From: a virus | Taxonomy: Duplodnaviria > Caudoviricetes | DNA length: 57,111 nucleotides | Reading direction: 5' to 3' (one strand) | Virus record (IMG/VR): IMGVR_UViG_3300037847_002035 | Coordinates: 1 to 57,111 of that record | Part shown: positions 1 through 57,111 of the stretch, piece by piece | How the letters are laid out: the number at the start of each line of letters is the position of its first letter | Numbering within the stretch: the stretch's first letter is position 1 | Translations under genes and position numbers: made by a program | Notes under the pieces: generated by a model | What the model was told of the DNA's origin: nothing | Seen by the model: the letters and a program-made list of their open reading frames with translations, nothing else | Database searches by the model: none

Positions 1-2
1 CA

Positions 3-806
3 ATGTTAATATTTGCTGATGACTTTGATCAACTCAATGTCTTTTCCAGATATATCGCAGGTCTACTAAAAGCATCTAACTTCTACTCATCATCTACTGA
101 TGATCAGATAAAAGCGATTGCGGCAGACTTCGTTGCAAAAGTTGTAGAAGCAGACTGGATGTTTAACTATATGAACATTCATGAAGACTTACTAGATGTG
201 GATGCATACTGTCAGAATATGATTACCACTCATGGAATGTTTTCTAATACATATCAGAACGGTGCTAACTTTAGTTACGATCTATTGTTCTATCTCAATG
301 ATCATCAAAGAAACTCTAGTGTCCAAGGTCTAATCAAAGAGAAATTCACTATCCACTCAAACACCATGGCAAAAGATGTGATGGAGCACTTTACATCACG
401 TAGACATTACATGGCATATTTTCTGGCAGTGATTGATTGGATGAATGCAAATGGATTTCCAGTAGACAAAGATGCGTGGGTGAAAGAAACATATCTAAAC
501 TTAGCAAACAAAGGGCAATACACTCAAGCATTCTATAAGATGGAAGAACAATGGAACCGTGTAAAAGATGACTCAGACTTTATTGCCGCACACCAATCTA
601 AAGCAGATAGCGCGGCAGATGGTTGGGAGTATATGGATCTTTACACAGAGTTTAAGAATGCATTCCCTATTGTGAGAAAAGTTATTCAACAAGATTACGA
701 TATGGATAATCTAACGGAAGATATTAAACTGATAAATACTGACGTTCAGTTCTTCTCAAAGAGACAAAACAGGATACCTTATTTGATTCACAAATACCCA
801 TTGTAG
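3..806 (+). CDS. hypothetical protein of the rSAM cluster (possibly 5'-truncated at the window edge)
   Basis: 267-aa ORF at the head of the + strand operon; no motif recognised. Confidence 0.75.
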   Translation: MLIFADDFDQLNVFSRYIAGLLKASNFYSSSTDDQIKAIAADFVAKVVEADWMFNYMNIHEDLLDVDAYCQNMITTHGMFSNTYQNGANFSYDLLFYLNDHQRNSSVQGLIKEKFTIHSNTMAKDVMEHFTSRRHYMAYFLAVIDWMNANGFPVDKDAWVKETYLNLANKGQYTQAFYKMEEQWNRVKDDSDFIAAHQSKADSAADGWEYMDLYTEFKNAFPIVRKVIQQDYDMDNLTEDIKLINTDVQFFSKRQNRIPYLIHKYPL

Positions 807-814
807 GATATATT

Positions 815-1552
815 ATGGAAACTATATGTTATGCTTTGCCACTTGCTCCGCAAGATTTAGTTGGCATTTATAAAGAAAAAGATGAAAGTGAAAAAGAGTA
901 TGTTCTCTATGTTGATTACGACAAGACAACTGAGAAGTTAACAGATCAGCATATTCTAATATATCTGGCAAACACGAACTTCAAAACTTCTTTCGATAAA
1001 ATAACTCCTAGTTTAGTACAAGAATTTATCAAGACTAATTTTCTTGTGCATTGTCCTATGCTCAGTAGAATTGTTGCTATGATATTGAAAGTTTATTTGA
1101 AATGGGATTTGACAGATGGTGAGAAACTATTAACTCAAAATCTATTCACCATGGAACAGATCGATGAGTTTATCAAACTCAATACAAATTTAATTGAGGA
1201 TCTGATTGAAGTTATCCAAGGGTTGTTTCCGTACACGTTATGGAAATTACATTCTCATATGGACGATCCGTCTATAGAACCTAATCTAGTAAAGTGCGTA
1301 GAAGAAATAGAGATTGTTGATCATCCTCTCAATATAGGTCCAAATATCGCCAGGTTGGTTACAGATTGTGTTGATGTTTTGTATTTGGTATTCCATATAC
1401 GAGGAGTTTCTCAAAAATTCAATAAACAAATTTATAATGATAATCCTAAATATCATGGAAGTGATTTGTTTTATCTTATGAACCAAACCAAGATTGTAAA
1501 CTGTATTATTGAAATGCTACCAGAGGATTTCTGGCATGATAAGACTGAATGA
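815..1552 (+). CDS. hypothetical protein of the rSAM cluster
   Basis: 245-aa ORF with AGGA RBS; overlaps the next gene. Confidence 0.8.
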   Translation: METICYALPLAPQDLVGIYKEKDESEKEYVLYVDYDKTTEKLTDQHILIYLANTNFKTSFDKITPSLVQEFIKTNFLVHCPMLSRIVAMILKVYLKWDLTDGEKLLTQNLFTMEQIDEFIKLNTNLIEDLIEVIQGLFPYTLWKLHSHMDDPSIEPNLVKCVEEIEIVDHPLNIGPNIARLVTDCVDVLYLVFHIRGVSQKFNKQIYNDNPKYHGSDLFYLMNQTKIVNCIIEMLPEDFWHDKTE

Positions 1553-2555
1553 TACCTATGCAGGGTACTACACATATGATAAAGACCACAGTCCGTCTAA
1601 CGTTGATTTTCTAAGGACGGAGATAAATCTTGACATCCTACATGGATGTGATCAGATGTGTCCTGGTTGTTTTATTCCCAGAAAGAACTTAACTAACGCA
1701 GATCATCTAAAAGATCTGTACGAACTATTAGTCAATGGCAGTTATCACCCAGACGAAATAGTTATAGGTCCTACCGACATATTCGATGCCCAAAACTTTG
1801 AGGAGATAATGAACCATGAGTATATGTTTAAACTTTATGAGATTTCTGCAATTGGATTCACGTCTACACTTCTACAACCATATTGGGTAATCAAATCAAA
1901 ACTAGAGAAGATATGGAGTTTGTATGCTCACATAAAAAGAGTACCCGACATAGACTTCAAGATTGTTTTAGATATAGACAAATACCTTGACGGTGAACTA
2001 GATGACTGGTACAAGAAGTTAAAACTATTCGTGAATGGTTCTGTACAGTTCAGGGTAAATTATTATAAAGGTGTCTTTGACAGAATTAGTTATAATGAAT
2101 TGTGTCAGAAAGCATATGATGACTTCCATGCACCAGTCGTAATCACCCCATCATTCTTGACAGACAGAAATGCTAGAGGTAAGGTAGAGCAACATCTAGC
2201 AAACTTTCGTAAAGATATGCTAGATCAAAAGATAGATGATAAGTGGAAAGAATACTACACATTCTTTGATGCTAAGTTCAACGGTTATGGTTGCCAGAAC
2301 TATAGTTTCTATAACGGCAAACTATATGTAAATCCATTCTTGTATGATGCAATTATTCAGAGGACTCCATTCTTTGAAACGACAATGGATGAGAACAAGT
2401 TATATGATAATATAGAATATGCACAACAGGTAGATGATTGTAATGGTTGTGAATACATGATGAGTTGTGCTGAGAGAAATGTTCACATGTATATGGAGTC
2501 AAGAGACTTGAATAGTTGCGTAGCAATTAAAGAGTACATGTATGCCACTCATTAA
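1536..2555 (+). CDS. radical SAM protein, divergent 'IGPTD' paralog 1
   Basis: CDQMCPGC (CxxxCxxC), IGPTD, C-terminal CNGC-x5-C...C; start moved to ATG 1536 after GAGGA. Confidence 0.85.
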   Translation: MIRLNDTYAGYYTYDKDHSPSNVDFLRTEINLDILHGCDQMCPGCFIPRKNLTNADHLKDLYELLVNGSYHPDEIVIGPTDIFDAQNFEEIMNHEYMFKLYEISAIGFTSTLLQPYWVIKSKLEKIWSLYAHIKRVPDIDFKIVLDIDKYLDGELDDWYKKLKLFVNGSVQFRVNYYKGVFDRISYNELCQKAYDDFHAPVVITPSFLTDRNARGKVEQHLANFRKDMLDQKIDDKWKEYYTFFDAKFNGYGCQNYSFYNGKLYVNPFLYDAIIQRTPFFETTMDENKLYDNIEYAQQVDDCNGCEYMMSCAERNVHMYMESRDLNSCVAIKEYMYATH

Positions 2556-3699
2556 GAACAACCTATATTACGAACTTACTACAGAGACACAGACTAAACC
2601 AGTATCTGCAGTGAAGATCCAGATGGACGTGTTGGATGGTTGCCACCACAAGTGTCCTGGTTGTTTTGTTCACCGTAGAGGCAACGCAAGCAATATAGAT
2701 CAATTAGCACAAGCAAAGGAGTTTGTCAAGAATATAACTGACAGAGGAATATTAGTTGACGAGGTCCTAATCGGACCTACAGACTTCCTTGCATCTGAAA
2801 ACTTCTATGAAGTAATGCCAGAACTAGAGGACATGATCAATGATAATTCACCCATACTTGCTTTTGTTAGCACTCTTATTGACGGTGACATTGTGCAGTT
2901 TTGTGATTGGATAACTGAGAGAATAAACCTAGACACAGAGATAGAGATAGGTATTGCAATAAACCCCCACAAGTTTTCTGAACAAACCTATTTACAAAAC
3001 ATCAAAGATAAGTTATGGTACATAGACAGAAACCTAATGCATGAGGTGACCTACACATTTGTTGTGAATATAAGAGACTATGGATTGGACTACACAGTTC
3101 TTCATGATAAGGCAGTGAAAGAGTTCAGCACTATCCTAGATTTTATTCCTTCTGTATCTCGGTCACACAAACCAAATATAATACTCAGCACACTATCGAA
3201 GTTCAACGAATACTTCAACGAGATTAGTAAGGACACCAAGTTAAATAATATTATGGTTGACCACTCACATGCAGGAATGAACTATACTGTTCTCAACTAC
3301 AAGAGAGGCGATTGGTATCTCAGTCCGTTTATGTATGAGAACATGGCAATCTATGATGATAGTCTCAAGGTAGAATCTTTTGACGATGTAGTCCCAATAA
3401 CTGAATCACAAATAAATAGAGCAAAGGGTACAGAGTGTGAAGACTGTCCATTGTTCTTTAGTTGCTACAACCGTAAGATAATTCTATTACGAGATTATCT
3501 GGGAGTCAAGCATTGCATTGCACCGAAAGAGAATATGCTAAACAACATACACAATTACAATGCACCTGCACAGACAATGTATCAATGGGATGGTTACAGC
3601 GTAGAGAATGATAAACGAGGATATCGAAAGAAGTTTTTGGTGACAGAAGATAACGATCCAGAACTAGAAAGAATAAAGAATATATCTTATGTTAAATGA
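2542..3699 (+). CDS. radical SAM protein, 'IGPTD' paralog 2
   Basis: CHHKCPGC, IGPTD, C-terminal CEDC-x5-C...C. Confidence 0.85.
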   Translation: MPLIKNNLYYELTTETQTKPVSAVKIQMDVLDGCHHKCPGCFVHRRGNASNIDQLAQAKEFVKNITDRGILVDEVLIGPTDFLASENFYEVMPELEDMINDNSPILAFVSTLIDGDIVQFCDWITERINLDTEIEIGIAINPHKFSEQTYLQNIKDKLWYIDRNLMHEVTYTFVVNIRDYGLDYTVLHDKAVKEFSTILDFIPSVSRSHKPNIILSTLSKFNEYFNEISKDTKLNNIMVDHSHAGMNYTVLNYKRGDWYLSPFMYENMAIYDDSLKVESFDDVVPITESQINRAKGTECEDCPLFFSCYNRKIILLRDYLGVKHCIAPKENMLNNIHNYNAPAQTMYQWDGYSVENDKRGYRKKFLVTEDNDPELERIKNISYVK

Positions 3700-4834
3700 C
3701 GAATGGAAAAAGATTGTAGTTGATGGGAATAGACTTGAAGAGTTTACTGCTATCTCTGCCATGTCCCAGTATAAGATACAACCTCAGTTAGAGATACTTG
3801 AGGGTTGTTCCTATATGTGTCCTGGTTGCTTTGTCAAACGTAAGGGCAACTGGAGTCCGTACTCTATTCATCTTTTCTGGGAACTCGCAAAGGAACTTAT
3901 GGGTAGAGAGGACATTGTATTGGATGACCTTGTCATCGGTCCTACCGACTTCTACGGTGCAGAAAACCTAGAGACGATTATAGAAGAAGTCAAACTGGCA
4001 GAAGGTATCATGATGATGCCTGAAGATAATCGCAATGTTCAACACAATTGTTCTATCCTTGGTTCGTTGTCTGAAAAAGATATAGAGGGAAAGATCCGTA
4101 AAATAGAAAAGTCACTGGTGGGGAGCGTGGTTAAGTCTTGGGACGTACAGGTGGCATTAGATGTTAAAAGACTTCTTTACGATAAAGAGTATAGGGGAGC
4201 ACTCGATAATCGTATCGAAACATTTAAGGAGTCAAGTCTTAACTATGAGATATCCATGGCAACAAATATAGTTGACGGTATCGAAGATATGATCTATGAT
4301 GCGATTGATTTAGTCAGAGAAGAATACCAGACAGTGATAGAGATCTTACCATCCGTAGTGAGATCATTTGACCACAGTCCAAAGCATGGAGAGAAACTAT
4401 TCGAGTGGAACGACATGCTCACGAAGTTATCTACTGACGAAAAAAGATTTAAAACAAAATTTCATTTCCTACAAGGTGACGTTTCCCATAAAGCATTCCA
4501 CTACTCCGTGATAAACATACACAATGGAAGAATGTTCATGGCACCTTTTATATACGAGAATGCACAGATATACAATGATGCTTTTCTTATTGACATTACC
4601 CAAGGTGGTGATATAGTGGATCGTATATTAGAACATAAGCACTGGATTGTCAACCACCAAATTCAAAACTCTCAGTTGACAGAGTGCCATACCTGTAAGT
4701 ATTTAAATATATGTTCTCACCGACTTGTCCCCAGAGTAATGGAAACAGTATTCGAGAACAGGAAAGAATGTATTCTAAATAAAGACGTGATACAACTATT
4801 TGACGATGAGGTTTATTATGGGAATAGTTACTGA
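3689..4834 (+). CDS. radical SAM protein, 'IGPTD' paralog 3
   Basis: CSYMCPGC, IGPTD, C-terminal CHTC-x5-C...C. Confidence 0.85.
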   Translation: MLNDEWKKIVVDGNRLEEFTAISAMSQYKIQPQLEILEGCSYMCPGCFVKRKGNWSPYSIHLFWELAKELMGREDIVLDDLVIGPTDFYGAENLETIIEEVKLAEGIMMMPEDNRNVQHNCSILGSLSEKDIEGKIRKIEKSLVGSVVKSWDVQVALDVKRLLYDKEYRGALDNRIETFKESSLNYEISMATNIVDGIEDMIYDAIDLVREEYQTVIEILPSVVRSFDHSPKHGEKLFEWNDMLTKLSTDEKRFKTKFHFLQGDVSHKAFHYSVINIHNGRMFMAPFIYENAQIYNDAFLIDITQGGDIVDRILEHKHWIVNHQIQNSQLTECHTCKYLNICSHRLVPRVMETVFENRKECILNKDVIQLFDDEVYYGNSY

Positions 4835-5843
4835 TAACAAATCCCACGCACAAGCAGACAAAGACTTTGATCTTAGTTTTAGTGAAGGACACGAGATCAA
4901 GGTGCAGTTCAACTGTGAGATCTTGTCTGGTTGCGAGTTCAAGTGTAAAGGTTGTTTCGTAAATAAACTAGGATCTAACGTAGGGGATTTTCAAAGACTC
5001 AATGATGCTATCGACTTATTCAATGAAAACGGTTACCGAGTTTCTACAATCAATATCGGACCTACTGATATATTCGGTAACAATAATGTTCTAGAATTGT
5101 TACAAGATGAAATATTTCGTGAATGTTTATCTAAGGTAACTACAATACAATTCGTAACAACTCTATCAGAACAAATAGATCTTAGGGTTATAGATCTACT
5201 AAACAGTATACCCAAGAAGGAAGGTTTTATGTACGACTGTAATGTGGTCGTAGAACATCCTGTTGTCTGGGGAAGTCTTCAGTCAAGACTCAACATGCTC
5301 AACCTATTCGAAGATGACCTAAACTATTATTTCGTTTACAATATGGGTAATGATGACGAAGACAATGAAAAGGTTCTAGATCTATCGAAGGTGACAGACA
5401 GATACTTTGATACGATACTACAACTCAACCCATCATTCTTTCGCGCACCCAAGAGTAAAGTGCAAAAGCATATGATTGAGAAATGGAAGAGTTATGATTT
5501 CAGTCACGACATGTACCCCAAGACAATTGCTGATCAGGCACAGGGTGGATCTTTAGAACTAAACTTTACTTACTGCAACGAGAGATTTTTCTGGACACCA
5601 TTTGTCTACGACATTGTCATGATAGGAACTGATGAGTTCGAAGTCAAGGAAGAGTGGAATATTAATTCTTGGACGAAGGTGAAAGAAGATCAATTTTTAA
5701 ATCAATTAGAATATACTGCAGAAACAGAACAATGTGCAATGTGTCCCAAACAGATGACGTGTATTGACAAAGGGGTCATCAGTTACATGAAGCATCACGC
5801 ACTTACCAGTTGTGTCTTCCCAGACTTTATTCGATCCATGTAA
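4818..5843 (+). CDS. radical SAM protein, 'IGPTD' paralog 4
   Basis: CEFKCKGC, IGPTD, C-terminal CAMC-x5-C...C; start ATG 4818 after GAGG. Confidence 0.85.
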   Translation: MGIVTDNKSHAQADKDFDLSFSEGHEIKVQFNCEILSGCEFKCKGCFVNKLGSNVGDFQRLNDAIDLFNENGYRVSTINIGPTDIFGNNNVLELLQDEIFRECLSKVTTIQFVTTLSEQIDLRVIDLLNSIPKKEGFMYDCNVVVEHPVVWGSLQSRLNMLNLFEDDLNYYFVYNMGNDDEDNEKVLDLSKVTDRYFDTILQLNPSFFRAPKSKVQKHMIEKWKSYDFSHDMYPKTIADQAQGGSLELNFTYCNERFFWTPFVYDIVMIGTDEFEVKEEWNINSWTKVKEDQFLNQLEYTAETEQCAMCPKQMTCIDKGVISYMKHHALTSCVFPDFIRSM

Positions 5844-6892
5844 TTAAACCACATTCGCATTACGCAGTCAGGTAGATCTCTTTCTCGGTTCTTCCAGTCC
5901 CATTGGGTGTAGCATCTAAACCCACACTTATCCCACCACTTACAAGAAAGACAACCGTGTTCATCCATGTATGCTTGCATCATACTGGCATTGTCTTGTC
6001 GGTTCAGTGGTGTGTTGAAATCTGATTTAGTGTAGCGATCCCACCTGCAGTTTGATATACTATTGTTCGGAAAGATAGTAACCTTGTTCAATGCCATGCA
6101 ATGCATGTGGTTATTCTCATTCTTTATAAGATCACTAATAGGGTTAATGTCGGGATAATTATGAAATATGAAGGTGAGGAAATCAAGGTAGAGACTATCA
6201 GATGGGATAAGATGGTCGAAACCTTTATCAGGAATATAATCGTCAAAGTAAAAATTATCAAACTTACTATAGAGATAGTGAAAATACTCATCGTCATCTT
6301 TCATAAACCTTTCTATAGACGGAACCGTTGCAACCATATTGATTGACGTAATGTAGTCGGCAAAGTATTCTATGTTCTTGCCGTAAGGTCCTCGTACTGG
6401 TCTACCATCAAAGTCATAGGAACAAATAATATAGGATGGTATATCTGCTTCATTCAAATCATCTAGGAGTTTTTGTACTTTGTCTCTCTTACTAAATTGA
6501 AACGATGTTACCCAAACAACTTTTATTTCTTGTTCGTATTTATCGTACAATTTCTTTATCTCTATCAGCATATCATAATAGACATCGTATGCCCAATCAG
6601 AGATCCTGTCTTGGAATAGTTCACCCCCAACCATATTGATCTGGCACGTCTTAACCATCCCCTGCATTTTCTTCAGGTGATCCTCAACAAGAGGTATCTT
6701 AGAGAACATTCCCTCACGAGAAAGACCAACTGTCGATTTCTTGTCGTGGTGACAGAAAGCACAGTTCAGGTGACAGTTCTCGAATAGCGTGAGTTCTATC
6801 TCACCTATGTTCGGTCTCTTCTTCTCTAGTAAGACTTTTGTAAAGTCAAAGTTTGTCAAACAGCATTTCCTCGTGGTAATACTCTCGGACAT
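5795..6892 (-). CDS. radical SAM/SPASM protein
   Basis: CHLNCAFC, GGEL, C-terminal CLSC-x5-CGFRC...C; real start may be TTG at 6859. Confidence 0.9.
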   Translation of the reverse strand: MSESITTRKCCLTNFDFTKVLLEKKRPNIGEIELTLFENCHLNCAFCHHDKKSTVGLSREGMFSKIPLVEDHLKKMQGMVKTCQINMVGGELFQDRISDWAYDVYYDMLIEIKKLYDKYEQEIKVVWVTSFQFSKRDKVQKLLDDLNEADIPSYIICSYDFDGRPVRGPYGKNIEYFADYITSINMVATVPSIERFMKDDDEYFHYLYSKFDNFYFDDYIPDKGFDHLIPSDSLYLDFLTFIFHNYPDINPISDLIKNENNHMHCMALNKVTIFPNNSISNCRWDRYTKSDFNTPLNRQDNASMMQAYMDEHGCLSCKWWDKCGFRCYTQWDWKNRERDLPDCVMRMWFNYMDRIKSGKTQLVSA

Positions 6893-7244
6893 CTGGGCAC
6901 ATACCCTTGTCCTCGTTGAATTCTAATCTTTTCAAAATCGCATCATATGTTTCCTTGTCTTGACTGTATCTCCGAAAGTATGGATCTTTCGGGATCAGAT
7001 CAGCATCGTCTAGCACTGTATAAAAGTCTTCTTTGAAATCTTTCTCTATCCATTTGGCATAACAGATAGCAACGAAGTAAGACTTAGCAGGGTAGATCCA
7101 GTCGTGCACCTTTATATTGAAATGTAGTAGTGCGTCTTCCACAACTGTATCTGGTCTGAAGTTTATTGGCACTCCTTCTAAATCATCTTTATACACTGAC
7201 TCCATCAAGTGGTAGGCGTTGGATCTTGCTTTCCATTCTTGCAT
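6846..7244 (-). CDS. hypothetical protein inside the rSAM operon
   Basis: 132-aa ORF overlapping both neighbours; contains YPAKSYFVAICYA. Confidence 0.8.
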   Translation of the reverse strand: MQEWKARSNAYHLMESVYKDDLEGVPINFRPDTVVEDALLHFNIKVHDWIYPAKSYFVAICYAKWIEKDFKEDFYTVLDDADLIPKDPYFRRYSQDKETYDAILKRLEFNEDKGMCPDVREYYHEEMLFDKL

Positions 7245-8130
7245 AATCTAATAATCCTTTATATCCATTACAACTGTGTGTTAGGTCTTTTACATATCTA
7301 TAATGTTCGGTCAAACATTTACCAAAGTATTCACAACTCTTACATATTCCAGACACGTTGTCAGTCTTTTCTTTCTCTGTCCACTTTATATAATCATCGT
7401 ATGAGTCAAGTTCAAGAAAGTATTCGTGGTCATTCTTATCAAACTCTAATACACCAAACCTGCCATTGGGTGTGATGTAAACATGATCATCACTGAATGC
7501 ATTGTATTGACCAGATAGCGAGTCTTCTATTCTAGCGGCATTCTCAAAGTGGAACTTCTTGTCTGGGTGCTCCAACCATTTTATAACAAAGTCTTCGAAG
7601 TCCTTATGCGTTACATTATGTTGGTTTGCTTGATTGGTCGAGTATGGTTTTATCTCTACACTCACAACATTAGAAACCATGTTCAAAGTAAATATCATAA
7701 AGTCCACGTCCATCTGCAATACCTTTTCGGATGCCAGTATCAGAACAGCAAGTTCTTTATTTGCATCCATCATATTACTGAGGACATGTTGTTGCTTCTC
7801 TCTTGCATCAAAGTCATACGATACCGATAATGTTATATCATCATCCCTAAAGAAGTCAGGGAAAGCAGAGAGGTTCGTGTTTATATTTATTTCTCCATCG
7901 TAGTATTTACGAATAACATCTTTCATCGAATAGAAATAATCTGGTCGAAGCAAACCAACTTCACCCCCATAGAGATCTATATGGTTTATCTCTGGGACTT
8001 CTGACAGTCTCTGATCTAATACTGAAAGTGTAATCTGTTGTCTATCACCTAATTGTTCTGGTGTCAAGTAGCAAAAGTCACAACGGAAGTTACAGTAGTA
8101 GGTAGGGTTAATGGACAGATTCATCGACAT
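7189..8130 (-). CDS. radical SAM protein with C-terminal Cys cluster
   Basis: CNFRCDFC, YGGE, CKSC-x5-C...C. Confidence 0.9.
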   Translation of the reverse strand: MSMNLSINPTYYCNFRCDFCYLTPEQLGDRQQITLSVLDQRLSEVPEINHIDLYGGEVGLLRPDYFYSMKDVIRKYYDGEININTNLSAFPDFFRDDDITLSVSYDFDAREKQQHVLSNMMDANKELAVLILASEKVLQMDVDFMIFTLNMVSNVVSVEIKPYSTNQANQHNVTHKDFEDFVIKWLEHPDKKFHFENAARIEDSLSGQYNAFSDDHVYITPNGRFGVLEFDKNDHEYFLELDSYDDYIKWTEKEKTDNVSGICKSCEYFGKCLTEHYRYVKDLTHSCNGYKGLLDYARMESKIQRLPLDGVSV

Positions 8131-9145
8131 AGGGAGTCACACCGTCTGGGTTCATTTTGTTTATCTCTAATATTCTGGGAGCAAGTGTTTTCATTTGTCT
8201 GCAGTGTTCTTCTACAGTTCCCTCTCGCTTCATGTCTCTGACAGTTTTCTTACAACCATTACAGATCTCAAACATAGGGCAAGTATAACATGACATCTTC
8301 ATAGTCTGGATGAGAGGATCATCTTGTAATGGTGTTTGCATCTCACCGTTCATCTCTTCATCGAAGTTTATTTCGTAGTCGAGATCATCTGCAAGTGAAC
8401 CACAGGAATAGTAATCACCGCCAGGATTGAAAGCACGAATACCTTCATCACATTTTCTATTCTGGGGACAACTGGTTGCAGAACCACCAAGTCTCTTCAT
8501 CATTGCTTTGGTATTGTATTCCCAAGGGTGAAGACCTTGATCGTAGATATCAACGTATGTCTTATACATCTTGCTCAACCGATAGGTATTGCCTTGGACA
8601 CCAGATGCCATGGCATAATTCAATTTACATTCTACATCCATTTCCTTGGCAAGTTTTACATTGTCGATAGCACGATAATCATTCATATCTGTAATCACTG
8701 CAATAAAGTCTGGTCTTTCTCCGCAGTACTTCAACATTGCGTCCGATACATTCCAGAAGTCTTCCTCAGTAAATTCACTGAAGTCTCCTTTGAGTCTACC
8801 ACCCCCATACTGAAAAGATGTGCAGACACCCATACGCGGATGATTGAATAGATCAACCCACTTCTCTGGTTTTACATAGAAAGGCCAAAGGTTAGTTGTG
8901 AATGAAATGTATGCAGGGTAGTCGTGTTCATCTAGATGCTCTATCAGTTTCCAATAGTAACTAGGATCTACCATCAACGGATCTCCACCATTGATAATCA
9001 AAGATTTGGTTTCAGGGTATCTTTTCAGAAACCTGAAGATATAGTCCATGTCCAATAAACCTGCATTGTTCGGATCGATTGCAGTCGAAGAACAAAACGA
9101 GCATTTGAAATTACATGCCTCTGTTGGTTTTATTATCAGATCCAT
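8108..9145 (-). CDS. radical SAM/SPASM protein
   Basis: KPTEACNFKCSFC, NGGDP, CYTC-x5-CNGC. Confidence 0.92.
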   Translation of the reverse strand: MDLIIKPTEACNFKCSFCSSTAIDPNNAGLLDMDYIFRFLKRYPETKSLIINGGDPLMVDPSYYWKLIEHLDEHDYPAYISFTTNLWPFYVKPEKWVDLFNHPRMGVCTSFQYGGGRLKGDFSEFTEEDFWNVSDAMLKYCGERPDFIAVITDMNDYRAIDNVKLAKEMDVECKLNYAMASGVQGNTYRLSKMYKTYVDIYDQGLHPWEYNTKAMMKRLGGSATSCPQNRKCDEGIRAFNPGGDYYSCGSLADDLDYEINFDEEMNGEMQTPLQDDPLIQTMKMSCYTCPMFEICNGCKKTVRDMKREGTVEEHCRQMKTLAPRILEINKMNPDGVTPYVDESVH

Positions 9146-10170
9146 TGTTTCTCTTTCGCTAGTTTCATCATTAGAGTTTTAGGTGCAGGACATACATCAT
9201 CCATCCAAGTTAACTGATGACAGTCAGAGTGGCAGTATAAAAACACTGGGCACTTGTAGCATCTCTCATCTCTTTCATGCATCTCACAAGAGATGATCTC
9301 CATTCGTTTAGGTAGAGTTCTCACTTCTTTTGCATTCATATCTATATGACCGTAGAAATCTACAGGTGCAGAGTTAGGGCATCCTGCCACTGTCCCATCT
9401 GCATTTATTGTGTGTATCTTTTGTTCACAATCTCTACAAAAGGTTCCGTTGAAGAACTGGTTTCTATCGTCAAACTTAGCATAGACTGAATCCAAGAAAC
9501 CATTTGCTACTGGATGGTTTTTGGTAGTCTCGTGCATTAACATCCACCAAGCATCTAGTTCTCTATTGTGAGGAAAGATGTCTGGGTTCAATGTGGCATT
9601 ACCGTTGTGAGTCAAACGTTCATAAGATATTTCGCTGACACCAAGTTCTTCCATGTAGTCTGCAATCTCTAATGGATGTTTACTGACAACATCTTTGGTA
9701 ACTGAAATAAAACACTTGACATCTAGTCCTTGTTGTACTAATGTGTATACATTGTTTTCCCACAATCGAAGTTGCCTATCATTAGCAAACCTGATATTAG
9801 AATCCCAACTAGTAGCAACATATCCACCAGAGATACAATTGTTGAAGAAGTCTAGGTGTTCTGCTTTTAGTTTGTACGTCAGGTTAGTGGTGATGCCGTG
9901 TGTACAGCGATCACCCCAATTGTCTTTTGTAATATCATAGAACTCCAATAGATCTTTCATTGGAGCAAGCATAGGTTCTCCTCCATGATACTCAAGATGT
10001 ATGAGATTATCCCCAGTGTCTAATTGATTACACCAGTTTGCAGTTTTCACAGGATCGAAGTAAATCTTCCTTCCGTTAGTTCCTGATGTAAAACAATGGG
10101 AGCAATTTAGATTGCAGGTCTCAGTGGTCTTTATGTATGCGATTAAGTGTTTCTGTGTCGCCAATGCCAT
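9136..10170 (-). CDS. radical SAM/SPASM protein
   Basis: KTTETCNLNCSHC, HGGEP, INADGTVAGC, CYKC-x5-CHSDC. Confidence 0.92.
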   Translation of the reverse strand: MALATQKHLIAYIKTTETCNLNCSHCFTSGTNGRKIYFDPVKTANWCNQLDTGDNLIHLEYHGGEPMLAPMKDLLEFYDITKDNWGDRCTHGITTNLTYKLKAEHLDFFNNCISGGYVATSWDSNIRFANDRQLRLWENNVYTLVQQGLDVKCFISVTKDVVSKHPLEIADYMEELGVSEISYERLTHNGNATLNPDIFPHNRELDAWWMLMHETTKNHPVANGFLDSVYAKFDDRNQFFNGTFCRDCEQKIHTINADGTVAGCPNSAPVDFYGHIDMNAKEVRTLPKRMEIISCEMHERDERCYKCPVFLYCHSDCHQLTWMDDVCPAPKTLMMKLAKEKQWI

Positions 10171-10588
10171 GGGATGCGATTAATGCCTTTTCATAATTTA
10201 ATGCTTTGTGTTTAGTTCCTGCAGGGATCATTAGTTTATCCCCGACTGTTAATATTACTTCTAGACCGTCAACCTCTAGAGATTTAGATCCTGCTTTGAC
10301 TTCAATAATAACGTCTACTGGATCTGTGTGTTCATCAAAGGTAGGTCCGAACTTTGGGTTATAGAATAGATGAATTGTTCTATCGTCAAACTTCCAATGA
10401 CGTTCCATCTGTTCTACTTTTATTGTTACCTTCTCCTCTGCCAAATGCCTCGCCATTTGAGATTGATAATCCCAATAATGAAAGGTGTCTATTTGATCTT
10501 GCAACCCACCCTCTCGTATTATAGATACGTCATGTGATTTGAAGCATTTCTCAGATAGCAGGAAATCCTCGAAGTCTTTAAAGTTCAT
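10121..10588 (-). CDS. cupin/JmjC-like (RoxA/YcfD-type) oxygenase
   Basis: HTDPVD (HxD) metal ligands, GSK, IPAGTKH distal His. Confidence 0.7.
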   Translation of the reverse strand: MNFKDFEDFLLSEKCFKSHDVSIIREGGLQDQIDTFHYWDYQSQMARHLAEEKVTIKVEQMERHWKFDDRTIHLFYNPKFGPTFDEHTDPVDVIIEVKAGSKSLEVDGLEVILTVGDKLMIPAGTKHKALNYEKALIASHGIGDTETLNRIHKDH

Positions 10589-10612
10589 TTACGTTCCTTA
10601 TATATAAAAGAG

Positions 10613-10620
10613 TATTTATA
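10613..10620 (-). promoter_or_regulatory. T4-type late promoter (TATAAATA) of the minus-strand rSAM operon
   Basis: + strand TATTTATA about 25 nt upstream of the 10588 start codon. Confidence 0.7.
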
Positions 10621-10631
10621 ATGAGGTTACA

Positions 10632-11195
10632 ATGATATATCACAGATGGTCTACTCCTATTGAACATTCTTCTAATCATATAGGAATGAAACCAATACAA
10701 GATCACCTTCTCACTCACTATAATGTCCCAAATACTATTGGTGATAATTATAACATATTTGATGACGAAAGTAAACCCATAGAAGACTTAAAAGATATGG
10801 CATATGCCAACTTTAGAAACTTTGCTAACGTAAATTTTGGGGTAAACTTAGACGAATATCATAGCGTGTTAAAAGGGTGGTTGACACCGACAGAAGATCA
10901 TGCTATGGCAGAGCACAATCATATGGGTGCTTGGTTCTCTTCTGTATATTATATAATGGCAGAGGAAGAAGATCAAGGTGGGGAGATAATCTTTACAGAT
11001 CCCAGAACAAATGCAAACCGAGGATATGATCAGAAGTTTGCGAAGCACTTCAAAGAATTTGTTATCCAACCCAAGACAGGCGACTATGTGATATTTCCTT
11101 CGTTCCTCTATCACTGGGTAAACAAATTTACTTCTAGGTTCAGGATAGCAATACCAATCGACATCTACTTATTCGAAAAGACTAGACAATACTAG
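10632..11195 (+). CDS. 2OG-Fe(II) oxygenase (TIGR02466-like, common in marine phages)
   Basis: HNH...SSVYY, FTDPR, IFPSFLYHWV, R..I motifs. Confidence 0.85.
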   Translation: MIYHRWSTPIEHSSNHIGMKPIQDHLLTHYNVPNTIGDNYNIFDDESKPIEDLKDMAYANFRNFANVNFGVNLDEYHSVLKGWLTPTEDHAMAEHNHMGAWFSSVYYIMAEEEDQGGEIIFTDPRTNANRGYDQKFAKHFKEFVIQPKTGDYVIFPSFLYHWVNKFTSRFRIAIPIDIYLFEKTRQY

Positions 11196-11211
11196 GATAA
11201 TGTGATATAAT
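11183..11211 (+). promoter_or_regulatory. sigma70-like promoter
   Basis: TAGACA-17-TATAAT upstream of uvsY. Confidence 0.65.
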
Positions 11212-11217
11212 ATATTC

Positions 11218-11664
11218 ATGATTGACCTAAAGCAAATACACGCAATGTGGGCAGAGGACTGCCAGATAAATCAAATGAAGTTAGCAGACGCATCGAGAGA
11301 TACTCCTGCACTACATGCGAAGTATCTGGAACTGCACTCTACATTTAAACTCATGTTGAAACGTGCAGAGTTTGCACAGAAGACTTTGCTAAAGGACAAA
11401 TGGTTATATTATAATGGTAAGATGTCTGAAGAAGAACTGACTGAAAAAGGATGGGAACCAGATCCGTTCAATGGGTTGAAAATACTCAAAGGGGAAATGG
11501 ATTACTATTACGATTCAGATCCAGAGATACAAAAGTCAGAAGAGAAGATACAGTACTACAAAACTGTTATCGATACTTTAACAGAGATAATAAATAATCT
11601 TAATTGGCGACACCAGACAATAGGTAATATAATCAAGTGGAAGCAATTCGAGTCAGGAAACTAA
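11218..11664 (+). CDS. uvsY: recombination mediator UvsY
   Basis: W..D..I, TP.LHAKYL, YY.G motifs; adjacent to uvsW. Confidence 0.9.
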   Translation: MIDLKQIHAMWAEDCQINQMKLADASRDTPALHAKYLELHSTFKLMLKRAEFAQKTLLKDKWLYYNGKMSEEELTEKGWEPDPFNGLKILKGEMDYYYDSDPEIQKSEEKIQYYKTVIDTLTEIINNLNWRHQTIGNIIKWKQFESGN

Positions 11665-13127
11665 ATCATTCCGATCTCCAGATTGAATGTGATAATGGAA
11701 CAGCACAGGAACTAAACGAATACTTTTCGTTCTACGTACCTGGTTATAAGTTCATGCCAAGTTATCGCAATAAGATCTGGGATGGTAAGATACGTTTGTT
11801 TACTCTCAGAGAGAGAACATTACCTGTTGGATTGTACTACCACCTAAAAGAGTTTTCCGATAAGAGACAATATAATCTATTACCAGAGAAAAGTAAATAC
11901 GGAAAACCAGATGATCGTACTCACGTCAGACCTACAGAACTAAAAGAATTTTTAAATAATTTAAATTTACCATTCCCACTCAGAGAATATCAGTTCCATG
12001 CGGTGGGCGAAGCATTGGTTCGTAAACGAGCAATCTTATTATCACCGACAGGTTCTGGTAAGTCGTACATGATCTATGCACTTGCTAGGTTCTGGTATGC
12101 AATGCTAACAGACGGTAGATCGTTTCCAAAAGGTGGACGTGTTCTTGTGATTGTTCCTACTACTTCTTTGGTTGAGCAAATGCACAGTGACTTCATAAAC
12201 TATGGTATGCCCGAAGGGGGAATGCATAAGATCTACTCTGGTAAGGACAAAGCAGTAGATGCCGCAATCGTGATATCTACATGGCAATCAATATATAAGT
12301 TGCCGAAGGTTTGGTTTGAACAATTTGGTTGTGTCTTTGGGGATGAGGTGCATGGATTCAAGTCAAAGTCTCTGATGAGCATAATGAACAAATGTACAGA
12401 AGCAGAATATAGATTTGGAACGACAGGAACATTAGATGGGTCACAAACGCATGAGTTGGTTTTACAAGGTCTATTCGGGAAGATATATAAAGTCATCACT
12501 ACGAAGCAACTACAGGATAACGATACTCTTGCCGCGCTCACTATCAGGAGAGTCATTCTTTCATATAAACACGAGTTTCGGGAATCTAACAGGGAAAACA
12601 CCTACCAAGAAGAAATCGACTTTATCGTTGGTCACGAGAGACGGAATAAATTTATCAGAAACCTCGCGCTAGATCTCAAGGGGAATACTCTAGTGCTATT
12701 CAATTATGTAGACAAGCATGGGAAACCTTTGCATAATCTGATAAGAGATAAAGCAGAAGATCAGAAAGTATACTTTGTGTCTGGAGAAACTGCAACTTCA
12801 GATAGAGAAGCAATCCGTGGTATTGTTGAGAAGTCTGACGGTGCTATTGTTGTTGCGTCCCTAGGAACCTTTTCCACAGGTATAAATATTAGAAACTTAC
12901 ATAATATAATATTTGCCTCACCGTCCAAGTCTCAGATAAGAGTATTGCAATCAATAGGTAGAGGTCTAAGAAAAAGTGATGATGGAAGAGAAACCATGTT
13001 ATATGATATATCTGATGACCTAACTTGGAAGAAAAGAAAAAACTATTCTCTCTTACACTCAGAGGAGAGAGAAAGAATATACAAAAAAGAACAGTTCAAC
13101 TATAAAACGGCAGTGATCCCCTTATGA
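11637..13127 (+). CDS. uvsW: SF2 helicase UvsW
   Basis: WDGKIRLF, SPTGSGKS, DEVH, QSIGRGLR. Confidence 0.95.
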   Translation: MEAIRVRKLNHSDLQIECDNGTAQELNEYFSFYVPGYKFMPSYRNKIWDGKIRLFTLRERTLPVGLYYHLKEFSDKRQYNLLPEKSKYGKPDDRTHVRPTELKEFLNNLNLPFPLREYQFHAVGEALVRKRAILLSPTGSGKSYMIYALARFWYAMLTDGRSFPKGGRVLVIVPTTSLVEQMHSDFINYGMPEGGMHKIYSGKDKAVDAAIVISTWQSIYKLPKVWFEQFGCVFGDEVHGFKSKSLMSIMNKCTEAEYRFGTTGTLDGSQTHELVLQGLFGKIYKVITTKQLQDNDTLAALTIRRVILSYKHEFRESNRENTYQEEIDFIVGHERRNKFIRNLALDLKGNTLVLFNYVDKHGKPLHNLIRDKAEDQKVYFVSGETATSDREAIRGIVEKSDGAIVVASLGTFSTGINIRNLHNIIFASPSKSQIRVLQSIGRGLRKSDDGRETMLYDISDDLTWKKRKNYSLLHSEERERIYKKEQFNYKTAVIPL

Positions 13128-13609
13128 ATATAAAACAATTTAAATTAGTAAATAATGAAGAGATAGTATGCGAGTTTGTCGATACAGTCGGCAAGGAAGG
13201 TGATATCATTTGTCGAAAGATGTTGAAGATATTTCACGCAGAAGATTACAACAATGGTATTAGATACTATTCGTTCAAACCAATGTTGTCATTCCAAGAC
13301 GATCTTAACACACTCAACGTATTGAACTGTGACCATATAGTTCTGGAGACAGAACCATCAAAGACATTGTTGTATCATTACACCAGTGCTCTTGAAGAAA
13401 TAGAAAGAGTCAAGAAGGTACGTGGAGAAAACAAAGATCTCAACATTGATGAGATCATGATGGACACTACCGACATGACAACAGAAGAAATCGCGGAGTA
13501 CCTACAAGAGAAATATGATATGGGAATGATCTCGGATCAAGAACTTTACTCTCTCGACTCTGCCGATAATAACGTGATTCACTTTAACCCAAAGGGGACT
13601 CTTCACTAG
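13124..13609 (+). CDS. hypothetical T4-like protein
   Basis: 161-aa ORF between uvsW and g55; N-terminal KLVNNEEI. Confidence 0.75.
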   Translation: MNIKQFKLVNNEEIVCEFVDTVGKEGDIICRKMLKIFHAEDYNNGIRYYSFKPMLSFQDDLNTLNVLNCDHIVLETEPSKTLLYHYTSALEEIERVKKVRGENKDLNIDEIMMDTTDMTTEEIAEYLQEKYDMGMISDQELYSLDSADNNVIHFNPKGTLH

Positions 13610-13638
13610 TATCCCCCCACCTCAAAAGGGTCTTTTTT

Positions 13639-13667
13639 ATTATACACCTATTTTATGATTCTGTCAA
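13639..13667 (-). promoter_or_regulatory. consensus sigma70 promoter in antisense orientation
   Basis: minus strand TTGACA-17-TATAAT. Confidence 0.65.
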
Positions 13668-13702
13668 CCCCTATTTTTTTATTTAAAACAAAAAGATAGT
13701 AT

Positions 13703-13731
13703 TTTACATTCCCTTTGAATTTTGATATAAT
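13703..13731 (+). promoter_or_regulatory. sigma70-like promoter of g55
   Basis: TTTACA-17-TATAAT. Confidence 0.75.
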
Positions 13732-13753
13732 ATTGTTATGAAAGGATATTATT

Positions 13754-14350
13754 ATGCCACGAAAGAATAAGAAAAGCGCACATTATGTGAATAACGCAGA
13801 TTTCTCGAATGCAGTCGTGGAATACGTAAAGACAGTTAATGAAGCAAAGTCTTCAAACAAAACTATACCCAAAGTACCAGATTATATTGCTCAGTGTTTT
13901 CTTAGTATCGCTGAAGGTTTGTCTCACAAATCTAATTTTATTCGCTACACATACCGCGAAGAAATGGTCATGGATGCAGTTGAGAACTGTCTCAAGGCAA
14001 TAGAAAACTATAGCATAGAAGCGGCAACCAGAACAGGTAAACCAAATGCATTTGCATATTTTACTCAGATAACTTGGTACGCATTTTTACGTAGGATTGC
14101 AAAAGAGAAAAAACAGCAAGACATTAAACTAAAATATCTAACAAGATCAGGAATAGAACAATTCGTTGATGGCGATCTAAGCGATGATTACACTATGAAT
14201 GTTGTGGGGTCTTTTGTTGATACGCTCAGAGATCGTATAGATAAAGTGAGAGAATTTGACACAGAAGTCAAAACATATGCCAAAGAAGAGAAACTCAGAA
14301 AGAAACGTGCAGTGGTTGTAGATTCTGACTTGACGGAGTTTATGAAGTGA
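13754..14350 (+). CDS. g55: late transcription sigma factor gp55
   Basis: HYVNN, IAEGLSHKSNF..YTYREEMVMDAVENC, NAFAYFTQI. Confidence 0.95.
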   Translation: MPRKNKKSAHYVNNADFSNAVVEYVKTVNEAKSSNKTIPKVPDYIAQCFLSIAEGLSHKSNFIRYTYREEMVMDAVENCLKAIENYSIEAATRTGKPNAFAYFTQITWYAFLRRIAKEKKQQDIKLKYLTRSGIEQFVDGDLSDDYTMNVVGSFVDTLRDRIDKVREFDTEVKTYAKEEKLRKKRAVVVDSDLTEFMK

Positions 14351-15408
14351 AGGTAGCAGTATTAAATGACACACATTGCGGTATCCGAAATAGTTCTGAT
14401 ATCTTTCTTAATAATGCTTCTGATTTTTACAGTAAAGTTTTCTTTCCTTATTGTAAAGAGCATGATGTCAAACAAATTGTTCACCTTGGTGATTATTATG
14501 ATAATCGTAAGTTTATGAACTTCAAGGCACAGAACCACAGTCGTAAATCATTTCTAGATCCGATGCGTGAACTTGGTATGCGAATGGATATCATACCTGG
14601 TAATCACGACACCTACTACAAAAATACAAATGATTTAAATTCTCTGAAAGAACTTCTGGGTTACTACATGAACGAGATCCATATCATTATGGAACCCAAG
14701 GTTATGGAGTACGGTTCTTTGAAGATGGCAATGATCCCTTGGATCAACCAAGAGAACTATGACGATACAATGAAGTTCATCAAGAACTGTCAGGCAGATT
14801 GGTGTGGTGCACACTTAGAACTCGATGGGTTTGAAATGATGCGTGGTATCAAGAACGTGCATGGTATGGATCATAAGATCTTTAGTAAGTTCGAGAAAGT
14901 ACTGACTGGTCACTTTCACGTTGGTTCCCAGATGGACAACATTCACTACCTTGGTTCGCAGATGGAGTTCTTCTGGTCTGATGCTCATGACAAGAAGTAT
15001 TTCCACGTGATAGATACCGAGACCAGAGAAATAGAAAAGGTACATAATCCACACACTTTATTTCATAAAGTACTTTACAATGATGAGAAAATGGATTATA
15101 ATAACTATGACGTATCACAATGTGAACAGAAGTTTGTGAAGGTTGTGGTTGTCAATAAGAAGGATACATTTTTATTTGATAGGTTTATTGATCGTATTCA
15201 AAACGAGAACATACACGAACTAAAGATCGCAGAGAACTTTCAAGAGTTCACAGGTGAAAATGTACATGATGATAATATTGAGTTTGACGATACGCCAAAA
15301 CTTGTAGACTCCTACATCGATGGTGTTGACACAGATCTGGACAAGGACAAGATTAAGATTCAGATGCGAGAACTCATGACTGAAGCACAGGCACTGGAAA
15401 TTGCATGA
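14347..15408 (+). CDS. g47: recombination endonuclease subunit gp47 (Mre11-like)
   Basis: DTH.G, HLGD, GNHD, GHFH metallophosphoesterase motifs. Confidence 0.95.
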   Translation: MKVAVLNDTHCGIRNSSDIFLNNASDFYSKVFFPYCKEHDVKQIVHLGDYYDNRKFMNFKAQNHSRKSFLDPMRELGMRMDIIPGNHDTYYKNTNDLNSLKELLGYYMNEIHIIMEPKVMEYGSLKMAMIPWINQENYDDTMKFIKNCQADWCGAHLELDGFEMMRGIKNVHGMDHKIFSKFEKVLTGHFHVGSQMDNIHYLGSQMEFFWSDAHDKKYFHVIDTETREIEKVHNPHTLFHKVLYNDEKMDYNNYDVSQCEQKFVKVVVVNKKDTFLFDRFIDRIQNENIHELKIAENFQEFTGENVHDDNIEFDDTPKLVDSYIDGVDTDLDKDKIKIQMRELMTEAQALEIA

Positions 15409-17114
15409 TTAATTTTACAGAGGTAAACTGGAAGAACTTCCTATCCACTGGTGATAAGTGGACAGAGGTTCAGTTAGATAAGGCAAAGAGTACATTAGTT
15501 GTTGGGCATAATGGCGCAGGTAAGTCTACTATGCTTGATGCTATCTCTTTTGCTTTGTTCGGTAAACCTCATAGAAATATCACAAAGGCACAGTTGGTCA
15601 ATTCAATCAATGGCAAGGGCACACTGGTCATTGTAAAGTTTACAATAGGTGATAACAACTTTGTGGTAACACGTGGTATCAAACCAAATGTATTTGAGAT
15701 CCACAAGAATGGCGTGATGATTAACCAATCGTCTCATGCCAAAGAGTACCAGAAGATCCTCGAACAAAACATTCTTAAACTAAATCATAAGTCTTTCCAC
15801 CAAGTTGTAGTATTGGGTTCCTCCTCTTTTATTCCCTTTATGCAACTACAGAGTGGACACCGTAGGGATGTGATCGAGGATCTTTTGGATATCAATGTAT
15901 TCTCCAAGATGAATACACTACTAAAAGAAAAACAAAAGATACTATCAGATACACTGAAGGATCTAAACTATAAGATTGACATACAGACAAACAAGATCGA
16001 GACTCAAGAGAAGTACATTCGAGACATCAAGTCATTGACTGATGAGAATAAGAAAGAGTACGAGTCTCGCATTGCTGATGCACAATCCAACATAGAAGAT
16101 CTGCAGAAAATAAACTCTGAAGCAAGTGTTGATCTTGACTCTAAGATCGAGACTGCAGAGAATGCATTGAAGACACTCAATGATGAAAAGCAAGATCTAC
16201 TACTAAGAAGTCAGGATATCAAAACTCAGATGGGAGCAATCACGAAACGTGCTAAGTTCTATGATGAGAATGATACCTGCCCAGAATGCCAACAAACACT
16301 TGTCGATGATTTGCGTAAGAAGAATATAGACGAATGCAAACATGAAGCAAGAGGACTTGCATCTAGTAAGAAAGCAATTGGCGAAAGAGGTGTTGGAGTC
16401 GAAGCACAGATCAGTCTTGTCACCGAGGATCTAAAAGATCTAAGGTTGCAGGTCTCAGAGATTGCCAACAACAATAAAGAGATATCCTCACTCCAGAAAA
16501 CTATTGGTGAGTACCAGAGGTTTCTGGATAAGGAAGTAGTTGCGGATCTAACTGCCGCAACAAGCGATTGTGAATCAATGAAGCAGGAGAAGCAATCGTT
16601 CATGGAAGAGAAGTTCGAGATATCAGAACAGTACAACTACAATTCTGTTATGGGAGAAATGCTAAAAGATACTGGTATAAAAACAAAGATAATCAAACAG
16701 TATCTACCTGCAATCAACCAACTTACAAATAAGTATTTGCAGGTGCTCGACTTCTTTGTCCACTTTAATCTTGATGAGTCATTTGTAGAAACGATTAGAT
16801 CAAGACATAGGGATGCGTTTACTTACGACTCTTTCAGTGAAGGAGAGAAACAGCGTATCGACTTGGCACTTCTCTTTACTTGGAGACAGATTGCCAAGAT
16901 GAAGAACTCGGTTGCTACTAACTTACTAATCCTAGATGAGACGTTTGACTCATCACTGGATCATGAGGGTGTAGAGAACCTATTGAAGATATTGTACACT
17001 CTTGGTGAGGATACAAATGTATTTGTAATATCCCATAAGGGAGACATACTTGACGGTAAGTTCGAACAAAAGATTGAGTTTAGAAAAGAAAGAAACTTCA
17101 GTAAAATGTATTGA
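15405..17114 (+). CDS. g46: recombination endonuclease subunit gp46 (Rad50-like)
   Basis: GHNGAGKST, CPEC zinc hook, FSEGE, LDETFD, ISH. Confidence 0.95.
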   Translation: MINFTEVNWKNFLSTGDKWTEVQLDKAKSTLVVGHNGAGKSTMLDAISFALFGKPHRNITKAQLVNSINGKGTLVIVKFTIGDNNFVVTRGIKPNVFEIHKNGVMINQSSHAKEYQKILEQNILKLNHKSFHQVVVLGSSSFIPFMQLQSGHRRDVIEDLLDINVFSKMNTLLKEKQKILSDTLKDLNYKIDIQTNKIETQEKYIRDIKSLTDENKKEYESRIADAQSNIEDLQKINSEASVDLDSKIETAENALKTLNDEKQDLLLRSQDIKTQMGAITKRAKFYDENDTCPECQQTLVDDLRKKNIDECKHEARGLASSKKAIGERGVGVEAQISLVTEDLKDLRLQVSEIANNNKEISSLQKTIGEYQRFLDKEVVADLTAATSDCESMKQEKQSFMEEKFEISEQYNYNSVMGEMLKDTGIKTKIIKQYLPAINQLTNKYLQVLDFFVHFNLDESFVETIRSRHRDAFTYDSFSEGEKQRIDLALLFTWRQIAKMKNSVATNLLILDETFDSSLDHEGVENLLKILYTLGEDTNVFVISHKGDILDGKFEQKIEFRKERNFSKMY

Positions 17115-17139
17115 CACTCAGTCGAGTGTGTGGTATAAT
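17111..17139 (+). promoter_or_regulatory. sigma70 promoter of g45
   Basis: TTGACA-17-TATAAT. Confidence 0.8.
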
Positions 17140-17167
17140 TACTGGAGTTTAACCCACGGAGTATATT

Positions 17168-17845
17168 ATGGAACTACAGGAACAAACCTTAAATGTTCTC
17201 AAAAACTTTTCGGATATCAATCCGAATTTAATAATCAAAGAGGGTAATACAATTAGGACTATCAGTGAGGCAAAGAATGTCGTTGCCACTGCGATAGTTG
17301 ATAACGAGTTCCCTCAAACAATGGGCATCTATGACTTGAAAGAATTCATTGGTGTCTTGTCATTGGTTGACCAACCAAATCTAAAATTTGCTGAAGAATC
17401 AGTTACAGTTAGTGATCAGAGTGGTCGATCTAAAGTAAGGTATTTCTTCTCACCAGAAGAAACATTGACTACTCCAAAGAAAGATATTACCTTCCCAGAA
17501 GCAGACGTGTCGTTTACTCTTGAGTCAAACACACTGAACAGACTGCGAAGTGCGGCATCTACTTTGGGACACTCAGAGGTTTCAATCACACCTAGCGATG
17601 GTATGTTGACTCTCTCAGTCTTAGATGAAGGTAATGCTACATCTAATACATATTCAATAGATGTGCCTTACACAATTAAACCAGATCAAGACTTCAAGTT
17701 TGTTGTCAAGATCTCTAACTTAAAAATCCTACCTGGTAATTATGAAGTGAACTTATCATCCAAGATGATCTCTGAATTCAAGAATACAGATACAAATGTT
17801 CGCTACTTCATTGCCCTAGAGAAATCATCAAAATTTGGAGTATAA
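17168..17845 (+). CDS. g45: sliding clamp gp45
   Basis: LKNFSDIN, GIYDL.EF, YFIALE; T4 synteny. Confidence 0.93.
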   Translation: MELQEQTLNVLKNFSDINPNLIIKEGNTIRTISEAKNVVATAIVDNEFPQTMGIYDLKEFIGVLSLVDQPNLKFAEESVTVSDQSGRSKVRYFFSPEETLTTPKKDITFPEADVSFTLESNTLNRLRSAASTLGHSEVSITPSDGMLTLSVLDEGNATSNTYSIDVPYTIKPDQDFKFVVKISNLKILPGNYEVNLSSKMISEFKNTDTNVRYFIALEKSSKFGV

Positions 17846-17846
17846 G

Positions 17847-18050
17847 ATGGCAGAAAAATATGATGAACTAATGAAACTTGCTAACCAAGTATCTCGCTCA
17901 ACTGTTGCAGTAGTTGATGCGGTTACTCAACGTGGTGGTTTCAAGGGAGAAGAACTCTCTACCATTGGTCAGTTACGTGACCAAGCAATCCAGACGATAT
18001 CTATTGTAGAGAACCTACAACAAGATGCCGCCATGGAGACTGAAGAATAA
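17847..18050 (+). CDS. small hypothetical protein
   Basis: ORF with GGAG RBS; contains QRGGFKGEELSTIG. Confidence 0.7.
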   Translation: MAEKYDELMKLANQVSRSTVAVVDAVTQRGGFKGEELSTIGQLRDQAIQTISIVENLQQDAAMETEE

Positions 18051-18052
18051 GG

Positions 18053-18081
18053 TTTACATTCACACTCAAATTTGATATAAT
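18053..18081 (+). promoter_or_regulatory. sigma70-like promoter of g44
   Basis: TTTACA-17-TATAAT. Confidence 0.75.
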
Positions 18082-18104
18082 GTTTTTTGTGATGGAGTAT
18101 ATGA

Positions 18105-19034
18105 ATGAACCAATTTCTTTGGGTGGAGAAATACCGCCCACAAACAATAGAAGAATGTATTCTTGACAAATCGTTAAAGGATACATTCAATAAGATAGCA
18201 GAGTCAGGTGAGATACCAAATATGTTATTCACTGGCACTGCAGGTCTTGGCAAAACAACAGTTGCCAAGGCACTATGCAATATGCTTGACCTTGACTATA
18301 TTGTCATCAACGGATCTGAAGAGGGCAACATAGACACTCTCCGTGGGAAGATCAAGCAGTTTGCGAGTACTGTCTCACTTCAAGGTGGCATCAAGGTTGT
18401 GATACTTGATGAGGCAGATTATCTAAACCCACAGTCTACCCAACCTGCCCTTCGCGGATTTATCGAAGAGTTCGCCAACAACTGTCGGTTTATACTTACT
18501 TGTAATTTCAAGAACAGAATCATTGAACCTCTACATTCTCGATGCGGTGTGTATGAGTTCAATGGTGGAGATAAGCAACAACTATGTAATGACTTCTTTA
18601 TCAGGACTCAGGGTATCCTAGACAAGGAAGGTATTCCTTATGATAAACCTGCACTAGCAGAACTTATCATGAAGTACTATCCAGATTGGAGACGTGTACT
18701 AAATGAGTTGCAAAGATATTCATTATCTGGTAAAATAGATATTGGTATCTTAAATAATATTTCAGATAAAAATTACAATGATCTATTCTCGTCTATCAAG
18801 AATAAAAACTTCAAGAAGATGAGATCTTGGGTTGTAAACAATATAGATACAGATGCGTCTGCTATTTTTAGATCCATCTATGATCGGATGCAGGATCATG
18901 TGAAACCTCAATCGATTCCACAGTTGGTTCTAATCCTAGCAGACTATCAATATAAAAACGCATTCGTTGCTGATCACGAACTCAACGTTGTTGCATGTCT
19001 TACAGAGGTTATGGCAAATGTCGAATTCACTTAG
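18105..19034 (+). CDS. g44: clamp loader large subunit gp44
   Basis: WVEKYRP, GTAGLGKTT, LDEAD, SRC. Confidence 0.95.
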   Translation: MNQFLWVEKYRPQTIEECILDKSLKDTFNKIAESGEIPNMLFTGTAGLGKTTVAKALCNMLDLDYIVINGSEEGNIDTLRGKIKQFASTVSLQGGIKVVILDEADYLNPQSTQPALRGFIEEFANNCRFILTCNFKNRIIEPLHSRCGVYEFNGGDKQQLCNDFFIRTQGILDKEGIPYDKPALAELIMKYYPDWRRVLNELQRYSLSGKIDIGILNNISDKNYNDLFSSIKNKNFKKMRSWVVNNIDTDASAIFRSIYDRMQDHVKPQSIPQLVLILADYQYKNAFVADHELNVVACLTEVMANVEFT

Positions 19035-19305
19035 ATTATTCACTAAAGATGATTGTCCCTATTGCGATGCTATGAAAAACAAGTTAACCACTTGGGGTAT
19101 AAATTTTGAAACTATAAACATTAGCGAAGATATAGAATCAAAATACTTTTTAAAAGAAAATGGACACCGAACAGTTCCACAACTGTATTTTGGTGATCAT
19201 CATGTCAATAAGGTTCCCACCAATGAATTTACACACGAAGAGTTGATGCGTGGTATGCGAGGTGCATATCCAATGCAGGACTCTGGTGTAGAGGATATGT
19301 CGTGA
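19018..19305 (+). CDS. glutaredoxin
   Basis: CPYC, TVPQ. Confidence 0.9.
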   Translation: MSNSLRLFTKDDCPYCDAMKNKLTTWGINFETINISEDIESKYFLKENGHRTVPQLYFGDHHVNKVPTNEFTHEELMRGMRGAYPMQDSGVEDMS

Positions 19306-19676
19306 ACCCATTCTCGTTTGTAACCGCAATCAATGACAACAAAGATATCATGGTTGATGATCTTGCTGAGAAAGCATATGACCCATTCATGGTAAACAGG
19401 TCGCTATCGTATTTCCAAGATACGGTCTTGAGTGCCAATGAAATGAACATCAACCATCATATTGACAAACGTCTACAAAACGATTTTCTTATAAATATGG
19501 TTAGGAAACGGAAAAGATTCTCCAAGTGGGATAAACCGAATTCTAACAGTGACGTGGAAGTTGTCAAAGAATATTATGGTTATAATAACGAAAAGGCACG
19601 TAATGCTTTGACCCTTCTAACAAGTGAACAAATTGATATATTGAGACAGAAGGTTTATAAAGGTGGAAGAAAATAA
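19302..19676 (+). CDS. g62: clamp loader small subunit gp62
   Basis: Y.PFMVNRSLSY, RKRKRFSKW, KEYYGY; synteny. Confidence 0.92.
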   Translation: MNPFSFVTAINDNKDIMVDDLAEKAYDPFMVNRSLSYFQDTVLSANEMNINHHIDKRLQNDFLINMVRKRKRFSKWDKPNSNSDVEVVKEYYGYNNEKARNALTLLTSEQIDILRQKVYKGGRK

Positions 19677-20070
19677 TATAATAGAGTGGACACCTTCATC
19701 TATGCTAGAGGTTACGTTAAACGAACCCGATGATTTTTTGAAGGTAAGAGAAACACTCACGCGGATTGGAGTGGCATCGAGAAAGGATAAGAAATTATAC
19801 CAGTCGTGTCACATACTGCACAAACAGGGTAGGTACTTTATAGTACATTTTAAAGAGTTATTTTTATTAGATGGAAAGAAGTCTAATTTAGAAGAGAATG
19901 ATATTGCTAGACGAAACACGATAGCACAGTTAATGAGTGACTGGGGACTTATCACAATCGAAGGTTCAACTGTAGAACCACTAGCACCAATGAGACAAAT
20001 AAAGATCATACCCTACAAAGAAAAAAACGATTGGGAACTTTGCCCAAAATATAATATCGGATCTAAGTAA
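19663..20070 (+). CDS. regA: translational repressor RegA
   Basis: DDFLKVRETLTRIG, LYQSCHILHKQG.Y.IVHFKELF. Confidence 0.96.
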   Translation: MEENNIIEWTPSSMLEVTLNEPDDFLKVRETLTRIGVASRKDKKLYQSCHILHKQGRYFIVHFKELFLLDGKKSNLEENDIARRNTIAQLMSDWGLITIEGSTVEPLAPMRQIKIIPYKEKNDWELCPKYNIGSK

Positions 20071-20079
20071 GGAATACGA

Positions 20080-20748
20080 ATGCAACGTCTCACAAGTTAC
20101 ATAGAAGAGGGTGTCAATGATCCTGCTATCTTTAAAGCAGTGTTCTTGGCAGGAGGACCTGGATCTGGCAAATCATTTATTGTTGGTCAGACCGCACTCA
20201 CCGCACTAGGTTTTAAAGTAATTAACTCAGACGATGCATTTGAGAATGCTTTGAAAAAAGCAGGACTAAAGACAACACCAGACGATATCTATTCCCCCAA
20301 GGGACAAGAGATTAGAAAGGGTGCCGTTGCTCTAACTGGCAAGAGAATGCAGTTAGCAATAGACGGAAGACTCGGTCTGGTTATAGATGGAACAGGAAAG
20401 AATTACGAAAAGATCAGTGGTCAAGCAAGAGATCTCAGAGACTTGGGATATGAGGTTGCGATGATCTTTGTTAACACAACAGAAGAAGACGCACTGTTTA
20501 GAAATAGAAAACGTGCTAGGAAACTACCAGACGCAGAAGTAAGTAAAATGTGGAGAGACGTTCAAAAGAACATTGGTAAGTTTCAGTCTTTGTTCAGAAG
20601 AAACATGTTTGTAGTAGATAACTCAGAGGGTGCCAACTGGAAAGGTGCTACCCTAAAAGTTTACAAACAAATTGCATCATGGTCAAGATCTAAACCCAAA
20701 GGTGGTATCGCCAAAAAGTGGATGGACGCACAAAGAAAAAAGGGGTAA
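20080..20748 (+). CDS. P-loop kinase (zeta-toxin/AAA_33-like)
   Basis: FLAGGPGSGKS, NSDD, IDGTG, RNRKR.R. Confidence 0.75.
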   Translation: MQRLTSYIEEGVNDPAIFKAVFLAGGPGSGKSFIVGQTALTALGFKVINSDDAFENALKKAGLKTTPDDIYSPKGQEIRKGAVALTGKRMQLAIDGRLGLVIDGTGKNYEKISGQARDLRDLGYEVAMIFVNTTEEDALFRNRKRARKLPDAEVSKMWRDVQKNIGKFQSLFRRNMFVVDNSEGANWKGATLKVYKQIASWSRSKPKGGIAKKWMDAQRKKG

Positions 20749-20752
20749 GACT

Positions 20753-20782
20753 CTTGACATTTGATATGTGAATGCTTATATA
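20753..20782 (+). promoter_or_regulatory. hsp20 promoter (RpoH- or RpoD-like)
   Basis: CTTGAC...CTTATAT resembles alphaproteobacterial heat-shock promoters. Confidence 0.5.
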
Positions 20783-20788
20783 TTATAT

Positions 20789-20844
20789 GACACGCCAATA
20801 ACTGGGTGTCGCTTTAACCTTGCTAGTTATAGGAGGAAAACATG
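20789..20844 (+). ncRNA. ROSE-like RNA thermometer in the hsp20 5'UTR
   Basis: hairpin GACAC..GTGTC, then CCTTGCTA-GTTA-TAGGAGG sequestering the SD with a bulged G (UUGCU motif). Confidence 0.7.
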
Positions 20845-21300
20845 ACTAGAAGTATTGTATACCCACGTAGTGGGTTTATTGGTTTCGACCACATCTTTAA
20901 TCAACTTGAAAATATTCATAAACATGCTAAAGATACCTATCCCCCACACAACGTTGTGAAGGATGAGGAACTCAAGTTCATCATCGAAGTTGCAGTGGCA
21001 GGTTTCCGAAAAGAACATATTGATATTCAGATAAAGGATCACGTCCTCACCATTACTGGTGAACGCCCTGCACGAAGAGATCAAGACTTATATGTTCATA
21101 AAGGAATTAGTGCTCGAAACTGGAAGAAGTCATTTAGACTGTCCGAATATACGGAAGTAAACGGAGCAGATCTGGTGGATGGAATTCTAACTGTCGAACT
21201 AGAAGTTATCCTTCCCGAAGAGAAGCGTCCTCGTAAGATTGAAATTGGATCAAACGAGGAAAATGGAAATGGCAAATTTTTTAAGAAAAATCGTAAGTAA
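20842..21300 (+). CDS. hsp20: small heat-shock protein Hsp20 (IbpA-like)
   Basis: IGFD, YPPHN, AVAGF, HKGISAR, DGIL. Confidence 0.95.
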   Translation: MTRSIVYPRSGFIGFDHIFNQLENIHKHAKDTYPPHNVVKDEELKFIIEVAVAGFRKEHIDIQIKDHVLTITGERPARRDQDLYVHKGISARNWKKSFRLSEYTEVNGADLVDGILTVELEVILPEEKRPRKIEIGSNEENGNGKFFKKNRK

Positions 21301-21499
21301 GTGGCGTTTCAATTCTAAAGTACGTCAGACAATAAAGGAACTACGTGCCTTAACAGATGCGGAACTGAATGACATAGGGATCGGACGTGGAGACATTGTC
21401 TCAATAGCACGTGGTGATTCTGATATGAAACTCTCATCGAGAATTGTATATAATGATAAAGTGTTACCAGTAAACGCAAACATGAAAGGGTGGGTGTAA
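21269..21499 (+). CDS. DUF1127 (YjiS-like) small protein
   Basis: TIKELRALTDAELNDIGIGRGDI signature. Confidence 0.85.
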   Translation: MANFLRKIVSKWRFNSKVRQTIKELRALTDAELNDIGIGRGDIVSIARGDSDMKLSSRIVYNDKVLPVNANMKGWV

Positions 21500-21669
21500 T
21501 GACTACAGCAGTAATGTCTTATGTATTCGCCCCTCTATCTGGATTATGGGGTTCTATAATTAGAACCAGTGAAGTCATTGGTTACTCTCGTGCGGCAAGT
21601 GAACTTGCTCGTATGGGTTACCATGAGGAAGCAAAGAAGTGCATGTTAGAACTGGATAAACTACGATAA
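21499..21669 (+). CDS. 56-aa hypothetical protein (not in the ORF track)
   Basis: MTTAVMS...GYSRAASELARMGYHEEAKK; TAATG overlap with the upstream stop. Confidence 0.7.
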   Translation: MTTAVMSYVFAPLSGLWGSIIRTSEVIGYSRAASELARMGYHEEAKKCMLELDKLR

Positions 21670-21673
21670 ATAC

Positions 21674-21700
21674 AGGGGCAGGGTAACACCTGCCCTTTGT
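21674..21700 (+). terminator. intrinsic terminator/hairpin
   Basis: GGGCAGG-GTAACA-CCTGCCC followed by TTTGT. Confidence 0.6.
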
Positions 21701-21714
21701 TATAGGAGATAGAA

Positions 21715-22596
21715 ATGAGTTTTGAATTCGACTTCACAAGAGATCATCTTGCTGAAATAATACCTGGCAACAAACAGGTTGATGAATGGTACGCGGCATT
21801 GTATGAAGTATTGCCTATGTACGAAATCACAACTGAACGTAGGGTTGCCCACTTCTTGTCCCAGTGTGCACACGAGAGTGCAAACTTCAAACGACTAGAA
21901 GAAAATCTAAACTACTCAGCAAAAGCGTTACGTGCTGTCTTTGGTAGATACTTTGGTGATCCACCCAAGAGGGATGCTGATGAGTATCACCGTCAACCAG
22001 AAATGATTGCCAACTATGTCTACATGGATGAGTTCCGTAAATACAAAATGGGGAACATTCACGAGGGTGACGGTTGGTTATTTCGAGGCCGGGGTCTAAA
22101 GCAATTGACTGGCAGAGAAAATTACTCACGCTTCGGAGACTCGATTGGTATGACTGCAGAAGAAGCGGCAGAGTATGTTCAGTCCTTCAACGGTGCAATA
22201 CAAAGTGCATGTTGGTTCTGGGATACAAACAATCTAAATGACATTGCTGATGGTGACAACGTAAAACTAATGACTAAGAAGATCAATGGTGGATCTATCG
22301 GTCTGGAAGATCGACAGAGACGATACATCAATGCAATGGAAGTTCTTGGAATGCCTTTCGAGGTACATGAAGAGGACGATGATGATGAGGATGATATCCT
22401 AGATGATATCGGAGTCCTACGTAGAGGATCTCGTGGTGATGGAGTCAAGTTGATGCAGGAAGCACTTGGGTTAGATGCTGATGGAGTATTCGGTAGAGGC
22501 ACAGAACGTGCACTGAAACTCTGGCAGACAGACAACGGACTAACACCTGATGGTGTGGCAGGTCCTCTGACCATGGCAAAACTACTTGACGATTAA
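21715..22596 (+). CDS. GH19 chitinase-like endolysin with C-terminal peptidoglycan-binding domain
   Basis: FLSQCAHES, ENLNYS, FRGRGLKQLTGRENY, INGG; DGVFG..T and DGVAG..T. Confidence 0.9.
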   Translation: MSFEFDFTRDHLAEIIPGNKQVDEWYAALYEVLPMYEITTERRVAHFLSQCAHESANFKRLEENLNYSAKALRAVFGRYFGDPPKRDADEYHRQPEMIANYVYMDEFRKYKMGNIHEGDGWLFRGRGLKQLTGRENYSRFGDSIGMTAEEAAEYVQSFNGAIQSACWFWDTNNLNDIADGDNVKLMTKKINGGSIGLEDRQRRYINAMEVLGMPFEVHEEDDDDEDDILDDIGVLRRGSRGDGVKLMQEALGLDADGVFGRGTERALKLWQTDNGLTPDGVAGPLTMAKLLDD

Positions 22597-22604
22597 AAAA
22601 AGAC

Positions 22605-22633
22605 TTTACATCCTCTCGAATTTCTGGTATAAT
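22605..22633 (+). promoter_or_regulatory. sigma70-like promoter of g43
   Basis: TTTACA-17-TATAAT. Confidence 0.75.
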
Positions 22634-22656
22634 AGAAATGTTATTCGGGAGGGTGC

Positions 22657-25185
22657 ATGTCAGCATTTTACACATCCGTAGTTCGCTACAGTAATTACAT
22701 TCTCTATCGAGGTTATGATGATCTTGGTAGACCAGTCGCCAAAAAAGAAAAGTTCAAACCACAACTCTACGTTCCAGTAGATAAACATACTGGATGGAGA
22801 GGTTTTGATGGTACACCTGTTACTACCATAGACTTTGATTCCATGAAAGAGTGCAAAGAATTCATGGAAAAGTATGAGAATGTTGTAGGGTACAACATAT
22901 ATGGAATGAGTAACTACATCCACCAGTACATCACCAGAAGATTTCCAAAGGATATTAAGTTTGATCGTGATAAGATCAACGTAACAACCATTGACATCGA
23001 GACTGAGTATGAAGGTGGATTCCCAAACATTGAACAAGCAGATCAAAAAGTTCTTGCTATCACGGTAAAGAATAACAAGGACGGTATATATTATGTGTGG
23101 GGATTGCAGGACTATGATGCTGATGCCGCACTGATCAAACCAGTAGTATACGTCAAGTGTTCTAATGAGAATGAATTACTTGGACGTTTCCTTGCACACT
23201 GGCAGAAACCAGAACACATGCCAGATGTTATTACTGGTTGGAATGTTCGCTTCTTTGATATTCCGTATCTAATAAACAGAGTCAATAGAATCCTTGGTAG
23301 TGATAGATGCAGAGAGTTTTCTCCATGGGGATTGTTTGATCACCGTAAGATCTTCAGACTGAATAAAGAAGAGAGTGTGTATGATCTTCGTGGTATAGAA
23401 ACACTTGACTATCTTGAACTGTTCCAGAAGTTTGGTTATGCCTATGGCAAGCAGGAGTCCTACAAACTGGATCACATTGCTAATGTTGTGCTTGGTGAGA
23501 AGAAACTATCCTATGAAGAATCTGGTTCACTCAAGCAACTATACAAAGATGACTTCCAAAAGTATATCGACTATAATATGAAAGATGTGCAACTGGTTGA
23601 TCGTCTAGAAGATAAGATGGGATTGATTACACTGGCAATGACTGTTGCCTACAAAGGTGGTGTGAACTATCAGGATACCTTTGGAACTACTGGTATCTGG
23701 GAATCTATTATCCATCGTAAACTCAACAACATGAAGATTGCTCCAGATGCTTACAAGAGTAAGATACCAGATAAGAGTGATTTCGCAGGTGGTTTCGTAA
23801 AAGACCCCAAGGTCGGTGCACATGATTGGGTTGTATCGTTTGACTTGAACTCTCTGTATCCAAACATCATTGTGCAGTGGAATATGTCACCAGAGACACT
23901 TGGCAAACTACCACCAGATAATCTACCAAGTGGTGTAGAACACAACCTTGCATTCTTCGAAGGTGGAGATCCGATGCATCCTGCACAGAGAGAAAGAGAT
24001 ATTTGTCTGGCAACAAATGGATCTACCTACAGTAGAAAGATCGATGGTGTTATTCCACAGATCATTATTGATTACTATGATGATCGTAGAGTTATAAAGA
24101 AACAGATGCTTGCGGCAGAACAGGCATACCAGAAAGAAAAAACATTTGAATTAGAAAAAGAGATCAACAGATTTCACAATCAGCAAATGGCAATCAAGAT
24201 CCTGATGAACTCTTTGTATGGTGCGATGGGCAATCGCTACTTCAAGTATTATGATCTAAGGATTGCAGAAGGTGTTACTCTCACTGGTCAGATGGTTATC
24301 CAGTGGGCAGAGAAAGCAATCAACCTAGAAATGAATAAGATCATGAAAACATCTGGGGTTGATTATGTGATTGCGATTGATACCGATTCATTGTATATAA
24401 ACTTTGGTGAAGTGGTAAAGAAACTCAATCCCAAAGATCCAGTAAAGTTTCTTGACAAGATATCAGAGGAACACTTCGAACCTATTCTAGCAAAAGCATA
24501 TGATGATCTGTTCAAGAAGTTCAACTGTCACAAACCCAGAATGGAAATGGCACGTGAGGTAATTGCTGATCGAGGTATCTGGACTGCCAAGAAAAGATAT
24601 ATACTAAATGTTCATAACTCTGAAGGTGTCCAGTACGAGGAACCCAAACTAAAGATCATGGGCATTGAAGCAGTCAAGTCTTCAACACCAGAAGTTGTTC
24701 GGAACAAGTTTAAAGAAGCATTTAAGATAATCATATCGTCAACTGAGAAAGAAGTTCAAGAATTCATTCAAGACTTCAAGAGTGAGTTCAAGTCTCTACC
24801 ACCACAGGCAATTGCATTTCCTCGTGGTGTATCTAACATAACTGACTGGTATGAAAGAAAGACGATTTATAAGAAGGGAACTCCGATACATGTCAGAGGA
24901 TCTCTGCTATATAATCATTATCTAAAACAATACAAATGCACTAACAAATATGAATTAATTGAGAATGGAAGTCGTATCAAATTTTGTTATCTTCGTATGC
25001 CAAATACAATCAAAGAGAATGTCATATCATTTCCAGATGTGATTCCAAAAGAGTTTGGTCTTGATCGTTACATAGATTATGACAAGCAGTTTGAGAAAAC
25101 TTTTATCGATCCGCTTAAATTCATTCTAGACGCAATCGGATGGAATGTTGAAGAGCAAGCAACCTTGGAGGATTTTTTTGCATGA
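22657..25185 (+). CDS. g43: family B DNA polymerase gp43
   Basis: DIET exonuclease, [26 protein letters not shown]. Confidence 0.98.
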
Positions 25186-25529
25186 CAGTCGCAGGAAAGA
25201 TATGGGGACAAACAGAATTACTTGAGGCAAATGGTGCCCTTGAATTTCACAGAATAGAATTCAAGAAGGGGTACGAGTGCTCAGAACACAAACACGAATT
25301 CAAATGGAATGGTTTCTATGTAGAGGAAGGTCAGATGATGGTAAAGGTCTGGCAGGATGAACAGGGGTTAGTTGATGAGACAATCCTCAATCCTGGTGAC
25401 TACACCAAAGTCAAACCTGGTCTTTACCACCAGTTCATAGGACTGGAAGATGGTGTTGCATTTGAACTGTACTGGGCAGAGTTTAACCACAACGATATAA
25501 AACGAAGAAGTTCGGGAAAGAAAACATGA
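25182..25529 (+). CDS. cupin-domain protein (sugar isomerase-like)
   Basis: GKIWG, CSEHKH, PGLYHQF. Confidence 0.75.
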
Positions 25530-25960
25530 TAAAAAACATTTTAAATAAAATTCCAAACTTTTGTCTAAGTCACTGGTTATTACGCATTCCACTTGCTATT
25601 GTGTTTCTACAACAAGGGATGAGTAAATTACCATATAGCATAGAGGATGCAGAAGCATGGGAACTGCCCTACTTAGTCTGGTGGTTTGTTGTATATGGTG
25701 AGTTAGGTGCAGGTTTAGGATTATTGCTCAGTGGCATTATGGTTTCCAAAATAGATGACACTCCTATCTGGGACTTTTGGATTCAAGATCTGGGGGATTT
25801 ACTAACGAGATTCTGTGGCATTGTCATGTGCTGTATCATGACAGGTGTTATATGGATATCGCAACCAAGCAGTTTATGGGACGTGATATTATACGATAAC
25901 TTACACGTATTCTTATGGGTAGGTGGATTATTCTTTGCACTAAGAGGGAGTAGAACGTAA
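25526..25960 (+). CDS. DoxX-family membrane protein
   Basis: LRIPLAIVFLQQG..K, GELGAG; several TM helices. Confidence 0.75.
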   Translation: MIKNILNKIPNFCLSHWLLRIPLAIVFLQQGMSKLPYSIEDAEAWELPYLVWWFVVYGELGAGLGLLLSGIMVSKIDDTPIWDFWIQDLGDLLTRFCGIVMCCIMTGVIWISQPSSLWDVILYDNLHVFLWVGGLFFALRGSRT

Positions 25961-26166
25961 TGTTAAGACCAGAAATGATTAAGGCAGTTAAGTCTCACGC
26001 ACAAGCACACATAGATAAACATCGAATGAACGTAGAGGTTTATCTAACAAATCCTGTTGGAGTGGGTGAGCACTCAGATATAATGGATGCCATTGAGAAA
26101 GAACTAGAAGAAATGGCAAAGTACCAAGATCATCTAGATATAATGAACGAATACTTTAAGGAGTGA
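25960..26166 (+). CDS. conserved small phage protein
   Basis: NVEVYL.NPVGVGEHSDI motif typical of marine T4-like phages. Confidence 0.75.
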   Translation: MLRPEMIKAVKSHAQAHIDKHRMNVEVYLTNPVGVGEHSDIMDAIEKELEEMAKYQDHLDIMNEYFKE

Positions 26167-26570
26167 GTATGAACGCCTACACCACAAACTTCGATCATGT
26201 CGGAGAGTTTATGAAAACCTTTGGACAAGAGGTGAAGAAGACCCCTGAGTTGCCAGATGAAGAGACACGCAAGTTAAGACTAGAACTGATAGCAGAAGAA
26301 TTAGAAGAACTATGGGATGCTATCGAAGATAAAGATTTGGTTGCGATTGCTGATGCTCTTACAGATATTCTTTATGTTACTTATGGTGCAGGTCATGCAT
26401 TTGGTATAGATCTTGATGAATGCTTCCGAGAGGTGCAGAGATCTAATATGTCTAAGTTGGGTGAGGATGGCAAACCTATCTATCGAGAAGATGGTAAGGT
26501 CTTGAAAGGTCCTAATTACTCAGAACCAGATCTGAAAAGTTTAATAGAAAAGCACTTTACAACCATATAA
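26163..26570 (+). CDS. MazG/PRA-PH-like nucleotide pyrophosphohydrolase
   Basis: EELEEL, DAL.DILYV.YG, EV.RSNMSK, DGKVLKG. Confidence 0.88.
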   Translation: MSMNAYTTNFDHVGEFMKTFGQEVKKTPELPDEETRKLRLELIAEELEELWDAIEDKDLVAIADALTDILYVTYGAGHAFGIDLDECFREVQRSNMSKLGEDGKPIYREDGKVLKGPNYSEPDLKSLIEKHFTTI

Positions 26571-26584
26571 TATTGTGCTATAAT
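26556..26584 (+). promoter_or_regulatory. sigma70-like promoter
   Basis: TTTACA-17-TATAAT. Confidence 0.7.
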
Positions 26585-26591
26585 ATGTGTT

Positions 26592-27425
26592 ATGAGTTAC
26601 TTCAAAACACCTCTTAGATATCCTGGTGGTAAGTCCAAGGCAATCAAAAGATTGGAAACATTCTTTCCGTATCTGGGAAACTACACGCACTATCGTGAAC
26701 CGTTTCTTGGTGGTGGATCTGTTGCCTTGTACATTGCCCAGAAATATCCTCACTTAAAAATACACGTCAACGATAAGTATAGTGCCCTTCATAACTTTTG
26801 GTATTACCTTCAGAATGATGGGACTTTCCTTACCAGTGTAATCCAAAGATGCATACGTGAAACTAAAGACAAGAAGAAACTATTCTTAGAAAGTAAAGAG
26901 AGAGTCAACAATGAGGAACCTACTAGTTTCCTTCATGCAGTCTCATTCTATATTTGCAACAGATGTTCCTTCAGTGGTTTGACTGCTAGTGGTGGTTTCA
27001 GTAAGATTGCAAGTGAAGAGAGGTTCACGGAGAACATTGCACAAGACCTAATTGATTATTCTTTTTTAATTAAAAATTGGACAATAACCAACTGGGACTA
27101 TTCCAGAATGATGGAAGAGACTGATGAGAAAACATTTGTATATCTAGATCCACCATACGATATTAAAGATTCGCTGTATGGTAACAAAGGTGGAATGCAC
27201 AAAGGATTTGATCACGACAGGTTTGCCAGAGTTTGTAGAGAGTCTAAACTAGATCAATTGATATCTTACAATGCTGATGAGAAAGTAAGAGAGAGATTTG
27301 ATGGTTGGAATATGAATGCGTTTTCTCACACGTATTCGATGCAGTCCGTAGGTGACTATGCAAAAGAACAGAAGAAACGAAAAGAATTGGTAATGTGGAA
27401 CTATGGTATCACTAACTATTTTTAA
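26592..27425 (+). CDS. dam: Dam-like (D12 class) DNA adenine methyltransferase
   Basis: RYPGGKS, EPFLGGGSV, LDPPY; target sequence not established. Confidence 0.85.
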   Translation: MSYFKTPLRYPGGKSKAIKRLETFFPYLGNYTHYREPFLGGGSVALYIAQKYPHLKIHVNDKYSALHNFWYYLQNDGTFLTSVIQRCIRETKDKKKLFLESKERVNNEEPTSFLHAVSFYICNRCSFSGLTASGGFSKIASEERFTENIAQDLIDYSFLIKNWTITNWDYSRMMEETDEKTFVYLDPPYDIKDSLYGNKGGMHKGFDHDRFARVCRESKLDQLISYNADEKVRERFDGWNMNAFSHTYSMQSVGDYAKEQKKRKELVMWNYGITNYF

Positions 27426-28323
27426 AAGTATATTCGACAACAAAACGCATAGGCGACTTGACCTAGAAGACTTTGATCAGTTCGAGTCTCTACTGTACAA
27501 GATGTCAAAGGTGGACAAGAAGTCTAAAGACGAAGCACAGTTGATCTGTCCTGCAACCTATGAGAAGGATAAGACTCGTGCCAATGCCAATGTGCAAGAG
27601 TGGGTTGGATGGGCGGCAGTTGATGTCGATGACTTTGAGTGTGAAGGTGATCTACAGACAGAGTTGATGTCTAGGTTTGGTCACTATCGATGGGTGTGCT
27701 ACAGTACTGCAAGCAGTAAGGAAGAGTTGCCAAAATTCAGATTGGTATTCCCACTGAGAGAGAACGTCCCTGCAGATAAGATCAAGCACTTCTGGTATGC
27801 ACTACAGTCTGAACTGGGAGATCTTGGTGATAAGCAAACTAAAGATCTTTCGAGGATGTATTACATCCCTGCCAAGTATCAGGGTGCGTATAATTTTATA
27901 TTCAGCAATCGTGATGCACAACCAATAGATCCAAGTGAACTAATGATGAAGTGGGAGTACTTTACTAAATCTACTCTTGAAGATTTCTTCTCTGATAGTT
28001 TCAATCAAAAGATACTTCAGAGAATAAAAGATGAACTGACTAACGATAACGTACATTGGACATCCTACAGAGATTGTCCATTCTTCCCCAAACAACTAGC
28101 AAGTGAATACAGAATGATCACTAACACTGGTTGGTATCATAAGATGTATCAGATCATGGTTGCCATTGCAGGAAATGCGGTTAAGAAGAAATACCCGATA
28201 ACCTCAGAAGAGATCTCTACGATGTGTCGAGAGTTCGATATGGAAACTGGTAATTGGTATGAAAACAGACCTCTAGATAAAGAGGCAAATAGAGCACTAG
28301 AATACATTTATAGGAACGGATAA
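27403..28323 (+). CDS. putative primase-polymerase (AEP-like) protein
   Basis: AAVDVDD, YSTAS, KFRLVFPL, D..TKDLSRMYY.P. Confidence 0.65.
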   Translation: MVSLTIFKSIFDNKTHRRLDLEDFDQFESLLYKMSKVDKKSKDEAQLICPATYEKDKTRANANVQEWVGWAAVDVDDFECEGDLQTELMSRFGHYRWVCYSTASSKEELPKFRLVFPLRENVPADKIKHFWYALQSELGDLGDKQTKDLSRMYYIPAKYQGAYNFIFSNRDAQPIDPSELMMKWEYFTKSTLEDFFSDSFNQKILQRIKDELTNDNVHWTSYRDCPFFPKQLASEYRMITNTGWYHKMYQIMVAIAGNAVKKKYPITSEEISTMCREFDMETGNWYENRPLDKEANRALEYIYRNG

Positions 28324-28574
28324 TGAATAAGAAACATGATTACAATGATGAAATGCAAGATCTAATATTTACTTCTGCAGGTGACTTTATGGGAATGCAG
28401 GAAAAGGAGCATCACCAGTATTGCACAACAAAAGGTTTGGGTTGGGCATTTCTTATTATAGCATTCTTTATAGTTGGTGTGCCTATCTTAATGTTGATGG
28501 CATCAGTTGGTCTAGAGGAATACGGTAGATATTGTAACTTAAATATCATGCCATGCTTTGGGTTGAACAAATGA
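28323..28574 (+). CDS. small membrane protein
   Basis: one hydrophobic helix; three Cys. Confidence 0.65.
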   Translation: MNKKHDYNDEMQDLIFTSAGDFMGMQEKEHHQYCTTKGLGWAFLIIAFFIVGVPILMLMASVGLEEYGRYCNLNIMPCFGLNK

Positions 28575-28771
28575 CCCCAAGAGAATCAGCACAGAAAGAA
28601 GCAGAAAAAACTTTCGAAGAATTTATTCTTTGGACTAAGAGAGTCGTATATATAAGTATATTCTTCCTACTAGTAGTTGTTATAGGATGTAACAGTGGAG
28701 TAGATGGAACACAAGGGGGGTATAATGGTGAGGCATATGACCCTAGTAATCTTAGTGTAAAGGATAAGTAG
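28571..28771 (+). CDS. small membrane protein, resembles aa3 cytochrome c oxidase subunit IV
   Basis: EKTFEEFI followed by a TM helix. Confidence 0.5.
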   Translation: MTPRESAQKEAEKTFEEFILWTKRVVYISIFFLLVVVIGCNSGVDGTQGGYNGEAYDPSNLSVKDK

Positions 28772-29098
28772 ATGAGTAATAAATTCATACCAATAGGATG
28801 GGGGAGAACTATTTTAGGTGCAAGGGATGCGTGGAAAAGTATAATGACTATAAAGAATTCTCCGCTTCGTAATTTACCACCTCAGTTAGGGTTGATGGTA
28901 TTTTCGATACTTGCAGTGATGTGGAGTGGCATCTTTGCATGTATAATAAATAATCCGTATGCATTTAGCGTATCTGCAGGTGGACACCTATTAGTTATCT
29001 TTGGTATTTTTATTACTGCAATGGCATACGACAGTGCAAACAAATATACAGCACCACAAAATTATAACATACGTGGTGAAGGTGGAGAACACGAGTGA
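28772..29098 (+). CDS. membrane protein
   Basis: SPLRNLP, LAVMWS; two TM helices. Confidence 0.7.
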   Translation: MSNKFIPIGWGRTILGARDAWKSIMTIKNSPLRNLPPQLGLMVFSILAVMWSGIFACIINNPYAFSVSAGGHLLVIFGIFITAMAYDSANKYTAPQNYNIRGEGGEHE

Positions 29099-29346
29099 AG
29101 TGGTTTGTTGTAATAATCTTTAACACATTGGCAGGTGATATCTTTGTATTCAATGAACCTGCCTTTGATACAAGAGAAGAATGTATGATTACTCTAATTC
29201 AATCTAGGGATGCAATCTTACAGAAACTCCTACTTGAGTATGGAGAACCCATGCCCATAGAAGCAGTCAATTGTGTACGACAAGATGTGATTGAGAAAGT
29301 ATTAAAAGATGAAGTGGTTGATATTAGTTTTACTAACGAAGGGTGA
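29095..29346 (+). CDS. small putatively exported two-Cys protein
   Basis: MKWF hydrophobic start, FDTREEC...C. Confidence 0.7.
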   Translation: MKWFVVIIFNTLAGDIFVFNEPAFDTREECMITLIQSRDAILQKLLLEYGEPMPIEAVNCVRQDVIEKVLKDEVVDISFTNEG

Positions 29347-29548
29347 ACCCTTCACAATACCGATACAAGAGTTCGAAAGCGAAGATGCTTGTTACGAGTA
29401 TATAAATTCTAAAGAGAACTATCCAACAATTGCAATAGAGGTTATTGCTGTCGCAGGTTTCAACGATCCTGTTAATGACATAAGATGTCTACCAGAGAAC
29501 AGAGTAAAGGAATATTTAAATGTGGGTTCTAGTATGGTTAGCACTTGA
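29309..29548 (+). CDS. small putatively exported two-Cys protein
   Basis: MKWL hydrophobic start, FESEDAC...C. Confidence 0.7.
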   Translation: MKWLILVLLTKGEPFTIPIQEFESEDACYEYINSKENYPTIAIEVIAVAGFNDPVNDIRCLPENRVKEYLNVGSSMVST

Positions 29549-29696
29549 GGCAAATCAAGATGTTGACTACTATCATATCGGTACATATGATACCGACAAA
29601 GAATGCCAGATATCATTGAAAGAAGCAGTGGTATTGGTGACAAAGAATAATCAAGCACTTAGTTGTTTTTATGTTGGAGAGGATGCTGATGGATAA
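29520..29696 (+). CDS. 58-aa putatively exported two-Cys protein (not in the ORF track)
   Basis: MWVLVWL start, YDTDKEC...C; AAGGA RBS. Confidence 0.65.
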   Translation: MWVLVWLALEANQDVDYYHIGTYDTDKECQISLKEAVVLVTKNNQALSCFYVGEDADG

Positions 29697-30531
29697 CTGG
29701 AATATTGCCATTGTTGGTCATGGATATGTTGGTAAGGCAGTAGAGTACGGATTCAACACAACCGAAGTAAATACACATATCATAGATCCAATATACAAAA
29801 AGGGTATGGATACTATCAAGGACGTAAAGATAGATGTTGCTTTCGTTTGTGTCCCCACTCCTTTTGGGTCTGATGGTAAGATCGACTCATCTATTGTAGA
29901 GAAAGTCGTGAAGCAACTAAAACCAAAAAACTGTGTCATTGCAATTAAGTCTACAGTGACTCCAGACATAGTAACTAAACTACACAAGGATAACGACAGG
30001 GTTGTCTATAACCCTGAGTTCCTCACAGAACAAAATGCCTTAGATGATTTTGTAAATCCACCTATGCATATATTTGGTGGAGATCAGTTCTATTGTAAGT
30101 GGTTGCACACATTCTATCTCGACCATAGTAGATGTAAGGATAGAACAACTAGAGCATATTTCATGTCACCTGCAGAGGCATCGTTTGTCAAGTACGGAAT
30201 AAATTCCTTTTTAGCATCAAAAGTGTTATGGTTCAATCAATTTTCAGATATCTGTGATAAATACAAAGTAAGGTACAATACTATAATCAATGCTATGATA
30301 ACAGATCAACGCATAGGTAGTAGTCATGTACAGGTGCCAGGATCTGATGGCAGGAAAGGATACGGTGGTGCTTGCTTTCCCAAAGATACAAATGCATTCT
30401 CTAAATTTGCTGAAGGTGACTTCTCTATTCTCGATTTGATTATCGAGGAGAACAACAAGTATCGTTCTGAATATCAATTAGATGATAGAGAAAAAGAACA
30501 AAATGTTGTTTACATTAATGGTAAAGTGTGA
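29689..30531 (+). CDS. UDP-glucose/GDP-mannose dehydrogenase family protein
   Basis: GHGYVG, CVPTP, KSTV, NPEFL, GYGGACFPKD. Confidence 0.92.
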   Translation: MDNWNIAIVGHGYVGKAVEYGFNTTEVNTHIIDPIYKKGMDTIKDVKIDVAFVCVPTPFGSDGKIDSSIVEKVVKQLKPKNCVIAIKSTVTPDIVTKLHKDNDRVVYNPEFLTEQNALDDFVNPPMHIFGGDQFYCKWLHTFYLDHSRCKDRTTRAYFMSPAEASFVKYGINSFLASKVLWFNQFSDICDKYKVRYNTIINAMITDQRIGSSHVQVPGSDGRKGYGGACFPKDTNAFSKFAEGDFSILDLIIEENNKYRSEYQLDDREKEQNVVYINGKV

Positions 30532-30537
30532 TATACT
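30509..30537 (+). promoter_or_regulatory. sigma70-like promoter
   Basis: TTTACA-17-TATACT. Confidence 0.6.
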
Positions 30538-30559
30538 ATATTTAAATTCGGAGATATAA

Positions 30560-31516
30560 ATGGCAACAATTGGTATTACTGGTATGGGTGGATTCATTGG
30601 TTTCCATCTTGCCAAGAAACTTCATGGCGAAGGTCATGATGTAGTTGGGTTTGATAGTTTCAATAACTATTACGACCCAATGCTAAAATCAAACAGAGCA
30701 TCAAACCTTCACGAGAAGACTGGAATAACAACACAGAATGTAGATCTGAAGAACCGAGAAGAACTTGATCACTGGATGAAGAAAAGATATCCAGATCTTA
30801 TTATACACCTTGCCGCGTATGCAGGTGTAAGAAACTCTATGGATTGTCCAGAGGATTACATTCAAAATAATGTTGTCGGTACGCACAATCTAATCGAGTC
30901 CTGCAAGAAGTACGACATAGACAAAGTTGTGTTTGCTTCCACGTCTTGCGTTATGGCAGGTAACGAGTTACCATGGAAAGAGGATGAGAAGGTTGGGTAT
31001 CCACTCAATCCATATGGTTACACCAAGTTGTGTAACGAATCTCAGTTCATGGCAAGCACAATACCGACTACTATCGGATTGCGTTTCTTCACAGTCTATG
31101 GTGAATGGGGTAGACCAGACATGGCACTCTTTGATTTCACTAATAAGATTATTCGTGGTGAAGAGATCGATCTATTCAATCATGGAGATATGATCAGAGA
31201 TTTTACTTATGTTGGTGACATCGTCAATGGTATCAACATCGTAACTAACTTGGCATTAGAGAGTGACAATACCAAGGATATGTACAACATAGGTAACGGC
31301 AGACAAGTTCCTCTCATGGAGTTTGTCGAGAACATCGAGTTTCAATTGCAAAGAAAAGCAATAAAGAATTTTGTCCCAAAGCATCCTGCAGATACTCAGG
31401 CAACTTGGTCAGACACGACTAAGTTACAAGCATTGGGATACAAAGCAGAGACACCCATCGAAGAGGGTGTAGAAAAATTTATAACTTGGTACAAAGGGTA
31501 TTATAATGTCAACTGA
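30560..31516 (+). CDS. NAD-dependent nucleotide-sugar epimerase (UDP-glucuronate 4-epimerase-like)
   Basis: TGMGGFIG, HLAA.AGVR, YGYTK, RFFTVYG.WGRPDMA. Confidence 0.92.
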   Translation: MATIGITGMGGFIGFHLAKKLHGEGHDVVGFDSFNNYYDPMLKSNRASNLHEKTGITTQNVDLKNREELDHWMKKRYPDLIIHLAAYAGVRNSMDCPEDYIQNNVVGTHNLIESCKKYDIDKVVFASTSCVMAGNELPWKEDEKVGYPLNPYGYTKLCNESQFMASTIPTTIGLRFFTVYGEWGRPDMALFDFTNKIIRGEEIDLFNHGDMIRDFTYVGDIVNGINIVTNLALESDNTKDMYNIGNGRQVPLMEFVENIEFQLQRKAIKNFVPKHPADTQATWSDTTKLQALGYKAETPIEEGVEKFITWYKGYYNVN

Positions 31517-31637
31517 AGAATTGGAAAAAGAAGTAGCAAAGTTTCACAACATAAGTCTTGAAGAATTGTATCAACGAACAGTCATTGGTGGAGAAGCACT
31601 ATTCCATCAATACTATATGCGAGACGGTGGTTTCTAA
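31506..31637 (+). CDS. 43-aa hypothetical protein
   Basis: ORF exactly fills the gap with overlapping start/stop codons. Confidence 0.5.
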   Translation: MSTEELEKEVAKFHNISLEELYQRTVIGGEALFHQYYMRDGGF

Positions 31638-32053
31638 TGATCACTGGACTCACTGCATCTACATTTGACTTGCTACACGCAGGTCATATTGCAATGCTGA
31701 GAGAGGCAAAGTCACAGTGTGACTATCTTATCTGTGCACTACAGATAGATCCTTCATTAGATAGACCAGAGAAGAACTCTCCAGTCCAATCTATTGTAGA
31801 AAGATATTCGCAATTGTCTGCAGTCAAATATGTAGACGAGATACTGGTGTACCAGTACGAAAGTGAATTGTTGGACATCATACAGATGTATCCAATAAAC
31901 CTTAGAATCCTTGGAGAAGAATATCGTGACAAGGATTTTACTGGCAAGGATGAATGTCGTAGATTAGGCATTCAACTTTACTTCAACAAAAGGGAACATA
32001 GATTCTCATCATCTGATTTACGCAAAAGAGTAACAGAGAAAGAAGGTGGTTAA
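31637..32053 (+). CDS. glycerol-3-phosphate cytidylyltransferase-like (TagD family)
   Basis: FDLLHAGH, YVDE, RFSSS. Confidence 0.88.
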   Translation: MITGLTASTFDLLHAGHIAMLREAKSQCDYLICALQIDPSLDRPEKNSPVQSIVERYSQLSAVKYVDEILVYQYESELLDIIQMYPINLRILGEEYRDKDFTGKDECRRLGIQLYFNKREHRFSSSDLRKRVTEKEGG

Positions 32054-32200
32054 ATGGAACAACAAGAACGATATTACAAATCCATGATGGAAATGAATAA
32101 GTTAGCAAACAAGGAAGATGATCTTCGAAGCGCAGTAGAAGATCTGAAGAACAGAGTCAAAAACCTAGAAGAGGAAATTGCTTGGCAGAAAAAAGATTAG
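32054..32200 (+). CDS. 48-aa coiled-coil hypothetical protein
   Basis: ATG immediately follows the upstream stop; heptad pattern. Confidence 0.5.
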   Translation: MEQQERYYKSMMEMNKLANKEDDLRSAVEDLKNRVKNLEEEIAWQKKD

Positions 32201-32202
32201 AC

Positions 32203-32231
32203 TTTACAACCTTTTTATTATGTGATATAAT
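32203..32231 (+). promoter_or_regulatory. sigma70-like promoter of uvsX
   Basis: TTTACA-17-TATAAT. Confidence 0.75.
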
Positions 32232-32251
32232 GTGAGACATAGGAGAAGAAT

Positions 32252-33298
32252 ATGTCAATAATGGATAAGTTAAAGAAGAATAGCAAACTAGAGAATACTG
32301 CTATTCTATCCGAATCGAAGTACTTCCAAGATGTGGATATGGTTCCTACAGATATCCCAATGCTAAACGTAGCACTGTCTGGTGATATTGATGGTGGTCT
32401 TACACCTGGTCTAACGATGTTAGCAGGTCCTAGTAAACACTTCAAGACATCGTTTGCGTTGGTACTGGCAAGATCATATCTAAACAAGTACCCAGAGTCA
32501 GTATTATTATTTTACGATTCTGAGTTCGGTTCTCCACAATCATATTTCGAGCAATACGGTGTGGACACTAATCGCGTTTTACATACGCCAATCAAAAATG
32601 TAGAGGATCTAAAGTTTGATATTATATCACAACTTGAAGGTCTAGAAAGAAACGATAAAGTCATTATCATAATTGACTCTATCGGTAACTTAGCATCTAA
32701 GAAAGAACTAGAGGATGCTATGAATGAGAAGTCAGTTGCTGACATGTCTCGTGCCAAAGCACTTAAAGGTCTAGGTAGAATGATAACCCCTTACCTCAAG
32801 GAATTGAATATTCCTATTGTTGCTGTAAACCATACGTATAAAGAGATTGGACTATTCCCGAAAGATGTTGTCGGTGGTGGTACTGGTCTGTATTATTCAT
32901 CTGACAATATATACATTGTCGGTAGGCAACAGGAGAAAAAGGGGACTGAAATTGAGGGATATAATTTTGTATTGAAAGTGGAGAAGTCTCGTTATGTCAA
33001 AGAACAGTCTAAAATACCTATCAGTGTTACTTGGGATGGCGGCATCGCTCCTTATAGCGGTCTCCTCGATGTCGGTCTCGCAGGTGGTTATATCTGCTCT
33101 CCTTCTAGTGGGTGGTATAGTGTTGTTGATCGAACTGGTGGAAATGTCGTACACCCCAAAGTCAGAAAGTCAGAGACCATGGAAGAGTCTTTCTGGTTGC
33201 CGATTTTCGAAAACACTGACTTTAGGGACTTTGTCAAGCAGAAGTTCTGTGTTGGTGGGTCTAATGCTAACCCGACTGATAATGAAAATGGAGCATAA
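32252..33298 (+). CDS. uvsX: RecA-like recombinase UvsX
   Basis: GPSKHFKT, FYDSEFG, DSIGNLASKKE, KSR. Confidence 0.96.
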   Translation: MSIMDKLKKNSKLENTAILSESKYFQDVDMVPTDIPMLNVALSGDIDGGLTPGLTMLAGPSKHFKTSFALVLARSYLNKYPESVLLFYDSEFGSPQSYFEQYGVDTNRVLHTPIKNVEDLKFDIISQLEGLERNDKVIIIIDSIGNLASKKELEDAMNEKSVADMSRAKALKGLGRMITPYLKELNIPIVAVNHTYKEIGLFPKDVVGGGTGLYYSSDNIYIVGRQQEKKGTEIEGYNFVLKVEKSRYVKEQSKIPISVTWDGGIAPYSGLLDVGLAGGYICSPSSGWYSVVDRTGGNVVHPKVRKSETMEESFWLPIFENTDFRDFVKQKFCVGGSNANPTDNENGA

Positions 33299-33620
33299 AG
33301 AAAACAGTACGTACCAGTTGATACCTGCCGATGGTGATGATCAATACTGGTGCGTAAGAATACTAAAGGGAGTCTTTAACGAAACAGTACTTCGTTATGG
33401 ACAGATTGCTTTCAATGAAAGAGAAGAGGGAGTTATGTCTTTTAACTTTTTCATTGAAGCATCACCCGACTCAACCCTAACGGTTGATAATCCTTTGCTC
33501 CAAGAAGTTGCAGGAGATATCTTGCAAAAGATTATAGAGCAAGCACTAACTGATAACACTGGCATCGTGGGTAAGCACCCCGATCAAGAAAACTGGGAAC
33601 CCCTAACATCTGAGGAGTAA
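33282..33620 (+). CDS. hypothetical protein at the position of T4 gp40
   Basis: ORF between uvsX and g41; start trimmed from 32994. Confidence 0.65.
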   Translation: MKMEHKENSTYQLIPADGDDQYWCVRILKGVFNETVLRYGQIAFNEREEGVMSFNFFIEASPDSTLTVDNPLLQEVAGDILQKIIEQALTDNTGIVGKHPDQENWEPLTSEE

Positions 33621-33624
33621 TAAC

Positions 33625-34986
33625 TTGATTGGTATTGAACAAGTTATCTTCAGAAATATGATCCTTGACGATGGTTACATGCGTAAAGTATTACCCTTCG
33701 TCAAGGATGAATATTTTGAAGGATTGTATAGAAAACTATACACGACATTTAAAAATTACGTAGAAGAATATAATAGAAGTCCAACTAAAGAAGCATTCAT
33801 ACTTGAGTCAAACATGACTGAACAGAACTTCTCTGTGATGCAAGATGCGTTTGATAAGTTGTACAAAGAAGAAAAGGTAGACACTGAATGGTTGCTCGAT
33901 CAAACTGAGAAGTGGTGTCAGGGTAGAGCACTAGAGATTGCGATTGTAGAATCTGTCAATGTCATTGAAGGTAAGCACGATACTCTGACTAAGGGAGCAT
34001 TACCAGATCTATTACAGAAAGCACTTGGGGTTGCTTTCGATGTTAATGTTGGTCACGACTATATTGACAATGTTGAAGAACGTTGGGACTTTTACGATAA
34101 GAAAGAAGAGAGGTTGCCCTTTGATCTTGAAATGCTCAACACGATCACAAAGGGTGGTGTTCCAAACAAAACTCTGAACATTGCACTGGCAGGTACTGGT
34201 GTTGGTAAGAGTTTGTTTATGTGTCACGTTGCGTCTAGCGCATTGACTGATGGTAAGAATGTATTGTACATCACCATGGAAATGGCAGAGGAAAGAATTG
34301 CAGAACGTATTGACGCAAACCTACTCAATGTTCCGATTGATCAGTTGGAAGGTATGCCCAAGACTTTGTTTACAGAGAAAGTCAGAGCACTATCATCAAA
34401 GACATCTGGTAAACTAATCATCAAAGAATACCCAACAGGATCTGCACATGCAGGACACTTTCGTGCATTGTTGGGAGAACTAAAACTGAAGCGACAATTT
34501 GTTCCAGATATCATCTTTATAGACTATCTAAATATCTGTGCATCAAGTAGAATGAAAGGAATGGGCGGTGCAATCAATTCATACACCTACATTAAAGCAA
34601 TTGCTGAAGAGTTACGTGGTCTTGCAGTGGAGTTTGACGTACCGATCTTCTCTGCAACACAAACGACTCGTTCTGGTTATTCTAACTCGGATGTTGGGTT
34701 GGAAGATACGTCCGAGTCTTTTGGATTACCCGCGACTGCCGACTTGATGTTTGCTCTTATCTCCACAGAAGAATTAAATCAACGTGGTCAGATAATGGTA
34801 AAACAATTGAAGAATAGATATAATGACCCGACACAAAACAAACGGTTTGTTGTTGGAGTTGATAGAAGTAAGATGAGACTATTTGACGTAGATCCCAATG
34901 AGCAAACACTGACAGATGATACGCCAGTGTTCGATAAGTCGGAGTCTAAAGAGAAGATGTCAAAGTTTAAGGACTGGAATATCTAA
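33625..34986 (+). CDS. g41: replicative helicase gp41
   Basis: AGTGVGKSL, TMEMAEE, IDYL, AEELRGLA, SESFGLP. Confidence 0.96.
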   Translation: MIGIEQVIFRNMILDDGYMRKVLPFVKDEYFEGLYRKLYTTFKNYVEEYNRSPTKEAFILESNMTEQNFSVMQDAFDKLYKEEKVDTEWLLDQTEKWCQGRALEIAIVESVNVIEGKHDTLTKGALPDLLQKALGVAFDVNVGHDYIDNVEERWDFYDKKEERLPFDLEMLNTITKGGVPNKTLNIALAGTGVGKSLFMCHVASSALTDGKNVLYITMEMAEERIAERIDANLLNVPIDQLEGMPKTLFTEKVRALSSKTSGKLIIKEYPTGSAHAGHFRALLGELKLKRQFVPDIIFIDYLNICASSRMKGMGGAINSYTYIKAIAEELRGLAVEFDVPIFSATQTTRSGYSNSDVGLEDTSESFGLPATADLMFALISTEELNQRGQIMVKQLKNRYNDPTQNKRFVVGVDRSKMRLFDVDPNEQTLTDDTPVFDKSESKEKMSKFKDWNI

Positions 34987-35195
34987 TGCGTATTTTAACT
35001 AGTAAGCACTGGGGACAAGAGGCATACGTTAAACGCGAAGCACACATTTACAGACTTGAATATTTCTACGAGGTAGAGTTTTGGGATGATGGTGAACTAA
35101 AAGAAACGAGGAAGATGGTCACTGGGACTACTGTACATAGCGTACACTATGCCGAAGATGCGGCAGAGAACTGGTGTCTAGGGTACATCCCATGA
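34986..35195 (+). CDS. hypothetical protein
   Basis: C-terminal SVHYAEDAAENW.LG; translationally coupled to g41. Confidence 0.7.
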   Translation: MRILTSKHWGQEAYVKREAHIYRLEYFYEVEFWDDGELKETRKMVTGTTVHSVHYAEDAAENWCLGYIP

Positions 35196-35932
35196 GCATA
35201 CAGTATCCAGAATTTATGAGAGACGATCACCTCTACGTCTTTGATGTAGACGGAACCCTTACACCAAGTAGACAAAAGATGGACGAAGCATTCAAGAGAT
35301 TCTTCTCTCGGTTTGCCTCAAGGAACTTTGTTTACTTGGTTACTGGATCTGACAAAGACAAAACAATGGAACAGGTAGGTGCCGATCTTTATGGGTTGGC
35401 AGATAGAGTTTACAATTGTAGTGGCAACCATGTGTTCGAAGGTCACAACGAAATCTATAGAAGTAACTGGAGATTGCCTTGGGATGCAGAAGAATGGTTG
35501 AAACAGAAATTAGATCAAAGTATGTTTCATATAAAAACTGGAGCACACTTTGATCATAGAATAGGTTGCTGTAACTTTTCTGTGATAGGAAGAAACTGCA
35601 AACTATATGAAAGAAAAGAGTACGTGAAGTACGATAATATAAACAAAGAGCGAGAAAGAATTGCTCGTGAATTCGAAGAAAAATTTCCTAACATAGAAGC
35701 AGTCATTGGTGGTGAGACTGGACTTGATATCTTTCCAAGAGGAAAGAACAAGGGACAGATCATGGAAGACCTCGACTGGCATTCGGTTCACTTCTTTGGA
35801 GATAAGATGGAAGAGGGTGGCAATGATGCACCTCTTGGTAATAGAATAGATAACAGACCGTTTGGTTATACTTACGCAGTCAAAGACTGGAAACATACTT
35901 GGGAAATACTAGAAGGATTCACGTACACATGA
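35192..35932 (+). CDS. HAD-family phosphomannomutase (eukaryote-type PMM)
   Basis: FDVDGTLT, VTGSD, NFS.IGR, FFGDK...GGND. Confidence 0.85.
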   Translation: MSIQYPEFMRDDHLYVFDVDGTLTPSRQKMDEAFKRFFSRFASRNFVYLVTGSDKDKTMEQVGADLYGLADRVYNCSGNHVFEGHNEIYRSNWRLPWDAEEWLKQKLDQSMFHIKTGAHFDHRIGCCNFSVIGRNCKLYERKEYVKYDNINKERERIAREFEEKFPNIEAVIGGETGLDIFPRGKNKGQIMEDLDWHSVHFFGDKMEEGGNDAPLGNRIDNRPFGYTYAVKDWKHTWEILEGFTYT

Positions 35933-36606
35933 AAGCAAGACTAATCTCATATTCACAGACAGGAGAAAATCTACATGTCGGTAATGATGTACAGGAACTC
36001 ATTGCGTATTGCGCCCGTGTCTCCAATCCATCGAATCAAGATAACTCTGAAACGTCCGAAAAACTTTTACGTTACCTTGCCAAACACAAACACTGGTCGC
36101 CATTCGAGATGGTCAGTGCTTGCATAGAGGTAGAGACTACTCGTGATATTGCAAGACAGTTATTGAGACACAGATCATTTTCATTCCAAGAGTTTTCCCA
36201 AAGGTATGCTGATGTTCGAGAAATAGATGACAACTTTGTTATCCGTAGAGGAAGACTACAAGATCCCAAGAACAGACAGAACAGCATTGTTACAGATGAT
36301 GCAAGTCTGTTGACTGCTTGGGAGCAACACCAAAGAAATGTTTGGTATGCCGCAATGAAAGCATATGACTGGGCACTCGAAAATGGTATTGCAAAAGAAC
36401 AAGCAAGGTGTGTGCTACCAGAAGGTAATACTTTGTCGAGACTATACGTGAACGGTACGTTGAGATCTTGGATACACTATATAGAACTAAGATCTGCAAA
36501 TGGAACACAGAAAGAGCACATGGACTTAGCAGTAGAATGCGCCAAGGCAATAGCAAAAATATTCCCTAGCGCGGAACAATACATTGACACACAAAGAATC
36601 TCATAG
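35929..36606 (+). CDS. thyX: FAD-dependent thymidylate synthase ThyX
   Basis: HWSPFE, RHRSFSFQEFSQRY, EQAR..LP, TQKEH. Confidence 0.96.
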   Translation: MKARLISYSQTGENLHVGNDVQELIAYCARVSNPSNQDNSETSEKLLRYLAKHKHWSPFEMVSACIEVETTRDIARQLLRHRSFSFQEFSQRYADVREIDDNFVIRRGRLQDPKNRQNSIVTDDASLLTAWEQHQRNVWYAAMKAYDWALENGIAKEQARCVLPEGNTLSRLYVNGTLRSWIHYIELRSANGTQKEHMDLAVECAKAIAKIFPSAEQYIDTQRIS

Positions 36607-36787
36607 ACTCTTTTGGTTAGTCAAGGGACATCTAGGGGACGAGAAGACAGTACATGGTAGCGCAAACGGTTACTTCAAAAGATTGTGGTGTAAGCATCAA
36701 GGTGAAGACACCAGTTACTTAGAAGAAGGTTTTGAAGAAGCATATTATGAAAAGTATCCAGAAAGAAAATGTCATACACAGAATTAA
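36584..36787 (+). CDS. hypothetical protein
   Basis: 67-aa ORF overlapping both neighbours. Confidence 0.6.
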   Translation: MTHKESHRLFWLVKGHLGDEKTVHGSANGYFKRLWCKHQGEDTSYLEEGFEEAYYEKYPERKCHTQN

Positions 36788-37269
36788 TAAAACGTAGAGC
36801 GACTAACGAAGAGTCTGATGAATGTTATACACCAAATGATCAGGTTTTTCCTCTACTGAAATACTTAAATAAGGATAGTACTTACTATGAAGCAACTAGT
36901 GGAAAAAGTTCGAACATTCTTTCTGGGTTCAGAAAGCATGGTTATAACATCGTTTCTTCTGATGGCAGGGATTTTTTTGATTGCACACGGAGTGACATCT
37001 ATGATGGAGTTATAACAAATCCACCATATAGTAAGAAGGATAAATTTTTAGAACACTGTTATGAATTAGGTAAACCTTTTGCACTGTTACTTCCTGTAAC
37101 AAGTTTTCAAGGATCTAAACGAGGAAAGATGTTTATGGAAAAAGGAATGTCTGCACTTGTCTACAATAACCGAATAGACTTTACAGGAAAGGGTTCACCT
37201 ACTTTTGGTAATGCTTGGTTCATATGGGGGTTCATGCCTCCTAATCAAATTCATTGGGTAGATAACTAA
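36769..37269 (+). CDS. small phage amino-methyltransferase-like protein
   Basis: SDECYTP, DFF, ITNPPYS, KPFALLLP. Confidence 0.7.
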   Translation: MSYTELIKRRATNEESDECYTPNDQVFPLLKYLNKDSTYYEATSGKSSNILSGFRKHGYNIVSSDGRDFFDCTRSDIYDGVITNPPYSKKDKFLEHCYELGKPFALLLPVTSFQGSKRGKMFMEKGMSALVYNNRIDFTGKGSPTFGNAWFIWGFMPPNQIHWVDN

Positions 37270-37336
37270 GGAGAAAAAATGGAAGGACCTATCTGTAAAC
37301 TAAGAAAGAAAATTAAAACTTGGTTGAGTAAGAAAG

Positions 37337-37810
37337 ATGAAAAAGAATAAACTTTGGAAAAAGGTAAGTAAGATGGATCTAGGAAATCCTGTAATTACTG
37401 CCCTAGTTGGGTTAGTAATATTCTATATCGGACTAAAAACATTCTCTGGGGGAATGAAAGCAATGGGTAATATGGATCACCTTGCATTCTTCTTGGGTAA
37501 TCCGATATACATGTTTATTGGTGGTATAGTCATGACATTGTTGTGGCAATCATCGTCACTTTCGACTACCGCAATTATTGCGTTGGTTGCTTCTGGTGCA
37601 CTACCGTTACCTGCGGCAGTTGCGGCAGTCTTGGGTGCTAACATAGGTACTACTGGTACAATATGGTTAGCAGGGTTCTTCGTCTCGGATGGTATGCCGA
37701 AGGGAGATACTCTGCGAATAGCAATGGCACATACAGGAATGAATCTCCTGATGGCATTGATGCTCTTGCCCTTTGTGGGTAGGATTGCACAATTTCTCAC
37801 AAAATTTTAA
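37337..37810 (+). CDS. Na+/phosphate cotransporter-family membrane protein (single repeat)
   Basis: WQSSSLST and GANIGTT motifs. Confidence 0.85.
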   Translation: MKKNKLWKKVSKMDLGNPVITALVGLVIFYIGLKTFSGGMKAMGNMDHLAFFLGNPIYMFIGGIVMTLLWQSSSLSTTAIIALVASGALPLPAAVAAVLGANIGTTGTIWLAGFFVSDGMPKGDTLRIAMAHTGMNLLMALMLLPFVGRIAQFLTKF

Positions 37811-37817
37811 ATAAAAC

Positions 37818-37846
37818 AAAAAGGGGGTTGACAAGACCCCCTTTTT
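37818..37846 (+). terminator. intrinsic terminator
   Basis: AAAAAGGGGGT-loop-ACCCCCTTTTT. Confidence 0.75.
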
Positions 37847-37856
37847 CTGCTACTAT
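37828..37856 (+). promoter_or_regulatory. sigma70-like promoter overlapping the terminator hairpin
   Basis: TTGACA-17-TACTAT. Confidence 0.65.
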
Positions 37857-37883
37857 GATTATATAATAATAATTGAGGTAGTT

Positions 37884-38417
37884 ATGATAAAGCAGTTAGT
37901 TCTTAGCGTTGCTGTACTCACTATGATCCCTAGTGGGTCTGAAAGTGCATCAATCGCAGAAGCAGGTGAATATCACTCTGCACTAACAGAACAGGTTTGT
38001 CTTGCGAACAATATCTATTGGGAAGCAAGGAACCAAACAGAGGAAGGAATGATCGGTGTTGGTCTTGTGGTACGCAATCGTGTTAATGATAATCGTTTCC
38101 CACATTCGTATTGCGAGGTGGTGCATGAAGGACCTACTCGTCCAAGTTGGAGGAACCCAGACACTCGAATCCCTGTTAAGCATCGTTGCCAGTTCTCTTG
38201 GTATTGTGATGGCAAGTCTGATGATATTCGTTCTAACGAGTTGGATATTTATGCCATTGCTAGTGACATTGCTCATCGAATTTATTCTGGTGACATCACC
38301 GACATTACTAATGGTGCTACGCACTATCATGCAGACTATGTGATACCTGCATGGGCGGCAACTAAAATAAAGACAATACAAATTGACAATCACATATTTT
38401 ATAGATGGGAGTTTTGA
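37884..38417 (+). CDS. SleB-like cell wall hydrolase (Hydrolase_2)
   Basis: CLA.NIYWEAR, NRV, CQFSWYCDG, GATHYHA, HIFY. Confidence 0.92.
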   Translation: MIKQLVLSVAVLTMIPSGSESASIAEAGEYHSALTEQVCLANNIYWEARNQTEEGMIGVGLVVRNRVNDNRFPHSYCEVVHEGPTRPSWRNPDTRIPVKHRCQFSWYCDGKSDDIRSNELDIYAIASDIAHRIYSGDITDITNGATHYHADYVIPAWAATKIKTIQIDNHIFYRWEF

Positions 38418-38701
38418 TGACACCTTATGAAGAAATAGATTATAAGTTCAACGAAGACAAGTTACTTGCTGAATTTAAAGAGTACATAGATGGAACCTAC
38501 AACGCCCATTACTCCAAAGAAAAATTCCAAGCGACTGAGTTTATCGTGGATAGCGGTCACGGCACTGGGTTCATGATTGGAAACGTGATGAAGTATGCAC
38601 AACGATACGGCAAGAAGGGTTCCAATGCAGATGCTAGGAAAGACTTGCTTAAAGTGTTGCACTATGCCCTTATGCAACTTCATGTCCATGACTCTACATA
38701 A
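38417..38701 (+). CDS. DUF3310-like phage protein
   Basis: HY, GF.IGNVMKYAQRYGKK, DLLK..HY. Confidence 0.75.
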   Translation: MTPYEEIDYKFNEDKLLAEFKEYIDGTYNAHYSKEKFQATEFIVDSGHGTGFMIGNVMKYAQRYGKKGSNADARKDLLKVLHYALMQLHVHDST

Positions 38702-39179
38702 CTCCGCTAGAACTTTTCATATACATGTAAACAAAGATACCTATTAGACCAAGTATGGTGACTCCTAATGGAATAGCAATCATAAGTTTTTCTTGAAACT
38801 CTGCTTGCTTCTTCAATGCTTCTCTTCTCAATTCTTCGAGACGTTCTTTTTCTTCTTTGATTCTCTGTTGACGTAGCGCGACAATTTCTTTCCACGTTCC
38901 CCAACCGAATCTATGATCGATTAGTTCACGCATTTCTTCCATTTGCTCTGCCGCAAGTTTTGCATCGATTACCTCTTTGGCAACCGATTTAATTCCTAAC
39001 TGGTCAGAGACAGAGTTCCCTCTTTCGACTTTTGCTTTCTGAACTTGAGCATTACCGTCTAAGAGGTTCTCTAACTGAGTACCAATCTCACCAATGTCTT
39101 TTACTGTATTGATATTCGATTTGATGAAATCCACTGACTGTTTCACCAAAGCAATACCTGCTAAAACTTCTGCGACCAT
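38694..39179 (-). CDS. coiled-coil protein with C-terminal TM helix
   Basis: 161-aa ORF; late promoter upstream. Confidence 0.75.
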   Translation of the reverse strand: MVAEVLAGIALVKQSVDFIKSNINTVKDIGEIGTQLENLLDGNAQVQKAKVERGNSVSDQLGIKSVAKEVIDAKLAAEQMEEMRELIDHRFGWGTWKEIVALRQQRIKEEKERLEELRREALKKQAEFQEKLMIAIPLGVTILGLIGIFVYMYMKSSSGVM

Positions 39180-39237
39180 TTTTTTCTTTCATTTAAATTT
39201 TAATATAGGTCACAGGTTTAATCTAAGTCAGTACTGG

Positions 39238-39245
39238 TATTTATA
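39238..39245 (-). promoter_or_regulatory. T4-type late promoter TATAAATA
   Basis: + strand TATTTATA upstream of the gene starting at 39179. Confidence 0.6.
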
Positions 39246-39260
39246 AGTATTATATATACT

Positions 39261-39690
39261 ACTGTAGATGTTGGAGGATATTCTGGACATGGGGGCAGTA
39301 CCCATCACCTCCACCAAAATTACATGGGGAAAATATGGACGATAAAGATAAAATAATAGACATAAAACGTACTACTAATGAATTTGAAGTCGGAGTTAGA
39401 TTATTAGGAAACGAACTAATAGGAATACGACTTGCATCAACTAACGCAAGTGGCAAGATGATTCTCTGGGCAGTGCTATTATTATTCTTTACATTCATGA
39501 TCATGGAAGTCTTTGGGTTCAACCAATACTTTCTATCCACGTAATTTTGATGGGGGTGAACTAGGTTCGACAGGTATTTGAGTCTACGAAACACAAATGC
39601 AAACGATAATTTTGCACCATCTGGATTACGCCTAGCGGCATAATCACAGGGGGTTGGGCACTTACCTAGCAACAGAAAAGTGTCACCACA
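39261..39690 (+). ncRNA. ssrA: circularly permuted two-piece tmRNA, alphaproteobacterial type (outer ends approximate)
   Basis: acceptor piece has T-arm ATGGG-GGCAGTA-CCCAT and CACCTCCACCA (ends 39316); coding piece starts GGGGGTG at 39552, giving a G3.U70 stem; tag ANDNFAPSGLRLAA* at 39599-39643. Confidence 0.93.
39335..39544 (+). CDS. 69-aa membrane protein encoded inside the tmRNA intervening segment
   Basis: GGGGA RBS, ATG, C-terminal hydrophobic helix; fills the loop between the tmRNA pieces. Confidence 0.65.
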   Translation: MDDKDKIIDIKRTTNEFEVGVRLLGNELIGIRLASTNASGKMILWAVLLLFFTFMIMEVFGFNQYFLST

Positions 39691-39709
39691 CACAACACAG
39701 GAGATCACA

Positions 39710-39937
39710 ATGGCAAATCCATATCAAATCCGTTACGATGTTCTTGCAATGGCAAAGGATATCGCAGACAAGAACTACGAAATGCAAAAAGAACTTGCAT
39801 GGAAAATGATAGACATGGCAAAAGATAATTCAGATCAAGTCATGGATGCTTGGAAAACTTATGTCCCAAAGGCAGTAACGCCAGAGGAGATAAAGGAGCA
39901 AGCAGATAAACTATATGAGTTCGTTACCAAGAAATAA
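39710..39937 (+). CDS. hypothetical protein
   Basis: AGGAG RBS; NPYQIRYDVL.MAKD...A.KLYEFV. Confidence 0.75.
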   Translation: MANPYQIRYDVLAMAKDIADKNYEMQKELAWKMIDMAKDNSDQVMDAWKTYVPKAVTPEEIKEQADKLYEFVTKK

Positions 39938-39944
39938 ATCGCAG

Positions 39945-39972
39945 GGGGTTTGGTTTATTTAAACTGAACCCC
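39945..39972. terminator. hairpin between convergent genes
   Basis: GGGGTTTGGTTT-ATTT-AAACTGAACCCC; weak U-tracts. Confidence 0.45.
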
Positions 39973-40267
39973 TAAAAATTACAGTAGAGTTATAGTGTCT
40001 TTCATTATCACCAATAATACTGTAGTTGGAACTTCTATAAGAATTGTAAGTACCTTCACTGTCAAAATCCTTTTGATAAGTTATGTATGTACCGTCAGAA
40101 GATAAAGTTTCAGTAATTGTTAATTTGCCTGAATTTTCTAGACCATCTAATACTACATCTATATCACTATCTTCAGTTTTATGATCATTCCAAAAATCAT
40201 CTACAGTTTCCCAAGTTTTATCAGGATACTTTGTAGAAAGTATTTTAAGTGTTGTTCTGTATGCCAT
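39959..40267 (-). CDS. hypothetical protein (AT-rich cassette)
   Basis: 102-aa ORF overlapping the upstream gene. Confidence 0.7.
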   Translation of the reverse strand: MAYRTTLKILSTKYPDKTWETVDDFWNDHKTEDSDIDVVLDGLENSGKLTITETLSSDGTYITYQKDFDSEGTYNSYRSSNYSIIGDNERHYNSTVIFRGSV

Positions 40268-41213
40268 TTATCTTTTCCAATAAATTATTATAAAAATCTT
40301 TAAATTTAGGTTCTAATACGCTCTTTATGTATTTATCATATAAGTACCACTCATTTTTAAATTGATCAATTGTTTTTTCTAAATAATCTCTTATCTCATG
40401 TTCTAAATCAAATACATCTTTTGGCAACCTGTCAAATCCAGTATAGTCAGTCATAGGCATACCAAATCTTCTAATATGACCATCTTTACGATCTTTGTTA
40501 TAGTTCACTATAGGTTTTCTACTAACTAAGTTTGGATAGAATGATCTATAAAATTGATTTTTATGACACATTAAACAATTTATAAAACCGTCTTCCATAT
40601 CTGAAGAGTGACTATCCCCATCTGTATTATACTTAGTACCATTGATAAATTCTATTGTCTCATCTTCAATGTACCAACTTAATTGCTGTTCTGGTGTGTG
40701 ATTAAAAAATGCTCCTTCACCAGTATCCTTAAAAAACAATTTGAAAGATTGTTCTTCTTTTCCATATATACCTGATATCTCTCCAGATTGTTCTCTTGTT
40801 AAATCTGGTTCACCAAGACCTAATATTGGATAACCATCAACCTTTTTTGCTACATGCATATAATACAGTATTTGTGGACTAACTGCTCTAGACTTATGAG
40901 CAATATCTAACCATTCAGTGCCTTTCCAAAAGTTGTGAACATCAGCGTCATATAATGTATATTTTATATTATAAGCATCACACCAATCTATTGCATATTT
41001 TATATCATAATCATTCCAACCATCATTATATCTCATAATAAAAATTTCATGAGGCACTTTTGCTAAACGAAAAGATTCTCCAATCACATTAGAATCTAAT
41101 CCACCACTTAAAAATATTACAGGTTTTTTTTGTTCTTCGTAAATCTTTTGTGCTGAAAGTATATTTTCTTCTTGCCATGAGTTTGGCAATCTATTTATTT
41201 TCGATTGAAACAT
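40245..41213 (-). CDS. PP-loop (adenine nucleotide alpha hydrolase/asparagine-synthase-like) protein
   Basis: FLSGGLDS PP-loop motif. Confidence 0.7.
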   Translation of the reverse strand: MFQSKINRLPNSWQEENILSAQKIYEEQKKPVIFLSGGLDSNVIGESFRLAKVPHEIFIMRYNDGWNDYDIKYAIDWCDAYNIKYTLYDADVHNFWKGTEWLDIAHKSRAVSPQILYYMHVAKKVDGYPILGLGEPDLTREQSGEISGIYGKEEQSFKLFFKDTGEGAFFNHTPEQQLSWYIEDETIEFINGTKYNTDGDSHSSDMEDGFINCLMCHKNQFYRSFYPNLVSRKPIVNYNKDRKDGHIRRFGMPMTDYTGFDRLPKDVFDLEHEIRDYLEKTIDQFKNEWYLYDKYIKSVLEPKFKDFYNNLLEKINGIQNNT

Positions 41214-41619
41214 AACAATTCATTCCATAATCTGCTTTTATAAATTCGCTTTTTTTAATAAAACCAACTCTTTGGTATACAGGTAAAGATTTTTCTCTAG
41301 GAAAACTCCAAACAAAATCGACATATTTAAAACTATGTTCTATCGTATGCTGTAATAGTTTTTTGCCTATATTTTTATTTCTATATTCTTTTATAACATA
41401 TAATCCTCTAGATCTAAACTTATCAGGTTCAGACATATGGCAACTATTAACTCCAACTAATTTATTATTTTCATAATAACCAAAATAAAAAACATCTATA
41501 TTGTGCATATCACTAAATCCATTTAAATATTTCATATTAGAATATTCTAGATGATTTCTATGTGGATGTAAATATTCCCATAATTCACAGACTTGAGTGA
41601 AAGAAATATTTTTTATCAT
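41191..41619 (-). CDS. GNAT acetyltransferase
   Basis: RSRGLYV..EYRNKNIGKKLL, VYQRVGF. Confidence 0.85.
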   Translation of the reverse strand: MIKNISFTQVCELWEYLHPHRNHLEYSNMKYLNGFSDMHNIDVFYFGYYENNKLVGVNSCHMSEPDKFRSRGLYVIKEYRNKNIGKKLLQHTIEHSFKYVDFVWSFPREKSLPVYQRVGFIKKSEFIKADYGMNCYVSIENK

Positions 41620-41635
41620 ATAATTAAAAAACCTC

Positions 41636-41664
41636 TTGACAATCGCTTTTAGTTGTGGTACTAT
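41636..41664 (+). promoter_or_regulatory. sigma70-like promoter
   Basis: TTGACA-17-TACTAT. Confidence 0.65.
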
Positions 41665-41687
41665 AATTTGTATTTAGAGAGGTTATT

Positions 41688-42134
41688 ATGCAAGAAAGAA
41701 AAATAGTCTATGTGGATATGGATGGGGTCTTGGTTGACTTTCAGTCTGGTATAGATGCTTTAGGTGAAGGACTCAAAGAAGTCTATAATGAAAGGTGGGA
41801 CGAGTGTCCTGACATTTTCTCAAAGATGGAACCTATGCCTGGTGCAATTGATGGGTTTGCTAAGTTGTCAGAGAAGTATGATACATATATACTATCAACA
41901 GCACCATGGAATAACCCTTCTGCTTGGACAGACAAGTTTGAATGGGTACAAGGCAACCTAATGCCTCATGCTTACAAAAGATTGATACTATCTCATAACA
42001 AACACTTGAATGCAGGTGACTACCTTATAGACGATAGGTTAGCAAACGGTGCAGGAAGATTCAAAGGAGAGTTACTCCAGTTCGGAACAGAGAAGTTTCC
42101 AGACTGGGATAGTATTCTAAACTACTTGTTATAA
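41688..42134 (+). CDS. 5'(3')-deoxyribonucleotidase (HAD, NT5C-like)
   Basis: DMDGVLVDF, ILSTAPW, GDYLIDDR. Confidence 0.88.
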   Translation: MQERKIVYVDMDGVLVDFQSGIDALGEGLKEVYNERWDECPDIFSKMEPMPGAIDGFAKLSEKYDTYILSTAPWNNPSAWTDKFEWVQGNLMPHAYKRLILSHNKHLNAGDYLIDDRLANGAGRFKGELLQFGTEKFPDWDSILNYLL

Positions 42135-42144
42135 GGAGAGTTTA

Positions 42145-42300
42145 ATGAATCGCGCTGAGAGAAAGCACAAAGATAAATGTGCACGTAGAAGACGTTCAGT
42201 CATCAAGAAGATAAGAGAGAATCGTATTTTAAATGTTTTTGCTAGGTTGAGATCTCGCAGGAAGAAATTTAAAAAAAATAAAAAAGTACTTGACAAATGA
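42145..42300 (+). CDS. 51-aa highly basic peptide (not in the ORF track)
   Basis: AAGGAG RBS; MNRAERKHKDKCARRRRSVIKK... Confidence 0.6.
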   Translation: MNRAERKHKDKCARRRRSVIKKIRENRILNVFARLRSRRKKFKKNKKVLDK

Positions 42301-42318
42301 ATAAGACTGTGTCATAAT
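42290..42318 (+). promoter_or_regulatory. sigma70-like promoter
   Basis: TTGACA-17-CATAAT. Confidence 0.7.
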
Positions 42319-42342
42319 ATATTTGTAATGAGAGGAGATATT

Positions 42343-42885
42343 ATGAGAACACAAAAAGAATATTTTGATATTGGATTACAAGGTTTACTTAGAGATAAAA
42401 ATTATAGAGATTTGGGTAAACTTTTTGCAGAAGCGAATGAATATTTTCAACAAGATTGGATTAATGAAAACTGCGATTTTCAAGTAAAAAAAAGAAACGA
42501 TTTTGATGATGATGCAGATGCAAGTGGTTATGATTTAATCTCTACTGATAGTAATATGAAAATTCAATCAAAGTTAAGAGCAACAACAATTCACCTAGAA
42601 CAAACAAGAAGAAAGTCTGGTAAGAATACAATCGCAGAAAACAATACAGGCCATGTAAGATACAAAGTAAGTGAATTAGATGTAGTCCTTGTATCAAGAC
42701 CTAACTTAGATGAATATGACAATATGGATAAATGGGAACTGATTGCCTTACCTACCAAAGATATTGAAGACCCAAAAACTCCAGGATATTGCTATGCAAA
42801 TGTACCAAAAAGAATCTGGTCTAAATACATTGGTCATACCAAAGAAGTGTTAGAGGAAGTATATGAATCAGTATGTAGTAGGTAA
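42343..42885 (+). CDS. putative restriction endonuclease-like protein
   Basis: GYDL...KIQSK resembles a PD-(D/E)xK core; coupled to an MTase; start ATG 42343 after GAGGAG. Confidence 0.5.
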   Translation: MRTQKEYFDIGLQGLLRDKNYRDLGKLFAEANEYFQQDWINENCDFQVKKRNDFDDDADASGYDLISTDSNMKIQSKLRATTIHLEQTRRKSGKNTIAENNTGHVRYKVSELDVVLVSRPNLDEYDNMDKWELIALPTKDIEDPKTPGYCYANVPKRIWSKYIGHTKEVLEEVYESVCSR

Positions 42886-43786
42886 TAATTTAGATATAGT
42901 AAAAGATATAAAATGTGATTTAGTTTACATTGACCCACCATATAATACTGGCAGAGATTTTGGTGATTACAATGATAAATGGAAATCTATGAAAATATAT
43001 TCAGAAGAATTTTTATATCCAAGAATTAAATTGTGTTATGATATTATTAATAATAATGGAAATATTGTGGTTCATATTGAACCTAAAAATAGTCATTGGG
43101 TAAGATTTATTTTAGACGATATATTTGGTAGTAAATTTTTTCGTAATGAAATAGTTTGGAAAACTGGTGGTCATGCTAAAAACAAAAAACAATTGGGTCG
43201 TATGCATGATACTATTTTAGTTTATTCAAAATCTAATAAATCTACATTCAATCCTCAATATCAACCATATGATGAAGGATATTTAAAAAATACAAAAATA
43301 GATAATAGAGGAAATTATACAACCACTGCTATTCATAATTCTCAACCAGACGTTAATCCTAGATTAAATTTAAGGTATGAGTGGAATGGACACTTAAAAC
43401 AATGGTATACAACAAAAGAAAAGATGCAAGAATTACATGATGATGATAGGTTAGTTTATAATCAAAATGGTGTTCCTAGAGTTAAAAGATATGTTCATGA
43501 ACTTGATGGAATACCAATCACAGATTTATGGATAGATATTAGTAATACTCAAAGTGGGGAAAAAGTAAATTATGCAACACAAAAACCAATAAAATTATTG
43601 GATAGAATTATTAATATGTATTCAAACGAAAATGATTTAGTGGTAGATATTTTTGCTGGTAGCGGAACTACTGGAGTATCTGCTATAAAAAATAAAAGAA
43701 AATATTTTTTATGTGATATAAATCCAAATGCAAAAAAAATATTTGATAAAAGAATAAAAGGACTTGACTCTTGTTTTTTTATTTGA
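42863..43786 (+). CDS. N6A/N4C DNA methyltransferase (beta class)
   Basis: IDPPY N-terminal; TQKP and DIFAGSGTT C-terminal. Confidence 0.92.
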   Translation: MNQYVVGNNLDIVKDIKCDLVYIDPPYNTGRDFGDYNDKWKSMKIYSEEFLYPRIKLCYDIINNNGNIVVHIEPKNSHWVRFILDDIFGSKFFRNEIVWKTGGHAKNKKQLGRMHDTILVYSKSNKSTFNPQYQPYDEGYLKNTKIDNRGNYTTTAIHNSQPDVNPRLNLRYEWNGHLKQWYTTKEKMQELHDDDRLVYNQNGVPRVKRYVHELDGIPITDLWIDISNTQSGEKVNYATQKPIKLLDRIINMYSNENDLVVDIFAGSGTTGVSAIKNKRKYFLCDINPNAKKIFDKRIKGLDSCFFI

Positions 43787-43792
43787 TATAAT
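43764..43792 (+). promoter_or_regulatory. sigma70-like promoter
   Basis: TTGACT-17-TATAAT. Confidence 0.7.
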
Positions 43793-43820
43793 AATTACAT
43801 AACAAAAGAGGAGATATGTA

Positions 43821-44777
43821 ATGGCACATATGGTAGAAACAATGGCATACGCAGGAGAAGTTCCATGGCATGGACTTGGCGTACCAGTTTCTAATGATTT
43901 AACACCAGAACAAATGATGGTGAAAGCAGGGGTTGACTGGACAGTTGCCGAAGTTGAATCTTATATTGATTTCAATGGAGAGCAAGTTCCAACAGGTCAG
44001 AAGTCGTTAGTGCGTACAACTGACGGTAAGATCCTTACCAATGTTGGTAAAGGTTGGAACCCTTGTCAAAACGCAGAAGCGTTTAACTTTTTTCATGAGT
44101 ATGTAATGGCAGGTGACATGGAAATGCACACTGCAGGTTCATTACAAGATGGTCAGATTGTCTGGGCACTTGCAAAAGTAAAAGACTCTTTCGAACTGTT
44201 CAAAGGTGATACAGTTGAGTCATACTTACTTTTCTCAAACCCACACAAGTATGGTAAATCCATCAATGTGATGTTTACTCCAATTCGTGTTGTTTGTAGC
44301 AACACGTTGACTTTTGCGGTTGATAGCGGTTCAGATCGTCAAGTGAAGATCGGTCACCGAGGTGTCTTTAGTCCTGAGATCGTAAAAGAACAGTTAGGTA
44401 TTGCAACAGAGAAGATGGCAAAATACAAAGAGATAGCATCGTTTCTCGGTTCTAAGCGATACACTAACGAATCGTACATTGACTACATCAATACAGTTTT
44501 CCCACGTTCTTCTGACAAGCGAGTCAAAGAAGGTATGACAACTGCAGAGTCATTGTCACGAAATGCTAAACTTGCTCTTGATGTGTTAGAAACACAACCA
44601 GGTGCAAACTACGCAGAGGGTTCGTGGTGGCAAGCATTCAACTCCATCACTTACATAACAGATCACGTACAAGGTCATAACCAAGAGAATCGTCTTGCAA
44701 ACAGTTGGTTCGGTTATAACCAAAGTAAGAAACGTGATGCGTTGCAAACTGCAATCAAATTTGCAGAGGCGGCATAA
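43821..44777 (+). CDS. DUF932 / phage-plasmid-like protein
   Basis: PWHGLG, TAGSL, TPIRVVCSNTL, W.AFN. Confidence 0.88.
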   Translation: MAHMVETMAYAGEVPWHGLGVPVSNDLTPEQMMVKAGVDWTVAEVESYIDFNGEQVPTGQKSLVRTTDGKILTNVGKGWNPCQNAEAFNFFHEYVMAGDMEMHTAGSLQDGQIVWALAKVKDSFELFKGDTVESYLLFSNPHKYGKSINVMFTPIRVVCSNTLTFAVDSGSDRQVKIGHRGVFSPEIVKEQLGIATEKMAKYKEIASFLGSKRYTNESYIDYINTVFPRSSDKRVKEGMTTAESLSRNAKLALDVLETQPGANYAEGSWWQAFNSITYITDHVQGHNQENRLANSWFGYNQSKKRDALQTAIKFAEAA

Positions 44778-45013
44778 TGGATTATAGTATGAGATTACGA
44801 TCTGTTGTGAGAGATTCCAAGGCAATTGCCTTGGGTCTCCCTCGCGTAGAAGCAGAAATCAAACACCTTGAAGGTGTAAAACGAAGAGTGCGGTCAGTAA
44901 AGCAACGTCTCGAAAGACTTTACACTGCACGTAGACATCTAATAGAGTCACCAGAAGATTCAAAGTCTCTAGTAGAACAATTGAAAGCAATTCAAAATGG
45001 CGAAGAAGCATAG
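44777..45013 (+). CDS. hypothetical protein
   Basis: 78-aa ORF coupled to the upstream stop. Confidence 0.65.
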   Translation: MDYSMRLRSVVRDSKAIALGLPRVEAEIKHLEGVKRRVRSVKQRLERLYTARRHLIESPEDSKSLVEQLKAIQNGEEA

Positions 45014-45161
45014 TCCAGATCAGTACGCGGCATGGGCACGAGATTGGGGGATAGATGGTTTCGAGCATTGGGACCCGAAGTTAAAAGAGAAAGCACGTCA
45101 AAGAGCACTCAAGTATTCGCGGCAGAAACAAGAAAAACAAAATAAACCATACAAGAAATGA
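44997..45161 (+). CDS. 54-aa hypothetical protein (not in the ORF track)
   Basis: MAKKHSPDQYAAWARDWG...; ends at the terminator. Confidence 0.55.
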   Translation: MAKKHSPDQYAAWARDWGIDGFEHWDPKLKEKARQRALKYSRQKQEKQNKPYKK

Positions 45162-45184
45162 AAAGACCTTCGGGTCTTTTTTTA
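45161..45184 (+). terminator. intrinsic terminator with cUUCGg tetraloop
   Basis: AAAAGACC-TTCG-GGTCTTTT plus T-tract; typical of T4-like phages. Confidence 0.9.
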
Positions 45185-45196
45185 TTTACAAACTAT

Positions 45197-45204
45197 TATA
45201 AATA
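45197..45204 (+). promoter_or_regulatory. T4-type late promoter
   Basis: TATAAATA just after the terminator, 30 nt before ATG 45235. Confidence 0.8.
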
Positions 45205-45234
45205 GTCTATAATTGCTTCTGATAAGGAAAAAAG

Positions 45235-46536
45235 ATGATTACATTTGATTTTTTAAGAGAGGGTGCACTTTCTCTACCAGAGATACAAAAGTATGACTGG
45301 AGGATAAAGTTGTTCCTAAAGAAATATCAGAACGGAGAATCGTTTGAAACAAATGACGGTTCTAATGTAGTCATTGAAAAGAATCCCGAAGTAGAGAAAG
45401 CAATTAAGTCTGGTAAACAAGAACGTGGTTTTAAATTTAAAACAAAAGATGGTAAAGAGATTGGATTTAATAATCTCAAAAAGACAGTAGAGTTTGGTGG
45501 TGGGACATCTGGTTCTGGTGGTGGAGCAAAGCAAACTGCCTCGGCAGAGTCTGCACAGTGTGTATATGCTCAATGTATCTGGGATAATCCGAATACTTTA
45601 TGGTCGGTGGATGAACTGAAAGCGGCACATGCCAAAGTAAATGTCGATACATCCTTCGAGGATATAATGGCGTTGCCAGAAGTCTGGAGAGTATCATCTA
45701 TTCGCGGTGCTGAGATATTAAAGAGAGCACTTGGTAGAAAGAAGTACAAGTGGTATCGAGGAGAAGGTCTTCAAAAGTATATGGAGAAACGATTCAAAGA
45801 ATTGAACAATGCTTCTGGCAGACCTTTCAATGATGTAAACAAATGGTCACCTGCAGATATCTGGATTGAAGCAGTTGACTCTCAGAAATACGATTGGGAA
45901 AGTGCTGAGTCAATAACATCACTAAACAATATGCTACTACAGGCATATGCAAATCGTGATGTGATGGGCATATCCCTCAAAAAAATTACTGGTAAGAAAG
46001 CAAAGGTTGTTCAAGTAAACTATAAGAAACCTTTCAAAGAACCAAAGTTTAAGAGTCTATCTTTTGGTAAGAGAGATTACTGGAAAGCAAAAGATGGTTA
46101 CATTATGTTTCAGGAAGGAGAGATACAGTTCAGGACTTTCCCTACCTTCCAAGCAGAGATTATAGGAAAAGCGGCAAAACATGGAAAAGTTTCTGGTGGT
46201 CAAGGTGCCTCTTCTCCTATGGGTAAAGTAATGAAACTTGCAGGAGCAAAACCATTAGAAGACCAGAAGCAACTGGTACAGATGTTCCGTAAGAATAAAG
46301 ATGGATTTATGAAGAAGTGGTATGACGAATATAATAAATCCCCAAATGCAAAATTAACCCTTGACAAGTTTAAAGAACTTGCTAAGAATAAAGATGACAA
46401 CTGGGCAGTATCTAAGTATTTGGTTACTAGTATATTCAACAGTCTAAAAGGTAAAGAACAAAAGTTTCTTACTCTAATGTTTAGATTTGCCTCATCACAA
46501 TCTGCAAACTCTGCAGTACACTTAAAGGTAAAATAA
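45235..46536 (+). CDS. conserved T4-like protein, possible PD-(D/E)xK nuclease
   Basis: NKWSPADIW...GISLKK. Confidence 0.6.
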   Translation: MITFDFLREGALSLPEIQKYDWRIKLFLKKYQNGESFETNDGSNVVIEKNPEVEKAIKSGKQERGFKFKTKDGKEIGFNNLKKTVEFGGGTSGSGGGAKQTASAESAQCVYAQCIWDNPNTLWSVDELKAAHAKVNVDTSFEDIMALPEVWRVSSIRGAEILKRALGRKKYKWYRGEGLQKYMEKRFKELNNASGRPFNDVNKWSPADIWIEAVDSQKYDWESAESITSLNNMLLQAYANRDVMGISLKKITGKKAKVVQVNYKKPFKEPKFKSLSFGKRDYWKAKDGYIMFQEGEIQFRTFPTFQAEIIGKAAKHGKVSGGQGASSPMGKVMKLAGAKPLEDQKQLVQMFRKNKDGFMKKWYDEYNKSPNAKLTLDKFKELAKNKDDNWAVSKYLVTSIFNSLKGKEQKFLTLMFRFASSQSANSAVHLKVK

Positions 46537-47762
46537 TGCAATTTTCGGATTTCATAACAGAACAAAAGAATACACACATGACACACATTGAGGACAAGGT
46601 TCTTTATGGTGGAGTCAAGGGAACTCGTGATGCTATCCTTGCTTTACGATCTCTACGTGACATGCTTGGGGGTGAAGGGGATGGTAAGGTATCTGTTAAG
46701 TGGGACGGTGCTCCTGCTATTTTTTGCGGAACCGATCCACGAGACGGAGAGTTCTTTGTTGCTAAGAAAGGAATCTTTGCCAAAACACCAAAAGTCTATA
46801 AAACAAATGCAGACATTGATGCCGATACCAGTGGAGACCTCAACGCTAAAATGAAATTGGCATTAAAACATTTACCTGAGTTAGGAATAAAAGGTATCAT
46901 TCAAGGGGATTTTTTGTATTCTAAGAATGATGTAAAAACAAAAAAGATTAAGGGGAAGGACTATGTTACCTTTCATCCAAATACTATCGTCTATGCGGTG
47001 CCTAGAGAGTCGGATGCATCTGATGCTATTATCAAAAGTAAAATTGGAATCGTCTGGCACACAACCTACAAGGGTAACTCCTTCGAGTCTCTCCGCGCTT
47101 CGTATGGAGTTGATGTATCCAAGTTTAACTCAACCAGAAATGTGTGGAGTCAAGACGCAACGCTCAGGGATTTAACTAACCTAACTATGAATAGGAAGGA
47201 TACAGATGAAGTTAATGAATATCTATCAACTGCTGGTAAAATATTTAACCAGATTAGTGGGACTACTCTTAGGACTCTTGAAAAAGATCCTGCGCTTGCC
47301 CAACTTATTGAGCAATTTAATAATACGTATGTTCGCAGGGGTGAAGTCATTAAGAATACCAAGACCCACGCTTCGCGTCTCATTTCTTGGATTAAACAAA
47401 AATACCAAAAAGAAATCGACAAGCGGAAAACGGAAAAAGGGAAGTCCACGCAACAAAAAAAGTTAGACGAAATACTAAGTTTCTTTTCACCAGGGAACCG
47501 CCAATCTCTGGTGAAAATGTTTGATCTACAGAAGGTCATAGTTCTTGCGAAAATGAAACTTATAAATAATCTTAATAAACTCTCAAACGTAAAGACGTTT
47601 CTCAAAACCAAGAGGGGATATCGTGTTACAGGACAAGAGGGTTATGTCGCTATAGACAAACTTGGTGGTGATGCAGTGAAAATTGTTGACCGTATGGAGT
47701 TCTCCTACGCTAACTTTTCACCGAATATATTAAAGGGATGGGACAAACCAGGAAGGAATTAA
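46536..47762 (+). CDS. conserved T4-like protein with ligase-like KWDG motif (DUF6267-like)
   Basis: HMTHIED, KWDGAPA, QGDF, EGYV, KIVDR.EFS. Confidence 0.7.
   Translation: MQFSDFITEQKNTHMTHIEDKVLYGGVKGTRDAILALRSLRDMLGGEGDGKVSVKWDGAPAIFCGTDPRDGEFFVAKKGIFAKTPKVYKTNADIDADTSGDLNAKMKLALKHLPELGIKGIIQGDFLYSKNDVKTKKIKGKDYVTFHPNTIVYAVPRESDASDAIIKSKIGIVWHTTYKGNSFESLRASYGVDVSKFNSTRNVWSQDATLRDLTNLTMNRKDTDEVNEYLSTAGKIFNQISGTTLRTLEKDPALAQLIEQFNNTYVRRGEVIKNTKTHASRLISWIKQKYQKEIDKRKTEKGKSTQQKKLDEILSFFSPGNRQSLVKMFDLQKVIVLAKMKLINNLNKLSNVKTFLKTKRGYRVTGQEGYVAIDKLGGDAVKIVDRMEFSYANFSPNILKGWDKPGRN
47561..47568 (+). promoter_or_regulatory. possible internal late promoter
   Basis: TATAAATA about 200 nt upstream of 47764. 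Confidence 0.4.
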
Positions 47763-47763
47763 A

Positions 47764-48216
47764 ATGGCAAAACCATTGCGATTTAAAGATATGATCAATT
47801 CGGAACCTGCACCAGGTGAAGACGAATTGACGAACTATTACAAATCCAAAAAGAAAAGAACCTATTCTGGCAACGAAGACGTTGAACCCGAAACCGAAGC
47901 ACTTTCTATTGCACAACGAATGAAGGTTGGGCGAAGAATGAAGCGTCTCAAGCAAAAGATCAAGATTGGTCGAGAGAAAGCAAAGAGACGTATGGCAAAT
48001 AAAGAGGTGTTACAAAGACGTGCACGTAAAGCGGCACGTAAAGCAGTTCTCAAAAAGTTAACTAAGGGCAAAGATAAAAATGATTTACCTTTCGCACGTA
48101 GACAAGAACTTGAAAAGAGACTAGATAAACCCTCAGTGAAGAAACGAATTGATATGATTGCTAAACGAATGTTCAAGGATGTTCGTAAGAAAGAAGTCGA
48201 AAGGAAAAAAGGTTGA
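47764..48216 (+). CDS. highly basic protein
   Basis: Lys/Arg-rich C-terminal two thirds. Confidence 0.8.
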   Translation: MAKPLRFKDMINSEPAPGEDELTNYYKSKKKRTYSGNEDVEPETEALSIAQRMKVGRRMKRLKQKIKIGREKAKRRMANKEVLQRRARKAARKAVLKKLTKGKDKNDLPFARRQELEKRLDKPSVKKRIDMIAKRMFKDVRKKEVERKKG

Positions 48217-49409
48217 TAGGATCTTTTAAGAATTTTCTGGTAGAAGAAGAAAAGACAGTCTTCTTCACGTGGGGTAGAATGAATCCACCCACTATTGGTC
48301 ATGAGAAACTATTGACTGTTCTCTCGCGCAAGGCAGGGAACAATCCGTACTTCGTTTACCTGTCACAATCCAGTGATCCAAAAAAGAATCCACTATCATA
48401 TAAAGATAAAATAAAAGTCGCACGTAAGATGTTCCCACGTCATGCACGTAGGATTATGTTGGACATGAAGATCAAAAATCTATTTGATCTGTTGACAAAA
48501 TTATATGATATGGGTTACAAGAATGTTACCATGGTTGTTGGTGCAGACCGCATCAATGAGTTTGATATTCTTATAAAAAAATATAATGCCAAGAAAGGCA
48601 AGCATGGTTTCTATAACTTTAGAAACATCAATGTAGTTTCTGCAGGAGACAGAGATCCAGATGCAGAAGGTGCAACAGGGATGTCTGCATCTAAGATGAG
48701 AGCGGCGGCAGGTAAAGGTGACTTCACAAGTTTTAGTCAGGGTTTACCAAAGACATTCTCTAACGCAGACGCAAAGAATTTATTCAACACAGTCCGTAAG
48801 GGTATGGGGTTGAAGGAACAGAAAGAATACAAAAATCATATACAATTGAACCCGATATCAGAGACGCGAGAACAATATGTGACTGGTGATCTCTATAGCG
48901 TTGGTGATAAGGTTATTGTAAAAGAATCAGATGAGGTTGGTAAGGTTACCCACCTAGGTGCTAATTATGTTATCGTAGAGAAAAGTAACGTGCAGAAAAG
49001 ATACTGGTTAGATGCAATAGAGTTGTTAGAGAAAACAAAAGTTGCCCAAGACCCAGATGTTAAAGACAAGAAGGGTACACAACCTAAGAAATATTTTAAA
49101 GGTCTTTCCAAGTCTACAAAAGATAAGAGAGACGCACACTTTGCTAAAGGTAAAAAGAAAGCAGATAATGATCCGTCTGCATACAAACCTGCACCAGGTG
49201 ATGCGGATGCCAAGACCAAACCGTCAAAGTATACAAAAGCATTTAAAGATATGTATGAAGAAGACGCACTGGCACGTGTTAAGAAAAAACATAAAAGAAT
49301 TAATGACGCAGAAAAAGTAAGCGATGCCGCACGAAAAGTTCAACAAGATAGAGAAATGGATCGTGCTCGTTTAACTGTTACAAAGCAAAAGAATAAGGAA
49401 ACAAAATGA
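48213..49409 (+). CDS. cytidylyltransferase-like (HIGH-family) nucleotidyltransferase with basic C-terminal extension
   Basis: GRMNPPTIGHEKL, VVGADR, SAG.RDPD, MSASKMR. Confidence 0.85.
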   Translation: MIGSFKNFLVEEEKTVFFTWGRMNPPTIGHEKLLTVLSRKAGNNPYFVYLSQSSDPKKNPLSYKDKIKVARKMFPRHARRIMLDMKIKNLFDLLTKLYDMGYKNVTMVVGADRINEFDILIKKYNAKKGKHGFYNFRNINVVSAGDRDPDAEGATGMSASKMRAAAGKGDFTSFSQGLPKTFSNADAKNLFNTVRKGMGLKEQKEYKNHIQLNPISETREQYVTGDLYSVGDKVIVKESDEVGKVTHLGANYVIVEKSNVQKRYWLDAIELLEKTKVAQDPDVKDKKGTQPKKYFKGLSKSTKDKRDAHFAKGKKKADNDPSAYKPAPGDADAKTKPSKYTKAFKDMYEEDALARVKKKHKRINDAEKVSDAARKVQQDREMDRARLTVTKQKNKETK

Positions 49410-49624
49410 GTTTTAGAAAATTCTATGATGGACATGAACAGTTGAATGAGGAAACTCCTTATGACCGTAAGCAGAAAGCAATGGTCGTAAATCTGTCTCA
49501 AGCATATCGCATGTTTATCTCTGGTATGAGAGATAACAATAAAACACGTATGAATAATGCAAAAAAGAGAATAACAGAAATAGAATCTAAATTAGGGTTA
49601 CCTGCACCAGGAGGAAGACTATGA
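49406..49624 (+). CDS. hypothetical protein
   Basis: 72-aa coupled ORF with AAGGA RBS. Confidence 0.7.
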   Translation: MSFRKFYDGHEQLNEETPYDRKQKAMVVNLSQAYRMFISGMRDNNKTRMNNAKKRITEIESKLGLPAPGGRL

Positions 49625-49863
49625 TAAAATTTAAAAATTATTTAGAAGAGGCAGATAAAGCAGGTAAGTCTATTGCAGACAAAGCAAAGAAGTCTGGTAT
49701 TTCTGCAAAGACTTTACGCACAGTTTTCAATAGAGGAAAAGCGGCATGGAAAACTGGTCATCGACCAGGTACAACTCCAGATCAATGGGGACATGCAAGA
49801 GTTAATGCATTCATTGTTAAGAAGAAAAAAGGTGGACTTAATCACGATAAGGATCTAGCATAA
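49621..49863 (+). CDS. small basic conserved phage protein
   Basis: RGKAAWKTGHRPG.T..QWG.ARVNAF. Confidence 0.75.
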   Translation: MIKFKNYLEEADKAGKSIADKAKKSGISAKTLRTVFNRGKAAWKTGHRPGTTPDQWGHARVNAFIVKKKKGGLNHDKDLA

Positions 49864-51062
49864 TGGATAAAAAAGATTTCAAACCACACATGATGTATGA
49901 TCCTAAAACTGGTAAGGGTTATATGGCAAAGAAATATGCCGATCACCTCAAGATGGACAAGATGGGTTATACTCACGACAAACCAGAGATGAAAGAGTTT
50001 CATGCAAAGGGTATGGAACCTAAGACTCGTAAACCACAAACAAAGAGTTCGACAAAATCTCAACTTGGAAAGATTAGTAAAGATGCTAATTCCTTCAAGA
50101 TTGTTCGAAGTAGAAAGTCTAGTCCTTCGTTGAGAAGAAAACTTGTCAACGGCATGGAGAACATGTGTTGCAAAAACTGTGGCGACATGTTTGGTAACCC
50201 CACTAAAGAGAACAAGTCTTGTCAATACGATGCATATGATCCAAATGGTAAGAATTGGACAGAAGCAAAGAAAGTAACAATTACACCCAAGATGCGGCAA
50301 CGAGCACTTGCAAGTCCTGCCGCAAGAGCAAAACCAAAGAGTCAAGTAAGTCTAAAGAAAGCACCTTGGGATAAGAAGAAAGAACAAACTGAGGCATTTG
50401 ACTTCAGGGTAAACATAGATGGGTTCCCAGAAATGTTTATGTCTGGCAACTCACCAGGTGAGGTCAAGACACACCTACGTAAGTTAATAAAGCAACCATC
50501 AATGATTCAATCAGTAGATCGAGTCACCAAACACGATAAGAAGAAACACCATCGTGATAAGGTAAATGAGGGATTGAAATACACTCATGCCGCAATAGAT
50601 AAAAGTGGTAAAGTGATTGGTATGGCATCACAAGAGTCTGACGCAAAAGATATGGCAAGAAGAAACAAAGGTAGAGTTGTGAAACTAAAAAAACCTATGT
50701 CAGACAAGAAGGGTGATATGATGATCAATCGCCCATTCAAAGAAGGTGCTATGAAACGTATGTCTACTGGTGACGGTATGAATACATTCAAAAAGAAACC
50801 ACCTGAAGTAAAGAAAGCAAATGAAAAGACATCTGGTAAAGTTGACTATGGTTCAGATGAGTCAATCAAGATAATGAAAAAGAAAACACCAGGTGAACAG
50901 AATGAACAGAATCGATTTACCACTATGGTCTTACCATCATTGCAAAGGGCAAAGAATAAATTAGCAAATATAAAGAAATCGGTGATGGGAACTAATCCTA
51001 CAGGTAACCAACAGCGTAAAAAATATGTACCAGGCATCAGGCAGAATATTAGGAACAAATAA
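49863..51062 (+). CDS. Lys-rich modular protein
   Basis: 399-aa coupled ORF made of short basic modules. Confidence 0.8.
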   Translation: MDKKDFKPHMMYDPKTGKGYMAKKYADHLKMDKMGYTHDKPEMKEFHAKGMEPKTRKPQTKSSTKSQLGKISKDANSFKIVRSRKSSPSLRRKLVNGMENMCCKNCGDMFGNPTKENKSCQYDAYDPNGKNWTEAKKVTITPKMRQRALASPAARAKPKSQVSLKKAPWDKKKEQTEAFDFRVNIDGFPEMFMSGNSPGEVKTHLRKLIKQPSMIQSVDRVTKHDKKKHHRDKVNEGLKYTHAAIDKSGKVIGMASQESDAKDMARRNKGRVVKLKKPMSDKKGDMMINRPFKEGAMKRMSTGDGMNTFKKKPPEVKKANEKTSGKVDYGSDESIKIMKKKTPGEQNEQNRFTTMVLPSLQRAKNKLANIKKSVMGTNPTGNQQRKKYVPGIRQNIRNK

Positions 51063-51412
51063 TGACAAATACATTTAAACAACATACGGCAGATAAGATT
51101 GATGAGATTTGTGAAGAATGTGATCTATACGATGACTTAGAATTAGTAGAGTCTGAGTATCAGGGTAAGAAGGTTACACTGAACAATCCAACTCGTGGTG
51201 GCAGTAAGAAGTTTTATGTTTATGTTAAGAACGAGAAAGGCAATGTTGTAAAGGTATCCTTCGGAGATCCTAATATGGAAATCAAACGCGATGATCCTGC
51301 TAGACGGAAATCGTTTCGAGCAAGGCACAACTGTGACAATCCAGGACCTAAATGGAAAGCAAGGTACTGGTCATGTTGGCAGTGGAGATCAGGAGCAAAA
51401 GTAGATAATTAA
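51062..51412 (+). CDS. conserved phage protein
   Basis: KVSFGDPNM.IKRDDP.RRKSFRARHNC...YWSC..W. Confidence 0.8.
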   Translation: MTNTFKQHTADKIDEICEECDLYDDLELVESEYQGKKVTLNNPTRGGSKKFYVYVKNEKGNVVKVSFGDPNMEIKRDDPARRKSFRARHNCDNPGPKWKARYWSCWQWRSGAKVDN

Positions 51413-51422
51413 GGATTGATAA

Positions 51423-51875
51423 ATGGCAACAAAGGTGAGTGAAAATACCGAGGTAGCATTACCACTTCGTAATATAATTAGTATGATTGCAGGTGCATCA
51501 ATTGCAACATGGGCATACTTTGGTATTGTAGAAAGACTAAATCAAATTGAAACTAACCAGACTATGATGAAGGCAGACTTAGAAATGAATACTGAATTCA
51601 GAATTAAGTGGCCTCGTGGAGAAATGGGTTCATTACCTGCAGACAGTGAACAATTTATGTTAATTGAACACTTAGCAAATGAACTTGATAAACTAACAGA
51701 CGAAATCGAAAGCGGTCAAGCACCGTTTGACCAACAACAAAAACTAACATTGGAGTTTTATGAGAAGCGAATAAACCAACTTGAAGAAGCACACGAAAAG
51801 ATACGTAACGATATAATGGACATGGTACACGAAATGAACGGCATGAAACCCAGTGGAAGACATAATGGACATTAG
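51423..51875 (+). CDS. membrane-anchored coiled-coil protein
   Basis: N-terminal TM helix, WPRG..GSLPAD, heptads. Confidence 0.75.
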   Translation: MATKVSENTEVALPLRNIISMIAGASIATWAYFGIVERLNQIETNQTMMKADLEMNTEFRIKWPRGEMGSLPADSEQFMLIEHLANELDKLTDEIESGQAPFDQQQKLTLEFYEKRINQLEEAHEKIRNDIMDMVHEMNGMKPSGRHNGH

Positions 51876-51877
51876 AT

Positions 51878-52135
51878 ATGGTAATAGAAGCATTCATTCT
51901 TTTAATGTGGTTCGGAAACCCGATGGAATTAAAAGAGTATACAGTTCGTGATGGATTAGGTGATTGCTTAAAAGCAAAAAGAACTATTGAAAGAACCTTG
52001 CGAGGCGGTAAGTCTAGCGAATATACAGGTTCTGTTCGACTGGGTTGTAAAGAACTCAAAGTCGAAGTTAGTGATGATGGTCTGTACATCATAAGAAACT
52101 TTATTGATGCAGATCCCAAAGAACTAAACCCATAA
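51878..52135 (+). CDS. small putatively exported two-Cys protein
   Basis: hydrophobic N-terminus, DCLKAKR...GC. Confidence 0.7.
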   Translation: MVIEAFILLMWFGNPMELKEYTVRDGLGDCLKAKRTIERTLRGGKSSEYTGSVRLGCKELKVEVSDDGLYIIRNFIDADPKELNP

Positions 52136-52147
52136 GAAAGAAGGGCA

Positions 52148-52426
52148 ATGGCAGATACGACATCAGATCGTCTAGTACGAATAGAACAAAAATTAGAACG
52201 AATGGAAACCGTACTCATTGCGATTGCTCGTTTTGAGGAAAAGATGGATGCTTATAATGAGTATCGTGAAAGATCATGGGAACGTATGAACAAGTTCTCA
52301 GAAAAACTCGATAATATCGAGAAGAAAGTAAACGAAAACGCCCATACAGTTGGCATTATAAATAAAGTAGTATATGCCGCTGTTGTAGCGGCAGTAGGGA
52401 CTTATGTCGCCCACATGTGGATGTAA
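52148..52426 (+). CDS. coiled-coil protein with C-terminal TM helix (XhlA/holin-like architecture)
   Basis: RLVRIEQKLE heptads plus C-terminal hydrophobic helix. Confidence 0.6.
   Translation: MADTTSDRLVRIEQKLERMETVLIAIARFEEKMDAYNEYRERSWERMNKFSEKLDNIEKKVNENAHTVGIINKVVYAAVVAAVGTYVAHMWM
52357..52364 (+). promoter_or_regulatory. T4-type late promoter
   Basis: TATAAATA about 75 nt upstream of 52439. Confidence 0.55.
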
Positions 52427-52438
52427 AAGGAGACACGG

Positions 52439-52963
52439 ATGTTTAAGAACATATTCAATGAGTGGACTAAGGCACAGACTGAAGTCCCAGAAGATTTAGA
52501 AGAAAAGAAACTAAAAGGTGACCAACATGAGTTGGATACTGATAAGGATGGCGATATCGATGCCAAAGATTTTAAAAACCTTCGTACAAAAAATAAGAAA
52601 AAGAAAAAAGACAAAGACGAAGGGGACATCGAAATGAATCCAAAGATGGACAAAGGTGCACCGACAGAGCAAAAAGAATCTCGTATTCGAACTGCACTGA
52701 AAAGTGTTTTGTCTGAGAAGAGTCCTACTGCAGGAGCAACTAAACCTGAAACTATGGATGACAAGTTAAAAGGTAAAGGTGCCAAGGATATGGCAAACGA
52801 ACCAAAGGAAACAGATGACACTGTAACAAAAGGTCATGACGATGTATCCAAAGCAGGTAAAGTTACTAAAGCGGCAGGGCAAAGAAACGGTGGAGATCAA
52901 GTTCGCTCTGGAGATCAGAACGTAGTGAACTCCGTAGTAAAAGCATTAAAGGGAATGAAGTAA
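52439..52963 (+). CDS. hypothetical protein with EF-hand-like loop
   Basis: LDTDKDGDIDAKDF. Confidence 0.75.
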   Translation: MFKNIFNEWTKAQTEVPEDLEEKKLKGDQHELDTDKDGDIDAKDFKNLRTKNKKKKKDKDEGDIEMNPKMDKGAPTEQKESRIRTALKSVLSEKSPTAGATKPETMDDKLKGKGAKDMANEPKETDDTVTKGHDDVSKAGKVTKAAGQRNGGDQVRSGDQNVVNSVVKALKGMK

Positions 52964-53271
52964 TGGCAGTACACCCACCATCACATGCCAAAGATGCTGT
53001 ACCAACTCCTTCGGGTTGGCGACATCCAAAAACAAATGAACTTCTGAAAGCACAGAAGATGACAGATGCTCAGATCAATGAGTATCTTGGTGTTGCAGAA
53101 CCAGTAACGTTGACAGAGTCTCCAACAACTGAGACTGAGTTTGCGGAAGAGCATTTGGAAGACATGACTAAGGTCGAACTAGAAGAACTAGGTCGAGAAC
53201 ATGGTATTGAATTAGATCGAAGAAAGAAGAAATCTACTCTGGTCGAAAGAGTTAAGAACATCTTACCATAA
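52963..53271 (+). CDS. hypothetical protein with Rho-N/HeH-like C-terminus
   Basis: MTKVELEELGREHGIELDRRKKKSTLV. Confidence 0.7.
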   Translation: MAVHPPSHAKDAVPTPSGWRHPKTNELLKAQKMTDAQINEYLGVAEPVTLTESPTTETEFAEEHLEDMTKVELEELGREHGIELDRRKKKSTLVERVKNILP

Positions 53272-53285
53272 TATATAATATTGTT

Positions 53286-53645
53286 ATGGATCAATTGAAT
53301 AAATCAAACTTGATGCTATATGCGGCAAGACATTATTATAACCCTCGGTTCTCTGACATAGAAGAGTTCAACGAGGATTTGAAAAGGTTTAAATATGTCA
53401 AGCGTTTATTGAATCGTTATCTGGATGAAGGTAATCTTTCTGAACGCTTGATACTAAACCACCTGATAGTTATCTTTAATGTCTTTGGCATAGAACCATC
53501 GATAAACATGATGAGAGTAAAGTTAGACGAAAGGCACTGGTCAGTAATAAAACCCTTTTTAGTTTTTCTAAGATATATTACTAATGATCAACTTGTGGGA
53601 ATAACTATGGACGCAAAGGTAGTAGAGGCACTAAGGAAAATATAA
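53286..53645 (+). CDS. conserved T4-like protein
   Basis: YA..HY.NP, EF.EDLKRFKY.KRL, RLILNH. Confidence 0.8.
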   Translation: MDQLNKSNLMLYAARHYYNPRFSDIEEFNEDLKRFKYVKRLLNRYLDEGNLSERLILNHLIVIFNVFGIEPSINMMRVKLDERHWSVIKPFLVFLRYITNDQLVGITMDAKVVEALRKI

Positions 53646-54232
53646 TGGGTATTCTAAAATCTGCGGCAGATACAGTCTATGCTTTTCGTTTTATACGAAT
53701 GCTTGTAATGAAATGGGAAAACTGGGACGCATACAAAGAAGGTATTATTGATGCTAACGGAAAGAGAGTAAAGGGTGTTACGATCAACACTTCTGAGAAA
53801 CAGTCTGCTTGGACTCCTTTCATTCGCTTGTGCGCTAACGTTAAAAGGTTGTTATCAAAAGTACCAGGAGGGGGAACTAAACTCGGAAGTTTTGCGGCAG
53901 CACTCTTTCTCATTAAGGAAAAGACAGGAATAACAGATTCTCAATTAAAAAAGATTTGTGAAGAATTCAACATAGAACCACTAGACTTTTTGAACGAGAA
54001 CAGCGAATGGTTTGTATTAGAGGATAGGCAACTATCACCAGGTGTGTATAGGATTGCTAATGAAAAGGCAGTGAACAGTAGCATTGAAGTTATTTGCAAA
54101 CCGAAAGATCAGATACGTGTGTTAGACGAAGCGTATCCAGTTGGTGATGTATTTGGAGTTGACATCTATGAAGCAACCCACATGAGGACGAACCAGAAAA
54201 TTTACATTACTATAAACGAGATATCAAAATGA
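53645..54232 (+). CDS. conserved T4-like protein
   Basis: AYK.GIID..G, KRLL.KVP, AAALFLIKE. Confidence 0.8.
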   Translation: MGILKSAADTVYAFRFIRMLVMKWENWDAYKEGIIDANGKRVKGVTINTSEKQSAWTPFIRLCANVKRLLSKVPGGGTKLGSFAAALFLIKEKTGITDSQLKKICEEFNIEPLDFLNENSEWFVLEDRQLSPGVYRIANEKAVNSSIEVICKPKDQIRVLDEAYPVGDVFGVDIYEATHMRTNQKIYITINEISK

Positions 54233-55014
54233 GTTTAACAGTAGCAAAAAATAGACAAAGACTTCTAAAGAAAATGGGTTTGAATAAACCTAAACCTAAA
54301 GAACAAGATGAAGCATGTTGGCAAGGATACAAAGAAGTCGGTATGAAGAAGAAGGGTAACAAGATGGTTCCCAATTGTGTGCCAGAGGGTAAAGCAAAGG
54401 TAGACGAACTGTCTTTGAGTGTGAAAGATATTAGAAAATCTGGTCTTAGAAAAACCACTGATACAGATAAACTCAAGAAAGAATTAGAAGATCTAAAAAA
54501 ACTTTTAAAACAAAAAAATATCAAGGTTAGGGAATCATTCATGTCCCGAAGACCTGGTAATCAAATGTCAGACTTGTATAAACTATACAAACTGGCAATC
54601 AAAGCAATGCCAGGATCTGCAAAGCAAAAAGAACTCAAGAAGAGAATTGCCGCGTTGAGAAAAGAACTCAAGTTGGATGAGAAACTAGGAAAGAACGCAG
54701 ATGCAGGTGATTACATAGATGACTTCAAAAAGTCAGATGCACCACAGTTCAAAGGTAAGTCTGATAAGAAGAAAAAAGACATGGCAATTGCGGCATACCT
54801 AGATGCAAAAGAAAAGGGAAAAATAAAAGAAGACGTACCTGCCAATAGCACTGCAGATATACCTGATCCAAAAGATACTGTTCAAGGTCCTCGAAAAAAG
54901 AAAGACAAGAACAAACCTCAGTTAGTTGTTGATCGAAGATATACAAAGAAGGTTGGACAACCAGTCTTATTGAAAAGGTTTCGTGACTACAATACAGATA
55001 AAGGTATATCATGA
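54229..55014 (+). CDS. Lys-rich modular protein
   Basis: CWQGY..VGMKKKG.KMVPNCVP and DF.KSDAPQFKGKS..K...MAIAAY modules. Confidence 0.8.
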   Translation: MSLTVAKNRQRLLKKMGLNKPKPKEQDEACWQGYKEVGMKKKGNKMVPNCVPEGKAKVDELSLSVKDIRKSGLRKTTDTDKLKKELEDLKKLLKQKNIKVRESFMSRRPGNQMSDLYKLYKLAIKAMPGSAKQKELKKRIAALRKELKLDEKLGKNADAGDYIDDFKKSDAPQFKGKSDKKKKDMAIAAYLDAKEKGKIKEDVPANSTADIPDPKDTVQGPRKKKDKNKPQLVVDRRYTKKVGQPVLLKRFRDYNTDKGIS

Positions 55015-55017
55015 TCC

Positions 55018-56508
55018 ATGAGTCGTATTCGAGACATTGCTTCAATACTGTCAAACACAGAGCAAGCGAACCCAGATAACAATGCTATAGATGCTTCTAC
55101 AGGTGCAAGCACTAGAACGTCAGTTTTTACTTCTTTGGACTCTCTACCTATAACTGGTTTGTCATCTGGTCAACAAGCATTCATCACTTCAACCAATAGA
55201 CTTTATGTTTCTAATGGATCTGGTTGGTACAATACCGCATTAATAAGCGCAGATCCTAATTGGGATTCTTCTCCACTTACTGAATATACTATTGTTGACT
55301 CAGTAACACCTCTCGTCATTATAGCAAAAGCAACAGACTCAGATAATATAAATTTATTAAATCAAAGTGTGGCAAGTGACTCTGCCCAGTACATGGTTGA
55401 CATAACCATAGATTCTTCAGTATTTACATTTACTCCAAAGAGTGCTGATTCTGTAGGAGAAGCAGTCGTTGCAGGTAATCTAACAGATTCTAATGGTGAT
55501 TTTATTTACACGTTTAAGTGGTCGGATGGCGTTAACTTTGTCACTCAACAAGCAACCATAACTTATAGTCCTGCAAGTGCGACAGGTATTTCTTATCTTG
55601 GCACTAGAGGTTTTCATGCAGGTGGTAATGGTAGCACTTTCAATATCGGTTATTTCGATATAACCACTAGTGCGAATACTGCATACTTTGGTGACATGCA
55701 AGGTAAGTTTTCTCAGATGGGTGGAGTAGGTGATGGTGCTAGAATAGTAACTATGGGTGGTTATGATAATAACAAATCTCCTCCAAGATCAGATCAAATT
55801 CAATATTGGGCATCCGCAACCACAGGTAATGCTTTAGACTTCGGAAATCTTACGCAGGTAAAAGAAAAGACTGATGGTGTGGTAGGCGATGCTACTAGGG
55901 CAGTTGTTGGCGGTGGATATGGTGCTTCTAGTTCAGTTGTAAATGAGATGGATTATATCACTATTCAAACGACAGGCAATGCTCAAGACTTTGGAGATCT
56001 TACTCAGGCACGTGATGAGATTGGTAATACGAATGATGCTACACGTGGTGTTTTTATACAAGGGGAAATCTCAGGTCAGGTAAACACCCAAGATTATATT
56101 ACAGTTCAAACGACAGGTAATGCAACAAGTTTTGGTAATGCTACTCATTCTGTGTATGGATGTCATTCAGGTATTTGTGCCGATGAAACAAGAGGTCTGT
56201 ACATGGGTGGTATAACTTCAGGAAATAGTTATGCATGGGATACGATAGAGTACGTAGTTATACAGACTACAGGTAGTGCTACAGATTTTGGTAATATGGA
56301 TAACGGTAGAAGTAATGTTATGGCATGTAGCGATGGAACGACAGGTGTGATAATGGGTGGTTTTGCATATCCTACAGGTCCTTCTACTCAACATATACAA
56401 AAAGTAACTATACAAACCACAGGTAATGCAACCGATTTTGGTGGAGACATTTATGGATCTGGAAGCAATACGCAGGATGGTGCAGGAATGTCAGGGAATG
56501 CCGCATGA
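55018..56508 (+). CDS. virion structural/tail-fibre-like protein with repeat (beta-propeller-like) C-terminus
   Basis: Gly/Thr/Ser-rich; six TTGNAxDFG-type repeats. Confidence 0.75.
   Translation: MSRIRDIASILSNTEQANPDNNAIDASTGASTRTSVFTSLDSLPITGLSSGQQAFITSTNRLYVSNGSGWYNTALISADPNWDSSPLTEYTIVDSVTPLVIIAKATDSDNINLLNQSVASDSAQYMVDITIDSSVFTFTPKSADSVGEAVVAGNLTDSNGDFIYTFKWSDGVNFVTQQATITYSPASATGISYLGTRGFHAGGNGSTFNIGYFDITTSANTAYFGDMQGKFSQMGGVGDGARIVTMGGYDNNKSPPRSDQIQYWASATTGNALDFGNLTQVKEKTDGVVGDATRAVVGGGYGASSSVVNEMDYITIQTTGNAQDFGDLTQARDEIGNTNDATRGVFIQGEISGQVNTQDYITVQTTGNATSFGNATHSVYGCHSGICADETRGLYMGGITSGNSYAWDTIEYVVIQTTGSATDFGNMDNGRSNVMACSDGTTGVIMGGFAYPTGPSTQHIQKVTIQTTGNATDFGGDIYGSGSNTQDGAGMSGNAA
55198..55225 (+). 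repeat. 28-bp direct repeat, copy 1
   Basis: AGACTTTATGTTTCTAATGGATCTGGTT, identical at 56721-56748. Confidence 0.85.
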
Positions 56509-57111
56509 CCGTTAGTAAAGCAAGAAACATAGCAACCTTCTTAGGTAGAACAGATAGTGCGAACCCGAATGAACTTCGCCTTTTGCACACTGGTGAACTT
56601 ACAGGTATTGATAGTGACACTGTTCTCAGTATAAATGGAGTTCAATTTTTTAATACTTTAGACTCACTTCCTGTTAGTAATTTACGAGAAGGACAGCAAG
56701 CATTTGTTGATGAAAGTAAAAGACTTTATGTTTCTAATGGATCTGGTTACTATAATGCATTAACAGTGAACAATGCACCTTTTTGGGATTCCGTACCGCT
56801 TGATGAATATACTATAGTTGATTCAGCAACACCTCTGATCATCAAAGCAGATCCTGGTGACTCTGATGGAACCGAATTATTTATCAACCAGAGTTTCGGA
56901 TCTGACTCTGCACAATTCATGGCAACAGTAACTAATGACTCATCCGTATTTACGTTTACCCCAAAGACCAAAGCAGAGATCGCAAGTGCAGTCGCGGCAG
57001 GAAATCTCACAGATTCTGATGGAGATTTTACATACACATTCAAATGGTCTGACGGTATAAACTTTGTTGCTAAAGCGGCAAACATAATTTACAATACCGC
57101 TTCTACTGCTT
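56505..57111 (+). CDS. paralogous virion protein, 3'-truncated by the window
   Basis: ATGA overlap; MTVSKARNIA...LDSLP...RLYVSNGSG...FTFTPK...YTFKWSDG.NFV matches the N-terminus of the previous gene. Confidence 0.85.
   Translation, partial: MTVSKARNIATFLGRTDSANPNELRLLHTGELTGIDSDTVLSINGVQFFNTLDSLPVSNLREGQQAFVDESKRLYVSNGSGYYNALTVNNAPFWDSVPLDEYTIVDSATPLIIKADPGDSDGTELFINQSFGSDSAQFMATVTNDSSVFTFTPKTKAEIASAVAAGNLTDSDGDFTYTFKWSDGINFVAKAANIIYNTASTA
56721..56748 (+). repeat. 28-bp direct repeat, copy 2
   Basis: identical to 55198-55225. Confidence 0.85.

Follow-up and report, generated by a model that had tools for sequence, protein, structure and literature searches.

The stretch of DNA analyzed here (the window) was 57,111 nt long with a GC content of 38%, and represented about a third (~32% by the CheckV estimate) of the genome of an uncultured marine T4-like myovirus. 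It contained the following features.

1..57111: near-absence of RGCY (4 sites) and of CCGG, GCWGC, and CGWCG, by word counts
8883..8886, minus strand: leftover GGCC forced by Trp-Pro (TGG-CCT) in the ORF at 8108..9145; kept in the relative G006
22087..22092, plus strand: GGCCGG, an avoidable GGCC (GGC-CGG, Gly-Arg) overlapping the only CCGG of the window (22089..22092)
26592..27425, plus strand: D12-class (Dam-like) N6-adenine methyltransferase, homologues of which were found only in RGCY-depleted loci
42328..42885, plus strand: P0002 (185 aa, 31% GC), a predicted small PD-(D/E)XK-type nuclease by fold and motif
42649..42652, plus strand: GGCC (GGC-CAT) that could have been avoided, within the AT-rich nuclease ORF of a variable cassette
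42863..43786, plus strand: P0001 (307 aa, 26% GC), an N6_N4_Mtase protein with a DPPY motif, overlapping the nuclease ORF by 23 nt
45235..46536, plus strand: P0003 (433 aa, phrog_1462), function not assigned
46536..47762, plus strand: DUF6267/phrog_455 protein, conserved neighbor of P0003 and anchor for sampling relatives
51610..51613, plus strand: leftover GGCC forced by Trp-Pro in the ORF at 51423..51875 (plus strand); kept in L201
53897..53901: the only GCWGC of the window, against 45 expected, by word count

The window contained no AGCT, AGCC, or GGCT and only four GGCC, at 8883, 22087, 42649, and 51610, exactly the positions given in the initial annotation, whose claim of a near-total avoidance of RGCY was thereby borne out. 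The sister words AGCA, GGCA, TGCT, and TGCC occurred 293, 249, 223, and 144 times, respectively. The expected number of RGCY sites was 504 from base composition, 174 when the flanks of GC were treated as independent (RGCR 636, YGCY 433, YGCR 533), 174 by a second-order Markov model (58.4 + 39.0 + 46.0 + 30.7; z of -5.6 to -9.5 per word), and 288.4 ± 11.6 (range 251–328) for the coding part when the synonymous codons of 81 ORFs were shuffled 300 times; the Markov and codon-shuffle comparison that the annotation had proposed as a check thus gave ratios far below 1. The three asymmetric or AT-containing words were all at zero against ~430 expected, and RGCR, YGCY, and YGCR were at 1.03–1.06 of expectation. 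The AT-rich cassettes largely complied, as had been noted: the stretch at 39959..43786 contained one RGCY site where ~21 were expected.

RGCY was lost in all three codon phases. Alanine was encoded by GCY in 0 of 362 cases behind a purine-ending codon, but in 270 of 629 behind a pyrimidine-ending one; AGC or GGC was followed by a pyrimidine-starting codon in 2 of 138 cases; and NAG or NGG followed by CTN or CCN was present only as TGG-CC, twice. All 16 Trp-Leu pairs used TTA or TTG and none used CTN, so that the TGG-TTR usage first seen in a few pairs held throughout. There were only 1–2 Trp-Pro dipeptides against 9 expected from composition, and Pro-Trp occurred 8 times. Because the loss extended over all three codon phases and into AT-rich cassettes of foreign composition, selection against RGCY acts on the DNA word and not on the protein. 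Two of the leftover GGCC sites (8883 and 51610) were indeed forced by Trp-Pro, as originally described. The avoidable site at 22087 lies inside a lysozyme-like/peptidoglycan-binding ORF (21715..22596) and was retained at the corresponding alignment position in L001, G006, G007, and G008. The persistence of four sites, with the avoidable site at 22087 conserved across the clade, indicated that per-site selection is not absolute. At 819 aligned places where non-depleted relatives had an RGCY site, the window had RGCR (151), YGCR (65), YGCY (58), nGTn (125), nACn (82), or another core (338), and T to A at position 4 was the most frequent single change. The replacements were a mixture, with no single mutational path and no deamination signature.

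In a tree of DNA polymerases, a supported clade of 16 rows had RGCY observed/expected ratios of 0.01–0.31 throughout. L037 (0.15) was placed in the sister group of this clade (3 rows), other depleted lineages were located elsewhere on the tree (L048 and L049, 0.10; L068, 0.34), and most of 80 relatives were at 0.7–1.45; the overall span, including whole contigs, was 0.01 to 1.45. RGCY depletion is therefore a graded clade trait. Residual sites of G007 and G008 coincided with sites of non-depleted relatives at 5–32% of aligned places, compared with 13–31% between non-depleted pairs and <1% by chance, indicating that the purge is ongoing in relatives. Two podophages of Pelagibacter HTCC1062 were not depleted (1.01 and 1.02), whereas HTVC008M, a myophage of the same host, had a ratio of 0.25 in the 41 kb examined; for HTVC008M at least, depletion is not simply a property of the laboratory host. 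The strong selection proposed in the initial annotation was thus supported by losses in all codon phases and down to the Trp-Pro dipeptide, by mixed replacements, and by a clade-specific, graded distribution.

RGCY was not the only word avoided. CCGG occurred once where 73 were expected (codon-shuffle z of -7.2), and the counts of GCWGC and CGWCG were 1 and 0, respectively, against 45 expected for each. GCWGC was at a normal level in G007–G010, CGWCG was absent from G007 (0 of 51 expected) but not from G008 (19 of 50), and G008 had no CGCG (0 of 82). The avoided words are short (degenerate) palindromes like Type II sites, several of them avoided together, and the differing sets among relatives are the pattern expected under varying restriction repertoires. 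GATC was over-represented in the window (310 against 194 expected). The ratio for this word was 1.3–2.1 in six of seven loci with the D12-class methyltransferase, and the enzyme was present in none of 10 loci with a ratio below 0.15; this phage set shows both strategies for GATC, in enzyme-bearing and in GATC-poor loci.

Two ORFs had been put forward as possible phage-encoded RGCY nucleases. For the first, the end given (42885) was correct and the start (42343) was imprecise, the ORF beginning at 42328. Its product, P0002, had a conserved G-x-D69 ... Q80-x-K82 ... E91 motif in which D69, Q80, K82, and E91 were invariant. The AF2 model (pLDDT 88, pTM 0.84) matched NhoI (E 4.5e-4), the Eco15I N-terminal domain, I-Ssp6803I, Hjc, EcoRV, and PvuII in a Foldseek search of PDB, at modest TM values of 0.4–0.5. 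Its modeled fold and its D...(E/Q)xK motif of catalytic residues mark P0002 as a PD-(D/E)XK-type nuclease. P0001 was read as adenine-specific from its DPPY motif, and the two ORFs appear to form a restriction-modification-like cassette. A scan of the genome contigs with this methyltransferase gave no match. L122, which is 96% identical, carried a different nuclease/methyltransferase pair in the same place (L122 837..2206) and was equally depleted (1 RGCY site against 68 expected). Since the pair was replaced in an equally depleted relative, P0002 was rejected as the cause of the depletion.

The second candidate, P0003, was not borne out as an RGCY nuclease. No Pfam family was found for it or any of 38 family members, the RE_HaeIII and RE_HpaII models gave no match to P0003, and searches of PDB by profile and by fold (model pLDDT 87) returned nothing; its fold relatives were uncharacterized proteins of T4-like cyanophages. 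In a language-model search, the nearest named clusters contained RE_HaeIII and RE_HpaII at 0.84, which is a lead only. The family has an invariant P-A-D ... S-L-K motif pair, which is reminiscent of PD...SxK in the active site of enzymes of the Cfr10I/NgoMIV group. All 49 loci found with P0003 at no less than 42% identity (L121–L168 and L171) had RGCY ratios below 0.75, 35 of them below 0.35, and orthologues at this identity adjoined the DUF6267 gene wherever the locus included that gene. The DUF6267 gene was used as an anchor, giving a less biased sampling of relatives than P0003 itself. Among 62 loci covering the P0003 slot, five had strong profile matches (at least 300 bits; observed 679–688) and ratios of 0.01–0.08, 20 had weak matches (19–202 bits) and ratios of at least 0.77 throughout, and 37 had no match, 31 of these being at 0.7 or above. 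All four sister contrasts read from the neighbor-gene tree paired P0003 with depletion. When relatedness was controlled, there were four state changes and at most three informative pairs, and the association was not significant (median p 0.5). Furthermore, distant family members (341–402 bits) were mostly in genomes with ratios near 1, the slot was occupied in L201–L205 (0.18–0.23) by an unrelated ORF of 354 aa, and no P0003-family match was present in HTVC008M, Melnitz-2, and C48C1, all of them complete genomes (0.25–0.33 in the parts examined). The family is thus not necessary for depletion. In the correlation with gene presence that had been proposed, close P0003 orthologues co-occurred with depletion over few independent events, and P0002 did not track it. 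A P0003-type gene was also present in G011, together with ~600 RGCY sites and a close CmoX homologue (PDB 8yf3, E 1.5e-154), and in G012 (65% complete, ratio 0.34), in which no PF00145 or PF01555 methyltransferase was found.

We consider it likely that the depletion is restriction-site avoidance under enzymes that the phage meets in its hosts, among them one that recognizes RGCY in the manner of CviJI. Of the two origins first proposed, a host RGCY system and a phage nuclease, host-type restriction accounts best for the depletion, given that CCGG, GCWGC, and CGWCG are likewise lacking from this genome and that relatives avoid other sets of words; neither phage candidate was upheld as the cause. 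RGCY was under-represented in the window by composition, Markov, and codon nulls and varied among related phages, which are features of restriction-site avoidance, a phenomenon surveyed in virulent phages (Rusinov et al. 2018, PMC6286503, in its available part). The phage would keep its DNA safe by doing without the target words, instead of modifying them. One enzyme would cut RGCY; hosts most likely carry it, either chromosomally or on mobile elements resident in them, and each site would reduce the odds of a productive infection, leading to the fixation of site-destroying mutations. These would be mostly synonymous (GCY to GCR behind a purine-ending codon, AGC or GGC to other Ser or Gly codons, and CTN to TTR behind Trp), with few amino-acid changes, at Trp-Pro. 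The depletion, its anatomy at codon level, its distribution over a clade, the partial loss in sister lineages, and the avoidance of other short palindromes alongside it were observed; the agent that we infer is a host-resident endonuclease with a specificity of exactly RGCY. The co-occurrence of close P0003 orthologues with depletion is not predicted by a purely host-side cause, and an RGCY nuclease or methyltransferase of the phage could lie in the part of the genome outside the window. To our knowledge, the characterized RGCY enzymes are all from chloroviruses, and we know of no bacterial restriction enzyme for the degenerate word.

Classic cases of avoidance are staphylococcal phage K, which lacks GATC, and Bacillus phages, which lack GGCC. 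The window resembled these in the near-complete, mainly synonymous, and lineage-specific loss of short palindromes with several motifs lost together, but its word is degenerate and the purge reaches Trp-Pro. CviJI of chlorovirus IL-3A is an RG^CY nuclease accompanied by an m5C methyltransferase, and provides a precedent for a virus-encoded RGCY nuclease directed against host DNA, likened here by its word only. Whereas chloroviruses protect themselves by methylation, the window phage would do so by avoidance, and no C5-methyltransferase (PF00145) was found in the window (~32% of the genome) or in G006–G009; the two methyltransferases of the window are of the D12 class and the putatively adenine-specific N6_N4 class, and no RGCY-protecting cytosine methyltransferase was found there. 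In the available text of Hiraoka et al. 2022 (PMC8919816), m4C-modified RGCY is the most frequent methylated motif of marine viral MAGs (9 V-MAGs) and is common to 'Myoviridae-like' genomes, and the m4C methyltransferases behind it are not assigned. The word and environment are the same and the kind of phage is related, and methylation would be an alternative means of neutralizing an RGCY-directed nuclease; however, those genomes, as described there, keep and methylate their sites, whereas the window phage deleted them, and its N6_N4 methyltransferase is strain-variable and apparently of the adenine type. According to the available part of PMC12783734, CmoX is a GpC-specific cytosine carboxymethyltransferase, and CmoA, CmoX, and CmoY hypermodify GpC cytosines in Synechococcus phage S-B43. 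That system, of which the relative G011 has a CmoX homologue, is likewise a defense of a marine T4-like phage on the GC core of RGCY, but by chemical modification instead of avoidance, and no PF00145/CmoX homologue was found in the window.

It is also conceivable, if unlikely, that the RGCY nuclease resides on other mobile elements (co-infecting phages, or prophages with RGCY restriction-modification) and not on the host chromosome, the avoidance then reflecting phage-phage competition; the marine myovirus-like phages with m4C-methylated RGCY would be one example of such elements. In the available text of PMC8919816, RGCY is methylated in viral MAGs and the methylated motifs of viral MAGs were rarely shared with prokaryotic MAGs, which favors this alternative and counts against a host system, although host m5C would escape the method. 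The swappable cassettes (42328..43786; L122 837..2206) indicate that phage-borne restriction systems circulate in this group, and the undepleted podophages of HTVC008M's laboratory host point in the same direction. Conversely, an RGCY nuclease was identified in none of these phages, no PF01555 enzyme was present in the records of 15 relatives (G001–G015), and the sequence signature is the same as under host restriction.

Quite improbably, an RGCY endonuclease encoded by the phage, either P0003-type or from the unsequenced two thirds, would shred host or competitor DNA, the phage's own genome being safe without the word and RGCY-keeping relatives being protected by RGCY methylation or GpC hypermodification. 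The distribution of strong and weak P0003 matches, the 49 depleted loci, the four sister contrasts, the motif pair, and the language-model lead argue for this, as does G011, whose CmoX homologue would give self-protection. It is opposed by the lack of a nuclease signal for P0003 in Pfam, restriction-enzyme models, PDB profiles, or folds, by depletion without the family, by its distant members in undepleted genomes, by the non-significant association, and by G012; moreover, one enzyme leaves unexplained why CCGG, GCWGC, and CGWCG were lost as well, and the four conserved residual GGCC would be self-targets. It is more doubtful still that P0003-type proteins (at least 42% identity) make up a family of RGCY-directed nucleases with a new fold, used against host or rival DNA, with self-protection by an RGCY-free genome in this clade or by GC cytosine modification in relatives; if so, the system would be a bacteriophage counterpart of chlorovirus CviJI with word absence as the self-mark. 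Mutational decay, in which m5C-methylated RGCY cytosines are lost by deamination like CpG in vertebrates, is barely credible: related marine phages do modify cytosines at RGCY or GpC and partial depletion is common in the group, but the deamination products were not enriched (GGTC 125 against 170 expected, GACC 73 against 123), the enriched words TGCT, TGCC, AGCA, and GGCA are flank transversions, a GT or AC core was present at just 207 of the 819 aligned places, neither the window nor G006–G009 yielded a C5-methyltransferase, and decay can neither empty three words with ~430 expected nor explain the absence of CTN from Trp-Leu pairs.

The probable restriction-site avoidance in this phage suggests that the sea harbors an RGCY-cutting enzyme, so far undescribed. 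As far as we know, only chlorella viruses have yielded enzymes of this specificity. The genome-wide avoidance is unusually clean, with three tetranucleotides at zero and an effect reaching into protein sequence, and the group of marine T4-like phages that shows it is abundant yet uncultured. From it follows the prediction that RGCY cutting exerts major selective pressure in the surface ocean; this prediction would link three separate observations: m4C-RGCY in marine viral MAGs and GpC hypermodification by CmoX, as far as the available texts describe them, and the present avoidance. The graded relatives (0.01, 0.08, 0.2, and 1.0) represent a natural time course of site purging, from which the strength of selection could be estimated, and comparison of avoided-word sets with methylomes could aid the search for the host system.

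Direct counting in the window gave no AGCT, no AGCC, no GGCT and four GGCC (8883, 22087, 42649 and 51610), so that the near-absence of RGCY claimed by the initial annotation proved right in every detail. AGCT, AGCC and GGCT were the sole tetranucleotides missing from the window, in which sister words were abundant (AGCA 293, GGCA 249, TGCT 223 and TGCC 144). The number of RGCY sites expected was 504 from base composition and 174 when the bases flanking GC were treated as independent (2x2 table: RGCY 4, RGCR 636, YGCY 433, YGCR 533); a second-order Markov model also gave 174 as the sum over the four words, with z values of -5.6 to -9.5 per word. Shuffling of synonymous codons (300 shuffles within 81 ORFs; five short opposite-strand ORFs were left out and 51655..52218(-) was swapped for 51423..51875(+)) gave 288.4 ± 11.6 expected sites versus the 4 seen. 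The RGCY depletion is real and extreme.

The codon anatomy of the avoidance was all-or-none. Ala was encoded by GCY in 0 of 362 cases after purine-ending codons versus 270 of 629 after pyrimidine-ending codons, a pyrimidine-starting codon followed AGC or GGC in 2 of 138 cases, CTN or CCN followed NAG or NGG solely as TGG-CC (n=2), and all 16 Trp-Leu pairs in the window used TTA or TTG. Two of the four GGCC sites were unavoidable Trp-Pro codons. Trp-Pro itself was scarce (1-2 versus 9 expected; Pro-Trp, n=8), and the places of Trp-Pro in relatives, few in number at 1-2 per relative, were LP, FP, MP, WS or WE in the window. The AT-rich stretch 39959..43786 was also compliant, with 1 RGCY against about 21 expected.

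The window is the entire record for this genome, one linear contig that CheckV estimates to be 32% complete. The genes referred to here are as follows.

2542..3699, Radical_SAM-matching ORF
7189..8130, Radical_SAM-matching ORF
8108..9145, Radical_SAM-matching ORF
9136..10170, Radical_SAM-matching ORF
22657..25185, family-B polymerase
26592..27425 (+), D12-class methyltransferase
42328..42885 (+), PD-(D/E)XK nuclease ORF (P0002)
42863..43786 (+), N6_N4-class methyltransferase (P0001)
45235..46536 (+), 433-aa protein (P0003)
46536..47762 (+), DUF6267 gene, conserved neighbour of P0003

Ranked by polymerase identity, the nearest named phage was 'Phage C48C1' (52%), with T4-like cyanophages and OM43/SAR11 myophages next (46-48%), and a near-identity search of phage records returned nothing beyond short polymerase or helicase matches. 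The window also carries T4-type genes for replication and recombination (UvsY, UvsW, gp46/47-like proteins, gp45 clamp, gp44/62 loader, RegA, primase, UvsX and a DnaB-like helicase), together with ThyX, MazG, Hsp20 and sugar-nucleotide enzymes. From the polymerase identities and the T4-type gene set, we therefore assigned it to an uncultured marine T4-like (Kyanoviridae-like) myovirus. The Radical_SAM cluster (2542..10170, both strands) comprised four or five paralogues, each about 345-385 aa long and matching weakly to moderately; similar-sized unannotated ORFs lay alongside, and next (10121..11195) came an ORF resembling cupin/JmjC proteins and one for a 2OG-Fe(II) oxygenase. Among 10 relatives' contigs compared, it was shared with G006 only. 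Candidate phosphate-related auxiliary genes were a Na/Pi-cotransporter-like ORF of 157 aa (37337..37810), 92% identical to an ORF of another relative's contig (G005, 61526..61999), and a variable-slot ORF of G002 (59418..60320), PstS-like judging from its N-terminal sequence alone.

To place the trait among relatives, we took 80 loci from IMG/VR, each bearing a polymerase homologue with 65-100% identity, and built a tree. All 16 rows of a supported clade including the window were depleted, with observed/expected RGCY ratios of 0.01 in the window and loci L001 and L002, 0.02-0.08 in L010, L012, L014, L017 and L018, and 0.16-0.31 in L003-L009 and L011. L037, in the sister group of this clade (3 rows), was depleted (0.15), as were lineages elsewhere on the tree (L048/L049, 0.10; L068, 0.34); the majority of the remaining rows lay between 0.7 and 1.45. 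In whole contigs, RGCY numbered 3 sites in 37 kb (G006), 2 in 15.9 kb (G009), 128 in 62.6 kb (G007) and 109 in 57 kb (G008), and the non-depleted G001-G005 had 364-939 sites, about expectation. HTVC008M, Melnitz-2, C48C1 and AG-345-O18 were partly depleted (0.25-0.40 in the parts fetched). In G007 and G008, the RGCY sites that remain coincided with sites of non-depleted relatives at 5-32% of aligned positions, where chance would give <1% and non-depleted pairs share 13-31%; they are therefore old sites whose removal is unfinished. Relaxation after a full purge in the members near 0.2 was ruled out because the residual sites are ancestral. The purge is progressive and furthest advanced in the window's lineage.

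RGCY was one of several avoided words. In the window, CCGG occurred once against 73 expected from composition or 38 ± 5 from codon shuffling, GCWGC once (at 53897) against 45, and CGWCG 0 times against 45. RGCY avoidance by itself would merely about halve GCWGC, and the loss of GCWGC is therefore a separate effect. Relatives avoided other combinations of words: GCWGC was at a normal level in G007-G010. CGWCG was found 0 times of 51 expected in G007 versus 19 of 50 in G008, and G008 had CGCG at 0 of 82 and TTAA at 88 of 483. Comparable all-or-none losses occurred in cultured and single-cell marine phages. Pelagibacter podophages HTVC010P (L289) and HTVC011P (L290) had no GGCC, CCGG or CGCG, GCGC numbered 0 and 1, and AGCT was not depleted (179 and 150 copies); HTVC011P also had no GATC or TCGA. 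CGCG was 0 in HTVC008M (L118) and Melnitz-2 (L119), and CCGG, GCGC and CGCG were 0 in AG-345-O18 (L120). Restriction-site avoidance is a known phenomenon, surveyed in PMC6286503, and its known signature is a shifting set of short palindromic words that are individually either tolerated or nearly erased. Mainly from this multi-word panel, we therefore infer both the kind of enzyme responsible and its carrier, namely restriction enzymes met in the host in preference to a single nuclease of the phage. The kind of effect is already known; what is new, as far as our searches show, is RGCY as the avoided word and the depth of the purge, and none of the papers on RGCY listed in those searches describes such avoidance.

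GATC illustrates both strategies, methyltransferase or avoidance, in this phage material. GATC was 0 in many contigs; it stood at 1.3-2.1 of expectation in 6 of the 7 loci with a D12 methyltransferase, and none of the ten loci with GATC <0.15 carried that enzyme. Among 146 loci at least 8 kb long, 7 had a homologue of the D12 methyltransferase; each of these had RGCY of 0.33 or less, no non-depleted locus had one, and the loci bearing it represented about five separate lineages (L001/L002, L037, L048/L049, C48C1 and L151). The likeliest reason for its confinement to depleted loci would be a shared host range.

The residual sites of the window were themselves conserved. The Trp-Pro GGCC at 8883 was kept in G006 and that at 51610 in L201, and the avoidable GGCC at 22087 had an aligned counterpart in each of L001, G006, G007 and G008 (77-100% local identity); a few widely spaced sites have therefore been tolerated over a long time. 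Some restriction varies in efficiency with the number of sites or requires paired sites, and long-tolerated sites are easier to reconcile with such site-number- or site-pair-dependent restriction than with a DNA-shredding enzyme of the phage's own. The GGCC at 22087..22092 overlaps the window's single CCGG and lies in ORF 21715..22596, a lysozyme-like ORF with a PG_binding_1 domain and 45% GC, which was seen in depleted relatives only.

A phage-encoded nuclease that selects against RGCY had been proposed in the initial annotation as an alternative to a host system, with P0003 and P0002 as candidates; no known restriction-enzyme family was found by Pfam, PHROGs and PADLOC in 68 ORFs of the window, a set with few of those below about 80 aa. 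P0003 belongs to phrog_1462 and has >600 homologues in marine phage contigs. Association with depletion favored it: at 42% identity or more, P0003 led to 49 loci, every one with RGCY <0.75 (35 of them <0.35), and loci with homologues of 33-40% identity were mostly near 1. In a DUF6267-anchored sample of 62 loci covering the P0003 slot, 5 loci matched the profile strongly (threshold 300 bits, values 679-688) and had RGCY of 0.01-0.08, 20 matched weakly and were all at 0.77 or above, and 37 had no match, 31 of them at 0.7 or above and 6 at 0.18-0.32. Several results speak against a causal role. On the DUF6267 tree the P0003 state changed only 4 times, and an independent-pairs test had at most 3 informative pairs, in the same direction (median p 0.5). 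Depleted genomes without the family were also found: L201-L205 (0.18-0.23), the closest sister group, have an ORF of 354 aa there that is unrelated apart from a weak similarity over the first 16 residues, and no family member occurred in the complete HTVC008M, Melnitz-2 and C48C1 genomes. In G012 (65% complete; RGCY 0.34), where a P0003-type gene is present, no PF00145 or PF01555 methyltransferase that could protect the sites was seen.

The nuclease assignment itself found no footing. Neither P0003 nor any of 38 family members matched Pfam, and the AF2 model (pLDDT 87) had no match in a PDB fold search (best E 1.5) and no hit in a PDB-sequence profile search; its relatives by fold, from T4-like cyanophages and Campylobacter phages, were uncharacterised. 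A language-model search placed it nearest to annotated clusters containing RE_HaeIII and RE_HpaII (0.84, under the tool's own trust level), a lead for which the HMMs of both families gave no match to P0003. The one RE_HpaII match in the window (9012..9131; E 0.004, 11.7 bits) ran antisense to a gene, contained a stop codon and was rejected. P0003-type proteins are thus weak candidates with little probability of being RGCY nucleases, which would be the boldest reading, and a P0003 gene that travels with host range is the simpler account. The slot directly upstream of DUF6267 is hypervariable (window 45235..47762; L201, G002, G003 and G005) and is occupied by a P0003-type gene, by a distant homologue with 27% identity, or by ORFs of 258-354 aa that are unrelated; the P0003-type gene and the 354-aa ORF of L201 have a similar opening peptide, F-x(2,3)-[FY]-L-x-E-G-x-L. 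The DUF6267 homologue of L201 contains V-K-W-D-G, which we take to resemble motif I (KxDG) of nucleotidyl-transferase ligases and which suggests a possible ligase-like function for DUF6267.

The second candidate, given as 42343..42885, was excluded as the cause. P0002 (185 aa; AF2 pLDDT 88, pTM 0.84, 32 homologues) gave modest best PDB fold matches (TM 0.4-0.5) to the PD-(D/E)XK nucleases NhoI (E 4.5e-4), Eco15I N-terminal domain, I-Ssp6803I, Hjc, EcoRV and PvuII, with D69, Q80, K82 and E91 invariant. The P0001 methyltransferase (307 aa), whose ORF overlaps that of P0002 by 23 nt, has M.MboIIA as its best PDB sequence match and a DPPY motif, presumably marking an adenine-type enzyme; the pair is AT-rich (26-31% GC). 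In L122, which is 96% identical on both flanks, 42350..43747 is swapped for a different pair (L122 837..2206: a 197-aa ORF with a D-x9-E-V-K motif and a 264-aa methyltransferase with an NPPF motif), and RGCY is 1 of 68 expected despite this different cassette. Neither P0001 nor P0002 was found in any of 291 loci, and no P0001 relatives were found in the genome contigs searched for a cassette donor or host. Since the cassette is replaced in the equally depleted L122, it is a strain-variable restriction-modification-like island, and since an adenine methyltransferase could not protect GGCC, the cassette is not the cause of the clade-wide trait. The slot, between an NT5C-like gene (41688..42134) and a DUF932 gene (43821..44777), has AT-rich pairs of nuclease and adenine methyltransferase that differ between the window and L122 and a GmrSD_N/DUF262-like ORF in L201 (6073..7416); it has the appearance of an exchangeable, phage-borne island for restriction-modification or defence. 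A second AT-rich block, 39959..41619(-) (24-30% GC), consists of a GNAT acetyltransferase gene (41191..41619) and two ORFs, of 322 and 102 aa, that matched no family. It was not in the relatives' loci examined, save for an overlap of L122 with the first 111 nt of the acetyltransferase gene; its RGCY count was 0 against about 8 expected, and its donor or residence time is therefore compatible with avoidance.

Decay of RGCY by deamination was ruled out, since its products were not enriched (GGTC 125 versus 170 expected; GACC 73 versus 123 expected) and the changes were mixed in a codon-level alignment of the window to non-depleted relatives, which covered 819 of their RGCY sites. The enriched words TGCT, TGCC, AGCA and GGCA are RGCY with one flank transversion. 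At the 819 sites the window had RGCR 151, YGCR 65, YGCY 58, nGTn 125, nACn 82 and other cores 338, and the most frequent single change was T>A at position 4. Every route that destroys RGCY was used, and the depletion reflects selection, not mutation bias. An assembly or library artefact was ruled out by the same depletion in independent contigs of other records (L001, L002/G006, L121 and L122).

Other marine phages meet RGCY differently. In the motif results of Hiraoka et al. (PMC8919816), RGCY ranked first in frequency among the methylated motifs of marine viral MAGs (9 V-MAGs) and was one of the m4C motifs common to 'Myoviridae-like' genomes, for which that part of the study left the enzymes unassigned; viral methylated motifs were there seldom common to prokaryotic MAGs. 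Whether non-depleted relatives carry a methyltransferase instead of avoidance gave a mixed picture: PF00145 enzymes lay upstream of uvsX in G003 and G005, none was found in the fragments G001, G002 and G004, and PF01555 was in none of the 15 records searched (G001-G015, all fragments). The 145-kb contig G011, from an uncultured relative of the P0003-bearing group, had RGCY at 602 of 1588 expected and encodes a CmoX homologue (L280 1444..2592) that matched PDB 8yf3 with E 1.5e-154, aligned over residues 5-377. According to PMC12783734, PDB 8yf3 is the structure of CmoX from Synechococcus phage S-B43, an enzyme that carboxymethylates (C5) the cytosine of GpC, with about 75% of GC sites modified in S-B43; the homologue implies that the phage of G011 probably hypermodifies GpC. 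Leaving RGCY out, methylating it and hypermodifying GpC thus appear to be three ways of responding to pressure on GC-core words, and the same enzyme may, we would surmise, lie behind all three.

Follow-up and report, generated by a model that had tools for sequence, protein, structure and literature searches.

The window, meaning the whole 57,111-nt stretch of viral DNA analyzed here, contains near its start a dense cluster of putative radical-SAM (rSAM) and oxygenase genes, with the following features:

3-806, plus strand: o01, unknown protein, 5'-truncated at the contig end
815-1552, plus strand: o02, universal accessory protein, phrog_20767
1509-2555, plus strand: r1, predicted divergent rSAM protein of the r0-r4 family, CDQMCPGC, C-terminal CX2CX5C...C
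2542-3699, plus strand: r2, predicted rSAM paralogue of the r0-r4 family, CHHKCPGC
3689-4834, plus strand: r3, predicted rSAM paralogue of the r0-r4 family, CSYMCPGC
4800-5843, plus strand: r4, predicted rSAM paralogue of the r0-r4 family, CEFKCKGC
5795-6892, minus strand: r5, core rSAM/SPASM-like protein, CHLNCAFC, 7 C-terminal Cys
6846-7244, minus strand: o08, small core accessory protein, phrog_20737
7189-8130, minus strand: r6, core rSAM protein, CNFRCDFC, one 4-Cys C-terminal cluster
8108-9145, minus strand: r7, core rSAM/SPASM protein, CNFKCSFC, CX15..GX4C + CX2CX5CX2C + C
9136-10170, minus strand: r8, core rSAM/SPASM protein, CNLNCSHC
10121-10588, minus strand: cupin (JmjC-like Fe(II) oxygenase) that opens the minus-strand operon
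10613-10620, minus strand: T4 late-promoter-like motif TATAAATA, lying about 32 nt before the cupin gene begins
10632-11195, plus strand: 2OG-Fe(II) oxygenase, PF13759/TIGR02466 family

The carrier is a marine T4-like phage, and uvsY (PF11056, E 2e-30), followed by uvsW, adjoins the 2OG oxygenase end of the cluster. The window has 96 stop-to-stop frames of 100 aa or longer, and exactly 8 of them contain CX3CX2C, all within 1.5-10.2 kb and four per strand; in 200 residue shuffles the number averaged 0.42 and never exceeded 3. A C-terminal CX2CX5C cluster is present in all eight enzymes (r1 to r8); the full SPASM-like set of 7 to 8 Cys is found in r5, r7, and r8, and r6 and r1 to r4 have 4 Cys only. 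ORFs and motif count agree with the first-pass annotation, which had described eight CxxxCxxC proteins, four per strand, each with a C-terminal Cys cluster. The JmjC/cupin-like gene, the 2OG-Fe(II) oxygenase, and the three unknown ORFs that it had seen beside uvsY-uvsW are likewise in place, except that o01 is incomplete, its 5' end being lost at the contig end. Of the 11 same-strand junctions between o01 and the cupin, 10 show overlaps of 10 to 56 nt between the longest ORFs (o01 and o02 are separated by an 8-nt gap), in line with the genes having been called mostly coupled; the actual overlaps could be shorter, since longest-ORF starts were used. Parts of the cluster are represented in RNA-library contigs, which is no proof of transcription.

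By profile, the proposed rSAM identity holds only for r7, the single enzyme of the eight above the Pfam Radical_SAM cutoff (34.2 bits versus 29.5); r6 reaches 28.3 bits, below the cutoff. The best-conserved member is also r7 (52 to 59% identity to jumbo-phage counterparts), with anSME 4k36 as top PDB sequence match and hits to DynA (E 3e-10) and anSME (E 4e-9) that are both under the family cutoff. In addition, r8 matches AmcB (1.8e-9), PapB (8.8e-8), and DynA (1.3e-7), and has a SPASM domain at 24.6 bits versus a cutoff of 27. Matches to phrog_1802 were obtained for r5 (E 7.8e-21), r6 (E 2.8e-36), and r8 (E 6.3e-53), and r5 is conserved in jumbo phages and Bdellovibrionota. The closest, albeit weak, matches of the cluster enzymes are SPASM peptide/protein maturases: DynA, AmcB, PapB, and anSME.

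The adjacency of uvsY and uvsW, two DHFR genes that interrupt the cluster in phage RSF1, and the part that rSAM enzymes reportedly take in phage thymidine hypermodification could suggest a pathway acting on nucleotides, DNA, or a cofactor (resembling QueE, MoaA, or NrdG, or hypermodifying thymidine) that lies beside recombination genes by chance. Weak NrdG, MoaA, and QueE matches do exist, but these profiles score only 13 to 26 bits against the cluster enzymes, with cutoffs of 126 to 325, so that the grouping with these families that would have refuted protein modification is not seen. SPASM-type Cys sets and fold matches indicate peptide/protein maturases instead, and such a pathway would not explain the near-perfect linkage to the CHxS-tail gene described below; we consider it largely refuted and scarcely credible.

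Assignment of the r0-r4 family is more tentative. In Pfam, r1 and r3 have no Radical_SAM match, r4 matches Fer4_12 only, and r2 (26% identical to r1 and 27% to r3; phrog_31457) remains under the cutoff at E 9.2e-4. The family profile has no match in the PDB, and its hhalign similarity to radical SAM is weak (probability 24.5%). The CX3CX2C-type motif is invariant across the family, and a medium-confidence AF2 model of r1 (pLDDT 75.7) has CteB 5why (E 5.2e-4, TM 0.51) and then anSME 4k39 as best folds. Taken on the motif, this model, and the hhalign result, r0 to r4 are predicted to be rSAM proteins.

The cupin matches Cupin_2 (E 3e-5) and narrowly JmjC_2 (22.3 bits versus a cutoff of 22), for which its Bdellovibrionota counterpart gives E 7.9e-8, and the order cupin>r8 is conserved across loci. 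The 2OG oxygenase (2OG-FeII_Oxy_5, E 1.5e-14; phrog_81) is flanked by r7 and r6 in RSF1 as well as in many jumbo-type loci. Of 84 distinct regions upstream of cupin genes, 25 contain the motif TATAAATA, with 18 of these 25 falling in the -40..-31 bin, and a gp55-like late sigma factor is encoded in the window (13754-14350). The window-wide count of TATAAATA is not above chance (7 versus 4.9); as a sequence, it appears T4 late-promoter-like and is positionally conserved before the cupin operon.

Because the window itself holds no ORF with the Cys-His-x-Ser (CHxS) tail described here, the candidate substrate was taken from a near-identical overlapping contig, L008 (99.6% nucleotide identity to window positions 1-9376). 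Upstream of full-length o01 (362 aa), L008 carries a ninth rSAM gene (r1-4-like) and two tandem genes whose products, about 127 aa each, end in CHTSCHTSCHTSRGRR and CHTSCHSSCHTSRGRR. The C-terminal motif, (Cys-His-x-Ser)x3-R-G/S-R-R, is invariant in 28 distinct complete proteins whose bodies barely align; compared to L019, identity is 47 to 55% over the whole protein and 94% over the last 16 residues. Within each body type, an N-terminal motif (QLRTFDKT in the T4 type) and the helix before the tail are conserved. A short Cys/His/Ser-rich precursor had been envisaged upstream of the cluster, and the two L008 genes answer to this in all but size, candidate substrates being proteins of about 125 to 300 aa.

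When loci were fetched solely by a degenerate DNA pattern matching the tail, at least one cluster rSAM family was present in 113 viral loci out of 120 and in 26 of 27 genome loci. The seven viral exceptions comprise five loci of 1.1 to 4.1 kb, L170 (8.6 kb), and L196 (10.7 kb), the latter two with the CHxS-tail gene near one end; in the sole genome exception, L101 (5.4 kb), it lies at the locus edge. In jumbo-type loci r8 is directly upstream of the CHxS-tail gene, with 77 of 83 distinct upstream ORFs being r8-like.

All 80 of the viral loci that r7 retrieved have the gene set together, so that it is kept in at least 80 viral contigs, and it also occurs in the jumbo phages Atu_ph07, RSF1/RSL2, and FLC6, which are unrelated; a lack of joint conservation, which would have spoken against a common pathway, is not observed. 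The system is shared with giant soil phages. It was annotated as phage-encoded, but it is not phage-only, since the cluster is also chromosomal in Bdellovibrionota (predatory bacteria). The core shared with jumbo phages and Bdellovibrionota consists of r5 to r8, o02, o08, the JmjC-like cupin, and the 2OG oxygenase, to which T4-like marine phages add the five rSAM paralogues r0 to r4 plus o01. The jumbo-type order is cupin>r8>CHxS-tail gene>o02>r5>r7>(2OG)>r6>o08, including Atu_ph07 gp171/170/169 and RSF1 ORF069-075. The authors of Atu_ph07 ran virion mass spectrometry; in its RefSeq record, “virion structural protein” is the product name of some genes, but gp170 is a “hypothetical protein,” leaving virion association unsupported there.

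Among the accessory proteins, o01 has 45 ORF matches, in T4-type loci only, and no family in Pfam, NCBIfam, or PHROG. The small protein o08 (phrog_20737, E 4.9e-36) almost always adjoins r6 and has 91 ORF matches, including Atu_ph07, RSF1, and Bdellovibrionota, without a Pfam or NCBIfam family. For o02, we recovered 158 ORF matches, including Atu_ph07 gp169, RSF1 ORF073, and L238 17651-18379, and 674 cluster representatives at E<=0.001 in a database of 1.84 billion. Its AF2 model (pLDDT 93.9, pTM 0.91) has no match in the PDB (best E 0.48, highest TM 0.24) and retrieves only its own uncharacterized orthologues from BFVD. In jumbo phages and Bdellovibrionota its gene normally comes right after the CHxS-tail gene, and o02 is a candidate substrate-binding partner. 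A predicted complex of o02 with the precursor scored 0.41 (runs 0.69, 0.00, and 0.41), versus 0.00 for the best of three controls, with contact agreement of at least 0% and partner pLDDT of at least 37. Among solved complexes, 58 of 80 attain the mark for such scores, versus 2 of 110 mismatched pairs, and scores at the mark but no higher than 0.60 come from 7 of the 80 and from both mismatched pairs. By the tool's own calibration, support for this modeled complex is weak.

In relatives, the CHxS-tail genes of this phage type lie directly downstream of tail-fiber genes. Of the distinct ORFs directly upstream of the first T4-type CHxS-tail gene, 34 of 40 end in ...EVK[VI] and are fiber-like, most with a stop 1 to 3 nt from its start; they reach 2830 aa complete, and the one in G002 matches Collagen and PHROG tail-fiber families. 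In Bdellovibrionota, a Peptidase_S74 protein lies 3 to 6.5 kb from the cluster in 3 of 3 genomes checked, such proteins accounting for 4 of the 8 S74 matches there. For pelagimyophages, an earlier study places rSAM cassettes in a host-recognition cluster (PMC7029224).

The CHxS-tail protein might instead be an accessory, either a carrier that supplies metal or Fe-S clusters to the rSAM enzymes or the metal-binding part of a trimeric fiber, with the enzymes modifying the fiber, a small molecule, or nucleic acid. Three Cys and three His in 12 residues make a plausible metal/Fe-S ligand set, each enzyme requires two to three clusters, and the collagen-like fiber genes next door could be targets, as 2OG oxygenases can hydroxylate collagen. 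Multi-rSAM T4-like genomes have also been linked to Fe-S assembly genes by Nishimura et al. (PMC5332604). However, a generic carrier needs neither hypervariable bodies nor tandem divergent copies, the invariance includes Ser and RGRR, which are not metal ligands, and collagen genes are absent from the clusters of jumbo phages and Bdellovibrionota, where the CHxS-tail gene still sits between r8 and o02. We hold this to be unlikely, though still worth keeping in mind.

PQQ and mycofactocin derive from precursor peptides, and an invariant core behind a variable upstream region, together with several rSAM/SPASM enzymes, is the pattern of a cofactor-type RiPP. The tail could accordingly be a core cut off after modification, as a free cross-linked peptide of 12 to 16 residues or a peptide-derived cofactor, with the body as a long leader and the conserved helix as recognition element. 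Domain and family searches found no RRE, leader peptidase, or transporter/exporter in any cluster version; this, the 125- to 300-aa bodies with an N-terminal motif conserved per type, and the tight coupling to fiber genes make release improbable.

Similarity to bacterial HXS defense raises a further possibility, a phage-borne counterpart used for superinfection exclusion, keeping the DNA of competing phages out of the cell. In the reported HXS system (PMC13128918), HxsA carries His-x-Ser repeats matured by the rSAM proteins HxsB and HxsC plus HxsD, all three being needed for a +8-Da change on SHRSS. In HxsA the HxS repeats are the modified element, and the phage tail has three H-x-S units and a basic RGRR end; r6, r7, and r8 weakly match HxsC or HxsC4 (E 1e-3 to 4e-5). 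Yet HxsB, HxsC, and HxsD score 17.9 to 22.8 bits with cutoffs of 268 to 500, o08, o02, and the CHxS-tail proteins have no HxsD or HxsA match, and neither a peptidoglycan-binding domain (Pfam) nor an obvious signal peptide (by eye) was found. The late-promoter-like motif and fiber linkage point toward virion assembly, and a defense role seems very unlikely.

We favor, as the probable but by no means settled reading, that the cluster is maturation machinery for the CHxS tail, with an intact, late product that probably acts with the tail fiber. The enzymes resemble rSAM/SPASM protein maturation, and no modification was observed; gene content, conservation, co-occurrence, and folds rest on direct analysis, the substrate relation and fiber role are inferred from genomic association, and the chemistry, from remote similarity, is a guess because all matches to characterized maturases are far under family cutoffs. 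The rSAM enzymes would remove hydrogen atoms from tail residues and cross-link their side chains. The most parsimonious guess is His-to-Ser links from i to i+2, as in triceptides and dynobactin; thioethers formed from Cys, or oxidation of Cys/Ser as by anSME, could occur in addition or instead. Each reaction would recur in all three CHxS units, and the Fe(II) oxygenases may hydroxylate His or Arg of the tail. The initial proposal of a posttranslational modification pathway is upheld by maturase-like enzymes and linked CHxS tails, but its RiPP-like peptide is less apt: without RRE, leader peptidase, and exporter, protein modification fits better than a RiPP natural product, and as no protease or exporter is present, the product would stay a protein. 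The system is undescribed, its substrate most likely being the Cys-His-x-Ser tail of small proteins encoded beside tail-fiber genes, and the modified protein, made late and remaining intact, would probably act with the tail fiber in host recognition.

The window, estimated at approximately 32% completeness (CheckV; 57-kb IMG/VR record), encodes uvsY, uvsW, a gp55-like late sigma factor, an SbcD/gp47-like protein, and a family-B DNA polymerase, and by this T4 core-gene criterion the source phage is T4-like (Straboviridae-type). It contains no tRNA genes, and no near-identical DNA was found in the cultured-phage collection. The genes of the radical SAM (rSAM) cluster are arranged as follows:

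3-11195, + strand, in order: o01 (unknown family, 5' truncated), o02 (unknown family), and rSAM genes r1, r2, r3, and r4
3-11195, - strand, in order: a JmjC-like gene (cupin), rSAM genes r8, r7, and r6, o08 (unknown family), and rSAM gene r5
After the minus-strand block, + strand: a 2OG-Fe(II) oxygenase gene (2OG)

The first-pass annotation had listed these ORFs, which are found as described, and had reported eight CX3CX2C proteins, four per strand, with a C-terminal Cys cluster. This is confirmed: CX3CX2C, the SAM-binding [4Fe-4S] ligand motif, occurs in 8 of the 96 window frames of at least 100 aa, all eight inside the cluster (residue shuffles: mean, 0.42 such frames; maximum, 3), and each of the eight enzymes has a C-terminal CX2CX5C cluster. 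Elsewhere in the window, a low-GC stretch at 38694-43786 (GC 0.30 versus ~0.38, with reversed skew) has minus-strand ORFs without a PHROG family and also holds an acetyltransferase-like ORF (41191-41619, - strand) and a DNA methyltransferase gene (42863-43786, + strand); this stretch resembles an island of flexible or acquired DNA within a T4-like backbone.

The contig L008 overlaps window positions 1-9376 gap-free at 99.6% nucleotide identity and extends upstream. It completes o01 to 362 aa, preceded by a ninth rSAM gene, r0 (401 aa, r1-r4 type, likewise with CX3CX2C), and r0 in turn follows a tandem pair of ORFs whose products terminate in ...ICHTSCHTSCHTSRGRR and ...VCHTSCHSSCHTSRGRR. The Cys/His/Ser-rich precursor sought by the first-pass annotation upstream of base 1 is present in these two ORFs, whose products end in (Cys-His-x-Ser)x3-R-G/S-R-R (the CHxS tail). 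A six-frame scan recovered no such ORF in the window itself and 36 in 28 of the loci fetched at that stage. Among them, from cultured phages, are Atu_ph07 gp170 and RSF1 ORF071, each immediately following an r8-like gene (gp171 and ORF070, respectively). Comparison of 28 distinct complete proteins shows an invariant tail, CHxSCHxSCHx[S/N]R[G/S]RR-stop, and bodies of two scarcely alignable types: a T4 type of ~127 aa, encoded in tandem pairs, bearing the conserved motif QLRTFDKT along with HRFEY, a helix, and a variable insert rich in Gly, Ser, Thr, Asn, and Tyr, and a jumbo type of ~180-300 aa. No Pfam or NCBIfam family matches the tail proteins, the lone PHROG match is phrog_35144 (unknown function), and a T4-type profile returned only chance-level hexon matches in the PDB (E of 0.23 or more). 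Tail proteins are matched at E<=0.01 by 150 of 179 metagenomic candidates, and all those named in their source are labeled “hypothetical protein.” Neither a CHxS or Cys-His-Xaa-Ser tail nor rSAM modification of fiber proteins was the subject of any paper found in a literature search, which did not cover most subscription journals.

The tail alone, searched as a degenerate DNA pattern in viral loci and in a species-representative genome collection, leads back to the same enzymes. At least 120 viral loci were recovered, and among the matches listed 113 of 120 carry a cluster rSAM family; of the seven that do not, five span 1.1-4.1 kb, and in the remaining two, of 8.6 and 10.7 kb, the tail gene is close to a locus end. 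In the species-representative genomes, 26 of 27 loci have rSAM neighbors. The criterion of a genetically linked precursor for a RiPP cluster is thus met, by linkage only, with the modification itself inferred. Tail motifs with rSAM neighbors were also observed on a 4.3-kb contig of a cultured isolate of the firmicute Dysosmobacter segnis (L106), in a Methanobacteriota MAG (L117), and in the loci L094, L100, L105, L112, and L116, with archaeal, Rickettsiales, Rhodobacteraceae, and Flavobacteriaceae bins among such contigs; these are probably phage contigs within bins or assemblies.

A gene set not conserved together in other phages would have refuted the first-pass annotation, and this is not what we observe. 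Of the IMG/VR relatives of r7, 174 were retrieved and 80 kept; cluster order is preserved across the 80 kept, down to ~61% r7 identity, and in jumbo phages. Carriers in culture are jumbo phages from several unrelated lineages, namely, Agrobacterium Atu_ph07, Sinorhizobium Phosso, and Ralstonia RSF1 and RSL2, and further Burkholderia FLC6, FLC8, and SURPRISE13 and Pseudomonas pPa_SNUABM_DT01. Jumbo carriers hold cupin, r8, r5, r7, 2OG, r6, and o08 as a single block. There are two canonical orders, the first being cupin, r8, tail gene, o02, r5, r7, (2OG), r6, o08 and the second being two tail genes, r0, o01, o02, r1, r2, r3, r4. The window contains the second module except for the three leading genes, which fall beyond the contig end, and also the first module, there lacking its own tail gene; the relative G001 has both modules complete at separate places.

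Several carriers show further variations in gene content. The main window-type cluster of G001, which is T4-like, lacks r6, and a second, jumbo-type set (L089 1126-10078; G001:C1:29-38 kb) consists of r8', a 195-aa CHxS-tail protein, r5', and r6; the two sets may complement each other. Another window relative (159.6-kb record) has a second block at G003:C1:20170-34463, separate from its window-homologous cluster, with ~10 Radical_SAM (PF04055) matches, most above the cutoff, and 15 such matches genome-wide. In RSF1 (L007 8864-9980), two dihydrofolate reductase genes and an HNH endonuclease gene are inserted between the r5-like and r7-like genes.

The system is not confined to phages and is chromosomal in Bdellovibrionota, whose MAGs supply 16 of the 27 genome loci on contigs of up to 1.29 Mb. 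The cluster of G004 (Halobacteriovoraceae) comprises r6, r7, 2OG, r5, a second oxygenase, a tail gene whose product ends in CHSSCHSSCHGSRARR, o02, a second r5, r8, o08, and a JmjC-like protein. Its neighbors to one side are genes for acyl-CoA dehydrogenase and serine dehydratase and, to the other, those for YchF and PRPP synthase, with no phage genes in view around it. Genome papers on the cultured jumbo carriers only list the cluster genes. Other reports note a marine T4-like genome with 12 rSAM genes (Nishimura et al., PMC5332604) and rSAM cassettes inside the host recognition cluster of pelagimyophages (Zaragoza-Solas et al., PMC7029224). In the literature, the multi-rSAM sets found in jumbo phages and in marine T4-like phages have for years been recorded with neither a substrate nor a purpose assigned (PMC5332604, PMC7029224, PMC8066314, PMC11898562).

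The enzymes form two groups: r1 to r4 are mutual paralogs (22-27% identity; phrog_31457), and r5 to r8 are four distinct lineages inside phrog_1802. Only r7 (34.2 bits) passes the Pfam Radical_SAM (PF04055) gathering cutoff of 29.5 bits, followed by r6 (28.3), r8 (22.3), r2 (19.9), and r5 (13.5), and r1, r3, and r4 have no match to this model. The SPASM motif (TIGR04085), CX9-15GX4C ... CX2CX5CX3C ... C, provides seven Cys and two auxiliary clusters. By inspection, r5, r7, and r8 have 7-8 Cys at SPASM-like spacing (in r7, CX15 with GX4C, then CX2CX5CX2C, then C), and r6 and r0 to r4 have only four (CX2CX5C...C), sufficient for one cluster; TIGR04085 scores of r8 (24.6), r7 (18.6), r5 (15.8), and r3 (14.8) all lie under the cutoff of 27 bits. 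In an alignment of 16 r0-r4 sequences, CX3CX2C and the four C-terminal Cys are invariant, and a GPxD element stands where other rSAM enzymes carry GGD/E. Judged by sequence profiles, the ties of r0 to r4 to radical SAM are weak, with no rSAM match among PDB sequences (best, a fiber protein, E of 0.11) and an hhalign probability of 24.5% over 78 columns against r7. The fold was examined for r1 alone, whose AlphaFold2 model (pLDDT, 75.7; pTM, 0.79) has six beta/alpha units and meets the partial (beta/alpha)6 TIM-barrel criterion. Its top Foldseek matches in the PDB are CteB, anSME, SuiB, viperin, BlsE, and SpeY (E, 5e-4 to 2e-3; TM, 0.29-0.51), the best being the sactipeptide synthase CteB (E, 5.2e-4; TM, 0.51), and twitch enzymes are also among them.

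Among NCBIfam models, r7 is closest to DynA (dynobactin; 3e-10) and anSME (4e-9), all far under cutoffs, and r8 to AmcB (cyclophane synthase; 1.8e-9), then PapB and DynA, again under cutoffs; r6 is matched more weakly, and under cutoff, to families of three-residue crosslinking rSAM/SPASM enzymes. The closest solved relative of r7 is anSME (PDB sequence match, E of 8.4e-5). Together with the conserved cluster and the linked CHxS-tail genes, these weak SPASM maturase matches support the phage posttranslational modification pathway proposed in the first-pass annotation, in the absence of chemical evidence. A rival explanation, a nucleotide pathway, bears on the outcome under which that proposal was to be abandoned, i.e., enzymes grouping with the cofactor/nucleotide enzymes QueE, MoaA, and NrdG. 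Matches to such models do occur, at 13-26 bits versus cutoffs of 126-325 (NrdG, at most 22.3 versus 126-131; MoaA, 26.4 versus 284; QueE, 22.4 versus 260), and this identity was rejected.

Two groups of known maturases offer the closest comparison. As in anSME and QhpD, CX3CX2C lies at the extreme N terminus without an RRE, and r5, r7, and r8 carry, by inspection, a 7-8-Cys C-terminal set. The candidate substrate resembles that of anSME in being a Cys/Ser-containing motif within a whole protein; the sulfatase motif has C-x-x-x-R spacing, which the last tail repeat plus Arg (C-H-x-S-R) matches. However, scores are far under cutoffs (anSME, 36 versus 349 bits; QhpD, 17.6 versus 453), each substrate has four to nine enzymes rather than one, the substrate motif is new, and the cluster adds oxygenases and two accessory proteins of unknown family. 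Triceptide synthases (AmcB, YhhB, FxsB, GrrM/OscB; HtkB/HaaB) and DynA link an aromatic residue or His to position i+2, which H-x-S fits, and several repeated motifs per precursor are typical for them. For HtkB, a His C2-to-Lys C-beta link is reported (PMC11499958). The cluster differs from these systems in the additional invariant Cys of each CHxS repeat, in candidate substrates that are 125- to 300-aa proteins, in having no RRE, protease, or exporter, and in its phage or predator setting beside fibers. Pfam, NCBIfam, and PHROG searches of all cluster proteins gave no match to an RRE, leader recognition domain, leader peptidase, or exporter, and the rSAM motif begins at residues 11-52, so that r6 to r8 have no space for an RRE.

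A rival held to be improbable is an exclusion device resembling HXS (HxsABCD), a bacterial antiphage defense in which repeated H-x-S units are the site of rSAM-dependent modification (PMC13128918). HXS demonstrates that HxS repeats can be rSAM targets, and it likewise combines several rSAM enzymes with a small partner: HxsD binds HxsC, and here o08 adjoins r6 (PMC13128918). Membership in HxsABCD (models TIGR03976-03979) nevertheless fails every profile test: HxsC scores are 17.9 (r6) and 22.8 bits (r7) versus a cutoff of 267.9, the HxsC4 score is 17.9 (r8) versus 500, the cutoff of HxsB is likewise missed, and neither the tail proteins nor o02 nor o08 match HxsA or HxsD at E<=1. In addition, the three CHxS units lie at the extreme C terminus, followed by RGRR, no peptidoglycan-binding domain was found, and the carriers are phages and predators, not defense islands.

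The tail genes are coupled to fiber genes. In the genome G002, two tail genes follow two collagen-repeat tail-fiber genes without gaps; Pfam recognizes only Collagen and no S74 in these fiber proteins, and the phage fiber C-terminal “...EVKV” domain has no name. Of 40 distinct ORFs that immediately precede a first T4-type tail gene, 34 terminate in ...EVK[VI], and these are large and fiber-like, up to 2830 aa when complete; a fiber-like neighbor with this ending accompanies 5 of 83 jumbo-type tail genes. T4-type phages have a distal fiber gene, g37, followed by a small adhesin/chaperone gene, g38. The arrangement here is similar, by gene layout and protein composition only, in that the small tail gene abuts the 3' end of a large fiber gene and, like g38, encodes a small protein with conserved ends and a variable middle rich in Gly, Ser, Thr, Asn, and Tyr. 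To our knowledge, gp38 does not require radical SAM maturation. The G004 genome encodes a single Peptidase_S74 (fiber chaperone) protein, at a distance of ~3 kb from the cluster, and one of three S74 matches in G005 and two of four in G006 lie within 3-6.5 kb of it. In B. bacteriovorus, fibers terminating in S74 serve as prey recognition adhesins (PMC10769870). The presence of the tail protein in the virion is unproven; virions of Atu_ph07 were analyzed by mass spectrometry, yet its gp170 carries no annotation as a structural protein.

On a Halobacteriovoraceae chromosome (L238; 9768-11006 and 11373-12908, both - strand), two genes lie directly downstream of the cluster r6. One product (512 aa) has a faint GT8-like match, and the other (413 aa) has a pilin-like hydrophobic N terminus and Peptidase_S74, the sole S74 match of this 3.7-Mb genome.

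A rival in which the tail is released as a RiPP or cofactor is held to be less likely. The lack of a protease, exporter, or RRE, the large variable bodies, and the coupling to fiber genes favor a protein working with the fiber as the end product.

A T4 late-promoter-like TATAAATA is located ~32 nt before the cupin start and recurs in 25 of 84 distinct homologous cupin upstream regions (18 within the -40 to -31 bin) and, at -74, in 10 of 50 T4-type tail genes. Its window-wide count is not above chance (7 versus 4.9); the evidence rests on positional conservation before the cupin gene alone. Two RNA-library runs contained 0.18 and 0.05 of the sampled words, with contigs over 22/30 and 4/30 bins; DNA carry-over is possible, the contigs over the cluster are no proof of transcription, and uncovered bins are uninformative.

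The accessory protein o02, universal in the system, has 158 ORF matches across the fetched loci, adjoins the tail gene in Atu_ph07, RSF1, and Bdellovibrionota, and its profile retrieves 674 cluster representatives among 1.84 billion proteins. Its very confident model (pLDDT, 93.9; pTM, 0.91) has no match in the PDB (best E, 0.48) and only its own orthologs among BFVD viral models; in the ESM Atlas, nothing usable matched o02, and o08 had only sub-0.9 matches, to “hypothetical” clusters. Predicted as a complex with the T4-type tail protein, o02 scores 0.41 (runs, 0.69, 0.00, and 0.41; best control, 0.00). In calibration, this mark is attained by 58 of the 80 solved complexes and also by 2 of the 110 mismatches, and only 7 of those 80, and both mismatches, score 0.60 or under. 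The runs share at least 0% of their contacts, with a partner pLDDT of at least 37, and the modeled complex is only weakly supported. Homologs of o02 of 391-604 aa (P0187, P0189, P0197, P0207, and P0212; also RSF1 ORF073) carry long acidic/low-complexity N-terminal extensions without a recognizable domain and were dismissed as informative domain fusions. Universal in the clusters, o08 sits with r6, and o01 is specific to the T4 type. The cupin scores 24.1 versus 27.2 bits for Cupin_2 and 22.3 versus 22 for JmjC_2, yet no single stretch passes alone; H-T-D and a later His are visible (HxD/E...H triad), and the Bdellovibrionota ortholog reaches 32.3 bits for JmjC_2.

The simplest reading is that the cluster enzymes mature the CHxS tail, for which there is no chemical evidence and whose substrate lies outside the window. 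We regard the system as rSAM/SPASM protein maturation with an undescribed substrate motif and accessory fold, unusual in its enzyme multiplicity and unexpected in its distribution across phages and predatory bacteria. By analogy, the chemistry may consist of i to i+2 crosslinks from aromatic residues or His, as in triceptides and dynobactin, or else of Cys thioethers (PapB, CteB, QhpD) or Cys/Ser oxidation (anSME); His-x-Ser, Cys, and Ser, each offered three times in the tail, would be the reaction sites, and the JmjC-like cupin and 2OG oxygenase could hydroxylate His or Arg. Alternatively, and with lower probability, the CHxS tail might serve as a metal or Fe-S carrier. Returning to maturation, we tentatively envisage, as a possibility we do not consider probable, that the (Cys-His-x-Ser)3-RGRR end of a variable fiber-associated protein becomes a multiply crosslinked, hydroxylated, possibly metal-binding knot, required for a tail or prey recognition fiber to assemble, bind, or breach the Gram-negative envelope, with machinery common to at least three unrelated phage lineages and predatory Bdellovibrionota.

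If true, the knot would be the first radical SAM-dependent modification of a virion receptor-binding apparatus. It would rely on a substrate motif and an accessory fold (o02) that are both new, and on as many as a dozen enzymes dedicated to it in one genome. With a concrete, invariant candidate substrate of 16 residues, simple coexpression and mass spectrometry can address the question. Confirmation would establish that radical SAM enzymes modify proteins in a new way, at a Cys/His/Ser motif, add a new fold for an accessory protein, and document a very heavy viral enzymatic investment of 9-12 Fe-S enzymes, and the tail motif and o02 would become an annotation marker for a family presently labeled “hypothetical.” It would also point to a possible tie of posttranslational chemistry to host or prey recognition, common to phages and predatory bacteria.

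Follow-up and report, generated by a model that had tools for sequence, protein, structure and literature searches.

The spacers of two-piece tmRNA genes are usually seen as short linkers, which are discarded when the tmRNA matures by RNase P cleavage and 3' processing, as for tRNA. At one locus in viral DNA, such a spacer appears to hold a protein-coding gene. Is this a genuine gene, does it belong to the tmRNA locus or to some inserted element, and how might it be expressed from a piece of RNA that is cut out? We analyzed the whole stretch of 57,111 nt (the window), which is a portion of the genome of a T4-like marine myophage. The features that the argument needs are:

37884..38417, + strand: cell-wall hydrolase gene, a candidate endolysin (Pfam Hydrolase_2, E = 1.4e-20)
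38694..39179, - strand: divergent gene whose 161-aa product has a C-terminal membrane helix and is 43% identical (E = 7e-31) to L173:761-1501
39213..39263, + strand: leader and putative promoter region of the ssrA unit (the RF01849 model starts at 39213)
39264..39316, + strand: acceptor (3') piece of the tmRNA, with the T arm, the 3' strand of the acceptor stem, and the encoded CCA (RF04321 alignment, model positions 1-64)
39315..39327, + strand: left arm of the closing helix, CAAAATTACATGG, overlapping the final two bases of the CCA (repeat search, predicted folds, covariation)
39317..39551, + strand: intervening segment (IVS, or spacer), 235 nt, not in the mature tmRNA (an insertion in both Rfam alignments)
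39326..39330, + strand: Shine-Dalgarno-like GGGGA, 5 nt before the ATG (from the sequence)
39335..39544, + strand: 69-aa ORF, a predicted small single-pass membrane protein of a phage-only family (ORF list, family searches, dN/dS)
39537..39549, + strand: right arm of the closing helix, CCACGTAATTTTG, including the ORF's stop codon TAA at 39542-39544 (sequence, repeat search)
39552..39687, + strand: coding (5') piece of the tmRNA; its GGGGGTG supplies the 5' side of the acceptor stem, which includes G3.U70 (RF01849 matches as far as 39687)
39599..39643, + strand: tag reading frame, ANDNFAPSGLRLAA, then a stop codon (translation; related tags in relatives)
39710..39937, + strand: 75-aa ORF that follows the tmRNA directly and is preceded by a GGAG ribosome-binding site (ORF list)

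The tmRNA gene and the gene within it

Judged by its matches to two Rfam families, the locus is a circularly permuted two-piece (alpha-type) tmRNA gene. RF04321 matches 39264-39643 with 75.4 bits (the gathering cut-off is 47), and RF01849 (alpha_tmRNA) matches 39213-39687 with 69.3 bits (the gathering cut-off is 50). ARAGORN called no tmRNA anywhere in the window, and we set this negative aside because Rfam detects the tmRNA. The acceptor piece, with an encoded CCA at 39314-39316, lies upstream of the coding piece, and the two pieces form a 7-bp acceptor stem (CACCTCC-ACCA at 39306-39316 with GGGGGTG at 39552-39558) that includes G3.U70. The frame that begins at the resume codon, ANDNFAPSGLRLAA, ends in a hydrophobic ...AA and is followed by a stop codon. 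The acceptor piece has an exact 32-nt match in more than 119 viral contigs (among the matches listed). Covariation (TG/CA, AG/CT, CG/CG) is seen in both the acceptor stem and the T arm of the loci that carry the ORF. Even where synonymous sites of the ORFs have diverged to saturation, these loci retain G3.U70, the CCA end, and an ...LAA tag. The closest tmRNA without the 69-aa ORF family is only about 51% identical to the window's over the mature parts. An earlier, sequence-only reading of this DNA had described a permuted tmRNA with elements nested in it, and every one of these elements is present in the same positions. In particular, the spacer between CCA and GGGGGTG, which had been put at about 235 nt, runs from 39317 to 39551 and is exactly 235 nt. 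The inverted repeat that bounds it does pair at 12 of 13 positions (CAAAATTACATGG at 39315-39327 with CCACGTAATTTTG at 39537-39549); the lone mismatch is an A.C at 39324/39540.

The loop was said to be filled by a 69-aa ORF with a ribosome-binding site and a transmembrane helix, and this description is accurate. The ORF runs from 39335 to 39544 on the + strand. GGGG at 39326-39329 lies 5 nt ahead of its ATG, where relatives have GGAG or GGAA; the first two G's of the GGGGA fall within the closing helix. Residues 42-62 of the product are hydrophobic, and AlphaFold2 (AF2) predicts a helix at residues 38-59, with low confidence (pLDDT 65.8). The stop codon TAA (39542-39544) is indeed inside the right arm, and it ends 7 nt before the RNase P site.

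The sequence-only reading would have been undermined if the ORF were not conserved, and it had suggested dN/dS as a check. The ORF is conserved. Close relatives of the protein form 22 protein clusters (65-91% identity), and dN/dS is 0.057-0.145 in 16 of 28 pairs with estimable dS, which indicates purifying selection. For example, the ORFs of the window and of L125 differ by 33 synonymous and 9 non-synonymous changes. Synonymous sites are saturated among the loci that we compared, 37 columns are invariant in an alignment of 21 sequences of the family, and every spacer-resident allele that we compared preserves both the frame and the ribosome-binding site. We conclude that the ORF is a genuine gene and not a chance feature.

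The family is phage-only, as far as we searched. Relatives of the 69-aa protein are encoded at 290 of 404 viral pattern matches (290 viral loci), but at 0 of 181 pattern matches from 185,579 species genomes (none was found in bacteria). In a wider search, 81 clusters (at 50% identity) matched the protein with E <= 1e-3. Neither Pfam nor PHROGs contains a match to the ORF, tblastn of its product against 50,697 GenBank phage records found no match, and the ESM Atlas returned only viral hypothetical clusters, with no named relative. We regard the ESM Atlas similarity to MtrF (0.84) as due to chance. We sorted 80 loci with custom regular expressions (locus L130 has no Rfam match), and the ORF lies between the acceptor and coding pieces in 11 of the 80, plus one that is cut by the end of its contig. 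Some gene calls extend into the tmRNA: those for P0007, P0011, P0019, and P0022 have N-termini that include the translated acceptor piece, and those for P0004 and P0017 have C-termini that include the translated 5' end of the tmRNA.

What might the protein do? Its free-standing relatives (51-69% identity) are located in phage lysis cassettes, next to Phage_lysozyme, GTA_holin_3TM, or Peptidase_M15_3 genes, which suggests a membrane or lysis-related role. This neighborhood argument is weak, and the 69-aa protein matches no holin family in Pfam or PHROGs. In the window, the divergent 161-aa gene (38694..39179) is a homolog of the gene that precedes the free-standing relatives, and the cell-wall hydrolase gene lies at 37884..38417. 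On the other side of the tmRNA, the 75-aa ORF at 39710..39937 is probably on the same transcript as the tmRNA; it has no match in Pfam or PHROGs, and relatives of the window have different ORFs at this position. As a separate observation, megablast of 20 kb of the window against phage records gave a single match, of 302 nt, to a cyanophage helicase.

The closing helix and the contents of related spacers

The inverted repeat is part neither of the gene nor of an inserted element. A search for inverted repeats lengthens the pairing to 23 nt with 87% complementarity (39305-39327 with 39537-39559), because the helix continues into the acceptor stem. The closing helix is predicted in both the MFE and the centroid folds, whether the precursor or the isolated IVS is folded. 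Among the matches listed, at least 9 of the first 10 positions pair in 48 of 50 distinct IVSs of 25 nt or more, while just 12% of 2042 mismatched arm combinations, which we used as a control, reach the same level. Arms of the same type close spacers of 29-32 nt from related phages that have no ORF, and similar arms can be read in several of the bacterial spacers that we sampled (by eye and uncounted). The helix is thus present in ORF-free spacers, and it covaries. It is a precursor helix that prolongs the acceptor stem, whatever the loop contains, rather than the end of an inserted element. The picture of a protein gene with its own stem in an excised spacer thus survives in part: the gene is genuine and the stem does close the spacer, but the stem is an ordinary precursor helix.

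Two kinds of mobile element were considered and rejected. For a transposable or miniature inverted-repeat element, the arms also close cargo-free spacers, no duplication was seen, and the spacer carries the 69-aa ORF only. For a group I intron with a homing endonuclease, there is no Rfam intron and no Pfam endonuclease domain in the ORF; inside the spacer, Rfam gave no family match at E up to 1.

The spacers of related phages hold a variety of cargo. We sampled loci with an exact match to the 32-nt acceptor piece (among the matches listed), and their spacers range from 8 to 266 nt, with 54 distinct sequences. Some loops are empty, and others contain hairpins, a tRNA-Arg, or one of at least two families of ORFs under selection. 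For example, a tRNA-Arg(TCT) sits in the spacers of L034 and L043, and the spacer of L130 (441-442 nt) contains two ORFs. The second ORF family is found in spacers only, and in 31 of 31 clusters it reads through the RNase P site. Another comparison is between L008, whose 266-nt spacer contains a 75-aa ORF, and L067, whose spacer is 32 nt: the mature parts of their tmRNAs are 100% identical over 195 nt. Identical mature tmRNAs with different cargo imply that the loop is a permissive slot with rapid turnover of its contents. This bears on the suggestion that the gene is a small element inserted in a neutral site. The site does look permissive, but the strong purifying selection on the ORF and the lack of transposon features do not fit the rest of that suggestion.

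The bacterial spacers that we sampled, for the comparison with phages that was another suggested check on the sequence-only reading, are all short. Among 103 bacterial spacers, the lengths are 3-95 nt with a median of 32, and 15 more that we inspected by eye are short as well; those of Pelagibacteraceae are about 11-13 nt. None of the 103 exceeds 95 nt, as compared to 47 of 113 phage spacers (among the matches listed), so long spacers are a feature of the phages. It appears that the excised IVS of a functional phage two-piece ssrA has become a cargo slot. The conserved halves of the tmRNA that flank it could act as homology arms for the exchange of cargo between co-infecting phages, and this would account for the rapid turnover.

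Expression and maturation

The spacer is too tight to fit a separate promoter for the ORF, whose transcription must therefore start at the ssrA promoter, as part of the pre-tmRNA. The ssrA leader falls in the 84 nt that separate the start of the divergent gene (39179) from the tmRNA. A scan for the sigma-70 consensus gave nothing clear on the + strand ahead of the tmRNA, and the terminator scan detected none on the + strand either; relatives carry TTGACT/TATAAA(TA) in the leader region. In metatranscriptomes, 4 runs (from 3 studies) yielded contigs over the ORF; these are assembled sequences, whose strand and ends are not readable and which might reflect DNA carry-over. One of these contigs (X18) bridges both spacer junctions. 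There is precedent for transcription of a protein gene with a tmRNA: in Streptococcus pyogenes M1UK, passages of PMC9951164 describe a prophage gene that is expressed from the ssrA promoter as part of a bicistronic transcript.

We lean toward the following explanation, which we hold to be somewhat better than an even bet: this is a functional permuted ssrA, and the cargo gene in its spacer is transcribed in the pre-tmRNA, translated there or on an intermediate, and then excised. The 69-aa gene would be transcribed from the ssrA promoter as part of the pre-tmRNA, and the closing helix would keep the two halves of the tmRNA together across the insert. Most likely, ribosomes would translate the ORF on the pre-tmRNA or on a partly processed form of it. 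The predicted folds place the AUG within a helix and pair two bases of the ribosome-binding site; translation would start co-transcriptionally, ahead of the closure of the long-range helix and the acceptor stem. RNase P would then cut at 39551/39552 and 3' trimming would proceed to the CCA at 39316, which would free the pieces and remove the message. Translation from the precursor is favored by relatives whose ORFs read through the RNase P site. These include members of the 69-aa family (L130/L131, P0004, and P0017), with frames that extend past the RNase P site into the mature tmRNA, as well as the second family, in all 31 clusters. Because these frames cross the RNase P site, those ORFs are complete only on the unprocessed precursor.

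An alternative, which was also the proposal of the sequence-only reading, is that RNase P and an endonucleolytic cut after the CCA release the spacer as a stem-closed, exonuclease-resistant mini-mRNA, which would be the main translated form, so that output is tied to maturation. We view this as unlikely. In the window, 7 nt separate the stop codon from the RNase P site, so that excision would leave a complete ORF on the released RNA, and the isolated spacer is predicted to retain its closing stem in both the MFE and the centroid folds. Also, the stop codon is in or at the right arm in 4 of 5 divergent spacer-resident lineages that we compared. On the other hand, only a short, AU-rich stem closes the isolated spacer, whose fold beats shuffled sequences by a modest margin (z = -2.08; 7 of 200 shuffles are as good). 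One metatranscriptome contig, X16 (39341-39554), covers essentially the spacer alone, and contigs from some of the runs have holes over the mature tmRNA pieces. Neither the boundaries of X16 nor the holes carry weight, because assembly contigs break at conserved words that are shared between strains. The nearest analogue is discouraging as well: the excised IVS of the 23S rRNA of Coxiella, which also bears an ORF, is described in the relevant passages of PMC4990558 as rapidly degraded. Finally, RNase P would remove the stop codon in L130/L131, in P0017, and in 31 of 31 clusters of the second family. These read-through alleles seem to count against the release of a mini-mRNA as a general rule, and for the allele in the window such a release is possible.

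A more ambitious extension is that the spacer is a slot dedicated to expression, that translation and maturation gate one another there, that the read-through peptides are tagged by their own tmRNA, and that the halves of the tmRNA serve as portable homology arms. We doubt that all of this is so, and consider it quite a long shot. If it were true, then ribosomes that translate the cargo would melt the helix that joins the tmRNA halves, and message and stable RNA would compete; this would be a self-referential circuit that links a phage peptide to the capacity for ribosome rescue.

A narrower version of the gating idea, which strikes us as rather improbable, is that termination by ribosomes within the right arm unwinds the helix and gives 3' exonucleases access for trimming to the CCA. 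The helix would otherwise bury the 3' end of the intermediate made of the acceptor piece plus the spacer, so translation of the cargo would time or license maturation. Also, cleavage by RNase P would turn the ORFs of the read-through family into obligatory non-stop messages, which are substrates of the phage's tmRNA. It is suggestive that none of the spacer ORFs that we examined stops before the right arm, that the helix runs directly into the acceptor stem and the ACCA end, and that the second family resides in spacers only and always reads past the RNase P site (31/31 clusters). But this argument is from geometry, and any ORF that fills the loop must stop near the right arm, whether or not this has a function. 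Furthermore, many related tmRNA genes have ORF-free spacers of 8 to 32 nt, and these presumably mature normally, so translation cannot be required in general.

It is very improbable that the tmRNA is a defunct relic that was split by the insertion of a gene, leaving an mRNA flanked by RNA debris: the window's tmRNA scores about 75 bits in Rfam as compared to 94-125 in relatives, has a short stretch between the tRNA-like domain and the tag, and was passed over by ARAGORN, but its scores exceed both gathering cut-offs, and the covariation of the acceptor stem and T arm and the retention of G3.U70, CCA, and the ...LAA tag despite saturated synonymous sites point to a working RNA. We give hardly any credence to the idea that expression of the ORF has ceased and it is now just a passenger, which is how the apparently untranslated and decaying ORF in the Coxiella 23S rRNA IVS, the closest published analogue, behaves (in passages of PMC4990558), because the low dN/dS (0.06-0.15), the saturated synonymous sites, the 37 invariant columns, and the retention of the frame and ribosome-binding site in all of the spacer-resident alleles compared argue against it.

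Significance and comparison with known systems

In the literature that we searched, including passages of PMC11915505 (whose supplementary tables might list the contents of spacers), we came across no account of a tmRNA spacer with a protein gene in it. With annotation tools, loci of this kind are either passed over, as by ARAGORN here, or called as a tmRNA while the nested gene is overlooked. If conserved phage genes do reside in spacers, then standard annotation overlooks a hidden class of small phage proteins, in which at least two families are under selection. These loci would also be a natural case of an mRNA and a stable RNA that are cut from one precursor by tRNA-processing enzymes, and the competition between translation and RNA maturation could be tested in a cultured phage, Melnitz, which infects OM43 (strain H5P1). 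The conserved halves of the tmRNA would mark a recombination-friendly site for cargo, and identical tmRNAs with different inserts would offer a new handle on how marine phages shuffle small genes.

Two-piece tmRNAs in phages have already been described (PMC9004378). The permuted tmRNAs of Alphaproteobacteria and of marine phages, such as the ssrA of Methylophilales phage Melnitz, share with our locus the gene order, the encoded CCA, G3.U70, an ANDNFA...LAA-type tag, and a closing helix in the spacer. The difference is that the sampled bacterial spacers are 3-95 nt, while the spacer in the window is 235 nt and contains a protein gene under selection. The ssrA of Melnitz itself has a 142-nt spacer with a conserved ORF of the read-through type; the word "intervening" occurs 0 times in the main text of PMC9004378. 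Cargo in the excised spacer of a permuted tmRNA does have precedents: PMC11915505 reports a tRNA-Ala in one spacer, which it terms "a unique feature," and a repetitive element in the longest, and protein-coding cargo goes unmentioned in those passages.

Other stable RNAs also carry nested protein genes. The 23S rRNA IVS of Coxiella burnetii, which encodes S23p, is likewise an ORF in a stem-closed segment of a stable-RNA precursor, and it is cut out without religation, which leaves a fragmented but functional RNA (as described in parts of PMC4990558). There, RNase III excises the segment from an rRNA, whereas here the host RNA is tmRNA and excision would be by RNase P and 3' processing. According to the same parts of that paper, the Coxiella ORF is apparently untranslated in vivo and is decaying, and the excised RNA is rapidly degraded, while the window's ORF is under purifying selection. 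We do not assign the window's spacer to the 23S rRNA-type IVSs, as its host RNA is tmRNA and its ORF has no Pfam family; the likeness is functional only. Group I introns with homing endonucleases in the T-loop of tmRNA (from passages of PMC11915505) are another case of a nested protein gene that is removed from the mature RNA. But those introns are self-splicing, the RNA is religated, and the ORF is of the LAGLIDADG type, while in the window the halves stay separate and there is no match to an intron or an endonuclease. Finally, the ssrA read-through of S. pyogenes M1UK (in the portions of PMC9951164 that describe it) resembles our locus in that a protein gene is on a tmRNA-containing transcript from the ssrA promoter. 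In M1UK, the gene is downstream of a one-piece ssrA and is reached by reading through a terminator, whereas in the window, the gene lies between the two halves of the tmRNA.

The tmRNA locus and the gene in its spacer

The window's 57-kb viral contig has an estimated completeness of about 32%, and it carries a T4-like replication module (a gp43-type DNA polymerase, UvsX, a DnaB-like helicase, and an SbcC-like nuclease). According to Rfam, its one RNA gene is a circularly permuted tmRNA, for which ARAGORN made no call in the window. The acceptor piece (the 3' part) and the coding piece (the 5' part, with the tag reading frame ANDNFAPSGLRLAA) are separated by a spacer of 235 nt (39317-39551). 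The spacer is an insertion in both Rfam model alignments, matches no Rfam family itself at E values up to 1, and is filled by a 69-aa ORF.

Features of the tmRNA locus and its upstream neighbors
37884-38417: cell-wall hydrolase gene
38694-39179: divergent 161-aa gene; in locus L173, a free-standing relative of the 69-aa gene follows a gene with 43% identity to it (E 7e-31)
39213-39687: alpha_tmRNA, RF01849 (Rfam, 69.3 bits, cut-off 50)
39264-39643: permuted tmRNA, RF04321 (Rfam, 75.4 bits, cut-off 47)
39314-39316: CCA end of the acceptor piece
39335-39544, + strand: 69-aa ORF
39542-39544: TAA stop codon of the 69-aa ORF
39552: start of the coding piece, GGGGGTG

The sequence-only reading had described an ORF with a ribosome binding site and a transmembrane helix, and every detail of its description, including the flanking arms and the coordinates, is correct: GGGG lies 5 nt ahead of the ATG, and residues 42-62 are hydrophobic. 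An AlphaFold2 model of low confidence (pLDDT 65.8) predicts an N-terminal helix (16-35) and then a membrane helix (38-59). An opposite-strand ORF of 149 aa (39259-39708, - strand) spans the entire tmRNA locus; it is almost certainly spurious, and a gene caller could choose it over the real features.

Among 5.8 billion proteins searched, relatives fall into 22 clusters (65-91% identity, all 56-98 aa), and an alignment of 21 sequences from the family has 37 invariant columns. When 1.84 billion cluster representatives were searched with a profile, 81 clusters had E <= 1e-3 and 52 had E <= 1e-10, all with 38-159 aa. Relatives are encoded by 290 of 404 pattern matches in IMG/VR and by none of the 181 pattern matches in bacterial and archaeal genomes (one per species, 185,579 species). 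No named relative turned up in Pfam, in PHROGs, among GenBank phage records, or in the ESM Atlas. We also ran the proposed dN/dS check on the eight copies that lie in or beside a tmRNA gene. Among the 28 pairs, dN/dS was 0.057-0.145 in the 16 for which dS could be estimated, synonymous sites were saturated in 11, and one pair was identical; the window and locus L125, for example, have 33 synonymous and 9 non-synonymous differences. This conservation under purifying selection indicates that the ORF is a real gene.

The tmRNA that surrounds it is also maintained. In loci that have the 69-aa gene, covariation is seen at the two final pairs of the acceptor stem (TG/CA, AG/CT, CG/CG) and in the T arm; G3.U70 and the CCA end are retained; and the tags are ANDNFAPSG[LY][RA]LAA or ANNNFAPSGYALAA. 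Because the tag and the stems are conserved while synonymous sites in the ORF are saturated, the association must be old, with both partners under selection. The tmRNA of the ORF-carrying lineage (39552-39643 in the window) is reduced compared with those of loci L132 and L160: only about 45 nt lie between the tRNA-like domain and the resume codon, where relatives have about 80-100 nt; its Rfam scores (57-75 bits) fall below theirs (94-125 bits); and the pseudoknot region that is usual there seems to be missing.

Most relatives of the gene lie elsewhere. We sorted 80 loci with regular expressions for both tmRNA pieces. The ORF lies between the pieces in 11 (a twelfth is truncated by the contig end), immediately upstream of the tmRNA gene in one (L132), and, in two (L135 and L160), 350-480 nt downstream of a tmRNA gene whose own spacer has 28-31 nt. 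Two more have only a putative motif resembling the coding piece, over 1.1 kb away, and for 63 we detected no tmRNA within about 1.5 kb. Rfam matches the tmRNA in L132, L133, L135, and L160 and returns no match in L130, whose tmRNA was called by motif search and similarity to the window. Identity to the window's protein is 75-100% for copies that lie inside a tmRNA gene or directly ahead of one, and 51-69% for free-standing copies. The latter are found within clusters of small membrane-protein genes that adjoin Phage_lysozyme and GTA_holin_3TM genes (L173) or a Peptidase_M15_3 gene (L195). The 161-aa gene and the hydrolase gene indicate that the window retains traces of this neighborhood, so, from gene neighborhood alone, a membrane or lysis-related role for the 69-aa protein is a reasonable guess.

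The closing helix and its cargo

The inverted repeat that bounds the spacer (39315-39327 and 39537-39549) pairs at 12 of 13 positions and runs unbroken into the acceptor stem (23 nt with 87% complementarity). The helix is present in the minimum-energy and centroid folds (z = -3.43 for the precursor and -2.08 for the isolated spacer). A scan for acceptor pieces identified at least 119 viral loci, which with the window and phage Melnitz gave 121 sequences. Among the matches listed, 113 have both pieces, with 54 distinct spacers of 8 to 266 nt. Fifty of the distinct spacers have 25 nt or more, and 48 of these can pair 9 or 10 of their first 10 bases with the 3' end, mostly in a shared register. 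That much pairing occurs in only 12% of 2042 combinations of arms that were mismatched on purpose. The arms show compensatory changes between lineages (e.g., TAAACAC/GTGTTTA, TAATTAC/GTAATTA, and TGAATAC/GTATTCA), ORF-less spacers of 29-32 nt have the same kind of arms, and similar arms can be read by eye in several bacterial spacers. So the stem and the gene that had been described as a self-contained unit are both real, but the stem is not the gene's own: it is a general feature of the tmRNA precursor.

The loop that the stem closes appears to be a cargo slot, and its contents turn over quickly. L008 and L067 share 100% identity over 195 nt of mature tmRNA but have spacers of 266 nt (with an ORF) and 32 nt; L107 and L099 share 99.5%, with spacers of 121 nt (with an ORF) and 54 nt. 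Some related phage spacers are empty (8 or 18 nt) or contain simple hairpins. Other cargo includes a 37-aa hydrophobic ORF and, in L008, a 75-aa ORF; elsewhere, a gene with 49% identity to this ORF (E 1e-28) immediately precedes a free-standing member of the 69-aa family. In L130 and L131, a spacer of about 441 nt (L130:1298-1739) holds two ORFs. All members found of a second peptide family (45-62 aa, motif P-x-[KR]-Y-L-S-G) are in tmRNA spacers. This family has pN/pS of 0.2-0.7 and frame-preserving length differences, and it includes an ORF of the cultured phage Melnitz that is unannotated in its record (MZ577097).

Spacer ORFs in related viral loci
L130:1317-1526: DUF6356 protein
L130:1501-1770: member of the 69-aa family, continuing into the tmRNA 5' end
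L001:2549-2713 (phage Melnitz): second family; other members in L019, L024, L083, L091, L096, and L107

Two spacers contain a complete tRNA-Arg(TCT) gene (L034:4595-5014 and L043:3299-3720); ARAGORN calls both genes, the tRNA inside the tmRNA.

The suggested comparison with host genes set the phages apart: 47 of 113 phage spacers, among the matches listed, exceed 95 nt, while in a sample of bacterial genes of the alphaproteobacterial type, 103 spacers measured by script are 3-95 nt (median 32). Another 15 that we inspected by eye are all short (about 11-13 nt in Pelagibacteraceae), and 2 others are at contig ends.

Transcription, translation, and processing

The 69-aa gene is within the transcription unit of the tmRNA. 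Its ATG comes only about 18 nt after the CCA end. With the upstream gene divergent, the space available for a promoter on the + strand is an 84-nt gap, and a co-oriented ORF directly follows the tmRNA. We propose that the ORF is transcribed as part of the pre-tmRNA and would be translated while the precursor is still open; removal of the spacer would follow, with RNase P cutting at 39551/39552 and the 3' end being trimmed back to the CCA.

It had been suggested instead that maturation releases the spacer as a complete, stem-closed mini-mRNA, which would couple the peptide to tmRNA processing. This is possible for the window's allele, since its stop codon is inside the spacer. But relatives argue against it as a general rule. 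In L130, L131, and P0017 (a protein cluster of the 69-aa family), the ORFs extend past the RNase P site into mature tmRNA sequence, and all 31 clusters of the second family cross this site and end 36-42 nt inside the mature tmRNA, so that cleavage would remove the stop codon. Because these ORFs are complete only before cleavage, translation on the precursor is most likely.

The ORF is present in contigs from four metatranscriptome runs in three studies, and one contig bridges both junctions. These are contigs rather than reads, and carry-over of DNA is possible; what they establish is no more than the presence of the sequence in RNA libraries. RNA-library contigs also link the tmRNA halves (39316/39550) via a short spacer of the Pelagibacteraceae type (depth about 52 in run X17). 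These joints are consistent with tmRNA genes of SAR11-type hosts, which have almost the same tRNA-like domain as the phage, and they hint at a SAR11 host.

Several other elements flank these genes. An exact T4 late-promoter motif, TATAAATA, lies at 39238-39245 (- strand), 59 nt ahead of the divergent 161-aa gene. The window as a whole shows no enrichment of this motif (7 matches versus 4.9 expected), and relatives have it on the + strand, just before the tmRNA. Two phage tmRNA genes are followed at once by a known cis-regulatory RNA: a manA RNA motif in L117 (6896-7104, - strand, 64 bits) and, in Melnitz, an already published glutamine riboswitch (L001:2860-2908, 52.8 bits). In the window, the stretch directly downstream of the tmRNA locus (40001-44000) has genes on both strands and a G+C content of 0.30, versus about 0.38-0.40 elsewhere; it may be a hyperplastic or recently acquired region.

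Comparison with known systems

Phage-borne two-piece tmRNAs are already known (PMC9004378; the word "intervening" is absent from its main text). A tRNA in the spacer of one genome counts as "a unique feature" in the 2025 tmRNA database paper; the tRNA-Arg(TCT) cases are similar to it. That paper also reports a repetitive element in the longest spacer; its accessible text makes no mention of a protein gene in a spacer (PMC11915505). In the accessible article text of the literature on two-piece or permuted tmRNA, we did not find a conserved protein gene in the spacer described. The finding should be of clear interest to those who study tmRNA, RNA processing, or small phage proteins.

In Streptococcus pyogenes, a protein gene is reported to be expressed from the ssrA promoter on a bicistronic transcript (PMC9951164). 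The closest functional analogue is the ORF-bearing intervening sequence of 23S rRNA, which is excised without religation; in Coxiella, the ORF that it carries is apparently decaying and not translated, and the RNA does not last long after excision (PMC4990558).
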